From the IMG/VR virus record IMGVR_UViG_3300028840_008153, positions 1-35,142 of that record: DNA of 35,142 bases. One strand, written 5' to 3'. The notes beneath the pieces are model-generated. The model did no database searches. It had not been told where the DNA came from and was given only the letters and a program-made list of their open reading frames with translations. This document shows positions 1-35,142 of this stretch, one piece after another. Source of the stretch: a virus (taxonomy: Duplodnaviria > Heunggongvirae > Uroviricota > Caudoviricetes). Position 1 is the first letter of the stretch. Every line of letters begins with the position of its first letter. A program made the translations under genes and the position numbers.

Positions 1-180
1 TCACTCGGCCTCCTTGAGCTTCTTCTCGATCTTGTCGAGAGTTTCGTTGGCCTTCTCCCAAAGATCGGCCAACTCCGGGTCCTCGATACTGTCGGCCTTA
101 ATCATGCTCTGGATCGCGTAGGCAAGGTTTCCCTCGTCCTCGACGTACTCGGCGACCTCCTTCGTGCTTAACTTGTCCAT
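1..180 (-). CDS. small acidic hypothetical phage protein
   Basis: ORF MDKLSTKEVAEY..., stop at 1-3, translationally coupled to the upstream gene. Confidence 0.7.
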   Translation of the reverse strand: MDKLSTKEVAEYVEDEGNLAYAIQSMIKADSIEDPELADLWEKANETLDKIEKKLKEAE

Positions 181-509
181 CAATCCTCCTCCCCGAGCGG
201 GTCGTAGCGAATGTCCAGCGTCAGAGCGAATTCAGGGTCCCACCATCCAATGGCCTTCGCATGTAGTATGAAACAGCGCTCGCACGAAACGGCACCACTC
301 TGATCAGCCGGAGCGGTATCGGTTCCCGGGCAGCTTTTACGGTGGGCCGGAATCAGCTTTAGCAGAGTTTCCCTATGCTCCACCCAAAGCGCGGCAAAGC
401 GCTCACGCTCCTCGATGGCCCGACGGCGCTCCTTGCGGCGGCGCTCGTTGATCTCGTTCTGCAGCTCGGCCGTCGTAAAGACTTCAAGCCTTTTTTCCTT
501 CGGTCCCAT
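180..509 (-). CDS. hypothetical protein (Arg-rich helix, Cys cluster)
   Basis: ATG at 509 overlapping upstream stop (TGATG), preceded by GGAGGGGAG. Confidence 0.7.
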   Translation of the reverse strand: MGPKEKRLEVFTTAELQNEINERRRKERRRAIEERERFAALWVEHRETLLKLIPAHRKSCPGTDTAPADQSGAVSCERCFILHAKAIGWWDPEFALTLDIRYDPLGEED

Positions 510-913
510 CAGCTCTCCCCTCCAAGTAACCCGTCCACACACTTTTCAGCGCACTCATGACAAATGACGGACTTGATGGGAACATCCTTCTCGCAGCGCT
601 CGCACTTGACCACGACCTCCGCGTCCTCGTGGTCGTCGCCAACGGGGGTATATGTTTGCTCGAAGATGTCGGGGCTACACGGGTAGAGTTCGCCCTTCAC
701 GCCCTTGATAACCCAGTCCCCCTCACGGGCTTTTAGGGGCCCCTCCGGCGTGGGTATGATCAGACCAGCCTCTCCAGTAACCGGATTGGCCACGATCGCC
801 GGTTTGCCATCCTTTAGGCTTCCGGCATCCGTGAACTTGAACACCTCATTAAGGGTGTCGGGCGTCAGCTGTACGGCCTCAACGACCACCGGCTTCTTTC
901 TGAATTTTGGCAT
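509..913 (-). CDS. conserved phage protein (PGDYG-like family) with C-terminal CxxC..CxxC zinc-finger extension
   Basis: MPKFRKKPVVVEAVQ...IPTPEG..AREGDWVIKGVKGELYPCSPDIFEQTY is a widespread phage motif; start set to ATG at 913 after AAGGA. Confidence 0.75.
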   Translation of the reverse strand: MPKFRKKPVVVEAVQLTPDTLNEVFKFTDAGSLKDGKPAIVANPVTGEAGLIIPTPEGPLKAREGDWVIKGVKGELYPCSPDIFEQTYTPVGDDHEDAEVVVKCERCEKDVPIKSVICHECAEKCVDGLLGGES

Positions 914-929
914 CTTCTTTCCTTTCTGA

Positions 930-1000
930 TGGCACGAGCCGGGATCGAACCGACCAAGCACGTCCACCGCTGTGCTTTCAGGCGCCGCTGCCCTCGTGCC
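930..1000 (-). ncRNA. tRNA-like structured RNA (canonical acceptor stem and T-arm, non-canonical D/anticodon arms)
   Basis: minus strand GGCACGA/TCGTGCC 7-bp stem plus A; T-arm GTCGG-TTCGATC-CCGGC; inner hairpin AAGCAC-AGCGGTGGAC-GTGCTT; fills the intergenic gap between a stop codon and an RBS. Confidence 0.55.
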
Positions 1001-1222
1001 TCAAGTCCAGGGTTTGTTGGGAATCAGCCCGTTCAGGGAGTCCTGGTCGGCAGCAACCTGGATCTTGACAAGTTCCTGAGTATCCTCCCACGTGAAAGCC
1101 ACCGTGGACTTCCCCCAAAGTTCCGTCTTGTCCTCACACTTCTTCTCCAGGGCGTCGGCGGCCTCGCGCAGCTCCTTGGGTGTGGTGAAGACGGTCAACA
1201 CCCGCTCTTCCCGTATGCTCAT
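1001..1222 (-). CDS. hypothetical protein
   Basis: 73-aa ORF in operon, GAGGG RBS. Confidence 0.65.
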   Translation of the reverse strand: MSIREERVLTVFTTPKELREAADALEKKCEDKTELWGKSTVAFTWEDTQELVKIQVAADQDSLNGLIPNKPWT

Positions 1223-1225
1223 CGT

Positions 1226-1639
1226 TCAGCCCTCGTGTTTTTGGAAAGTCACCTCCGTGCCGGTGATGGCGCTCACCTTATTTATCAAGCGGAGCATGTC
1301 CTCGTTCCGCACATCAAACTCCCACTCGTCATTCGGCAGCGGCATGAGCGAGAAACTGCGTGAGCTGGACACCAACATCATCGCCACGATCATGGCTTCG
1401 TCCTGTCGCTTGATGACGAAGCGCGCCCGATTGTACTTCGGCGGAGGGATGTTCTGGGCCTTTGGCACGTAATCCTGTCTCCGGCCCGTGGGGCTGAGCC
1501 CCTGCCGCTTCAGCTCGCGCCGCAGTTGTTTGTTTTCCTGCTTGAGGTTATGCGCCTCCTCCTTGAACTTCACGGCGTTCGCGTGCGTGCACCAGGCCGC
1601 ATGCATGCTGCCGCCACAGCCGCATTCTGAACAGGCCAT
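1226..1639 (-). CDS. hypothetical protein with N-terminal CxxC..H..C zinc-binding motif and coiled coil
   Basis: MACSECGCGGSMHAAWC; TGATG coupling and AGGAAAGGA RBS. Confidence 0.7.
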   Translation of the reverse strand: MACSECGCGGSMHAAWCTHANAVKFKEEAHNLKQENKQLRRELKRQGLSPTGRRQDYVPKAQNIPPPKYNRARFVIKRQDEAMIVAMMLVSSSRSFSLMPLPNDEWEFDVRNEDMLRLINKVSAITGTEVTFQKHEG

Positions 1640-1779
1640 CAATCGGTTCCTTTCCTGATCTCATCACGGATTTCCATCCACAACGTGCCCAGCATGTTTG
1701 CTCCGTCGTGGTCGGGGCCCCAGCCCCAAAAGTCGTCCCGCCACTTATCGGAGAAATCGTCCCAGCTTCCGCGCGCCAT
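1639..1779 (-). pseudogene. 46-aa ORF carrying the C-terminal fragment of a NADAR/YbiA-family domain
   Basis: not in ORF track; translates MARGSWDDFSDKWRDDFWGWGPDHDGANMLGTLWMEIRDEIRKGTD, matching the NADAR C-terminal D-x-x-WG...G-x-N-x-LG-x-x-x-M-x-x-R signature; coupled at both ends. Confidence 0.6.
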
Positions 1780-2150
1780 TAGCTGCTAGCCTCCAAGAGG
1801 TCGCCACGACTTTCCAAAAATGCCCGAAGGGCACTTCCTTCAGAAAACTCTGAAAACCCCAGACACACTCGCCAGCCGTGTTTTTGCATGTGCGTCAGCC
1901 AGTCTGATTGGAGGGTCTCCAAATTCACCGGAGGTTCGCCGCCGCAGATGTGGCGTTCGCCTATGCGGAGCACAACTCTGGGAGGATCAAAATCTGGTAA
2001 ATGAGAAACTTCGTCAACCGTCACCGCCAGATCGTACTCCAGCTCAATGTGGTCCCCTTTTGAAGGGATGACCGACATCTCCAACTTCCGATGAAAGAAA
2101 AGACGCCCCCCTTCTGCCGTAGGAAGTGGCAAATGTAGTTCTACTAACAT
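1779..2150 (-). CDS. hypothetical protein
   Basis: 123-aa ORF, TGATG coupling. Confidence 0.65.
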   Translation of the reverse strand: MLVELHLPLPTAEGGRLFFHRKLEMSVIPSKGDHIELEYDLAVTVDEVSHLPDFDPPRVVLRIGERHICGGEPPVNLETLQSDWLTHMQKHGWRVCLGFSEFSEGSALRAFLESRGDLLEASS

Positions 2151-2692
2151 CAGTCGGTTCCTTTCCTGGTTCTGATCCCGTTGTTTGCCCCAACCCTACG
2201 CTGCTGCTCGACCCACTCCTTGTAGCTGAGGGTCGTGTAGTCGTTGACAATCTGCTCCTTCCATTCCTTCTTCGGGTAAAGCTCGTCCTCATCGAACAAC
2301 ATGGCCGAGAGGCTGAGGCTCGCGCCCTCCATGTTGACGGAGTGGGTGCAATCCTCCTGGTTGATGTCGGCCCACAACGCGACACGCAGCGTGCCTTCGT
2401 ACTGCTCGACGAAGATCGGCGTGCCCTTCTTCCCGCTGCACTTGTCGCCGTAGCCGTCGACCTGGATCTCGATCGCTTGGCCAACTCTTAACGTTCCCGT
2501 CTTGTCGGGCTCGATGCTCGCTGAATCAACCAGACGAAAGGGAATCACCGGCTCGCCGAGTTCGTCGGGCTCATCGGCGCCTGCGACGATTTCGTGGGTG
2601 TCGTTCTTGACGAGTTGCCACTCGCCGCAATCGTCGCGTCGGATGTGGTGGGTGAAAGGGTCGTAGGTTTTGGGATGAACTTCGGAACTCAT
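2150..2692 (-). CDS. hypothetical phage protein
   Basis: ATG at 2692 (MSSEVHPK) after GGAGG; contains PIFVEQYEGTLRVALWADINQEDCTHSVNMEGA. Confidence 0.7.
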   Translation of the reverse strand: MSSEVHPKTYDPFTHHIRRDDCGEWQLVKNDTHEIVAGADEPDELGEPVIPFRLVDSASIEPDKTGTLRVGQAIEIQVDGYGDKCSGKKGTPIFVEQYEGTLRVALWADINQEDCTHSVNMEGASLSLSAMLFDEDELYPKKEWKEQIVNDYTTLSYKEWVEQQRRVGANNGIRTRKGTD

Positions 2693-2780
2693 TCCTATTT
2701 CCTCCTGTAACTGGCCGGGCGGGCGGCCAGGCCGACCGTAAGGGAGAACGGCCGGCCGCACGGCCAATGGCCTAAGGGCC

Positions 2781-2951
2781 TTTAGGGAACAAAACGGAAT
2801 ATTTTATCAAGAGTTGGCGCAAATTATCAGTGAGCCCGATAATTTACCCAACTATGTGCAAATTCCGTTTTGTTTCCTTAATAAGCTATCTGTGAAGGGC
2901 CGATCTTGGAACTATGTGCAATTCCACATTGTTCCCTTAATAAGCTATCTG
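2781..2951. repeat. AT-rich block with two ~42-bp direct repeats, one inverted partial copy and a small inverted repeat
   Basis: 2850-2892 and 2910-2951 (AACTATGTGCAA...TTGTTYCCTTAATAAGCTATCTG); inverted partial copy 2781-2800; AAATTATC-N9-GATAATTT at 2821-2845. Confidence 0.85.
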
Positions 2952-3163
2952 GCAACTCGCAGGATTTTCCCCGATCCTTGGAAGGCGTCGATCATAGCCT
3001 CCGCATTGGGAAGATCGGTTTCAACTTCCACGAACTCCTTGGCGGGCTTGTCTGGATCGCCGGCGAGCGACCATGGCGCCTCGTAATGGGCCAACCGCAT
3101 CGTTACATCTTCGGCGGCTTCTGGGCTTCTGCACACGAGGCGCACTTTTTTCCTTCTCCCCAT
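2945..3163 (-). CDS. hypothetical protein
   Basis: 72-aa ORF with GAGGAG RBS; overlaps the tail of the upstream ORF. Confidence 0.55.
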   Translation of the reverse strand: MGRRKKVRLVCRSPEAAEDVTMRLAHYEAPWSLAGDPDKPAKEFVEVETDLPNAEAMIDAFQGSGKILRVAR

Positions 3164-3344
3164 CCTGGTTCTCCTCGTTCACGACCAGCACCTCGGTTCC
3201 CTTCGCCGGACCTTCGTCGATCCAGCCGATCCCAACCCACTGCATGCGCCGGCCACCGATCTCAACGGCCTGAGGCAAGCGCTTACTGTTACAAACCGAG
3301 AGTCGGTCCAACTCACTGAAAGTGATTGTCTTTCGCTCTGCCAT
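3021..3344 (-). CDS. hypothetical phage protein
   Basis: AGGAGG RBS; N-terminal half (GGRRMQWVGIGWIDEG) looks like a real domain, tail is low-complexity. Confidence 0.55.
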   Translation of the reverse strand: MAERKTITFSELDRLSVCNSKRLPQAVEIGGRRMQWVGIGWIDEGPAKGTEVLVVNEENQDGEKEKSAPRVQKPRSRRRCNDAVGPLRGAMVARRRSRQARQGVRGS

Positions 3345-3352
3345 GGGGCCTC

Positions 3353-3637
3353 CTAGAACATGGTCGGGACCTGCTCGGCCCGCTGGATCACCTCGACCTT
3401 CTCGATCGAGAGAAACTCTGGCTGGGTGCGCTGTTCCATGTGGGTGAAGTATTTCTCAACCATGACTTCCGGGTCCTTCGGGATGGGAAGTGCCTTTCTC
3501 CCGACCCGATCGCGCATCTCGGACTTCCAGTTGTTCTCCACGTATGCCTGCGCCACCTTGTTGGCCAACTCCTCCGTCTGACAGGCATAGTGGTTGTGCC
3601 CGTGGCGATGCTCGATCACGACGATGTGGACCTTCAT
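3353..3637 (-). CDS. hypothetical phage protein
   Basis: MKVHIVVIEHRHG..., GGAGG RBS, ATGA coupling. Confidence 0.7.
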   Translation of the reverse strand: MKVHIVVIEHRHGHNHYACQTEELANKVAQAYVENNWKSEMRDRVGRKALPIPKDPEVMVEKYFTHMEQRTQPEFLSIEKVEVIQRAEQVPTMF

Positions 3638-4002
3638 GTTGCCTCCTTCCCGCCTGGCGGCTGCTCGGCGTAACGCCACGCGGCCTCCATGAGTGTTTCC
3701 TTTCCCAGCCTGCGCTCCAGGTTCTTGATGAAGCGCCACAGAGTCTGGTGGTACTCGATGAACTCGTCCTTCAGCCGACTGTAGCGCGCCGCTACGACCA
3801 GCGTGTCGCCCTCCTCGGTCGTGATCTCAATCGTCTTGTACGTGACCTTCTTTCCGGCCGGCGTTACGACGGGCACCGGGCCGAGCTTCTTGATCAGGTC
3901 AAGAACGTTCTGCAGCTGATAGACGTACAGGCCCGACACCGTCATGTTCTTCAACAACATCAGCAGCACGAAGCGCTTCTTGTCCGAGATTCGCAGTTTC
4001 AT
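3634..4002 (-). CDS. hypothetical protein
   Basis: ATG at 4002, AGGAGG RBS, ATGA coupling. Confidence 0.7.
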   Translation of the reverse strand: MKLRISDKKRFVLLMLLKNMTVSGLYVYQLQNVLDLIKKLGPVPVVTPAGKKVTYKTIEITTEEGDTLVVAARYSRLKDEFIEYHQTLWRFIKNLERRLGKETLMEAAWRYAEQPPGGKEAT

Positions 4003-4529
4003 TTGGAGCACCCTCCTTTGCACGTGAGCCTTCCACACAAATCGCAGCCGGGCTTGGAAGGTTCAAAGCCCGCTATCCGTCCAGCCTGAGCCAGCTCTCG
4101 CCTTCCAACACGATTGTGTAGCTGTTGCCACCCTCTGATGCCAGAGGTGTAAATCAGGTGCTCCAAAAACTTCACACGCCTTTTCAGGTCATCGACTTCG
4201 TCGTGCAGGTTGTGAAGCGCCCGCCGGTCGCCGTCGATCCAGAGGCCGCAGTCCTTTTCGGGCAGACACCCGAAGCACGGCTGCAGGATCTGGCTTCCGT
4301 CGATGCCGCACCCGTGGTCGTCCACGTACCACTCGTAGATGTGAACGCTTTCAGGGTGTTGCAGCACGAGGCTGCCGATCCACCGGTCCGGCTGCGGCGG
4401 ATACCACGGCCATTTGACCTCGCCGGCTTTCCCCTCCTTCGTCAGCCAGATCGGGCACCCGCGCGGGAGCCTGTGAACCCACGGAAAGGCCGGCGGGTCA
4501 ATCGGCGCGGGTTTGGGTTCGTTGGTCAT
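3999..4529 (-). CDS. hypothetical protein, Pro/Trp-rich N-terminus, coiled coil, C-terminal Cys cluster
   Basis: 176-aa ORF, AGGAG RBS, ends CDLCGRLTCKGGC. Confidence 0.65.
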   Translation of the reverse strand: MTNEPKPAPIDPPAFPWVHRLPRGCPIWLTKEGKAGEVKWPWYPPQPDRWIGSLVLQHPESVHIYEWYVDDHGCGIDGSQILQPCFGCLPEKDCGLWIDGDRRALHNLHDEVDDLKRRVKFLEHLIYTSGIRGWQQLHNRVGRRELAQAGRIAGFEPSKPGCDLCGRLTCKGGCSK

Positions 4530-4537
4530 TATTTCTC

Positions 4538-5113
4538 CTAATCGAACGTGTATCCGAAGTTGCGGATGTCCTCCACGTAACGCTCCTCAACCCAGCGGCG
4601 GGCCTCCGCGTTGTACATCTCCTGGTAGGGCCGGTGGGCCCGCCGCTCCTCGAAGACCTCCTCCGGCACCTCCCGTTCGAGCAACCGACAGATCCAGATC
4701 AGATCCCTATGGAGCGTCTCGAACCGCCCGACATACCGGCACGGAAGAATGAAGTGACTGCAGGGCCGGTGCATGGCCATGCCCTTGGACACGTAATGCG
4801 GCCTGCCGGACGTGTCCGGGCAGTCGTTCTGGAGCCAGTCCATAAACAGGGTCTGATCATCCAGCTGCTCGGCGTTGATGCGCGCACAGATGGACACGAG
4901 ACGATCCCACGGGTTACGAACGAACCCGAAGGTAAACATTCGCCTCCACCGCTCGGTGCCGAAACGCCTGACCAGCCACCACGCGGGCGCGTGCCCGAAG
5001 TAATGCTCTTCGGGGTTGGCTTTCTTGCCCTGATGGGACCGCAGGCCAAGCATGATCGACAGCGACGTGCTCGCCGTCCTCGGAGTACAGAGCATGCACC
5101 AGTCTTTAATCAT
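4538..5113 (-). CDS. sulfotransferase (Sulfotransfer_2-like, PAPS-dependent)
   Basis: 5'-PSB loop TPRTASTS, 3'-PB FGFVRNPWDRLVS, YVGRFETL, C-terminal Y-x-ED-I-x-x-FGY. Confidence 0.85.
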   Translation of the reverse strand: MIKDWCMLCTPRTASTSLSIMLGLRSHQGKKANPEEHYFGHAPAWWLVRRFGTERWRRMFTFGFVRNPWDRLVSICARINAEQLDDQTLFMDWLQNDCPDTSGRPHYVSKGMAMHRPCSHFILPCRYVGRFETLHRDLIWICRLLEREVPEEVFEERRAHRPYQEMYNAEARRWVEERYVEDIRNFGYTFD

Positions 5114-5129
5114 GAGATCTCCTTGAAAA

Positions 5130-5210
5130 GCCCCACGCCGTGGGAGTCGAACCCGCCACAGGAATTTGGCCGCCCACCGCTCACCTGTTCGAGCGGCTCC
5201 GGCGTGGGAC
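5130..5210 (-). ncRNA. second tRNA-like structured element
   Basis: minus strand GTCCCACGCCG/CGGCGTGGGGC closing stem, CCGCTC/GAGCGG hairpin, T-loop GGG-TTCGACT-CCC; shares AGCGGTGGRCG with 930-1000. Confidence 0.45.
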
Positions 5211-5552
5211 CGGTTTCTTTTTGCTTCTGAGCGGCTTCATCTCTATCGTGTCGCCAGCTCGGATCTTGTAGCTGCGACTTCGTTTTCTCCCATTCACCCA
5301 GAATCGAACTTCCTCCAGCGGCGAGCAGTTCGCAAACTCTCGTATGACGTCTATGGCCTCAAACTTGGCTAAAGGCGCCCCGATGAGCTTCGGACTCTGA
5401 ATGGTTATCATGTTGAACCGAAACTTAAACAGGACGCCGCCGTAATCCTTCAGCATGGCCATCCGCGCTTCCTCTTGCGCTTGTAGGTCTTTCACGTAGG
5501 TAGTGATAACCCTCAGCGCCTGATCTATCGCCACGCCATCTACCATGCTCAC
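5181..5552 (-). CDS. protein with C-terminal beta-grasp (ubiquitin/ThiS-like) or S4-like domain; paralog of 5549-5896
   Basis: RFWVNGRKRSRSYKIRAGDTIEMKP; aligns end to end with the neighbouring ORF. Confidence 0.65.
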   Translation of the reverse strand: MSMVDGVAIDQALRVITTYVKDLQAQEEARMAMLKDYGGVLFKFRFNMITIQSPKLIGAPLAKFEAIDVIREFANCSPLEEVRFWVNGRKRSRSYKIRAGDTIEMKPLRSKKKPVPRRSRSNR

Positions 5553-5896
5553 GCGTGCCTCCTGCTGTAGGGCCTGATCACTTCCACGGTGTCGCCAGCC
5601 TTGACCACGTAGTGGGTCTGCCTCACCCTGCCGTTCACCCGGAAGCGGTAATGCTTCGGTCGTTCCGCAGCGATGATCCGCCCGGCACTCGTGCGCCAGA
5701 AGCTGGACAGGCGCGTCCCGACGAGCTTCCCGCCGTTCAACGTGAGCGTGTTGTTCCGAAACCGCACGGTCACCGCGTTGTATGCCTTCAGGATCTTGGC
5801 TTCCGCCTTCTCTGCCGCCTTGGTATCGTCCACGTACTGGCCGATTGCCATCAGGGCCTGCTGCATGGTCATGTAATCAGTCGTGTTCTCGCTCAT
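5549..5896 (-). CDS. protein with C-terminal beta-grasp (ubiquitin/ThiS-like) or S4-like domain; paralog of 5181-5552
   Basis: VTVRFRNNTLTL..GTRL...RFRVNGRVRQTHYVVKAGDTVEVIRP; ATG at 5896 coupled to upstream stop. Confidence 0.65.
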   Translation of the reverse strand: MSENTTDYMTMQQALMAIGQYVDDTKAAEKAEAKILKAYNAVTVRFRNNTLTLNGGKLVGTRLSSFWRTSAGRIIAAERPKHYRFRVNGRVRQTHYVVKAGDTVEVIRPYSRRHA

Positions 5897-6327
5897 GTCT
5901 CTCTCCCTATCACGTAGGTCTCGTATCTGCAGTTTCTCCACAGGCGCGGCTCATCGAGAACCACCTCGATTTGATACCCCCATGAAGTCTTCCTCCACCC
6001 CCGGATGTCACGACGCACGGTCACGTACGACTTGCCTCCAGGCGCCAAAAGCTCCCTGATCTCCTCGATAACTTGTGCACGGTCCCAAGGGAGCCAGATC
6101 GTGTTGAGGACATACGTGCACGTTATGGTGTCGAATGTGCCTTCGGGCTTGGTGGGAAACGAGACGCTGTCGTACTTCTCGGCACCGACGATGTCGGCGT
6201 CCTCGCCTCGTCCACACCCGAAGTCCAGGATTCTGCCTACAACCAGTTCGGCTTCACAAAGCCTTCTCATGGGGGCGGACAGCCCCCCACGCCTGATCGC
6301 CGATCGGTGGAACCGACGGGCGCTCAT
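5893..6327 (-). CDS. class I SAM-dependent methyltransferase
   Basis: motif I ILDFGCGRGED, FDTITCTYVLN, APGGKSYVTVRRD. Confidence 0.85.
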   Translation of the reverse strand: MSARRFHRSAIRRGGLSAPMRRLCEAELVVGRILDFGCGRGEDADIVGAEKYDSVSFPTKPEGTFDTITCTYVLNTIWLPWDRAQVIEEIRELLAPGGKSYVTVRRDIRGWRKTSWGYQIEVVLDEPRLWRNCRYETYVIGRET

Positions 6328-7241
6328 TTCGCTTTAGAGGCCCCTACAACACCAAAATCCCGTCTACCCTTGCGGAACACCAGATACTCGACGATCGTCT
6401 CACAGGACGCGCTGAGCAGGTCAATAGGGTAGGGCCAGACGTGTCGCACGGCGTGGTCGATCCAAACTTCGGGGATCGGCTCGAAATGGACGCTACGCGA
6501 CGTGCCGTTGACCCGGACACTCGACCAGCTGTCCTTCCACGTGATTGCCTCGGCGGTGAAGTAGCCGACGCGCACGTTGTAGGTCACGGCGCCGCCCTTC
6601 TTGATGAAGTACGGGAACCCCATCAGCCGGTAGGCGGGAGCCTTCAGCCTCTTCCTGACACGGTCTCCGATATAGATCTGGAGAACGCGTTGATCGGCCG
6701 CTTGCAGCGTCTTCACGGCCGAGGGACAGATTTTCAACAGGTGCACTGTCACGTCCCGCAATTTGCGATTCGGATTGAACATGTCCCGAATCCGGGTGAC
6801 ATGCTCATCGAACCCGCGCAGGTAACACCACGGACACAGCGGCGAACCGCAGCGCGTGCCCGTGAAGCCCTCCTCGTATCTGTCGGCGACCCAATGGCCC
6901 CCCGCCGGCTGGCAATTCAGCATCTGCCATGTCATCGTTTCCGGCAGCAGCTTCTTCTTAAAAAGCTCCACGACCTTGTGCTGATAGACGTATTGGAGCG
7001 CCAGAAGCGTGCTGCCGACCAGATGCCGCCAGCCCCTGTGCCGGCCCACGCGCCCTGCGTACCGGCAGTCCTGCTCGTGGTACTCGCGCAGCTGTCGCGC
7101 GGTGCTGGGCGCCTTTTTGACAAAGCTGATTGCGGGGGGAAGGGTCTTGCCGTGGGATTTTCGCCACACGGTCAGGTTGTCGATCAACCCGCCGTGTTGC
7201 GGCCAGATCTGAGAAAGGGTCCATATGAGCGGAGCAGCCAT
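6324..7241 (-). CDS. hypothetical basic protein with C-x4-CP-x-C zinc-binding motif
   Basis: 305-aa coupled ORF; TRCGSPLCPWC. Confidence 0.65.
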   Translation of the reverse strand: MAAPLIWTLSQIWPQHGGLIDNLTVWRKSHGKTLPPAISFVKKAPSTARQLREYHEQDCRYAGRVGRHRGWRHLVGSTLLALQYVYQHKVVELFKKKLLPETMTWQMLNCQPAGGHWVADRYEEGFTGTRCGSPLCPWCYLRGFDEHVTRIRDMFNPNRKLRDVTVHLLKICPSAVKTLQAADQRVLQIYIGDRVRKRLKAPAYRLMGFPYFIKKGGAVTYNVRVGYFTAEAITWKDSWSSVRVNGTSRSVHFEPIPEVWIDHAVRHVWPYPIDLLSASCETIVEYLVFRKGRRDFGVVGASKAK

Positions 7242-7660
7242 CAGGGCTCCTGCACGGTTACCTCAAGGTCGCCCACACTGGCCAGCTCCCTGCGCATCAC
7301 CCGTCCCAGCTGCTCGCCGTTGAGCACGCGAACCTCATTCTTGCTCACCAGCATGGACCTGAGCGTGCTGCAGTCGTAGCAGAACGTCATGGACCGCTTC
7401 TCCTCGAAGAGAAGCCACTCCCCGGGCCAGAGCCTGCGGGAGACGCGCCGGAGAAGTTTGGGGTAGTCCGGCGGGTGATTGTCCCAGTAAATGGCCTCGT
7501 AGCGTGTGATGTGACCTTTCTTTTCGTTCGCCGTCAGATTCAGGAACTCGAAGTCGTTGTCCCGAGTGACGAGCTTCATGATGGCGTCCACAACGGCGTG
7601 GACGTCCCGTACCTGCGTGGAATCGGTTAACTCCAACCAGCTGCTTACGTGTCCTTGCAT
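7241..7660 (-). CDS. hypothetical protein
   Basis: 139-aa ORF in operon. Confidence 0.65.
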   Translation of the reverse strand: MQGHVSSWLELTDSTQVRDVHAVVDAIMKLVTRDNDFEFLNLTANEKKGHITRYEAIYWDNHPPDYPKLLRRVSRRLWPGEWLLFEEKRSMTFCYDCSTLRSMLVSKNEVRVLNGEQLGRVMRRELASVGDLEVTVQEP

Positions 7661-8121
7661 CGATTCAGGATCTCCGTGCTGGAGTGCCCTGGAATGTACG
7701 GGCCTTTAAAAACGCGCCCCCCGATGGAAGGCACGAACTCCTCGCCGACGATCTTCTTGTCGGCGTAATCGCCTCCCTTGGCCAGCGCGATGGGCCGGAG
7801 GGTCTTGATGCATGCGAGCGGCGTGTCTTCTTCGAAGACCACCACGAAGTCGACCATGCGCAGCGCCAGGAGCACCATTCCCCGGTTGCTTGCCGTGTGG
7901 ACGGGACGCGACGGCCCTTTCAGCCGCGCAACCGACGCGTCACTGTTTATGGCCACGGTGATCGGGGCGCGAAGGCCCTCTCTGACGAGCGTGCGCTGGA
8001 GCCAGCAAAGAAAATTGATGTGGCCGGCGTGGATGATGTCGTAGCACCCGTTGGTGAGCGCCACGCGCCTCGATCCGAGAAAGTTGGCTAGTGATCGGGC
8101 GTCTTCCCAGTACCGCTGCAT
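7645..8121 (-). CDS. rfaE2: RfaE/HldE domain II-like nucleotidyltransferase (ADP-heptose synthase adenylyltransferase domain)
   Basis: TNGCYDIIHAGH (HxGH), INSDASVARLKGPSRPV, FEEDTP, KGGDY, HSSTEIL; start set to ATG at 8121. Confidence 0.88.
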   Translation of the reverse strand: MQRYWEDARSLANFLGSRRVALTNGCYDIIHAGHINFLCWLQRTLVREGLRAPITVAINSDASVARLKGPSRPVHTASNRGMVLLALRMVDFVVVFEEDTPLACIKTLRPIALAKGGDYADKKIVGEEFVPSIGGRVFKGPYIPGHSSTEILNRCKDT

Positions 8122-8435
8122 GACGGGCTCCCTGTTTCTGATTTCACTTGGGAACCGAGCCGCACCAGCATGCTGCCGAGAATAACGCCGAGCTGTCCCA
8201 TGTAGTTGGTCAGCGCCTTGAGCATGGCAATCAGTTCGGCGGGACCGGGATTGCGCGGACGCCACCAGCCGTTGGGAAGATCGCTCTCAAAGCTCCAGTC
8301 CACCACGATGGTGACGGACCGGACCTCCGGGATCTCCAAGAGGCTGTCGGCGGCAGCCTGGGCCAACCGGGACGCTTTCTCGTCTATGCGTTCATTCTGA
8401 GGGCTCGCTTCCTCCTTCCGTGACTCTGTCATCAT
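8088..8435 (-). CDS. hypothetical protein
   Basis: MMTESRKEE..., AGGAGGT RBS. Confidence 0.65.
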   Translation of the reverse strand: MMTESRKEEASPQNERIDEKASRLAQAAADSLLEIPEVRSVTIVVDWSFESDLPNGWWRPRNPGPAELIAMLKALTNYMGQLGVILGSMLVRLGSQVKSETGSPSCSGTGKTPDH

Positions 8436-8820
8436 TACCTCCTTGGGCAAGAAGATCAAGACTATCAACGTCGCTTTGCAGATCTTTCTCCACCCGTGGC
8501 GTGCGGCAGTGTTTATACAGCACGTCGTTGAGAAGGTTGGACAACCGCGTCACGGCAAAGGAAAGCGGTATGAGGGCGAGAAACTGGTATCCGTGGAGGT
8601 CCTGCCACAAGAGCAACACCAGCAAAACGTATGGTGTCCAGTAGCTGAGGCAGAACGGGCAAAGGAAAAGTGCCGGGAAGAAACCTTCCTTGGTTTCGAA
8701 CCAGGACCGGAAGCGCGCGAAGATCTCGCCGTGGCGAGCCGCCTCGATCACCGCACAGTTGGCGAACGCGACGATCACCGCAGCGATGAGACATTCACTC
8801 AAGCTCACCGAAAACCTCAT
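8392..8820 (-). CDS. membrane protein, DUF1360-like
   Basis: three hydrophobic segments and LFLCPFCLSYW motif. Confidence 0.65.
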   Translation of the reverse strand: MRFSVSLSECLIAAVIVAFANCAVIEAARHGEIFARFRSWFETKEGFFPALFLCPFCLSYWTPYVLLVLLLWQDLHGYQFLALIPLSFAVTRLSNLLNDVLYKHCRTPRVEKDLQSDVDSLDLLAQGGNDDRVTEGGSEPSE

Positions 8821-9034
8821 CTGCCGTCTTTTCGGGAATGTAGGGCTGCCGTTCCTCGTCGGGGACGGCAACGACATGTTCGTCGGGTCCGTCCGCCTCC
8901 ACGAGACAGGGGAGGGGGACGACGGGTCTGAAATGCGATAAGAGATTGTGGCCGAAGAACTTTGATCGGTGCCTCTGAGGCGCGACGATGCGCGAACGTT
9001 CGAGGAACCCTGCAGAACTTCTGGATATGTTCAT
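8795..9034 (-). CDS. hypothetical protein
   Basis: 79-aa ORF with GAGGTG RBS. Confidence 0.5.
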   Translation of the reverse strand: MNISRSSAGFLERSRIVAPQRHRSKFFGHNLLSHFRPVVPLPCLVEADGPDEHVVAVPDEERQPYIPEKTADEVFGELE

Positions 9035-9109
9035 CAGTCACCTCTATAATGAACACGCGGTCGAGTTCGGGCGCCAAACCCACGTGTCATTATAGGGTCG
9101 CCGGACTCA

Positions 9110-9226
9110 TTAGGCAAGACCGGCAGCCATGCGGTCCCCAATCTCTTTGGCGACCATGCCGACCAGCGTCTGAAGCGCTGAGAAGAGCATGACAGCCAAC
9201 GATCGGAAGAACTCAACAATGGTCAT
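9110..9226 (-). CDS. small hydrophobic peptide (38 aa)
   Basis: MTIVEFFRSLAVMLFSALQTLVGMVAKEIGDRMAAGLA with GGAGGT RBS. Confidence 0.4.
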   Translation of the reverse strand: MTIVEFFRSLAVMLFSALQTLVGMVAKEIGDRMAAGLA

Positions 9227-11048
9227 GATGACCTCCACTTCTGATACTGAACTCACCTCATACAAGAACATCGCCCGGCTCAGAGAAGAGATGAATGCCG
9301 GGCAGCCGGTTGACGAGTTGACCGCTCTCAAGACCTTCGTGGACTTCTACAAGACCAGGCCCGACACGCTCGTGCCGATCCTGGGCCTGCTCAACTTGAA
9401 AGGCCGGCCGTACTCGCTCAGGGATCATTTTGCAATGGAGCCGCTGTTCAAACTGCGGCTCCCCCGGCGGATGCTGTTCATGTGTGGCCGCCAGATCAGC
9501 AAATCGACTTCACTGGCGGCTTCCGGCATTCTGCGCGCGGCGTGTCAGCCGCATTTGTCAACGCTCGTGATAACGCCGCGCTTCGAGCAGTTGCGCCGGC
9601 TTTCGTCCAATTACTTCGCCCCCTTCATGACCAAAAGTCCCATCGTTAACGTCATGACGGATGAAAGTTGTACGAAACAGGTCCTCCAGCGGACCTTCTC
9701 GAACGGTTCCTCGGTTTTCTTCAGCTTTGCGTTCTTGGACTGCGATCGGGTCCGGGGGCTCAGTTGTGATTGGATCGACTACGACGAGGTGCAGGATCTG
9801 GATTACGAATTCCTTCCGATCATTCACGAATGCATGTCGGCCTCCAAGCTGCGGATGTCCCTCTACTCCGGTACGCCGAAGACACTGGACAACACCATCC
9901 AGGCGCTGTGGGAGGAATCCTCCCAGGCCCAGTGGGTCATCCCGTGCAGCTTGTGCGGAAAGTGGAACATGGCCACGGTGCATGAAGACCTTCTCAAAAT
10001 GATCGGCAGAAAGACCTTGGTGTGTGCGAAATGCCAGCGCCCGATCAATGCGCGCGCGGGACACTGGTATCACACGGTCAAGGCGAATATGGCCAAGTTT
10101 CAGGCTTACCACATCCCCCAGCCCATAATGCCCATGCACTATGAGGATTCGGAGAAGTGGGGCGAGCTGATTGACAAGCGTGACGGTAAGAACAATTACG
10201 ATCAGGCGCGGTTCTACAATGAGGTCCTTGGTGAAAGCTGCGACGTTGGAAACAAGCTGGTCACGATCACGGACATCAAGAAGGCTTCACGTTTGGGCGT
10301 TAATGACCTTGAGAAATGCATTGACGAGTTTCGACGTTGTAACGTTAGGGTGCTGGGAGTCGACTGGGGCGGCGGCGGGGAGGACGAGGTCTCCTTCACC
10401 ACGGCTGCGCTGGTCGGACTCCGGTCGGACGGGAAAATCGGATGTTCCTACGCGGTCCGCTTCCACGCGGGGTTCACCCACGATGAAGAGGCCCGGGCAC
10501 TGTTGCGGTTGTTCAAGGAGGGCGCCTGCCACTACTTCGCCCATGACTACGGCGGATCGGGAAGCGTGCGCGAGACCCTGATGATCCAGGCGGGCCTGCC
10601 GATCGACCGCATCGTCAACTTCATGTATGTCCGGGCGACCGCCCGGAACATGGTCCACTGGAAGCCCCCGCACGCCGGTGAGATGCGCGGGTACTTCGCG
10701 CTGGACAAGGCCCGCTCTCTGGTGCTGCAGGCCACCTGCATCAAGGGCAACGTGATCTGGCTGCCCGAGTACGAATCGAGCAAGAACGTCACCCACGATC
10801 TGCTGGCGCTGCTCGAAGACAAGCACGAGATGCCGAAGGGGGCCGATATCTACCTCGTGCGCAAGCAGCCCAAACTCCCCGATGATTTCGCGCATGCGCT
10901 CAATTATGGCTGCGTGGCTATCTGGCACATGACCAAGCGCTACCCGGACCTGAGTTCGATCCAGGGGATCAAACTGACGTCCCAGCAGCTGAGCCTGTCC
11001 TCGCCGCCCGACATGGAGGCGCTCCGCCGCACGTTGCCGCAGGAGTGA
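9189..11048 (+). CDS. terL: terminase large subunit, GpA-like (true start possibly ATG 9291)
   Basis: Walker A CGRQISKST, Walker B WIDYDEVQD, motif III YSGTPKT, CxxC pairs (PCSLCG, VCAKC), FYNEVLG, nuclease VLGVDWG. Confidence 0.92.
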   Translation: MTANDRKNSTMVMMTSTSDTELTSYKNIARLREEMNAGQPVDELTALKTFVDFYKTRPDTLVPILGLLNLKGRPYSLRDHFAMEPLFKLRLPRRMLFMCGRQISKSTSLAASGILRAACQPHLSTLVITPRFEQLRRLSSNYFAPFMTKSPIVNVMTDESCTKQVLQRTFSNGSSVFFSFAFLDCDRVRGLSCDWIDYDEVQDLDYEFLPIIHECMSASKLRMSLYSGTPKTLDNTIQALWEESSQAQWVIPCSLCGKWNMATVHEDLLKMIGRKTLVCAKCQRPINARAGHWYHTVKANMAKFQAYHIPQPIMPMHYEDSEKWGELIDKRDGKNNYDQARFYNEVLGESCDVGNKLVTITDIKKASRLGVNDLEKCIDEFRRCNVRVLGVDWGGGGEDEVSFTTAALVGLRSDGKIGCSYAVRFHAGFTHDEEARALLRLFKEGACHYFAHDYGGSGSVRETLMIQAGLPIDRIVNFMYVRATARNMVHWKPPHAGEMRGYFALDKARSLVLQATCIKGNVIWLPEYESSKNVTHDLLALLEDKHEMPKGADIYLVRKQPKLPDDFAHALNYGCVAIWHMTKRYPDLSSIQGIKLTSQQLSLSSPPDMEALRRTLPQE

Positions 11049-11069
11049 TTTCGGAACCGGTTCCCAAAT
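11048..11069. promoter_or_regulatory. 22-bp palindromic site, copy 1
   Basis: ATTTCGGAACCGGTTCCCAAAT directly after the terL stop. Confidence 0.6.
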
Positions 11070-11115
11070 AGCTAAGGAAAATCAGAGGCCCGCCCTGGTG
11101 CCGGAGCACCAGGGC
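11068..11115 (-). terminator. hairpin between convergent genes, followed by TTTTCCTTAGCTAT
   Basis: GCCCTGGTGC-CGGA-GCACCAGGGC (11092-11115). Confidence 0.6.
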
Positions 11116-11167
11116 AAGCCCTGCTGCATTATCGGACGACATTGAGTCTTGCCTACTCTGCTCCCTA

Positions 11168-11368
11168 TTAAGCGGCTTTTTTGCACTCGTCGCACAAAGG
11201 GCCTTCCTCCGAACAGCTCCAGCCCATGCGCTCGGCGTCACGGGCGAGGATGTCGGCAGCGCTTTCTCCGGGGTCTCCCAGGCGAAGACCGCCGCAGCGC
11301 GTGCAGCATATGAGATTGTCCTCATCGCCGACTTTTACGAACTTTCGCAACTTCGTGGCCTCGCACAT
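11168..11368 (-). CDS. small zinc-finger protein
   Basis: CCTRC...GW...LCDEC; AGGAG RBS. Confidence 0.65.
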   Translation of the reverse strand: MCEATKLRKFVKVGDEDNLICCTRCGGLRLGDPGESAADILARDAERMGWSCSEEGPLCDECKKAA

Positions 11369-11402
11369 TTTGTTTCTCCTGACTACCCCTGAGGGTTAAA
11401 GG

Positions 11403-11440
11403 AAAGAAAAACTTGCCCCGGCGCGAGAACGCGCCGGGGC
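11403..11440 (-). terminator. intrinsic terminator
   Basis: 11-bp GC stem GCCCCGGCGCG/CGCGCCGGGGC then TTTTTCTTT on minus strand. Confidence 0.75.
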
Positions 11441-11463
11441 GTGTTGCCACCGACGAGGTTGGT

Positions 11464-11832
11464 TCAGGAGCGGCTGAAGCAGTGTCCACGCGCGCCGCTG
11501 GAGAAATTGCGGCTGCGGCGGGCTTCGTTCAGATCGTCCTCCAGATCCGTCGGCCAGGCCCAGGAGCCGCCGCGCCGGGTGCAGCGCAGGCTGGTTGCCA
11601 GGGCGTCGTAGCCGATGTCGAAGAGCCGGCCAAAGTGGTCGCGCTCCTTGCGCGCCTTTTCGCCGCGCTCGCTGAAGACGCCGGAGCGCCGGTATTCGTC
11701 GTTGGCGCGAGTGGCCATCCGAACGATCAGCTTGAGCTTCTCCACCTTGGCTCGCGCGCTGACGTTGGCGCCGACGATGTAGTTGCGCACCTCACGTTCC
11801 GAAGTCCTGGGGGAGATCACGAAAGTGCCCAT
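11464..11832 (-). CDS. hypothetical basic protein
   Basis: 122-aa ORF, AAAGGA RBS, followed by terminator. Confidence 0.65.
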   Translation of the reverse strand: MGTFVISPRTSEREVRNYIVGANVSARAKVEKLKLIVRMATRANDEYRRSGVFSERGEKARKERDHFGRLFDIGYDALATSLRCTRRGGSWAWPTDLEDDLNEARRSRNFSSGARGHCFSRS

Positions 11833-12172
11833 CTTACGTCCTTTCTAAGCAGCACCAGGGATAAGCGCCGCCATTTGGAATGCAGGCCCGATGGCGAGAA
11901 CTCCACTTCACCGGACCCGACTTGTTCTTGTTTCCCGGCCGGAACACCCGCACCGGGTCCTGATTTCAACTTGACCCGCTCACGAGCGCACACCGATCAG
12001 CGCCGCTTCCCGCTCACCTCCGTGGTTGGAGCCGGGAGAGATCGATCACTGGCAGATCCGTTTCATCGAAGGTCCGCCGCCCGCATCCGTGGTTGGGGCC
12101 GGCCGAAGCGATCGAGTCCAAGGTCGCCGTGAGTCAGGTCGGGGAGTCCAGATAATTCATCGTGTGTACTTC

Positions 12173-12201
12173 ATACTAGCACGTTTTTGCACGTTTTTTA
12201 G
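12173..12201 (-). promoter_or_regulatory. promoter motif CTAAA-N18-TAGTAT
   Basis: one of seven co-oriented copies with conserved spacing. Confidence 0.65.
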
Positions 12202-12525
12202 CTACGCAGCGGCTGCCTGCGCCTGCTCGGTGGGAATGTCGAAGAGCTTGCACACCGCGTAACGGGCGTGATCGCCCGCATTGAGCAGTGCATAGGAACA
12301 CGAGAAAATGGCTATCCCGCAAGCGAATCCGGCCAGAAGGCCAACGGCCGGCCACATCACGTGGATGCTATGCAGAATGGTCACGGCGATCGAGGCCCAG
12401 CCCAGCGCGCAGGCGCCACTGACCAAAACCTCGTCAGTCTTGCTGTTGGGCTCGGCCCACAGGGACGACACCAGTGTGATTCCGGCGGCGACGAACAGGA
12501 TTGCAGCGAGAAGAGGTGCGGGCAT
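12202..12525 (-). CDS. membrane protein (about 3 TM)
   Basis: MPAPLLAAILF..., AGGAG RBS, hydrophobic segments. Confidence 0.7.
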   Translation of the reverse strand: MPAPLLAAILFVAAGITLVSSLWAEPNSKTDEVLVSGACALGWASIAVTILHSIHVMWPAVGLLAGFACGIAIFSCSYALLNAGDHARYAVCKLFDIPTEQAQAAAA

Positions 12526-12593
12526 TTTGTTTCTCCTGGTTAGAAAGAGGCGGAAAGGGCGAGGGGCCAGCCGAAACCGGCCCCGAGAAAAAC

Positions 12594-12986
12594 TTAATTC
12601 CAAGCGTATCGGGCGTGTCTGACTGCTTGTGCTGCGATGGAGCGCGACGGCGGCACGACCTCAAGTTTGGGAGCCGACGTCAAGACCCAAACGATCGACT
12701 GTGCGAATGTTGACAGGAGCGGGACGCCTACAACAACAAAACCGAGAATGACCCCGATGATACCCACCGTGGCCAGAACGGCCGAGAAGCCGGACACCAC
12801 AGCAAGCACCTGAAGAGCGCCCAACGTGAAAAACCTCAAAGCAAGATACGCGGCAAAGGTGCCGATCGCTGCCGCAACCGCGCGGGCCAGCGTCTGCCAA
12901 CCCTGAACGTTCTCAACGACCCACAGGCCGCCGAGTACCAGCGCCGCCACGGCGGCACAAATCAGCGAGACGATGAAAGGACTCAT
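12594..12986 (-). CDS. membrane protein (3-4 TM)
   Basis: 130 aa, mostly hydrophobic, AGGAG RBS. Confidence 0.7.
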   Translation of the reverse strand: MSPFIVSLICAAVAALVLGGLWVVENVQGWQTLARAVAAAIGTFAAYLALRFFTLGALQVLAVVSGFSAVLATVGIIGVILGFVVVGVPLLSTFAQSIVWVLTSAPKLEVVPPSRSIAAQAVRHARYAWN

Positions 12987-13069
12987 TATGTTTCTCCTGT
13001 TTAACAGCGGGAAACCGACCCGAGCACGAGGCCGGTTTCCCGTAGGGAAATGTACGTGTGCTCTATGGG

Positions 13070-13098
13070 ATACTACCTCGTTTGAGCCCTTTTTTTAG
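13070..13098 (-). promoter_or_regulatory. promoter motif CTAAA-N18-TAGTAT, followed by leader hairpin 13008-13042
   Basis: conserved motif and spacing. Confidence 0.6.
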
Positions 13099-13123
13099 CC
13101 TTTTGAGGCCCGGCCAAAACGGG

Positions 13124-13690
13124 TCAGGAAACGGCCGGCACCCCCTTCGTGATGCCGGGAATGCCGGTGTTGATGACATCGGAGACCAGCTGCTTGGCGT
13201 CCGCTTCCTTCTTCTTCCAGAGGCGCGTGACTGCCGCAAAACTAAGAAGGTTGTACGACGCGATCAGCGACTGGTAGAGCGCGTTTGCCGACAGCGTCCC
13301 GATCAGGATTCTCATCCCCCAGGTGGTCAGCTCCCGCAGATTGGCAGCGATGTTGTGCGCCACGAAAAACCCGCAGAAGATCACGGCGATGCAGGCCACG
13401 ACATCGCTGACCGGCACGTTCCCGTAGAGCCTCGCCCGCTTGCAGGGGAACAAGGGGAAGAAGTGGTGGACCAGCATGGCGATCATGCCGCTCAGGGCGA
13501 ACGTTCCGACACCGGCGCCCCAGTGCAGAATCTTGGCGGGAATCTCGCCGACGTTGTCCTTCACCAGCGTGAGCAGGTTCGGGACGACCAGAAGCCAGAA
13601 GGCCGCAAACAGCACGGCGACTGACATGTATGCCGGGATCACGTAGATGGCCGGCAGGTAAGAGCACAGGTTGAACAGGAATCCAAACAT
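13124..13690 (-). CDS. membrane protein (4-5 TM)
   Basis: MFGFLFNLCSY..., AAGGGGG RBS. Confidence 0.7.
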   Translation of the reverse strand: MFGFLFNLCSYLPAIYVIPAYMSVAVLFAAFWLLVVPNLLTLVKDNVGEIPAKILHWGAGVGTFALSGMIAMLVHHFFPLFPCKRARLYGNVPVSDVVACIAVIFCGFFVAHNIAANLRELTTWGMRILIGTLSANALYQSLIASYNLLSFAAVTRLWKKKEADAKQLVSDVINTGIPGITKGVPAVS

Positions 13691-13733
13691 AGGACCCCCT
13701 TTCATTAGAGTTGACGAAAAGTCAGAAGCCCGA

Positions 13734-14132
13734 TTACCGGCCCTCCAACACTGATGTTTTTGCCGCCTCAAAGAGGCGCACGAAGCCCTGCGGAGAAAGC
13801 AGGGTCCGCGTTTTCATGTGGGTCGCCATGTTGCTGTACGCCTGCATGGCGCACGCGAGAGCGACGTAGCTGCCCATCGCTTCATGTTGAAGCTCTGACA
13901 GCTTTTTGTGTGCGGAGCCGACCGGCTCCATCTCCTCCAACGACTCTTTGGCCACCTCGAAATAAAGCTGGCCCTGGCTGACCATCTTCAGGTACTTCGG
14001 CCAGCATTTGCTGGAGAAGTCCAAGAGCTGTTGACGAGTACGGATCTCAGAAAGACCCGAGTACAGCTCACGGCCTGCCCTCTCAAACAGCCCTTTTGCC
14101 GCCTCGAACTGAAACCTGATCTCCGTGCTCAT
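13734..14132 (-). CDS. hypothetical helical protein
   Basis: 132-aa ORF, AGGAGGT RBS. Confidence 0.7.
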   Translation of the reverse strand: MSTEIRFQFEAAKGLFERAGRELYSGLSEIRTRQQLLDFSSKCWPKYLKMVSQGQLYFEVAKESLEEMEPVGSAHKKLSELQHEAMGSYVALACAMQAYSNMATHMKTRTLLSPQGFVRLFEAAKTSVLEGR

Positions 14133-14176
14133 TCCACACCTCCTGAAAGAGTTAGTAAAAACCGGTCCAGCAAGGT

Positions 14177-14205
14177 ATTGTAACCCGAAAGAGGACTTGA
14201 TTTAG
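14177..14205 (-). promoter_or_regulatory. promoter motif CTAAA-N18-TACAAT
   Basis: conserved motif; -35 box overlaps the RBS of the divergent gene. Confidence 0.65.
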
Positions 14206-14215
14206 GAGCCCGCAA

Positions 14216-14989
14216 ATGCGCCTGGTCCCCCTCCTGTTCCTGCTTCTGCTGGTCGGCTGCGTGGCCGACAACGAATCCAGGCAGTCGTCCGATCCCGTCA
14301 CGGAAACCCACATCAACGTCCCGCCACCCAAGGTCGAGGTGAAGCAGGCGGACACGGACAAGATCGTGGAGGACACGGCCGCCCGCGTCTCGCAGAACGT
14401 CAAGACCGATCTGGCAGCCAACCAGGCCCAGCTGTCCGGCCATATCGTGGCGCAGCTTCACAAGCTGGAGGCCAACATGAAGGGGCTTCTCAATCTGGAG
14501 GCCAAGCTGGAGAACAAGATGTACGCCGACCTGAGAGCCGATCTGACCAGCACGGTCTCGGCCGTCGCCGAGCTGAGGGCCAACTTCAGCGCCAACGTGA
14601 CCGTGACCAACAAGATGGACGCCAAGATCGACAACCAGATGAAGGCGCTCTCGGACATCAAGACCGAACTGGGAAACGTGGCAGGGCAGGCCGACGCCAC
14701 GGTCGCCGCTCAAATGGGCCTGTCCAACAAACTCACCAAGATGCAAACCACGCTGCAGACCGATATCAAGGCGGGGCGGGATGTGAACATGTGGCCCGTG
14801 TCTGCGGTGATCACGGTGCTGGGAATCGTGCTGCTGCTGGGCGGGCTGATCTTCGGGATCACGGCCGTCATTGCCAAGCGGGCCTACGACAACGCGCGCG
14901 CGAGGCAGGACAACTACATGAAGCTGCTGATGGCGGCTCTCGGCGATCTGGAGCCCCACAAGGCCGAGAAGATCCGAGCGCAGCTCTGA
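14216..14989 (+). CDS. lipoprotein with long coiled coil and C-terminal TM helix; candidate unimolecular spanin
   Basis: signal MRLVPLLFLLLLVG-C (lipobox), heptad-rich middle, TM VSAVITVLGIVLLLGGLIFGITAVIA. Confidence 0.7.
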   Translation: MRLVPLLFLLLLVGCVADNESRQSSDPVTETHINVPPPKVEVKQADTDKIVEDTAARVSQNVKTDLAANQAQLSGHIVAQLHKLEANMKGLLNLEAKLENKMYADLRADLTSTVSAVAELRANFSANVTVTNKMDAKIDNQMKALSDIKTELGNVAGQADATVAAQMGLSNKLTKMQTTLQTDIKAGRDVNMWPVSAVITVLGIVLLLGGLIFGITAVIAKRAYDNARARQDNYMKLLMAALGDLEPHKAEKIRAQL

Positions 14990-15022
14990 TAGGTAAAAAA
15001 AGGGCGCCTTACTGCGCGCCCT
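14989..15022 (-). terminator. intrinsic terminator ending TTTTTTTACCTAT
   Basis: AGGGCGC/GCGCCCT stem plus U-tract on minus strand. Confidence 0.65.
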
Positions 15023-15320
15023 GTTTGGCTTTGCCCTCGGCAGTGAGAATCACCTCTGCCAGGGCTTCTACCCAAGACTTCCACCGTGCATGCCGCGCCT
15101 GAGCCATCCGCAGCTCCCTTTCCGCACGAACAAGATCCAACTTGTCAGCGCGATGCCTCTCTCGTTCTAAGTCTTTCTCAGCACGAGCGAGTTCCTGGGC
15201 CTTCAGGTTCTCCTGGGAGCGGCAGTGTGCCATGAGCGTATCTAGTGGGTCCGTGCCGGCCAGCAGGGCTCCACAGTCCGGGCAGAACTTAGTCGTACGT
15301 TCCTTCTGGCAGCAGATCAT
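15009..15320 (-). CDS. zinc-ribbon plus coiled-coil protein
   Basis: MICC...FCPDCG; GGAG RBS. Confidence 0.7.
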   Translation of the reverse strand: MICCQKERTTKFCPDCGALLAGTDPLDTLMAHCRSQENLKAQELARAEKDLERERHRADKLDLVRAERELRMAQARHARWKSWVEALAEVILTAEGKAKQGAQ

Positions 15321-15406
15321 TTGTTTCTCCAGGATGTGAGCGCTCGTACGCTCGGGCTAACTGAAAAACAACAGGAGCAAGGCGTAGCCCACGATCGTCC
15401 CGATCA

Positions 15407-15601
15407 CTACGCCCCAGTTGGTTTCCTTCTCTTCAGCGGGCATGATCGCCCCTCTCTCCCCTCCGTGGACTTCGGAACCGGTTCCGAAATCGGGCCAAAG
15501 GGCAGGTTCAGTTGCCTGCCCTTGCGTTCGTACCTGCGTTTTTCCTCCATCTCGGCCAGGACCCGCTGAAGGATCTGACCGAGGCGTTCGGGCTGTCCCA
15601 T
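15407..15601 (-). CDS. small basic protein with QLNLPF motif
   Basis: ATG at 15601 after GGAGG. Confidence 0.55.
   Translation of the reverse strand: MGQPERLGQILQRVLAEMEEKRRYERKGRQLNLPFGPISEPVPKSTEGREGRSCPLKRRKPTGA
15469..15490. promoter_or_regulatory. 22-bp palindromic site, copy 2
   Basis: perfect 18-bp core TTCGGAACCGGTTCCGAA (15471-15488). Confidence 0.6.
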
Positions 15602-15603
15602 GA

Positions 15604-16113
15604 TCAGCCCTCCATCGCTTTGTATTTGGCCAGCAGGTGAGCCAACTTTATGGACAGTTCGGTGAAGCAGCATAGTTTGTCCACGTCGTGTTCCGGCGGC
15701 ACCAAGCGAACGGCTTCAATGTGAGCAGCACCCACCCGCATTGCCTCCTTCCGGTTCGCCGCCGAAGGCTCCGCCTCGACGATCCGGATCTGAGACCGCA
15801 AGTCGGTAATGGCCCGATGAAGCGTGATATCTTTTTGCGCGGTCTGCACGAAGTCAGACGCGTGGCTGATTCTCTCAGCCTGGTCGAGGAGAAACTGGAC
15901 ATCCTCGTAGTGTCGGCGCATCTGCTGAAACGACGGTCGGAGGAGTCCCTCCGAGGCCCCCAAATCCATCAATCGCTGGTAGATCTCGGCATTCTTTATC
16001 AGCCGAGCCAGCGAATACGCCAGTATGTTCGTCTCTCGCAACCGAGAGAACTCGATGAAGCTCTGGGCGGCCTCTTCAGCCCCCTCTGTGAGGTACTCGG
16101 CTAACGTCCCCAT
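15604..16113 (-). CDS. hypothetical helical protein
   Basis: 169-aa ORF, GGAGGGAG RBS. Confidence 0.7.
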   Translation of the reverse strand: MGTLAEYLTEGAEEAAQSFIEFSRLRETNILAYSLARLIKNAEIYQRLMDLGASEGLLRPSFQQMRRHYEDVQFLLDQAERISHASDFVQTAQKDITLHRAITDLRSQIRIVEAEPSAANRKEAMRVGAAHIEAVRLVPPEHDVDKLCCFTELSIKLAHLLAKYKAMEG

Positions 16114-16149
16114 TTATCTCCCTCCGGTTAAAGGTAAGTCCTGCACATG

Positions 16150-16178
16150 ATTTTAACGCCTGCGGGGGCTGAATTTAG
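16150..16178 (-). promoter_or_regulatory. promoter motif CTAAA-N18-TAAAAT
   Basis: shares CCTGCACATGATTTTAACGCC exactly with the 22536 copy. Confidence 0.7.
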
Positions 16179-16216
16179 AGGCTGGGCCGAAGGCCCGCCT
16201 GTGATAAGATTCGCCC

Positions 16217-16366
16217 ATGAGGAAGGGAAACGAATACGAAAACCGGTACTGCACGGTCTGCCTGAAAACCACGCGACACGAGAAGCGGGGCAGTACGGCC
16301 GTTTGTCTCAGGTGCGGTCGGAAGAAGCGGCCCAGCCAGGCGCGAATACCTAAAAAAGGGCGCTAG
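16217..16366 (+). CDS. 49-aa basic zinc-ribbon protein, probably leaderless
   Basis: not in ORF track; MRKGNEYENRYCTVCLKTTRHEKRGSTAVCLRCGRKKRPSQARIPKKGR; TGATAAGAT extended -10 ends 6 nt before the ATG. Confidence 0.6.
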   Translation: MRKGNEYENRYCTVCLKTTRHEKRGSTAVCLRCGRKKRPSQARIPKKGR

Positions 16367-16375
16367 GCGCCCCTT
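16346..16375 (-). terminator. terminator ending TTTTTTAGGTAT
   Basis: GGGCGC-TAG-GCGCCC hairpin plus U-tract. Confidence 0.55.
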
Positions 16376-16569
16376 CGAAGTTTCTCCGTGCGGGCAATGA
16401 TTCCCGCAGCCTCGACCACGTCTTGCATGTCATCCGCTTCTCGGATGACCCGGCCGGCACGCTCGATCAGCCGCTGCCGCGCCCGATCCAGCTTTTCGGC
16501 ACGCAGCATTCGTAGGGTCTGGTGACCTCTACGCAGCGCTATCCGTCGCTCGCGTTCCTTGGTCGTCAT
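16363..16569 (-). CDS. small Arg-rich helical protein
   Basis: 68-aa ORF, AGGAG RBS. Confidence 0.65.
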   Translation of the reverse strand: MTTKERERRIALRRGHQTLRMLRAEKLDRARQRLIERAGRVIREADDMQDVVEAAGIIARTEKLRRGA

Positions 16570-16592
16570 GGCTCTCTCCTGTCCTCCGGGTC

Positions 16593-16623
16593 AAAGAAAA
16601 GAGCGGGCCGAATTGGCCCGCTC
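16593..16623 (-). terminator. terminator-like hairpin in the 5' leader
   Basis: GAGCGGGCC/GGCCCGCTC 9-bp stem plus TTTTCTTT. Confidence 0.6.
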
Positions 16624-16640
16624 CTAAAGGTGCGTACTTT

Positions 16641-16669
16641 ATCCTAACCCCTTCAGGGGGTTATTTTAG
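16641..16669 (-). promoter_or_regulatory. promoter motif CTAAA-N18-TAGGAT
   Basis: conserved motif; -35 box overlaps the upstream stop codon. Confidence 0.6.
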
Positions 16670-17364
16670 AGGCTGTAGTGCATGAGCTTGACGGACTCGC
16701 CGTCGATCTCGACGTAGGTGTTGGAGCCTTTCCACTCCCCGGCATTCACGTACTCGATCCGTCCGTCTCCACGGACGTGCTCGGGCGTGTGCAGGTGGCC
16801 CATCACCAGAACGTCAAAACCCATCTTGCCGTAGTGCCTCCGAGCCTTCTCCCGCATCCCGTCCTTCAAGCGCTGGTAGCTGTTGCGGTCCTTGAAGTAG
16901 GAAGGAGCGTCGTAGGCCCGTGGTTTGGGAGGCTTCATGAAGAGGTGCTCGCAGACCTTGCGGGTCCACGAACTGAGGCGGTAGAGGGGGTAATACCACA
17001 ACATCATGTGGTCGAACTGATGACCGTGGATGACGGCCACCTTGCGCTTGCCCGCACGCACGGCCGTGAAGTGGGGCCGGACGGGCACGGTGTTGGTGTC
17101 GAGAACGGGGTCTTCCAGGTAGGCGCTGTCGTGGTTGCCCAGCAGGTACTCAACAATGACCTTTTTGGCGTAGAGCCGATCGAAGAAGGTTTGCAGGCTC
17201 TTGTGCTTCTGTCGAAGGGTCTCGGCGTCCTCGTCCCAGAGATCAAACAGGTCCCCGGCAATGATCAGGCGGTCACATTCGAGCGTGAACAGGAAGCTCT
17301 TGAAGGCTTCCAGCTCGCAGCGGACGCTGCCAATGTGGATGTCCGACACGATAACCGTCTTCAT
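16666..17364 (-). CDS. calcineurin-like metallophosphoesterase, LpxH-like
   Basis: SDIHIG, AGDLFD, GNHD, HGHQFD, GHLH, YVNAGEW. Confidence 0.85.
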   Translation of the reverse strand: MKTVIVSDIHIGSVRCELEAFKSFLFTLECDRLIIAGDLFDLWDEDAETLRQKHKSLQTFFDRLYAKKVIVEYLLGNHDSAYLEDPVLDTNTVPVRPHFTAVRAGKRKVAVIHGHQFDHMMLWYYPLYRLSSWTRKVCEHLFMKPPKPRAYDAPSYFKDRNSYQRLKDGMREKARRHYGKMGFDVLVMGHLHTPEHVRGDGRIEYVNAGEWKGSNTYVEIDGESVKLMHYSL

Positions 17365-17376
17365 TCACGGGTCACC

Positions 17377-18396
17377 TCAGCTGGTTAGTTCTCGGAACAG
17401 CATCAACCACGCCGCCATTTCCCCCACCCCGGAACTTTGCTTGTTGGCGGCCATGCGCATCTTCCAGTTGGGATGCACCCATTCCGCCTTGTAGACGTCC
17501 ACCTCGAAGACGCCCAAGGGGTTGCCCATGGGAATGTTTTTGAGGAAGAAGACCTCGACCTGCACGTTCAACAGATGGAAGACGCCTGTGTTGGTCAGGG
17601 GAGCCCCGGCGCTAGGCGAGACCACCCCCGTAAAGAATTCAGCATCCCAATACCCGGTGTTGCTCAACTGCTCATTGCTCGTCGGCACGGGCACGCACTG
17701 CGACGGGTAAACCCGATGCGTCGCGTGCGGGTGGTTGGGAATCAGAATGCTGTATCCCAGGCCCGTGTTGTAGGGCAGCACGGGGATGGGCTCCTCGCCG
17801 CCTGAAGAGGAGGAAGACGAGCTGCCTTGCGGGATCTCCTCATAGGGCGTGGCAGGCATAACCACCGAGAAGCTGAAGCGGTCGTCCATGTCCCAGTTGG
17901 CCACGGGGGAGTAGAAGACCTCGCCGTCGTGCAGCTCCACGGGGGCCTGGAACTGGATGTCCACTGCCTTGTTTCCGTCTTCCCCGTCAAAGCTCAATCG
18001 CAGGTTCTGGCCGTCGCCCACGCCCGAAGCCGGAGGCGTGGGATTGAGATTGTCGCCCGCCCCCGTGAACCAGGTCCTGAAGCCCTTGGTCGCTGGCCAC
18101 GGCACGACTTCAGCAGTCTCTTCGATAACCACAGATTGTGTGGTGGGATCACTTGGCGTGTTGTCGTGAGCGGCGATCAGGCCCCCGCACGGTTCTGTCG
18201 TATCCCCATCCAGTGTCGTTTTGTCGGCCGAAGAGAGTTGCGTTTTGAATCGCACAGTGAGCGTGTCGCCGGAAGTGCTGACATCATCCAATGCCGTAAC
18301 AATCGAAGAGGCTTGGATCTCGTCGTGGAGTTTGGCCGTGTTGGCGCCGCCGTCCGGGAAGTCGTCGGCAATCGAGTACGTGTAGCTGTAAGACAC
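17377..18396 (-). CDS. putative virion structural protein (beta-rich, acidic, poly-Ser insert)
   Basis: 339-aa ORF, GTG start after GGAGGAGG, downstream of the fibre genes. Confidence 0.6.
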   Translation of the reverse strand: MSYSYTYSIADDFPDGGANTAKLHDEIQASSIVTALDDVSTSGDTLTVRFKTQLSSADKTTLDGDTTEPCGGLIAAHDNTPSDPTTQSVVIEETAEVVPWPATKGFRTWFTGAGDNLNPTPPASGVGDGQNLRLSFDGEDGNKAVDIQFQAPVELHDGEVFYSPVANWDMDDRFSFSVVMPATPYEEIPQGSSSSSSSGGEEPIPVLPYNTGLGYSILIPNHPHATHRVYPSQCVPVPTSNEQLSNTGYWDAEFFTGVVSPSAGAPLTNTGVFHLLNVQVEVFFLKNIPMGNPLGVFEVDVYKAEWVHPNWKMRMAANKQSSGVGEMAAWLMLFRELTS

Positions 18397-18407
18397 GCTT
18401 CCTCCTC

Positions 18408-19313
18408 CTACGTTGGGATCTTCCAGAACTCAAGATCCGCGTCCGAGATATAGAACGTGCGCGTGGGGCCTCCGACGGCGGCGCCTTTCCATCGCAGGGC
18501 AAACTGACGTGACTGACTCGTGAAGTCGATGTGAAAGAACCCCGCGTAGTTCACGCCATCGTCGTCCGAGTCCAGGTAGAACGTTCTGTGCTTGTAAGCC
18601 ACGCTATTGGTGACGTCGTAGATTTGAACCTCAATATCGCCACCAGAACTCATATACAGGAACGCCGAGAAGCCAACCCTGTACATACCAGTCAGCGTCG
18701 GCGTCGTGAACGAGGTCTTGGTCGACCACGTCGTTTTTGACGTGGTTGAGCTTTCGCCGTGTGAACTGGAATATTGATGGTCCTGATAGCCGGGCCCCGT
18801 TGTGCCCGAGGCCCCTGTGACCCCTGTGACGCCCGTCGCACCAATAACGCCTTGCGCCCCCGTAGCGCCCTGCGGACCTGTGGCCCCCGCCGGACCCTGA
18901 TCGCCGGTGGCGCCCTGCGGCCCCGTTGCCCCTTGTGCCCCTTGAGGGCCCGTCGCCCCCGTCACGCCGTTGGGGCCAGTGGCGCCCGTTGGACCGATCG
19001 AACCTGTCGGGCCCTGATTACCGGTCACTCCTTGCTGCCCGGTCGCGCCGGTAATGCCAATGGCCCCCTGCGGGCCAGTGACCCCCGTAGCTCCGTCCGA
19101 GCCGGTAGCCCCCGTAGCGCCCGTCGCGCCCGGGGGTCCGACTTCCGTTACGTTTGTGGTGGAGCCGTCATCGTCCTTGGTGTACCACTTGGACGTGGCC
19201 GTGCTGTAGATCTGGGAGCCCTTATATACGTTGGTGGGTGTCGACGTGGGGTCGTGATCGACCGTCACGCTGCGCAGCTGCTCGCCCAGATCGATAGTGC
19301 CGATGATGGCCAT
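18408..19313 (-). CDS. collagen-like fibre protein 3
   Basis: G-X-Y repeats (GAT/GPT/GPQ) between N- and C-terminal globular domains. Confidence 0.85.
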
Positions 19314-19316
19314 TCA

Positions 19317-22000
<2,684 letters not shown>

Positions 22001-22049
22001 GGTTCTGTCACTCTATCAATTCAGCTGGTTTCAGGCAACACATCTCCCG

Positions 22050-22079
22050 ATAGCTAAAAAAGGGGAGAACGCTCCCCTT
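22050..22079 (-). terminator. intrinsic terminator ending TTTTTTAGCTAT
   Basis: AAGGGGAG-AACG-CTCCCCTT hairpin plus U-tract, immediately after the stop at 22080. Confidence 0.75.
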
Positions 22080-22484
22080 CTAACGGATCTCCATGAAACA
22101 GTCCATCCTTACCCCGTTCACGTGCAGGTCCCGTTTAGGGTGAATGACGACCTGCCACCGCCCTGTCAAGGCTCTCGCCTCTGCCACGAAAACGGCTTGC
22201 TCGTCGTGCTCATCCTCGTCCTTCTCGTCCTCCTGAATGTACTTCCGCATGCATTCCATCATCACCGGAGTGATGTTGTAGTTCCAACCGTCGGGGCTTG
22301 TACCGAGCCCCTCGAAATCCCGATCGCCTATGTAGATTGGAAGCTCCCCGTATATCAGTTCGTCCAGCCTTCTGAAAATCGCTTCCAGCCACACCTTTTC
22401 GTGCGGTTCCAAAAGGCATGTCGGGTCCCTTCGACGTCGCGCCACTTGCTCGCGCAGTGGAAACCGTCGCTTGCGTTGTTTCAT
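22080..22484 (-). CDS. hypothetical protein in a single-gene cassette
   Basis: 134-aa ORF, GGAGG RBS, own promoter and terminator. Confidence 0.7.
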   Translation of the reverse strand: MKQRKRRFPLREQVARRRRDPTCLLEPHEKVWLEAIFRRLDELIYGELPIYIGDRDFEGLGTSPDGWNYNITPVMMECMRKYIQEDEKDEDEHDEQAVFVAEARALTGRWQVVIHPKRDLHVNGVRMDCFMEIR

Positions 22485-22535
22485 GACACACCCTCCAATG
22501 GGTTAAAAGTGCGGACATCACTCGTCCTGCACATG

Positions 22536-22565
22536 ATTTTAACGCCATGTGGGGGTGTGATTTAG
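22536..22565 (-). promoter_or_regulatory. promoter motif CTAAA-N19-TAAAAT
   Basis: conserved motif; -35 box overlaps the stop of 22562-25207. Confidence 0.7.
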
Positions 22566-25207
22566 AGGCGCAGACGCGCGGCCCACTTCGACACGTATGC
22601 ATCCCAGCTCTCCTTGGAGATGACCCATCCATCCGAAGTGTCCGTCGTCGCCAGAAGCTCACGGCGCGTAAGGTCCTCAACAACATTGCCGATGTTGAGC
22701 ACGGGAAGGTGGTTGTTGCGGGAAGCGCGCAGGAGGGGAGGGCTTTCCAGCATGACCTGTCCGCCGACGTCATCGATCATGATTCCTTTCTGGCGCTTCT
22801 TGTTTTGAAGCCGCGTGCGGTATTCCTCAAACGGCATGTGATCCAGCACCATCAACCCGTCCTTTCGAAACCAGCAGAAAAGGTCGATGAGGGCCTCGGC
22901 AGGCTTGACGGTTGCGCGAAAGTGCTTCCTGGCGGCTTCGATCAGGTTGAGCACGGGCAGCTTCAGGTAGACGGCGTACCAGCTGCAAAAGTCTTCAAGG
23001 AGCGCGTCGCCGAGCACCCCCTCGGGCAGCTGATACTCCTTGGCCTGGAGCGCGATGAGGTAGTTGAGAATGTCATCGAACGGCGGCCACTCGTAACTCT
23101 TGTTCTCGACGGCAAAGACTTCGCCCCAGCGCCCGCCCGTGGCCAACGCCGCCGCGTCGTGAGGCCCAACCACGAACAGGGCGTTGTCGTGGCAGGCTGG
23201 AGGCCAGAAGCGCAGCTGCCCCCCAGCCGTGCTGCGAACCATCGAGGGGTAGCTTCGCATGCCAAGGCCGTCCCGAATCTTGTTGATGTTCGGACGGACA
23301 TAGTCCTCAACGCTGTGCTGCGGCATGCCCGCCTGTTCGGCAAGATGACGGCACAGAAGATCGGCCTGGGAGCCCGGACCGCCCGTGAAGGCCCACGGCC
23401 GCGCGAGTTCGCCCTTCATGGGCGCCACCAGGTTGTGAACGAAGGCTGCAGCCGCGCACGCGAAGATCGCCCGGCTTTCCACGTCCTCGTCGGCCTGGGA
23501 GGGCTGCCGCTCCTTTGGTGCCCGCACGCAGCTTCCCGGCATGTTGGGCAGCATCGTGTCCTGCTTGCATACCGCCCCCTTCTCCACGAAAAAGGCCGGA
23601 AACGAGATGCGCCCCGTTTTGTCCACGCCCACCGTGGTTGTCAGCCGCACCGTACGGGGGTCGCCCAGCATCTTGGCAATGTTTATCAGCTTGAGTTGCC
23701 ACTGCTTGTTGATAAGTGGAACGCCCATGCCCGCCGTGATCATCGTGTCCCGAAGCCACGAGGCGAAGCTGCGCTCGATCTCCACGAGATCGTCGAAGAA
23801 CGGGGCCTTCTGCCCTTTGTACTCGATCACGCCCTCCCAGTAGATCTTCTTGGCCTGCGCGTCCACGACTTCCCTGTTCACACGAACGATCGCGTCGCAG
23901 ATGCATTCCTCGCCCTTGGAGTGCATGATGAACCAGCCGTCGGGCCGCTCCAGAATCTTCTTGTTGCCGATGATTGCCTGTCGAACCACGGGCAGGTCGC
24001 CCAGATAGTATTCCAGCTTTGCCTTGCGAGCGGCAGGACAGGCTTCCAGAAGCTCCTTGCGTTCGCGCGTGGTCAGCGCCAGCGCGTTGAGCGCGACGTC
24101 GATGTCCGTCTCCTTGCGCTTGTCGTCGGTCAGCCACAGGGACAGCGCCTCGGGCCACGGGCGCGCGTGCTCCTCCATGAGCTTGAGCGCGGCAGTGGCC
24201 GGCCCCCGGGTGAAATATTCCTGGGGCGTGGAGCTGCGAAGTTCGGGGTGGGATGTCACAAAGCCGTTGGCGCCCAGCTTCTTGGCCTGCGCGAAGACCT
24301 TCCATTCGGAGCCCGGTGACCAGAAGATCACCCGGGAGGCATGAACGGACTGCCACGCTCTGTCAGTCTGGTCGTTGTAGAGCACCAGTTTGAGGGGGGT
24401 GTCGAAGGTCGCAAAATGCCGATTGTGCAGGTGCAGGGCGGCCTCAGTGTCGTCGGTGGCAAAAGCGACCCGGTCAAAGGGCTTGAGCGCCTCCAGCATG
24501 GCCAGCCCGCCCTCCATGCCGAGCCGGTTGGTCACGTTGGCCCTGATCAGAGGGCAAAAACGCTCCCGCCCCCGATCGTCGAGGAAGCGCAGACCGCATG
24601 TGCGCCCAGGCACGTCCTGGTAGTTGAGCACGAGGCTGGTGCCAAACCCCCCTTTGGGAAAGACCTTCCGGTAATCATTGCCCATCACCTGCAGAATTTC
24701 CTTGCGCGTGGTGGCACCCACGAAGCGCACAAGTCGGTTGGATCTGCGCCCTCGCCCGCTCCACAACCGGGCTTTCTGGAGCCGTTCGAGCAGATCGGGG
24801 CGCGGAGAGCCCAGCAGCCCTTCCTGAAAGGTCTCCCAGAAGCCCCTGACCTGACGCCAGCGCTCGGGAAAGTTCGTCACGTAGGCTTCGATGGAGCCCT
24901 TGTCGGCAGCCACTTCCGGGGCTTCCTGAAAGAAGCCCTCCTCGATGGCACGGCTGACGGCGTCGCGCGGGTCCTTCAAGGAATGCATGTAACCAAAGAA
25001 CTCTACGGAATCTCCACATTGGTTGCACCGTCCGCAGTGCATCCAGTATCCTTCCAGGCAGGGGTCGATGTAGATCGACAGGGATTTGTGATTACACAGC
25101 GGACAAGTCGTTCTCTCTGGAATGACCCCCTTGACGGTGATCCTTGCGGCAGCTAGGATCTTGCTGGGAGCAAGATGTCTCGATAAGTTCTTCGGAGGAG
25201 TCAACAT
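22562..25207 (-). CDS. large primase-like protein (N-terminal primase-type zinc finger; catalytic motifs not evident)
   Basis: CPLC...WMHCGRC..CGD zinc finger; P-loop-like FTGGPGSQ lacks GK[ST]; 881 aa. Confidence 0.55.
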   Translation of the reverse strand: MLTPPKNLSRHLAPSKILAAARITVKGVIPERTTCPLCNHKSLSIYIDPCLEGYWMHCGRCNQCGDSVEFFGYMHSLKDPRDAVSRAIEEGFFQEAPEVAADKGSIEAYVTNFPERWRQVRGFWETFQEGLLGSPRPDLLERLQKARLWSGRGRRSNRLVRFVGATTRKEILQVMGNDYRKVFPKGGFGTSLVLNYQDVPGRTCGLRFLDDRGRERFCPLIRANVTNRLGMEGGLAMLEALKPFDRVAFATDDTEAALHLHNRHFATFDTPLKLVLYNDQTDRAWQSVHASRVIFWSPGSEWKVFAQAKKLGANGFVTSHPELRSSTPQEYFTRGPATAALKLMEEHARPWPEALSLWLTDDKRKETDIDVALNALALTTRERKELLEACPAARKAKLEYYLGDLPVVRQAIIGNKKILERPDGWFIMHSKGEECICDAIVRVNREVVDAQAKKIYWEGVIEYKGQKAPFFDDLVEIERSFASWLRDTMITAGMGVPLINKQWQLKLINIAKMLGDPRTVRLTTTVGVDKTGRISFPAFFVEKGAVCKQDTMLPNMPGSCVRAPKERQPSQADEDVESRAIFACAAAAFVHNLVAPMKGELARPWAFTGGPGSQADLLCRHLAEQAGMPQHSVEDYVRPNINKIRDGLGMRSYPSMVRSTAGGQLRFWPPACHDNALFVVGPHDAAALATGGRWGEVFAVENKSYEWPPFDDILNYLIALQAKEYQLPEGVLGDALLEDFCSWYAVYLKLPVLNLIEAARKHFRATVKPAEALIDLFCWFRKDGLMVLDHMPFEEYRTRLQNKKRQKGIMIDDVGGQVMLESPPLLRASRNNHLPVLNIGNVVEDLTRRELLATTDTSDGWVISKESWDAYVSKWAARLRL

Positions 25208-26516
25208 GCGCGGCCCTGCCGACTTCTACGATGATGCCAACCAACAACAACTATACACGCTGGACCGACTGTATGGCCTCCCGAAGTTCGTAAAGGAAGC
25301 CGAACAGGAGGAGAAGGCAGGCATCAATCGATTACCTTCTCACGTTTTCGCAGATCGAGTCCGGCGCAAGTTCCCTTGCCACACGAAGGCGGCAACGTGG
25401 CTTGCCCAGGCGTACTTCTGCCTGGCTGAACCCCAATACTCTAAGGAAGAAAGGGCGCTTGTTCAAGACCGCATCACCAAACAAGCGGCTTATTGGGGTG
25501 TGAAAAATACGACCGACCGGCTTCGGACGACGTGGCAGAAGCTCGCCTCGACCGAACGGCCGGAGGTCGGCGACGCGGATCACGCGCTCGTGGTGGACAT
25601 GGGAGAAGGCAAAAAGATGCGCCGAATGCCCATGCCCAACGCGATGTCGGTCAAGCTGGCCGGTGAGTACCTGTTTGCCAACCGGTACAATTACCCGTAT
25701 CAGTGGCGCCGCGCGGCTTCCCGCCGAATCCTGAAAAAGGCCATGGAGTACGACGCCAAATTCAGGGAGGGCGAGAAGGTGGCTGGGGCCGGATTGGGCG
25801 TCCTGCAGTTCGACGACGACACGCAGGAATACCTGGAACGTGCCAGCGGCTTCGGCATGTGCCATCCCAAACAGGCCGCCGAGCAGCTCTCCCGCCGGGC
25901 GCTGATGATCTCGTCCCGCTTCAATGACGTGCGAGAGAAGATCGCCACGATCGCGCAGGAACTCCACGAGATGGAGGAGTGTGATGCGGAACTGCTCCAC
26001 AAGGTTGCCGAAGCCGTGGATTGGGCCGATCGGCAAACCGGACTCTGCAAGCAGTACCACCTCGGAATCGATCTGCCTGAAGAAATGTTCTTTCAGGTCT
26101 TGGAGAAAGAGGCCGAAGCGGTCATCAACAACCACGTCACGCTGACGACCGGCAACAGCTGGCCGATCGAGGTCTTCTCGCATCTGCCCGCCCAGAAGGT
26201 CGCCGAGGTGCTTGGCGGCGATATCGCCGACGCGCTCGAAGGCAACCACGGTCTTCTGGACCTTGAGAAATTCGCAGAGATCGCGCCCACGCTTCCGCGT
26301 CCCGACGCCGAGCTTCTTGAAACGGCGCTGAAAGCCGCCGCCGAAGAGGCGTACGAGAAGGACGCGACCCTGATGAAGCAAGGCCGTGCCCCCCTCAGCG
26401 CGAACTTCAAGTTCGACAAGGATGAATGGACCAACTGGCACAAACGAATGGTGGCTGCGGACCCGCGCGGCGTTGGAGTTGAATCCCCCCTCAGGCACAA
26501 CCAACAAGTCCTCTAA
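25206..26516 (+). CDS. hypothetical protein, K-x-A motif rich, possibly head-associated
   Basis: ATG at 25206 after GGAGGAG; FADRVRRKFPCHTKAATW; 436 aa. Confidence 0.75.
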   Translation: MRGPADFYDDANQQQLYTLDRLYGLPKFVKEAEQEEKAGINRLPSHVFADRVRRKFPCHTKAATWLAQAYFCLAEPQYSKEERALVQDRITKQAAYWGVKNTTDRLRTTWQKLASTERPEVGDADHALVVDMGEGKKMRRMPMPNAMSVKLAGEYLFANRYNYPYQWRRAASRRILKKAMEYDAKFREGEKVAGAGLGVLQFDDDTQEYLERASGFGMCHPKQAAEQLSRRALMISSRFNDVREKIATIAQELHEMEECDAELLHKVAEAVDWADRQTGLCKQYHLGIDLPEEMFFQVLEKEAEAVINNHVTLTTGNSWPIEVFSHLPAQKVAEVLGGDIADALEGNHGLLDLEKFAEIAPTLPRPDAELLETALKAAAEEAYEKDATLMKQGRAPLSANFKFDKDEWTNWHKRMVAADPRGVGVESPLRHNQQVL

Positions 26517-26526
26517 GGAGTCGGGC

Positions 26527-27609
26527 ATGAGTGACGCAGAAGAACTGGGCGAACTGATCGGCCTCGAATTTGAAAAAGAGGCCAGACGGCCGGGTATGAT
26601 GCGCGCCACGGGACGAAAGGCACCGCGTCAGCAACCCGCGCAACGTCGAGCACAGCGTGATCGTCCGCAGCAACGGCGACCTCGGCAGCGCCCTCAGAGC
26701 CGACAGACCGCCGGTTCGGGCGGTCCCCGGAAGCCGGCACCCAAGGCACAACCGCTGGCAAGGCGTCCCTCGGGCGCCATGGCCACGACACGAGCGCCGG
26801 CCCCCACACCCGCAGCGCGAAAGCCGCTGGTCACGCCTGCACCCTCCGGTACGGCCGGAACCATCACACCCCCTCCGGGCGGCGCGATGGTCCGACGCCC
26901 TGAAACCCGGTTGGCTGGCGGCGCGAAGCCCGTCGTTGAAGTGCTGCCTCCGCAGGCTGCTCTTCCGTCCCCGGCAAGGCAGCTGGGTATGCGTGTCGGG
27001 CGTTCAACCAGAGTTGACGTGCCGCCTGCAGCGTCGGCACCTGCGGCGCCGGCCCTTCCGGCACCGACGGCAGCCCCCCAGCCCGTGAGCGCAAAGCCGC
27101 CTGCGGGCGCTCGTACTGTTCGCCGAAAGCGCGGACTCCGAGGGGGACAGCCACAACCTGATCTGCCGCCGCCTCCCCCGCGCGCGATGCCGCAACCCAC
27201 GACGCCTCCGGGCGCTCGTGCCGTCAAACGAAAGCGGAAGCTCAGGGGCGCGGAACTCGCACCAGCGACTACACCGGCGGCAACCGCGCCGGCAGCGGCT
27301 GCGCCAGCAGGCGCACAAACGCCTGAATCCCGGTTCATGGCCGAAGCGGCCAAAAGAACCCCAACAGAGCCAGCACCGGCCGCAGCCCCCGAATTTGTTC
27401 CTTTGGCTCAACGGCTCGGACAGGCCATCGGTGTTCAGCCGCAAACCATCAACCGTCTTGGCAGTGTTGGACTGGGCGTGGGCGGCGGCCTGATGGCACG
27501 AAGCGCCTTGGCTGACCCGCACGAGGAAGCTCTGCGGCAGTACCTGCTGGCAAACCCGTTCATGTACGGGCAAATGAACCCCTACGCCGCGTCCATGATG
27601 ATGTACTAA
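26527..27609 (+). CDS. Pro/Ala/Arg-rich low-complexity protein
   Basis: ATG at 26527 after AAGGAG; internal repeat PP(A)GAR-x-V-x-RKR-x-LRG. Confidence 0.7.
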   Translation: MSDAEELGELIGLEFEKEARRPGMMRATGRKAPRQQPAQRRAQRDRPQQRRPRQRPQSRQTAGSGGPRKPAPKAQPLARRPSGAMATTRAPAPTPAARKPLVTPAPSGTAGTITPPPGGAMVRRPETRLAGGAKPVVEVLPPQAALPSPARQLGMRVGRSTRVDVPPAASAPAAPALPAPTAAPQPVSAKPPAGARTVRRKRGLRGGQPQPDLPPPPPRAMPQPTTPPGARAVKRKRKLRGAELAPATTPAATAPAAAAPAGAQTPESRFMAEAAKRTPTEPAPAAAPEFVPLAQRLGQAIGVQPQTINRLGSVGLGVGGGLMARSALADPHEEALRQYLLANPFMYGQMNPYAASMMMY

Positions 27610-27613
27610 ATCC

Positions 27614-28354
27614 ATGCGAATCGACAAACGGCCCTTCATGAGACAGCTCGCCGACCCGGATGCAATCGGGTCGGTGCTGCTCGTTGGGCTGCTTGACGAG
27701 TATGGCACGGAGATGTTCGGCTGGGAGCCACAAACGCTGGACATGGAAGTGAAGCATGATTGGAGCGTGTCCATCCCGCAGGTCAACAAGGACAAGATCT
27801 GGGCGTTGGTGACCGAGCTGACCACCAACCTCTTCTACACCAGCCTCGACGCGTTCACCCACATCTGTAATGCACTGAACGGCTCCGGGGCCGACTTCCA
27901 GAACTTCGACTTTGCCACCGTACAGGAGATGTGCTGGGCCATCGCCGAAGTGCAGTTGCTGGACCCGCCCGAAGAGGGCGAGATGTTCAACGAAGAGATT
28001 CGTTCCTACATGGCCACGCGCCTGAAGGACGAAGGCTTCGAGCGCGTGCCGAAGATTCTGAAGCCCTATGTCGAAATGCCCGACAACGACGAAACGATCG
28101 ACGGCGTACTGCAGGATGACGGCATCGAAGCTAAGGCTTTTTGGGATCGTCAGATGCGGGAGGTGTTGTCGATCGACCAGTTCGTCCGGGAGCGGCTCCA
28201 CAAGCTGTTCGTGGATCTGGCCTCCCTTCCGCTTGAGAACGCTGATTCCGAAGCAATGAAAGCGACGTTACAGCGCGCCGGTAAAGTTTTGGCAGGACAA
28301 TCGCAACAGACAGCACGGGAAGAGGAATCCGTTCGACCTGCTCCAGTGTTGTGA
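27614..28354 (+). CDS. acidic hypothetical protein
   Basis: 246-aa ORF with GC-rich third codon positions. Confidence 0.75.
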   Translation: MRIDKRPFMRQLADPDAIGSVLLVGLLDEYGTEMFGWEPQTLDMEVKHDWSVSIPQVNKDKIWALVTELTTNLFYTSLDAFTHICNALNGSGADFQNFDFATVQEMCWAIAEVQLLDPPEEGEMFNEEIRSYMATRLKDEGFERVPKILKPYVEMPDNDETIDGVLQDDGIEAKAFWDRQMREVLSIDQFVRERLHKLFVDLASLPLENADSEAMKATLQRAGKVLAGQSQQTAREEESVRPAPVL

Positions 28355-28685
28355 AGTCGAAGATCTTGTGCGGCTCATCCGACACTAGCGCAAACCGATT
28401 ATCCAGAATCTGAAGCGTGATGGCCGGAAGCGACTTGGAAAAGTCCGCCGCCTCGTACAGCCTCCCCAGATCGTAGAACCGCTTGTCGAAGCGCTTGATG
28501 ACTGAGCATGCATGTTCGGTGTGAAACCCCAACTGCTTGAGCATGTCATAGGACACGACAGCCAGCATCTCGCCGTCCGTCAGGGCGCCCTTCTGCGGGC
28601 CGTTCAGAACGGTATTGAGCACGAACCTGATGTCCTTCTCCGTCAGGTCCGTGACCACCGTAAGGGATTCACTGTCGAACATCAT
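28131..28685 (-). CDS. hypothetical protein
   Basis: ATGA-coupled to upstream gene; overlaps the convergent gene by 224 nt. Confidence 0.6.
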   Translation of the reverse strand: MMFDSESLTVVTDLTEKDIRFVLNTVLNGPQKGALTDGEMLAVVSYDMLKQLGFHTEHACSVIKRFDKRFYDLGRLYEAADFSKSLPAITLQILDNRFALVSDEPHKIFDFTTLEQVERIPLPVLSVAIVLPKLYRRAVTSLSLLRNQRSQAEGRPDPRTACGAAPGRTGRSTTPPASDDPKKP

Positions 28686-28993
28686 AGGGCAAGCGTGATC
28701 TTCCAAACCTGTCGGTAGCGGAGATCATCCCGGCGCGTAGCGATGTCCGCCGCGTTGACGGGCGGCTCGCCGGTCTTGCGGTCCACGGCAAAGGGGCCAC
28801 CCTCCTGGGAAATGCCGGCCTTCTCCATCCCGTGTTTGAGACGCTCGTTGTAGGCCAAAGCGCGAGCTGCCGCCGAGGTCACCTCCTCCAGATTGGTCCC
28901 CTCGACAATGACGCGGATCGTGTTCGTGGAAAGCGCGCTGCTCTGGAATTGACTGTCGTCAGGCTTCTCCACTTCGTGGATCTTCAGTCCCAT
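28682..28993 (-). CDS. hypothetical protein
   Basis: MGLKIHEVEK..., GGAG RBS. Confidence 0.7.
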   Translation of the reverse strand: MGLKIHEVEKPDDSQFQSSALSTNTIRVIVEGTNLEEVTSAAARALAYNERLKHGMEKAGISQEGGPFAVDRKTGEPPVNAADIATRRDDLRYRQVWKITLAL

Positions 28994-29004
28994 GGTGTTC
29001 TCCA

Positions 29005-29026
29005 ATTTCGGAACCCGTTCCAAAAT
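29005..29026. promoter_or_regulatory. 22-bp palindromic site, copy 3
   Basis: ATTTCGGAACCCGTTCCAAAAT just upstream of the RBS of 28682-28993. Confidence 0.55.
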
Positions 29027-29083
29027 GCTGCCAAAGTTTCTCGGACCCTATCAGCGGCGATGTTCGATGTCAAGAAAGTCCTG

Positions 29084-29133
29084 ATAGCTAAAAAGAAGGC
29101 AGCCGCCCCGGAGAGGGGCGGGACGGCTGCCTT
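29084..29133 (-). terminator. intrinsic terminator ending TTCTTTTTAGCTAT
   Basis: AAGGCAGCCG/CGGCTGCCTT stem plus U-tract. Confidence 0.7.
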
Positions 29134-29157
29134 GGCCGGCGGGCCTCCACCGCCGGT

Positions 29158-29298
29158 TTAGAAAATCAGCCAGAGCGCGGCCCCGAAAAACCCGAGGCCG
29201 AGCAGGCTCAATGGGGTTGTCTTTTCAAGAAGGACCATGAAACCGTCCCACAGCCCCTTCGCACACGAAAGCAGGAATCCTCCATCTTCTTCGCCCAT
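29158..29298 (-). CDS. 46-aa membrane peptide
   Basis: not in ORF track; MGEEDGGFLLSCAKGLWDGFMVLLEKTTPLSLLGLGFFGAALWLIF; GGAGG RBS. Confidence 0.6.
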   Translation of the reverse strand: MGEEDGGFLLSCAKGLWDGFMVLLEKTTPLSLLGLGFFGAALWLIF

Positions 29299-29354
29299 AT
29301 CGTTCCTCCAGGCCGCCCGCCCGCTTGAGCGGGCGACCGATCCCAGTGGAAAAC

Positions 29355-29870
29355 TCAGGTGCCAAGAGGCAGGGGCGTTGCGCCCGGTCCGGCCTCCTGT
29401 GAAGGAGTGATATCGGTTTTGGCCTCTTCCTGCTTGAGCGCCAGGGTGTAGGCGTTGCGAAACGCCTCGTCCTTGACCCGGAGAAGCTGGCAGATCTGCT
29501 TCACCGCCGTCTCCCGCTCCGGTCCATCGGCACGCTCCTTCGCCACCTCTCCCAGCCGGAAGACCGTTCGGGGATGCAGGCGAATGTGGGCCTTGTTGAA
29601 CGCGCCCCGCCCCACGCCATGAATGTCGGCACCGATCCGACCGGCACGACGAGCAACGGCGACGACGATGTCACCCACCAGGGCGACGGTGTGAATGGCA
29701 ACGGCGGGCACGACATACGACACGCTCGCACCAGCGCCGCAGCCATAGCAAGCGGCCAAATTGAGACCGCCCATCTCCTGCTCGCCGGTCTGCAGGACTC
29801 CGGCGACCTCCGTCTTGAGTTGCTCGTCCACCTTCTGTTCCTGCTTCTGCTCTTGCTTTTGCTCATCCAT
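29355..29870 (-). CDS. hypothetical protein with hydrophobic segment
   Basis: MDEQKQEQKQEQK..., AAGGGGG RBS. Confidence 0.65.
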   Translation of the reverse strand: MDEQKQEQKQEQKVDEQLKTEVAGVLQTGEQEMGGLNLAACYGCGAGASVSYVVPAVAIHTVALVGDIVVAVARRAGRIGADIHGVGRGAFNKAHIRLHPRTVFRLGEVAKERADGPERETAVKQICQLLRVKDEAFRNAYTLALKQEEAKTDITPSQEAGPGATPLPLGT

Positions 29871-29956
29871 CTGAACCCCCTTTCGTGCCGATCCTCGCAC
29901 TCGGGACCGGCAGCCAATGTTTGACTCTCCGGCCCCAAAAAGGCCCTATGCACAGT

Positions 29957-29985
29957 ATTTTAACGCCATCCCGGGCGTGATTTAG
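29957..29985 (-). promoter_or_regulatory. promoter motif CTAAA-N18-TAAAAT
   Basis: ATTTTAACGCCAT...GTGATTTAG, near-identical to the 22536 copy. Confidence 0.7.
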
Positions 29986-30004
29986 GTGGCTGAATTCCAA
30001 GCTG

Positions 30005-30382
30005 TTAGAAGGTATGGCTGACGACGCCTGACGGGCCCGGCACGTGGAAGACCACCTTGTCGGCCTTGAGCAGGGATTTGAACAGCCCCTTCTGGCTCTC
30101 GCTGAGCCCGGCCAGAGCGACCTTGAGGCCGGTCAGCGCCGCCATCCGCTCGTTACGCTGGCCCCTGCTGCCGCAGCCGCCACAAGTGCCCGTGGCTATC
30201 TTGGTGGAGATCCTGAAGAAAGGGAACTTGGAGGTAACGTCGGAGCGCTTCGTCAGCGCAAGCAGCACGCCGTCGGTCAGAACGACCTTGCCCCGTTTCC
30301 GGGGCTTGAGCGGCACGGCCGGACGATCGATCTCACGAGCTACTGGAAGACGACGAAGAGGACGACGAGGGGAAACTGCCAA
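30005..30382 (-). CDS. basic protein with CxxC; start uncertain; paralog of 30778-31134
   Basis: LT......KFPFF...CGGCG pattern. Confidence 0.55.
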   Translation of the reverse strand: MAVSPRRPLRRLPVAREIDRPAVPLKPRKRGKVVLTDGVLLALTKRSDVTSKFPFFRISTKIATGTCGGCGSRGQRNERMAALTGLKVALAGLSESQKGLFKSLLKADKVVFHVPGPSGVVSHTF

Positions 30383-30767
30383 AGGTCACCTCCTCCGCCA
30401 GGGTCAGAGTGTCCATGTTCTCCAAGGTCCTGACCAGCTCGGTGAAGTCGTTCTGGATCTTCTCCCAGGCGTCTTCGAGCAATTTCAGGTTCCTGAAGAT
30501 GATGTCGATCTCGGTCAGGCGATAGAAGTCCTTCCCGCTAACCGGGGCGTCCCGAGGGTACTCCTCGATATCGGCCGGCGAACACACGTGCGAAAATTCG
30601 GCCCCATATTCCGTCCCGCCGCCCGCTGGCGGCATCACCTGGTAGGCAAACAGCGCATCGTCCACGCCGCTGACCTGCGAGACCTTCACACGCATGCGGT
30701 AGCCCTGCGTGCGCCCCTCCACGTAGGAGGTCATTCCATACCGCTGGAGCTTGATTCCGATCGCCAT
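30333..30767 (-). CDS. putative structural protein with C-terminal poly-Ser
   Basis: 144-aa ORF ending in FP plus 11 Ser. Confidence 0.7.
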   Translation of the reverse strand: MAIGIKLQRYGMTSYVEGRTQGYRMRVKVSQVSGVDDALFAYQVMPPAGGGTEYGAEFSHVCSPADIEEYPRDAPVSGKDFYRLTEIDIIFRNLKLLEDAWEKIQNDFTELVRTLENMDTLTLAEEVTFGSFPSSSSSSSSSSS

Positions 30768-30777
30768 GCGGAGCCCC

Positions 30778-31134
30778 CTAGATGTTGAGAACCACGTTCT
30801 GACCGTTCTCAGTATACTGCAGGGTGATGGGAGTGCCAGGTTTAAGGGCGAAGCGCCGCGTGACGTAGAAACGCAGCTTCGGCAACCCGTTGGGGTCCCG
30901 CTTGGACTCGTCCACCACCAGCCGCCCGAATGCGTTGGACAGGGCGTTCATCGCGCGCGTGCGGGCGCCCTTGTGGCAGGCTTTGCAGTGGCGCGGCAGC
31001 TTTCGATGGATGCTCAGCGCCGTGCCCTTCATGGGCGTCAGGAAGGGCACTTCCACGTAAAGAGCCGGGTCCTCGGTCAATCGGCTGACCATGTTGGCGT
31101 CCAGGTTGACGGAGGTCATAGACATCTGATCCAC
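30778..31134 (-). CDS. basic protein with CxxC
   Basis: 118-aa ORF, VPFL...CKACH. Confidence 0.65.
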   Translation of the reverse strand: MDQMSMTSVNLDANMVSRLTEDPALYVEVPFLTPMKGTALSIHRKLPRHCKACHKGARTRAMNALSNAFGRLVVDESKRDPNGLPKLRFYVTRRFALKPGTPITLQYTENGQNVVLNI

Positions 31135-32783
31135 TCCGCAAGATCAACCGTCGTCCCACCATACTGGCGAACGGCCTCCCCCAGCGTAACCGAAAACTGG
31201 TCCGGGGGAACCCTCACATCAGGCCATTTCATGTCGTTGAGCTGGTCCGCGTAGGCTACGAAAAAGCCCCTGCCGGGATGGAATGTCTGCCGTATAGCCC
31301 CGTTACGCGCCTGCGTGTCAAAGGGGCGCTTCTTGAAGAATGGGGCAGTCTGAATCAACTGGATCTGCGCCTCGTTCAGGGGAGACCGGTAGATCGCCCC
31401 GCCCAGCGAGGCGCGGCGCGCTTTCATTTGATCGAGAATGTCCCAGACCCACGCCGGGCCTGCCGGGTGGGCGGGACGGCTCATCCACACGAACCAGTTG
31501 CCCGGCTTGACCAGCTTCAGCGCCCGGTGCGCCATGACGGTCTTACCCGGACGACTGGAAGCCTGAATGCAGACGATGTTGTTCTCATGGGCCCACTGCC
31601 GGAGCTGAGGATGCTCCCCGTTGACGGCCACAATGAAACTGGCCTTCGCGTAGCGAGTGTTCTCCACGATGAACTTCGCATAGGACGGCGCCTTGGCATC
31701 ATCCGGCTCCACGTAGATGACCACGGTTACCGGCTGCTCATCCACTAGGGGCTGCGCGTCGGCCACGTCTGGCATCTTCGGGACCTGCACGGTCATGGGG
31801 GCTCCCAGCTTGCAGATCCCCTGATCGAAATACCACTTCCAGTTCTCGATGACCATCTCGGGCGTGATCAGCTGCAAGCAGCGTGGAAGCTGGACGCCGT
31901 TCTGCCGCACCTGGTTGGTACACAGATCCCCGGCCGTGCCGATACGGCTTTTCCAGCACCCATGATTGTGGCAACATTCGAGCTGGCCGATCGTGTGAAT
32001 GTAGCGGTGCTCGATGAAGTTGTCGTCGGGAGGCGGGTTCCAGTCGGGAAGGCCCAGCCGCATGTTCACCAGCCGGTTTTCCTTGTTGTAGGCTTCCCAC
32101 CACCAAGGCTCCCGTCCGCCACCGATAACCACACAGGGCTTGTTGAAGGCCGCAGCGATGTGCATCAGGCACGTCACGATGCAGATCACCCCTTGGGAGT
32201 GGTAAATCAATTGCAGGAGCTGCCGGAAGGAGGTTTTCTTCACGAGGTCGTAGGCGCCTATCATGGGCGGGTGGATATGCGAGCCGCCGCCCACCTGGAC
32301 CATGGTCACGTCTTTGGAGAGCACATTGACAACCTTCTGCCACCAGCATTTGTCCCACCATTTGGCCGTATAGTCCCGCTTGCCCCCGCTGACAAAGACC
32401 CAATAGGGTTTGTCCGGCGTGATCAGGGGCTCGGTGGCTTCCTTCTGCGACAGATGCAGATCCGGCCGGAAGTCGGTCAGGTAGGCGCCCGTACCCATCG
32501 TGTGGTTCAAGCCCGCCAGCATGCCCCACATGAAGTGGGCCCGATTCTGGTTGGACTTGTGGACGTTGTATTTGCCGACGTGGTATTTGGCCACGACCTG
32601 CCGGCCGGGACTCTTTCGGTTCAGATCGACGTAGGGGTTGTGCTGGAAGACCTGGTTCTCACTGGTGTCCATGGAGAACTGAAAACGGCCGGGGTATTGC
32701 TTGGAAATGTCACGGATCGCTGCCGTCAAGACGATCAGGTCCCCGGGGCTCTGCGTGTTTCGCAGTTTGATCCGTTCTTTCAT
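31116..32783 (-). CDS. GT9-like heptosyltransferase fused to a GT2-like C-terminal domain
   Basis: QSPGDLIVLTAAIRDI, MVQVGG, DLVKKTSFRQLLQLIYHS, LMHIAAAFNKPCVVIGG, Cys-rich CC..HGCW...C...PRCL..ITPEMV. Confidence 0.8.
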   Translation of the reverse strand: MKERIKLRNTQSPGDLIVLTAAIRDISKQYPGRFQFSMDTSENQVFQHNPYVDLNRKSPGRQVVAKYHVGKYNVHKSNQNRAHFMWGMLAGLNHTMGTGAYLTDFRPDLHLSQKEATEPLITPDKPYWVFVSGGKRDYTAKWWDKCWWQKVVNVLSKDVTMVQVGGGSHIHPPMIGAYDLVKKTSFRQLLQLIYHSQGVICIVTCLMHIAAAFNKPCVVIGGGREPWWWEAYNKENRLVNMRLGLPDWNPPPDDNFIEHRYIHTIGQLECCHNHGCWKSRIGTAGDLCTNQVRQNGVQLPRCLQLITPEMVIENWKWYFDQGICKLGAPMTVQVPKMPDVADAQPLVDEQPVTVVIYVEPDDAKAPSYAKFIVENTRYAKASFIVAVNGEHPQLRQWAHENNIVCIQASSRPGKTVMAHRALKLVKPGNWFVWMSRPAHPAGPAWVWDILDQMKARRASLGGAIYRSPLNEAQIQLIQTAPFFKKRPFDTQARNGAIRQTFHPGRGFFVAYADQLNDMKWPDVRVPPDQFSVTLGEAVRQYGGTTVDLAEWIRCL

Positions 32784-33582
32784 TCTTTAAGAACCCTTTC
32801 CATCGCGTTCTGTCCATGATAGCCCTTGCGAGGAATGGCTTCAATTCCTTGACGGAGCGCTCGAACGGAAATTGTTCGCTGGCTGTCTTGCGCACGAGCG
32901 CACTGGGAAGCTGTTCCGCGTAGGGCCGTGCCGCATCACGGCCTTCCGGCGTCTGATACATGACGCCACTTTTGCCGTGCTGAAGCGTTTCAGGGTAGGT
33001 GCCCCACGCGGGCGCGAGCACAGGGATGCCGAACTCCAACGCCTTCCAGTGGGGAAGATCGATGCCGTCCCAGCCCATGATCTCGCAGACCTCAAGCGAC
33101 GGCACCACGGTCTGCTCCTCAATGAACGGGTAGGTCACGAAGTAGTTGTGAGTCCACCCGCACACGTCCTGCCTGCCGCAGGTGTAGGCGCGGCAGTATT
33201 CCGTGCTGTATGACCGCCAGTAGGTAAAAGGATTCTGGTAGTCGATCCAGGCTTCCACGACGGGTGCGGCACCGTCCCAGGCCAGAAAGTCGATGCCTCG
33301 GAAGATATCAGCGTGCCACTCCTCCGTGGCCACGATAACATCACCTTCTCTGGCCTTGTCGAGGTGTCGAAGCGTTCGATCGCAGTAGGAGATCTGCCAC
33401 GGGTCGCCCTGATGCTGGACGAGCACACGCTTGACCATGTGCTCGTCACAGACATCACGCCCTAAAACGGCAACCTCGAAGCCGCAGGCTTCAATCACTC
33501 TGCACAGCTTCTGGAGGCGTTTCTTTCTCGCCTCCATCACCTTCGGCTTTACCTCCGTCAGAATCCACGCTCGGTTCTTCAT
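32710..33582 (-). CDS. degenerate GT4-like glycosyltransferase paralog
   Basis: ALEFGIPVLAPAWGTYPETLQHGKSG aligns with the upstream GT4 but lacks EPFG. Confidence 0.6.
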   Translation of the reverse strand: MKNRAWILTEVKPKVMEARKKRLQKLCRVIEACGFEVAVLGRDVCDEHMVKRVLVQHQGDPWQISYCDRTLRHLDKAREGDVIVATEEWHADIFRGIDFLAWDGAAPVVEAWIDYQNPFTYWRSYSTEYCRAYTCGRQDVCGWTHNYFVTYPFIEEQTVVPSLEVCEIMGWDGIDLPHWKALEFGIPVLAPAWGTYPETLQHGKSGVMYQTPEGRDAARPYAEQLPSALVRKTASEQFPFERSVKELKPFLARAIMDRTRWKGFLKNERTDQTAKHAEPRGPDRLDGSDP

Positions 33583-35140
33583 CCTTGTTGTCCTTGACCA
33601 TCTTGATGATCTTCTCGGCGCTCTTGGCCATGTCCTTGCCGATGTCGTACTTCCGTTCGATGTGCAGAGCGAGGTACTTGTTGGTCACGGTGCCGCCAAA
33701 GCCCCGCAGCGTTCCGGTGTTCCATACGTGGCGGGTCCAATACTCCTCGGGGAAGGCTTCAAGGAACATCTTCTCGGTGAGGTTGTGCGGGTGGCCCGGG
33801 CAAACACCCAGATCGATCCACTCGAACAGGCGCACGCACGCGCCGGGCTTCACCGTGGCCAGCTTGATCTTGGACAGGATCTTCTGGGGATTGTCGACGT
33901 GTTGCAGGCAGTTGTAGATCCAGACTTCATCAAAGACGATCCCGCGCATGCCTTTCATCCGACCGTCGAACATGTCTTCGGCCTTGGAGTTGAACAGCCG
34001 AATGCCGGCGTCCTTGTACTGCTGCTTCACCTTCTTCGACATGGGCAGCGGATCGACGCCGACGGCCTCGTCGAACTTGGCGCGGAGCAGCATTGAAGCG
34101 GGGCCGCACCCAACGTCGAGAATGGCCTTCCCGCTCATGTCCAGATCAGCCGGCAGCTCCATGAGCCGAGCGTAGGTCTTCTGCTTCTTGATCTCTTCGT
34201 CCCAGTGCGGGCCGTGCTCCTTGCCCCACCAGCCGGCCTCCCACTCAATGGCCTCCTCCCAACCCGACTTGATCTCGGGAGCCACGTGCTCGGGAAACTC
34301 GGGCTCCTTCGTCGTCGCGCCTTTCGGGTAGGTCTTGTGAAGCCAGTTCAGGTGCGGGCGCTTGGGGTGTTCGATTGGCCAGCCCACACCTCGCAGGTTC
34401 AGGATCATCTGGAAGAACTCCTCGTACATCGGCGCGATGCGCTCAAGCGAGTAGTTCTTCACAGCCCACTTATGGCAGTCCTCATTGTCGATGTTGTCGA
34501 TGTTGCCGGCAGCCCATACGAACTGCTCCAGCGTGCGGCAGCGGTAGCCCGTCACGCCATGGAGCACCGTCTCCGTGTAGGCGCCCCAATCCGTGGTGAT
34601 CACCGGGCACCCGGTCATCTGAAGCTCCACGTTGACCCCGCCAAACGGCTCCAGATAGCGGGAGGGCACGAACGCGGCCTTGCAGGAGCCCATGATCCCG
34701 ATGCGCTCCTGGACGCCAACCGGGGGTTTGTACTCGACATGGGGGTTGCCAATCAGAAAGCGTTCCGGCCCTCGTTCGTCCGTGGGCCCGACCAGAAGCA
34801 GCCGCGCGCCGATGCGCTTGGTCACGTCGATGGCGATGCCCACGCCCTTGTCGTCGTTGAGGCGACCGATGTAGAGGAAACGGTCACCCCGCTTGTTCTT
34901 CGGGGAGTAGGGGAACATCTCGGGATCGAAGGCGTTGGGGATCACTACGTCGTACCAGCTGTCGCCCTGATGCTTGTTTTCCTTGCCCCAGTGGAAATGG
35001 AGCCACGCGTAGGACTCGAAGACCCTGTACGGGGAGAAGGTGTGATGATAGCCGATTCCGCTCTCGACGGTCAGCTGCGGAACGTTCCTCGTGGCCAGGG
35101 CCTGCGTGCCGCCCCAGGTCGCGCAGATGATGGCGTGGTG
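33491..35140 (-). CDS. GT4 glycosyltransferase fused to a class I SAM methyltransferase (5' end outside window)
   Basis: FLYIGRL..DKG, PSRYLEPFGGVNVE, GCPVITTDWGAYTETV; ILDVGCGP, YNCLQHVDNP; frame open to the window edge. Confidence 0.88.
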   Translation of the reverse strand, partial: HHAIICATWGGTQALATRNVPQLTVESGIGYHHTFSPYRVFESYAWLHFHWGKENKHQGDSWYDVVIPNAFDPEMFPYSPKNKRGDRFLYIGRLNDDKGVGIAIDVTKRIGARLLLVGPTDERGPERFLIGNPHVEYKPPVGVQERIGIMGSCKAAFVPSRYLEPFGGVNVELQMTGCPVITTDWGAYTETVLHGVTGYRCRTLEQFVWAAGNIDNIDNEDCHKWAVKNYSLERIAPMYEEFFQMILNLRGVGWPIEHPKRPHLNWLHKTYPKGATTKEPEFPEHVAPEIKSGWEEAIEWEAGWWGKEHGPHWDEEIKKQKTYARLMELPADLDMSGKAILDVGCGPASMLLRAKFDEAVGVDPLPMSKKVKQQYKDAGIRLFNSKAEDMFDGRMKGMRGIVFDEVWIYNCLQHVDNPQKILSKIKLATVKPGACVRLFEWIDLGVCPGHPHNLTEKMFLEAFPEEYWTRHVWNTGTLRGFGGTVTNKYLALHIERKYDIGKDMAKSAEKIIKMVKDNKDEEPSVDSDGGKAEGDGGEKETPPEAVQSD

Positions 35141-35142
35141 AT

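Follow-up and report, generated by a model that had tools for sequence, protein, structure and literature searches.

A Cys-cluster GT9 enzyme in a marine phage and the possible heptosylation of poly-Ser tags on virion-block proteins

Do the sugar-related genes of a phage that also carries collagen-like fibre genes act on the phage's own proteins, and if so, on which of them? The question is raised by a window of 35,142 nucleotides (the whole stretch of DNA that was analysed) from an uncultured marine phage of ~200 kb, represented by a 163-kb record that is 78% complete (~22% of the genome not seen). The original prediction placed in a 30-kb span of this window a system that decorates virion fibres with a heptose-based, methylated and sulfated glycan, and all the enzymes and acceptors named in it were recovered, each at or near its predicted position.

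Organization of the candidate genes

The enzymes and other landmarks are as follows (those at genome positions lie outside the window):

4538-5113, minus strand: Sulfotransfer_2 (PF03567) enzyme, 191 aa, 37.4 bits against a 22-bit cut-off
5893-6327, minus strand: SAM-methyltransferase, 144 aa, profile match; may not belong to the system
7645-8265, minus strand: HldC-like heptose-1-P adenylyltransferase, CTP_transf_like E 1.9e-9, TIGR02199
9189-11048, plus strand: gpA-type large terminase, profile match
16666-17364: LpxH-like phosphoesterase, profile match
31116-32783, minus strand: GT9/GT-A fusion, 555 aa, the candidate core enzyme, Pfam PF01075 and AF2 model
32710-33582, minus strand: degenerate GT4-like ORF, 290 aa, overlapping both neighbours
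33491-35470 (window part to 35142), minus strand: GT4 (Glycos_transf_1) and SAM-methyltransferase fusion, 659 aa, profile matches; N-terminus at 35470, outside the window
genome 117748-119106: HldA-like kinase, TIGR02198
genome 140697-141554: stand-alone GT2-like enzyme

The span is interrupted by the terminase, a Rep_1-like gene (6324-7241) and many unrelated ORFs, among which the enzymes are dispersed, and the single contiguous glycosylation system envisaged for it was therefore not recovered. In the genome the enzymes are scattered across 4.5-141 kb. The Rep_1-like gene, a 305-aa ORF beside the HldC gene, does not encode a glycosyltransferase. The GT genes belong to a long late block of one direction that also encodes fibre-like proteins; ORFs near the GT9 gene have PHROG matches to tail-fibre and head-decoration proteins, and weak major-head and protease matches occur at 73-78 kb.

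The GT9/GT-A fusion enzyme

In the Pfam profile search, residues 79-239 matched Glyco_transf_9 (PF01075) at 45.8 bits, the cut-off being 22 bits. The AF2 model (pLDDT 88.9) comprises a GT-B GT9 fold in residues 1-325 and a GT-A fold in residues 347-555, and its top Foldseek match is TibC (4RAP, E 3e-11). Superposition of the GT9 domain on solved GT9 structures by VIA gave Z values of 23.6 (3TOV), 21.5 (WaaF, 1PSW), 20.6 (TibC, 4RAP) and 19.9 (WaaC, 2H1H), with 249-269 residues aligned at rmsd 2.8-3.4. The proposed structural check against WaaC/WaaF and TibC/AAH thus confirmed the GT9 fold, with Z of 19.9-23.6 for LPS-type and protein-type GT9s alike, two types that structure cannot separate. 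Among NCBIfam models, LPS heptosyltransferase I comes nearest to the enzyme, though only weakly (TIGR02193, E 3.4e-10, 39.7 bits against a 185-bit cut-off), and the GT9 alignment profile matches 1PSW at E 0.047. The Aah/TibC profile TIGR04414 matched neither the GT9 nor anything else in the record, even at E <= 1, and by sequence the enzyme does not qualify for the TibC/AAH family.

An alignment of 27 homologues, down to 35% identity, shows SPGD15, GGKxDxxAKWW, K135/K141, a Cys cluster and other columns to be invariant. D15 may be the catalytic Asp, with D13 of WaaC and D110 of TibC as its possible counterparts. The cluster consists of C270, C271, C276, C288 and C302, and its loop is modelled with a pLDDT of about 61. 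Among 80 bacterial homologues, [ST]PGD is found in 75 and the motif CCx(3-4)GCW in 79. The GT-A half reaches VIA Z values of 15-17 to PcManGT, BcsA, hyaluronan synthase and TarP. It has no DxD motif: WFVWMSRPA stands in place of the W(F)DDDS of the distant homologues P0081/P0118 and of the stand-alone paralogue, and PF00535 had no match anywhere in the genome record in the profile search. Of the predicted GT9/GT2 fusion, then, the fusion itself and the GT-A fold stand, and the "GT2" half has lost its DxD.

Members of this subfamily are encoded by at least 226 bacterial contigs and by at least 91 viral ones, most of the latter 180-216 kb long with terminal repeats. The window's copy belongs to a clade of 51 sequences, all of them viral (support 0.90), and it is therefore taken to be an old phage gene rather than a recent host moron; across this clade the gene keeps a fixed position in the late block. 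The related phages, whose contigs carry terminal repeats, show no obvious sign of being temperate. In bacteria only 1-2 copies occur per genome, set, among the loci examined, in poly-Ser/RHS/HldE operons. At least 10 Planctomycetota loci carry an operon of GT9(-GT9-MT-MT), HldE and a giant poly-Ser RHS protein, and GT9-methyltransferase fusions are also found in bacteria. The phage enzyme is a member of a Cys-cluster GT9 subfamily rather than the product of a stray LPS gene.

Poly-Ser tracts and collagens as candidate acceptors

Two kinds of acceptor come into consideration, collagen-like repeats and poly-Ser tracts:

17377-18396, minus strand: 339-aa protein, internal S7, directly downstream of the collagen genes
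18408-19313, minus strand: collagen-like fibre protein, 39 G-X-Y triplets, Thr at Y 54%
19317-20570, minus strand: collagen-like fibre protein, 82 triplets, Thr at Y 79%
20570-22000, minus strand: collagen-like fibre protein, 37 triplets, Thr at Y 76%, internal S12
30333-30767, minus strand: 144-aa protein, C-terminal S11, the best candidate acceptor
genome 100399-103197, outside the window: fourth collagen-like protein

The C-terminal domain of the second collagen (19317-20570) is common to the third (E 2e-31) and to the fourth, which has tail-fibre PHROG and YadA-head matches and two Ser tracts. Collagen was seen near the GT9 gene in 15/80 viral loci and 1/80 bacterial loci, frequently not of the G-X-T type and often G-X-Q; the proposal that G-X-T collagen is the acceptor is thus weak or unsupported. 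In these comparisons poly-Ser, not collagen, is the conserved candidate acceptor.

Within the window, the poly-Ser tracts are the S7, S12 and S11 listed above. Among the 50,488 called residues, runs of S>=5 number 17, where chance would give 0.04; apart from these, homopolymers were seen only for E (3) and R (1). The runs use all six Ser codons in interspersed order and are therefore no product of repeat slippage. Apart from a short plus-strand ORF (43965-44243), all of the runs (16/17) lie in minus-strand ORFs of the late block at 17-103 kb, and in five tagged proteins the run is at the extreme C-terminus. Most proteins with Ser tracts could be assigned to no family or fold, and "virion protein" here denotes a position in the late block. 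No family match was obtained for the 339-aa protein in the profile search.

The most conserved GT9 neighbour is the 144-aa protein, a homologue of which lies 1-2 genes downstream on the same strand in 40 loci. Its AF2 model (pLDDT 87.7) consists of a beta-sheet and a long helix in no known fold. A terminal tag of S>=4 is carried by 30 of the 40 orthologues, at the N-terminal side in 22 and at the C-terminal side in 13, and is missing from 10; in five other conserved neighbours the corresponding counts are 0/41, 1/33, 0/36, 0/19 and 0/19. The tag switches between the N- and the C-terminus among the orthologues. Terminal tags link nothing, and therefore they are not linkers.

More widely, runs of S>=6 occur in 35/80 viral and 44/80 bacterial GT9 loci, with other homopolymers near zero; 45/80 viral loci have no such run within 10 kb. 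Expressed per 100 kb, poly-Ser runs in the bacterial loci number 31.7 up to 1 kb from the GT9 gene and 18.9 between 1 and 2.5 kb. Control DNA (400 kb) taken from the same 7 bacterial genomes has 0.75, which makes the local enrichment 25-40-fold. Nearly all of the runs share the strand of the GT9 gene. The claim that a protein rather than LPS is the acceptor thus gains from the poly-Ser enrichment, the terminal tags and the Planctomycetota operon, and loses from the 10/40 untagged orthologues.

Putative supply of ADP-heptose

For the adenylyltransferase gene (7645-8265) the best NCBIfam model is rfaE_dom_II (TIGR02199) with 139.9 bits (E 4.9e-41; cut-off 181.5). The match covers the full-length domain (11-143 of 144), and the next unrelated model reaches 31 bits; the best PDB match is 5X9Q, a "putative cytidylyltransferase" (E 2.6e-21). 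The HldA-like kinase scores 201.2 bits with TIGR02198 (cut-off 345), the next family, ribokinase, reaching 47 bits. Searches of the 163-kb record, 78% complete, for GmhA and GmhB with SIS_2, TIGR00213 and TIGR01656 gave no match, a HAD-like domain inside ORF 89715-95171 being all that was seen; the four-step pathway (GmhA, HldA, GmhB, HldC) is therefore not complete in this record.

Among 20 near-complete related jumbo phages, rfaE II was found in 7 and rfaE I in 8, fused or split, and 12 have no rfaE genes. An rfaE-II homologue (HldE) lies at most 10 kb from the GT9 gene in 16/80 bacterial loci. ADP-heptose as the donor, as originally predicted, is suggested by the two phage genes together with the HldE genes adjoining GT9 in bacteria and the relatives with rfaE, and is weakened by the 12 relatives without it.

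Additional candidate glycan enzymes

The best PDB match of the GT4-methyltransferase fusion is 7FG9, "Glycosyl transferase" (E 4.8e-20). Homologues of GT4(-MT) occur in 6/20 related genomes, 5 of which also have rfaE genes. It is likely to be a glycan-extending and O-methylating enzyme, and methylation of the glycan is plausible because GT-MT fusions recur. The ORF at 32710-33582, predicted as a GT4 paralog, is indeed present but resembles the adjacent GT4 only weakly: pairwise comparison with the C-lobe of that GT4 gave E 6e-5, Glycos_transf_1 was matched at E 0.005, and default thresholds returned no Pfam or NCBIfam match. A homologue of it is found in 2 loci, and it is possibly a non-catalytic partner.

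The sulfotransferase contains PRTASTS and RNPWDRLVS, which we take to be 5'-PSB-like and 3'-PB-like PAPS-binding motifs. Its gene lies in an accessory region 26 kb from the GT operon and has homologues in 2/20 related genomes, so the predicted sulfation is weakly linked to the glycan. The small methyltransferase (5893-6327) has as its best NCBIfam match a DNA-phosphorothioation-associated methyltransferase. Neither of these two enzymes is assigned to the pathway.

Proposed pathway and alternative explanations

From the domains, conservation, genomic associations and Ser-tag statistics, the best reading of this genome, with a rough probability of 0.55, is that proteins of the virion block are heptosylated on their poly-Ser tags. 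In the predicted order of steps, the HldA-like kinase and the HldC-like adenylyltransferase would raise the supply of ADP-heptose, the predicted donor, with the isomerase and phosphatase steps supplied by the host. The GT9 domain would then move heptose onto serine hydroxyls of Ser tags and linkers. The predicted acceptors are late-block proteins, first of all the 144-aa protein, and in addition fibre-like Ser tracts, including those of two of the four collagen-like proteins. The GT4-methyltransferase and the stand-alone GT2-like enzyme probably extend and O-methylate the glycan. The pathway would thus be a cytoplasmic protein O-glycosylation centred on the Cys-cluster GT9, and its predicted role, if the modified proteins are located on the virion, would be to provide a hydrophilic, protease-resistant glycan coat on the appendages.

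Some GT9 members use donors other than heptose. It is conceivable, though unlikely, that the GT9 and its GT-A partner put a non-heptose sugar on the Ser tags, and that HldA/HldC, the GT4-MT, the sulfotransferase and the small methyltransferase have tasks unconnected with it, for instance in the takeover of host metabolism or the modification of small molecules or nucleic acids. The positions of the enzymes (4.5, 6, 8, 31-35, 118 and 141 kb) are consistent with this, as are the separation of the HldC, sulfotransferase, HldA and GT genes by tens of kb in the closest complete relative, the GT9 phages without rfaE, the rarity of the sulfotransferase and the DNA-phosphorothioation likeness of the small methyltransferase. 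However, HldE adjoins GT9 in the 16 bacterial loci, bacteria carry GT9-methyltransferase fusions, five of the six relatives with GT4(-MT) also carry rfaE, and phages without rfaE can use the ADP-heptose of the host.

To our knowledge, the biochemically characterised GT9 enzymes other than the BAHTs (TibC, AAH) all act on LPS. This favours a reading in which the GT9, GT4-MT and ADP-heptose enzymes act on the LPS core or a lipid-linked glycan of the host, with poly-Ser as flexible linkers and an aim such as a superinfection block or a change of receptor. LPS heptosyltransferase I as the top NCBIfam model, the scores of WaaF and a Veillonella GT9, which are as high as that of TibC, the LpxH-like phosphoesterase and a diderm host, judged by a lipobox spanin, point in the same direction. 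Such envelope remodelling is nevertheless quite improbable, given the low copy number and operon setting of the bacterial homologues among the loci examined, the strong local poly-Ser enrichment, terminal tags that cannot be linkers, the vertical conservation of the GT9 in the viral clade at a fixed late-block position, and relatives that are not obviously temperate.

Very improbable is the heptosylation of a modified base of phage DNA by the nucleotidyltransferase and GT-B enzymes. A precedent is offered by a phage cluster from metagenomes in which a cytidylyltransferase, a HAD/APH enzyme and a GT-B heptosylate 5hmC (Pyle et al., bioRxiv 10.1101/2023.12.21.572611), and the CTP_transf-like enzyme, sugar kinase, HAD-like domain and GT-B enzymes of this phage would fit such a role, but PF00303 (thymidylate-synthase-like hydroxymethylase) and PF00145 (C5-cytosine methyltransferase) had no match in the 163-kb record (~22% of the genome not seen), published DNA GTs are T4-betaGT-like rather than GT9, and the poly-Ser association and bacterial RHS operons would be left unexplained.

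Comparison with known systems

WaaC and WaaF (2H1H, 6DFE, 1PSW) share the Pfam family and fold of the phage GT9 (Z 19.3-21.5), and an ADP-heptose donor is expected from this likeness. The phage enzyme differs in its TIGR02193 score, far below the family cut-off, in its extra Cys-cluster insertion and GT-A domain, and in its location beside poly-Ser proteins within a conserved phage lineage, not in waa clusters.

In Gram-positive cocci, GtfA/GtfB, a GT-B enzyme with a non-catalytic GT-like partner, carry out cytoplasmic O-glycosylation of the long Ser-rich tracts of adhesins. The degenerate GT4-like ORF or the DxD-less GT-A domain could play the partner role in the phage. The cocci use a GT4 with a GlcNAc donor, whereas a GT9 with heptose is proposed for the phage, which is without an accessory Sec system.

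The DNA heptosylation cluster of Pyle et al. likewise makes activated heptose for a GT-B enzyme with a cytidylyltransferase-like enzyme and a sugar kinase/phosphatase. Its target is 5hmC in DNA, which needs C5-MT/5mYOX or ThyS-like enzymes, and its GT is T4-betaGT-like, not GT9.

G-X-T repeats, as in glycosylated collagen of the BclA type, are present in this phage; the co-occurrence of collagen with GT9 across loci is as given above. Mycobacteriophage virions are reported to be glycosylated at subunit C-termini, with a shielding role proposed (Freeman et al. 2023, Cell Host Microbe, as cited in PMC12619734), and phage GTs there also lie beside structural genes. That system differs in its actinobacterial hosts and other enzyme families, and neither an ADP-heptose pathway nor homopolymeric Ser tags are known from it; the glycan was demonstrated experimentally there and is deduced from genes here.

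The BAHTs (4RAP/4RB4) are distinguished from the phage enzyme by the TIGR04414 profile, which the latter does not match, and by the N-terminal beta-barrel, which in TibC occupies residues 1-97 (eLife 2014, PMC4358343). Residue 1 of the phage model aligns with TibC residue 95 (TibC 95-391), and a C-terminal GT-A-fold domain is borne instead. The putative acceptors are disordered homopolymeric Ser tags on phage proteins or bacterial RHS proteins, unlike the Ser residues in folded autotransporter beta-helix repeats modified by BAHTs; no autotransporter was found beside the GT9 genes, the neighbours being poly-Ser-tagged phage proteins or, in bacteria, RHS proteins. The GT9 fold is nevertheless shared (VIA Z 20.6 over model residues 1-325). 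The Cys cluster lies 23-55 residues before the end of the phage GT-B core; in TibC the Cys4 iron finger (Cys339/342/358/370; PMC4358343) has a similar offset, 21-52 residues from where the aligned range stops. Moreover, the cytoplasmic O-heptosylation of many Ser residues of one protein from ADP-heptose by the BAHTs is the same chemistry as that proposed for the phage GT9.

Serine tags around GT9 genes

The GT9 protein (31116-32783, minus strand, 555 aa) consists of a GT9 domain (residues 1-325) and a GT-A-fold domain (347-555), and homopolymeric serine is concentrated around its gene. In the genome, 17 Ser runs of at least 5 residues were found against 0.04 expected, using all six Ser codons in mixture, and other homopolymers are almost absent. 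Three of the poly-Ser tracts lie in the window; 13 further Ser-tract ORFs are located outside it, at 35-103 kb, all on the minus strand except the short 43965-44243(+). Five tagged proteins carry the run at the extreme C-terminus. From gene position, we infer that most Ser-tract proteins are located in the virion; PHROGs, Pfam, and NCBIfam returned nothing useful for those at 35-72 kb.

The same association can be seen at other GT9 loci. Ser runs of at least 6 residues were present around GT9 at 35/80 viral and 44/80 bacterial loci, almost always on the GT9 strand, and eleven other homopolymers were near zero there. At the bacterial loci, the density was 31.7 Ser runs per 100 kb within 1 kb of GT9 and 6.5-9.2 beyond 2.5 kb, compared with 0.75 per 100 kb in control DNA (20 regions of 20 kb from 7 of the same genomes). 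Run density together with control DNA is the stronger test, the per-locus contrast being modest (22/80 near GT9 vs 8-11/80 farther away).

The Ser-tailed protein (30333-30767, minus strand, 144 aa), which ends in eleven serines, has orthologues 1-2 genes downstream of GT9 in 40 viral loci. A terminal Ser tag occurs in 30 of these 40 orthologues, on the N side in 22 and on the C side in 13, some having both, whereas five other conserved neighbours carry one in 0/41, 1/33, 0/36, 0/19, and 0/19 cases. Since the tag is retained while changing between the two termini, its sequence pattern rules out a linker and resembles that of a site for recognition or modification. Searches of the fold of the protein gave no match; Foldseek reached E 0.05 at best against PDB and BFVD, and VIA-wide comparison no more than Z 5.6.

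In bacteria, at least 10 Planctomycetota loci (L113, L108, L110, L114, L131, L132, L137, and L166 among MAGs, with the arrangement GT9-GT9-MT-MT + HldE + RHS protein) share one operon, in which a GT9 gene is joined by genes for a bifunctional HldE and for a giant poly-Ser protein with RHS repeats. In one example, the GT9 protein is a GT9-GT9-MT-MT fusion of 1132 aa. The RHS-repeat proteins range from more than 1100 to 2000 aa and bear several tracts of Ser7-Ser24. The operon thus links the enzyme subfamily, heptose activation genes, and poly-Ser proteins, in cellular genomes and in a setting unlike the phage loci.

Enzymes and fibres of the phage

All elements named in the original prediction were found, i.e. 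the HldC-like protein, the GT9 fusion, the GT4-methyltransferase, the GT4-like ORF, the sulfotransferase, three collagens, and three poly-Ser tracts.

Principal features (window coordinates unless marked genome; genome coordinates are those of the 163-kb record)
4538-5113, Sulfotransfer_2 enzyme
5893-6327, small methyltransferase, 144 aa
6324-7241, minus strand, Rep_1-like ORF, 305 aa, flanked by the small methyltransferase and HldC-like genes
7645-8265, minus strand, HldC-like nucleotidyltransferase
22562-25207, minus strand, 881-aa protein, N-terminal Cys-rich zinc-ribbon-like motif, no family match
31116-32783, minus strand, fusion of GT9 and GT-A-fold domains
32710-33582, weak GT4-like ORF
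33491-35470, GT4 + methyltransferase
genome 84090-85928, second RNAP-beta-like ORF
genome 89715-95171 (L090:14715-20000), minus strand, 1818-aa ORF with multisubunit RNA-polymerase-beta-like regions and a HAD-phosphatase-like domain
genome 100399-103197, fourth collagen-like fibre, two Ser tracts
genome 140697-141554 (L084:1697-2554), minus strand, stand-alone GT2-like protein, intact WFDDDS motif (DDD)

The idea of one contiguous glycosylation cluster was abandoned, as the genes are scattered in this phage as well as in the closest complete relative. The proposed GT9/GT2 fusion was borne out as a GT9 domain joined to a GT-A fold, the latter lacking the DxD motif. An intact GT2-like copy lies about 110 kb away (140697-141554), and its homologues stand directly behind the GT9 domain, fused or adjacent, in 36 related phages.

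The three collagen-like proteins contain 39, 82, and 37 triplets, 54-79% of Y positions being occupied by Thr. Collagen and poly-Ser had both been proposed as possible acceptors; of the two, poly-Ser is enriched near GT9. Collagen-like ORFs within 10 kb occur at 15/80 viral loci, many of them G-X-Q and not G-X-T, and at 1/80 bacterial loci. Therefore, collagen was rejected as a conserved acceptor, and the fibres are a feature of these phages without being a conserved partner of the enzyme. Ser tracts are present in 2 of the 4 collagens of the phage and would serve as modification sites. Glycosylation of Thr in the G-X-T repeats is possible by analogy with BclA, with no comparative support.

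The GT9 domain

The AF2 model of the GT9 protein (pLDDT 88.9, pTM 0.84) has the predicted GT9 fold. Residues 1-325 match all solved GT9 enzymes (Veillonella GT9, WaaF, TibC, and WaaC) with Z 19.9-23.6, and the best Foldseek match is the protein heptosyltransferase TibC (E 3e-11), with WaaF at 2e-9. The comparison with WaaC/WaaF and TibC was expected to indicate the acceptor, and differences among these modelled-fold scores are too small to assign its class. By sequence, the protein weakly resembles LPS heptosyltransferase I in NCBIfam; the profile of its aligned homologues reached a best E of just 0.047 against PDB sequences, to WaaF. It does not belong to the TibC/AAH family by sequence, the family model TIGR04414 giving no match at E 1.

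Alignment of 27 homologues, with identity down to 35%, showed SPGD15, GGKxDxxAKWW, and AAAFNKPC to be invariant, along with the cysteine cluster CCx4GCWx11Cx13C, which is also present in 79/80 bacterial homologues. The cluster lies 23-55 residues ahead of the end of the GT-B core. The four iron-binding cysteines of TibC (339, 342, 358, and 370; PMC4358343) lie 21-52 residues ahead of the end of the aligned range. These similar offsets make a candidate metal knuckle common to both plausible. Unlike TibC, the GT9 protein of the window has no N-terminal beta-barrel.

Supply of the donor

Two of the four steps to ADP-heptose would be phage-encoded, by separate HldC-like and HldA-like proteins, the latter a putative heptose-7-P kinase outside the window (genome 117748-119106). 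Among 20 near-complete GT9-bearing relatives, rfaE domain II was found in 7 and domain I in 8, the two being fused in four relatives and separate in the others. An rfaE-II homologue also accompanies GT9 at 16/80 bacterial loci, at a distance of 0.2-5.4 kb and in the same orientation. Therefore, the donor is most likely ADP-heptose, made with the help of the host. Neither GmhA nor GmhB was found in the 163-kb record, which is 78% complete. The sole candidate phosphatase of the pathway is the HAD-like domain of 89715-95171, which matches PHROG 1238, labelled 'phosphoheptose isomerase' (E 8e-26), and has weak Pfam HAD matches; it might supply the GmhB step.

Directly downstream of fibre and poly-Ser genes, 16666-17364(-) encodes a calcineurin-like metallophosphoesterase with LpxH (UDP-2,3-diacylglucosamine diphosphatase) as best NCBIfam match (E 5e-13, below the cut-off). 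Its product may cleave a nucleotide-sugar or have precursors of lipid A as substrates.

Accessory enzymes

The GT4-methyltransferase gene is followed immediately by the degenerate GT4-like ORF and GT9. Because the reading frames overlap, the three are probably co-translated. Homologues of the GT4-methyltransferase exist in 6/20 relatives, 5 of which also carry rfaE genes, and bacterial GT9-methyltransferase fusions exist; from these patterns, glycan extension and O-methylation would be a reasonable second step. Sulfation of the glycan fares less well. The sulfotransferase looks intact, with what we take to be both PAPS-binding-type motifs, but homologues were found in just 2/20 relatives and near none of the viral and bacterial GT9 loci. 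It lies in an accessory stretch with the Rep-like gene. Neither it nor the small methyltransferase (5893-6327) was assigned to the heptose pathway. The reading in which GT9 and its GT-A partner alone act on the Ser tags, the other enzymes serving other ends, carries substantial weight.

As a kinase or glycosyltransferase of the heptose set, 6324-7241 was rejected, its ESM Atlas match being a Rep_1 replication protein (score 0.96, TM 0.57-0.60). This structural match suggests a rolling-circle (HUH) initiator of replication of the Rep_1 type, an unusual gene for a phage of 200 kb, and its presence may point to the insertion of a small element together with accessory genes. The interval 5181-5941(-), flanked by the sulfotransferase and methyltransferase genes, contains two paralogous ORFs in tandem, each about 125 aa long, whose C-terminal parts have weak ThiS/S4-like matches.

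The phage and the history of its GT9 gene

The 163-kb IMG/VR record, whose first 35 kb make up the window, is labelled 'provirus' with 78% estimated completeness. The GT9 protein is also recorded on a 198.5-kb contig, GT9-bearing relatives are mostly 180-216 kb with direct terminal repeats in several, and the closest relatives are genomes of 200-211 kb with such repeats. Thus, the source is an uncultured tailed phage of about 200 kb, and the provirus label is doubtful. Its two RNAP-beta-like ORFs (89715-95171 and 84090-85928) place it among the RNAP-encoding jumbo phages. The gpA-like large terminase shares at most 22-26% identity with that of any cultured phage, and most proteins have no match in Pfam, PHROG, or NCBIfam. 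These include the late-block proteins 25122-26516, 27614-28354, and 22562-25207, all conserved neighbours of GT9; homologues of the last are kept 4.6-10.6 kb from GT9 in about 20 related phages. The whole stretch is present in 2 independent metagenome studies, of sediment and of seawater, and no RNA datasets containing it are listed. Its GC content is about 60%; the most GC-rich part (64%) holds 26386-27609(+), a putative 400-aa Pro/Ala/Arg-rich low-complexity ORF with several alternative open frames on both strands.

The GT9 family is large: the protein collection yielded 989 members at E <= 0.001, many of them on contigs of 140-211 kb. The gene was located on at least 91 viral contigs (a single sequence gave 1 locus, so that an alignment-based scan was needed) and on at least 226 bacterial contigs, mostly of Planctomycetota, Verrucomicrobiota, and Acidobacteriota and some of Proteobacteria, with 1-2 loci per genome in 7 bacterial genomes examined. 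Phylogenetic analysis of 160 GT9 domains placed the window copy in an all-viral clade of 51 (support 0.90), which points to long vertical residence in phages and not to a recent host-derived moron.

Interpretation

Taken as a reading of genes and their neighbourhoods, we give a probability of roughly 0.45 to a widespread and undescribed protein glycosylation system, in which a Cys-finger GT9 with dedicated ADP-heptose enzymes would recognize homopolymeric Ser as a portable tag. Jumbo phages would coat many virion proteins with (methyl-)heptose at N- or C-terminal tags, and in Planctomycetota, Verrucomicrobiota, and Acidobacteriota this module would act on giant RHS-type proteins that are secreted. 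Remodelling of host LPS by the phage enzymes is compatible with the sequence and fold of GT9, but appears unlikely, as it leaves the poly-Ser association, the terminal tags, the RHS operons, and the all-viral clade unexplained. Heptosylation of DNA, despite a real precedent among phages (bioRxiv 10.1101/2023.12.21.572611), is very improbable, since base-hydroxymethylating enzymes were not found in the 163-kb record, which likewise lacks a T4-betaGT-like transferase.

If heptosylation of Ser tags is true, the tag and one enzyme family would account for hundreds of unexplained Ser runs in environmental phages and in bacteria of the PVC group and Acidobacteriota. It would also imply that large phages devote resources to making nucleotide-sugars of their own, with which to decorate their particles. 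Additionally, it would offer a simple tag-and-enzyme pair for glyco-engineering, testable in E. coli, which makes ADP-heptose itself.

Comparison with known systems

Within the literature searched, neither phage GT9 nor phage HldE nor poly-Ser tags are described. To our knowledge, phage virion glycosylation has been demonstrated in actinobacteriophages only, and the known cases of protein O-heptosylation are confined to a few autotransporters of enterobacteria. The glycosylation predicted for the present phage is alike in biology to that of mycobacteriophage virions, whereas enzymes, sugar, and tag differ. With the TibC/AAH protein heptosyltransferases (BAHT), the phage enzyme would share its proposed chemistry. 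However, it belongs to a distinct GT9 subfamily and lacks 2 of the 4 testable BAHT features, and therefore should not be filed as a BAHT.

Follow-up and report, generated by a model that had tools for sequence, protein, structure and literature searches.

Five blocks of small minus-strand genes lie in the window, by which we mean the whole stretch of 35,142 nucleotides analysed here, taken from a virus of the Caudoviricetes (IMG/VR record IMGVR_UViG_3300028840_008153). They occupy positions 11068-14205, 14989-16178, 16346-16669, 22050-22565 and 29084-29985, and these limits, as well as the three stacked units in the first block, are as described in a first-pass annotation of the window. That annotation took the blocks for moron-like mobile cassettes with defined inverted ends, placed between core genes, or alternatively for the work of a single protein recognizing both the start and the stop of transcription.

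The record itself covers 163 kb and is 78% complete, while a sister assembly reaches 198.5 kb and complete relatives have 192-208 kb. The phage is probably virulent, with a genome of ~200 kb; its relatives have direct terminal repeats, and no integrase was found. It encodes its own multisubunit RNA polymerase, consisting of an 1818-aa beta/beta'-N fusion and a 612-aa beta'-C protein, and also a sigma-70-family factor, all of which are conserved in the relative G001. The fusion is present in all five complete relatives, at 48-51% identity.

The cargo of the blocks, all on the minus strand, consists of orphan proteins, as was first claimed. The three stacked units (11168-14132) encode proteins of 66, 122, 107, 130, 188 and 132 aa without family match, three of them with predicted membrane helices. 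The second block (15009-16113) encodes proteins of 169, 64 and 103 aa, the first and last again without family match, the third a 68-aa basic protein (16363-16569), the fourth a 134-aa orphan protein (22080-22484), and the fifth (29158-29870) a 171-aa protein (29355-29870) and a 46-aa membrane peptide (29158-29298). No match in PHROGs was found for ten products of blocks 1-3 and three of blocks 4-5, none of the seven products scanned matches Pfam, and for the 22080-22484 product a search of 5.8 billion proteins gave no relative. The 122-aa protein has homologues in L006 (58%) and L008 (49%), and the 171-aa protein a single one, 52% identical, in L199. Membrane helices are predicted in five products altogether, and the GC content of the units is that of the genome.

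The motif CTAAA-N18-TAnnWT occurs six times in the window, always on the minus strand, where shuffled sequences lead to an expectation of 0.05. With a seventh copy of N19 spacing, there are thus seven predicted minus-strand CTAAA-N18/19-TAnnAT promoters, far above chance, and they head the units as proposed, at 12201, 13098, 14205, 16178, 16669, 22565 and 29985. The promoters of the stacked units A1 (12173-12201, CTAAAAAA-N-TAGTAT), A2 (13070-13098) and A3 (14177-14205) have orthologues in L006, and that of the last block (29957-29985) has one in L199. The promoters at 16150-16178 and 22536-22565 (the N19 copy) share 23 identical nucleotides, covering the -10 region and the first transcribed bases, according to a repeat search, and the one at 16641-16669 has a GC stem-loop in its spacer. 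The clade-specific bipartite consensus is CTAAA(T/A)-N13/14-G(C/G)GT-TAnnAT. Such promoters are few, about 10 in this phage and 3-4 in G001. In relatives with at least 51% terminase identity, one of the same class is located in or close to the 881-aa end of the gap discussed below.

Reading the sequence at each overlap confirmed that several block ends coincide with neighbouring stop codons or ribosome-binding sites (RBSs). The TAA stops of gene 16666-17364 and of the conserved 881-aa gene lie within CTAAA, the latter in the 22565 promoter, the TAG stop of the upstream gene at 12202 adjoins the 12201 promoter, and the plus-strand lipoprotein gene 14216-14989 has its AGGAG RBS overlapped by the complement of the 14205 pentamer and its TGA stop within the tail at 14989.

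Predicted terminators and the box that follows them

The tail ATASSTAA was found five times in the window, on the plus strand in every case, while 0.31 copies are expected and none of 100 shuffles reached five. At 11068, 14989, 16346, 22050 and 29084, an A-run and then a GC hairpin come after it; read on the minus strand, these sites are a hairpin and a T-run. The conserved element is longer than previously described, since the transcribed strand reads hairpin, T5-7 and AGCTATCAG, the last of which we call the box.

In the stacked block, only the last unit, A1, has a terminator and tail (11068-11121), with the hairpin at 11086-11121, a T-rich run and a degenerate box, TTAGCTATTT. It is convergent with the terminase gene and ~80% identical in L006 and L008. 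The terminator at 14989-15022 (hairpin 15001-15022, T7 run, box variant ACCTATCAG) is kept in L006, and that at 16346-16372 (T6 run, box variant AGGTATTCG) overlaps the 3' end of a plus-strand zinc-ribbon ORF (16217-16366). The terminator at 22050-22079, with its hairpin, a T6 run and the box AGCTATCGG, is followed by a candidate minus-strand promoter, TTGCCT-N17-TAGAGT (22038-22010), for collagen-like fibre genes. Finally, at 29084-29133 the hairpin (29096-29133), T-run and box AGCTATCAG are followed, 7 nt past the box, by TTGACA-N17-TAGGGT (29073-29045, minus strand).

Nearly all genes are on the minus strand, and the 163-kb record contains nine copies of ATASSTAA, every one on the plus strand, downstream of minus-strand hairpins. 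The four minus-strand terminators with a T-run of at least 6 all have the box. In L199, a 71-aa unit on the opposite strand comes with a separate CTAAA promoter and with a hairpin and TTTTTCTTAGCTATCAG that share its orientation; the box thus follows the direction of its unit. It is not specific to the cassettes either, since one copy (72983) follows a core gene that has 74% identity to its G001 counterpart and another (52422) precedes the baseplate-J gene. In G001 itself, the box separates the homologues of genes 30005 and 28682, a site without a CTAAA-promoter block.

A search of IMG/VR with the box 14-mer gave at least 120 stretches. Where homologues of this phage's proteins are encoded at the same locus (47 loci), the adjacent hairpins are strong (mean -17.8 vs -8.5 kcal/mol), and for ~85% of the clade's copies the hairpin adjoins the box at a fixed geometry. 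The five complete ~200-kb relatives have 4-6 copies each, distributed 24 to 2 by strand, and the reversed control gave 0. Both the promoter and the box are conserved across relatives of 47-60% GC.

The box is located at convergent junctions, including the terminase end in the window and in L006, L008, L001, L004, L201, L227 and L239. It is absent from the divergent junctions checked, where CTAAA or TTGCCT-N17-TATAAT promoters are found instead. A stop signal would be distributed in this way and a start signal would not, and we lean on balance towards a role of the box at the end of the transcript. Intrinsic terminators are not known to depend on any set sequence downstream. In L001, L004, L227 and L239, the strong hairpin at the terminase junction is ~16 nt away from the T-run, a non-canonical geometry for a terminator. 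In addition, the box often lies 8-20 nt before an RBS and start codon with no space for a promoter (52422, 133646, L006, L008 and several IMG/VR loci), which means that either the terminators must leak or the box serves the downstream gene.

Another option is that the box is read after or beside transcription. As an RNA-processing site, a cut between hairpin and box would leave the upstream RNA protected by the hairpin, and the downstream RNA would begin just before the RBS. As the DNA site of a phage protein, it would block the polymerase beside the T-rich release element, in analogy to Reb1/TTF-I at eukaryotic Pol I and the L5 repressor at stoperators. The fixed hairpin geometry, the proximity to RBSs, the orientation along transcription and the conservation over a wide GC range are all consistent with this. 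However, no nuclease or binding protein was identified, the convergent junctions offer a processing site no downstream gene, and the box was never seen away from a T-run, unlike dispersed operator-type sites. We thus consider this option unlikely.

It is also quite improbable that the T-run and AGCTATCAG constitute a promoter, for example a late or sigma-independent one for the phage polymerase, forming a composite stop/start with the preceding terminator. The box is indeed sequence-specific and limited to the clade carrying the phage polymerase, an RBS and start codon often come directly after it, and its best matches precede structural genes (the fibres at 22050 and baseplate J at 52422). 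The promoter-early stem-loops (PeSLs) of T4-like phages are composites of that kind (PMC2839356). On the other hand, at the convergent sites, whose placement is kept in relatives, such a promoter would drive antisense transcription of the terminase, lipoprotein and zinc-ribbon genes. In addition, those divergent junctions that were examined, at which an operon has to begin, do not have the box. The hairpin at fixed geometry next to most copies argues against a promoter as well, and the structural genes are already preceded by TTGAC-N17-TAnnnT promoters (e.g. 74069-74097).

Conservation and turnover of the units

The stretch from the terminase stop to the stop of the 881-aa gene (11049-22561) is a hyperplastic region of 11.5 kb. 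In 24 relatives, its length ranges from 37 bp to 6.4 kb, and the shortest of their gaps that hold a unit contain a single small one of the same design. The placement between core genes, as originally claimed, applies only to the 22050 and 29084 blocks; the others are inside a larger variable island.

In L006 (87% terminase identity), each promoter of the three-unit stack is present and the bases next to it are unchanged, and the 14989 terminator is there as well. L199 retains the 29084 block with promoter, terminator, box and the following TTGACA promoter. From this synteny in the closer relatives, the three stacked units and the 29084 block are largely fixed. Whole units are nevertheless gained and lost between relatives: the 71-aa unit of L199 is an additional one, with the tail and TTTTAG as its limits, and L006 and L008 have two extra genes directly past the 11068 tail. 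These relatives, at no more than 87% terminase identity, are too distant for base-level indel junctions, and between assemblies of the same phage (99.9% identity) no gain or loss of a cassette was seen. The term moron-like fits, considering the autonomous promoter-gene-terminator units, the orphan genes, the whole-unit gains and losses, and a gap ranging from 37 bp to more than 11 kb.

The first interpretation is partly supported overall, but its mobility part is not. The proposed inverted ends have only ~5 bases in common (CTAAA/TTTAG, up to GCTAAAAA in two promoters), a repeat search revealed no inverted repeat of at least 18 nt linking block ends, and the apparent CTAA...TTTAG symmetry arises because one end is the -35 pentamer and the other is the T-run/AG junction seen from the opposite strand. 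Searches of the 163-kb record for integrase, resolvase, DDE transposase, TnpB and HNH_3 families found none; the record, at 78% completeness, leaves a missing part where a recombinase could lie. No attC cores (RYYYAAC/GTTRRRY) are present at any of the five tails, the L199 junctions show no target duplication, and two DNA runs gave no excision joints at the block ends. The relatives largely show what argues against mobility, namely units that are fixed in position. A site-specific recombinase or transposase moving inverted-end cassettes (integron-, MITE- or transposon-like) would explain that relatives differ by whole units and that the breaks coincide with the punctuation, and would suit the orphan cargo, but it is very improbable and already largely refuted by these results, by the tail at core, cassette-free sites and by the genome-like GC content.

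The proposed reading and known systems

Judged from the sequences, the blocks are likely to be autonomous promoter-to-terminator units of an uncultured phage with its own RNA polymerase. Each unit would start at a clade-specific bipartite CTAAA promoter, which we infer to be read by the phage holoenzyme including its sigma factor, and the last unit of each stack would end at an intrinsic-type terminator (GC hairpin and T-run) extended by the clade-conserved box. The latter may work with the terminator as a termination enhancer or factor site. The units would pile up in the gap between the terminase and 881-aa genes, and their gain and loss would come from recombination in or close to the conserved punctuation, with no dedicated recombinase. 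The reading is thus one of a private start/stop grammar of transcription combined with moron- and PeSL-like accretion. The earlier idea of one machinery for start and stop gains indirect support from the phage's own polymerase and sigma and from the conserved signals; this support does not extend to a single protein.

Phage-encoded multisubunit RNA polymerases with private promoters are found in the phiKZ and AR9 groups, whose promoters are short single elements. The present phage resembles them in its beta- and beta'-like subunits and also has a sigma, and short private signals would be expected across hosts; its promoters, however, are a -35/-10 pair. The nearest cultured relative is Salmonella phage Arash, which is nonetheless distant (26% terminase and 32% polymerase identity) and in which the box is not above chance. 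Its virions contain beta, beta' and sigma, and the paper describes no promoters or terminators (PMC10585845).

With integron attC cassettes, the blocks share a series of small accessory genes whose stop codons are followed by a box and a hairpin. The differences are that neither attC cores nor an integrase were found here, and that the hairpins are short perfect GC stems followed by T-runs, of the terminator type. The morons of Juhala and Hendrix in lambdoid/HK97-type phages are said to have their own promoter and terminator and to lie between genes that are adjacent in relatives. They are similar to the present units in these respects and in dispensable cargo of unknown function. The differences are that the units here show no deviation in composition, are stacked in one large variable region, and have phage-specific instead of host-type promoters.

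PeSLs have been described in T4-like phages (Arbiol et al. 2010, PMC2839356; Comeau et al. 2014, PMC4122927). Their promoter is the host sigma-70 consensus, whereas here it is of the CTAAA type, private to the clade, and the phage brings its own polymerase and sigma. Their stem-loop takes variable positions in the promoter, while here it closes the unit at its 3' end, together with a fixed T-run and box. Inter-motif recombination and mini-circles were shown for PeSLs; the units here are known from sequence comparison. In both cases, a short conserved promoter and stem-loop punctuate hyperplastic regions directly upstream of orphan genes, stop codons and RBSs are packed into the motif, and whole small units are gained or lost between relatives. 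Direct repeats of the punctuation, such as the 23 nt shared by the 16178 and 22565 promoters, could likewise support recombination.

Predicted start and stop signals of the small units

The record comprises 163,142 bp at 60.6% GC and is 78% complete; nearly all of its genes are on the minus strand, and the window is its first 35 kb. The terminase gene, of the GpA type, lies on the plus strand at 9189-11048, collagen-like fibre genes occupy 18408-22000, and glycosyltransferases are found past 31 kb. Contigs of up to 198.5 kb carry an identical terminase, and the complete relatives measure 192-208 kb, with direct terminal repeats in two of them. In the exact protein look-up, the 606-aa form of the terminase was found and the 619-aa form had no match. 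Megablast with 11000-30000 against the GenBank phages gave no match, and neither did a pattern search of IMG/VR with the 881-aa protein (gene at 22562-25207) alone; relatives in IMG/VR were sought via alignment of the terminase instead.

Five minus-strand blocks are considered here: 11068-14205 (the stacked units A1, A2 and A3), 14989-16178, 16346-16669, 22050-22565 and 29084-29985. All five have a predicted promoter and terminator, units A2 and A3 being without a terminator of their own. The CTAAA promoters that the first-pass annotation had placed at the heads of the units are indeed present. CTAAA-N18-TAnnWT occurs six times against 0.05 expected, always on the minus strand, and a seventh promoter, with N19 spacing, lies at 22536-22565. 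As in the sigma-70 family, there are two elements at a fixed spacing, a TAnnnT-type -10 and a position upstream of genes on the same strand; the motif itself differs from the sigma-70 consensus. The record holds about ten such promoters, eight of them around the terminase-side variable region, and some have stem-loops in their spacers (16669, 29985). The class is conserved in the related contigs L001, L002, L004, L006, L199 and L200-L205.

The first transcribed bases, CATGTGCAGGAC, are common to two CTAAA promoters (16136-16149 and 22522-22535) and are also found at a TTGACG-N18-TACAAT promoter of the related genome G001 (about 81100-81121), so that this start-site region is conserved across two promoter classes. 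There are also very short units (162100-162391 of the record; 2107-2255 of L002) in which only ca 75-120 nt separate a strong CTAAA promoter either from a T-rich run with a box-like sequence or from the end of the terminase gene. Such units may give small RNAs or tiny peptides.

At the other end of the blocks, the reported ATASSTAA tails were likewise recovered, at 11068, 14989, 16346, 22050 and 29084 (five where 0.31 would be expected, none of them on the minus strand). Every tail is followed by an A-run and then a GC hairpin; read on the minus strand, these are a hairpin and a T-run. The layout of an intrinsic terminator, with a GC-rich stem-loop and a T-run directly after it downstream of a gene, is seen at 5/5 sites, the T-run at 11068 being interrupted. 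The conserved tail is longer than first described, and the transcribed strand reads hairpin, T5-7, AGCTATCAG. We refer to this element as the box.

In the whole record ATASSTAA occurs nine times, in each case on the plus strand. Four of these sites lie beyond the window, each after or before a core gene: 72983 comes after a gene that is 74% identical in G001, 52422 just before the baseplate-J gene, and the remaining two are at 115002 and 133646. Of the minus-strand terminators, four have a T-run of at least 6, and each of these has the box; the hairpins within units are without it. The plus-strand bias arises because the sites accompany minus-strand terminators, and it therefore reflects the direction of transcription. 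The question of the strand bias is settled by an extra 71-aa unit of L199, absent here: it is encoded on the opposite strand, and its CTAAA promoter, its hairpin and TTTTTCTTAGCTATCAG all follow its own orientation.

Beyond this phage, the 14-mer TTTTTAGCTATCAG is found in at least 120 stretches of IMG/VR. At 47 IMG/VR loci encoding homologues of this phage's proteins, strong hairpins stand right before the T-run (mean -17.8 vs -8.5 kcal/mol). Five complete relatives of ca 200 kb carry 4-6 copies of the 13-mer each, 24 on the main strand and 2 on the other, and its reversed control is found 0 times in them. A promoter, either CTAAAT or of the TTGAC type, frequently comes after the box at a distance that varies, and the box is therefore often part of a terminator-then-promoter composite, as at 29084, 115002 and sites in G001. 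A sixth unit of the same design is likely at 52422-52840 of the record, between two conserved structural genes, with a variant CTAAA-like promoter (ATAAA..TACCAT, score 18.6) at 52812-52840 and a hairpin and box at 52422-52460, immediately after which baseplate-J starts. In G001 a further repeated element, a T-run followed by G(A/G)ACGCGTCCAAC(A/G), stands behind hairpins on the non-coding strand at 59556, 143799 and 181149 (+), and none was seen in this genome.

A full-text literature search for the box sequence returned primers only, and Rfam gave nothing at gathering score on the window. IHF, sigma-54, MotA-box and -10-like elements were compared with the box by eye and rejected, the spacing or key bases being a misfit. 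A plus-strand promoter in the tail was also discarded, a -10 being absent at the CTAAA spacing, as had been pointed out before, and of the three frames needed for a stop-codon cluster only two are covered.

Possible roles of the box

To our knowledge, phages with a multisubunit RNA polymerase of their own are known, promoters have been mapped in very few groups of them, and stop signals hardly at all. The present phage encodes, all on the minus strand of the record, a 1818-aa protein that unites beta (Rpb2 domain 6) with the N-terminal part of beta' (Rpb1 domains 1-2) at 89715-95171, a 612-aa beta'-C protein with Rpb1 domain 5 at 84090-85928, and a 255-aa sigma-70-family factor with regions 3 and 4 at 54132-54899, whose best matches are the SigB/F/G, RpoD and FliA models. 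All three are conserved in G001, and the five complete box-carrying relatives of ca 200 kb all encode the beta/beta' fusion (48-51% identity). The fusion also has a 2H-phosphoesterase-like insert. The nearest cultured phage, yet a distant one, is Salmonella phage Arash, in which the box is not above chance (3+3 matches vs 1+3 for the control). Arash virions contain beta, beta' and sigma (PMC10585845).

What is unusual is to find, in a clade that encodes a multisubunit polymerase, a box that is conserved, oriented and fused to terminators. The reading that we favour, with some reserve, is that the box is probably a stop signal, because of its fixed hairpin geometry, its presence at convergent junctions, the conserved terminase junction included, and its absence from the divergent junctions that were checked, where CTAAA or TTGCCT-N17-TATAAT promoters start the operons. 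If it is a sequence-specific signal for termination, processing or a roadblock, it would be one of the rare sequence-coded transcript ends for a bacterial-type polymerase and a handle for operon annotation in the clade.

We tentatively put forward a wider possibility, in which the T-run with AGCTATCAG would mark transcript ends in a sequence-specific manner and would have evolved jointly with the sigma and the bacterial-type multisubunit polymerase of the phage. It and the CTAAA promoter would then make up a private code for start and stop. In a stronger version, the part of the holoenzyme that reads CTAAA at starts would also read its complement at stops. The earlier suggestion of one machinery for both start and stop is partly supported, in that the phage encodes a polymerase and a sigma; the common reader is a proposal. 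Such a code would let small accessory units run independently of host transcription factors and would make them portable among relatives infecting different hosts.

It is unlikely that the box is instead an RNA-processing site, or the binding site of a protein roadblock beside a T-rich release element. A promoter fused to the terminator is rather improbable: a ribosome-binding site and start codon do frequently follow right after the box, but this reading predicts the opposite of the observed junction pattern, and the structural genes are already served by TTGAC-N17-TAnnnT promoters.

The variable gap and the question of mobility

The stretch between the terminase stop and the stop of the conserved 881-aa gene (11049-22561) is 11.5 kb long here and from 37 bp to 6.4 kb across 24 relatives, and in many relatives the two homologues are 37-770 bp apart. 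This gap is a hyperplastic region. The blocks had been described as lying between core genes; the plus-strand genes and fibre genes amid them belong to the hyperplastic region and are therefore not core.

In L001, L002 and L004 (terminase 51-54% identical), one small minus-strand unit headed by a CTAAA promoter lies between the terminase and the 881-aa homologue. Where terminase identity is at least 51%, the gap contains between one and three CTAAA promoters, and five of these relatives (L001, L004, L201, L227 and L239) have also kept the T-run and box beside the terminase stop. In a 66%-identical relative the gap is occupied instead by genes of the glycosyl- and methyltransferase type.

In one of its two readings, the first-pass annotation took the blocks to be mobile cassettes with defined inverted ends. 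Comparison with the related genomes shows them to be largely fixed. In L006 (87% identity in the terminase; GC 52%) none of the three stacked promoters is missing, and they agree with those of the window in position and in the bases flanking the -10. It also keeps the lipoprotein gene and its terminator with the box; its cargo has mostly diverged past tblastn recognition. In L199 the 29084 block is in place with its promoter, a 52%-identical cargo, a small membrane peptide, the terminator, the box (TTACCTATCAG) and then a TTGACA-N17 promoter. The block at 29084-29985, with its CTAAA promoter, is absent from G001, where the same flanking genes enclose only a short ORF and a terminator with the box. 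Whole units do differ between relatives: L199 has the extra 71-aa unit, and in L006 and L008 the terminase end is separated from the tail of the 11068 type by two additional small genes. Such gains and losses break at the punctuation, in relatives that, at 87% terminase identity or less, are too distant for base-exact junctions.

Phage_integrase, Resolvase, DDE_Tnp_1, TnpB-type and HNH_3 families had no match in the record (78% complete), no attC core pair (RYYYAAC ... GTTRRRY) lies near any of the five tails, and no target-site duplication is visible at the L199 junctions. An integron attC cassette was accordingly rejected on the missing cores and Phage_integrase match, and a transposon or MITE-like element on ends sharing 5-8 nt, short of a terminal inverted repeat of ca 10 bp or more, an unseen target duplication and absent transposase families. 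Excised forms did not appear either: contigs of two DNA runs over 10500-30400, in which rare circles would be invisible, have no joints at block ends. Their well-supported joints fall only in the collagen-like repeats, and a weak 21-letter joint, 13346 to 25877, was disregarded. With no mobility apparatus found and the units largely fixed, dedicated mobile cassettes are very improbable.

Another assembly of this phage, at 99.9% identity, departs from the record only in the collagen-like repeats. Between two assemblies of the phage the fibre genes at 19700-21400 are 91% identical with many indels (390 vs 417 aa); these genes break every short-read assembly, and the repeat region is hypervariable.

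The term moron-like, also used for the blocks, fits in part. They have their own predicted promoter and terminator and lie between genes that are adjacent in relatives, but a distinct composition is missing, with a block GC of 0.54-0.63 vs 0.606 for the genome and a GC3 just slightly lower. The terminator-then-promoter composites in which the box often sits, with the stem-loops in some CTAAA spacers, recall in part the promoter-early stem-loops (PeSLs) of T4-like phages (PMC2839356, PMC4122927), which combine a host sigma-70-like early promoter and a stem-loop; the main promoter here departs from the sigma-70 consensus. As with PeSLs, the CTAAA promoters are concentrated in the hyperplastic region, upstream of orphan genes. 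Promoters private to a phage are a known kind, and so is accretion of the moron/PeSL type in hyperplastic regions; both are present here in variant form. The analysis yields a candidate promoter class and a strictly oriented, terminator-fused box, both conserved in an uncultured clade of ca 200-kb phages from sediment and seawater (47-60% GC). The hyperplastic region, made up of self-contained units and documented here in phages that are not related to T4, widens the PeSL/moron picture of orphan-gene acquisition.

Block ends, cargo and leaders

It was confirmed that block ends overlap stop codons of neighbouring genes and, in one case, a ribosome-binding site. The ends are inverted only in that they share CTAAA/TTTAG, up to GCTAAAAA for two promoters (5-8 nt), and no inverted repeat of at least 18 nt linking block ends was found. 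The existing repeats are direct: the promoter family D9, the shared 5' leader end D16 and the terminator pair D18.

That the cargo is orphan was borne out, with PHROG matches for none of 13 products scanned and Pfam matches for none of seven. Nor did a set of 5.8 billion proteins contain any relative of the 134-aa protein encoded at 22080-22484. Membrane helices are predicted in five cargo products. Multi-pass membrane proteins of 107, 130 and 188 aa adjoin a protein with a lipobox, a coiled coil and a C-terminal helix (14216-14989). The stretch 12202-14989 may be a lysis region of holin-like proteins and a spanin-like protein; no endolysin family was detected.

A 22-bp palindrome, TTCGGAACCGGTTCCGAA, occurs at 11047-11069, 15468-15490 and 29004-29026, the last copy immediately upstream of a ribosome-binding site. 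Palindromes that match it (TTAGGAAC/T..TTCCTAA) lie close to the terminase end in L006 and L008 and, in L199, in the leader of the gene homologous to 28682. The palindrome looks like an operator or a translational-operator hairpin.

Between the A1 promoter and the first gene there is a 340-nt leader (11833-12172) with a duplicated CCAACCACGGAKG..GCGGG segment; its structure is no stronger than that of shuffles (z = 0.15), and it has no Rfam match. Several small genes share the leader end CAGGAGAAACAAAATG (11366-11385, 12523-12542, 12984-13003 and also 15318-15335), and TTTAACC stands just ahead of the ribosome-binding site in many leaders. Together the two look like a standardised translation-initiation region.
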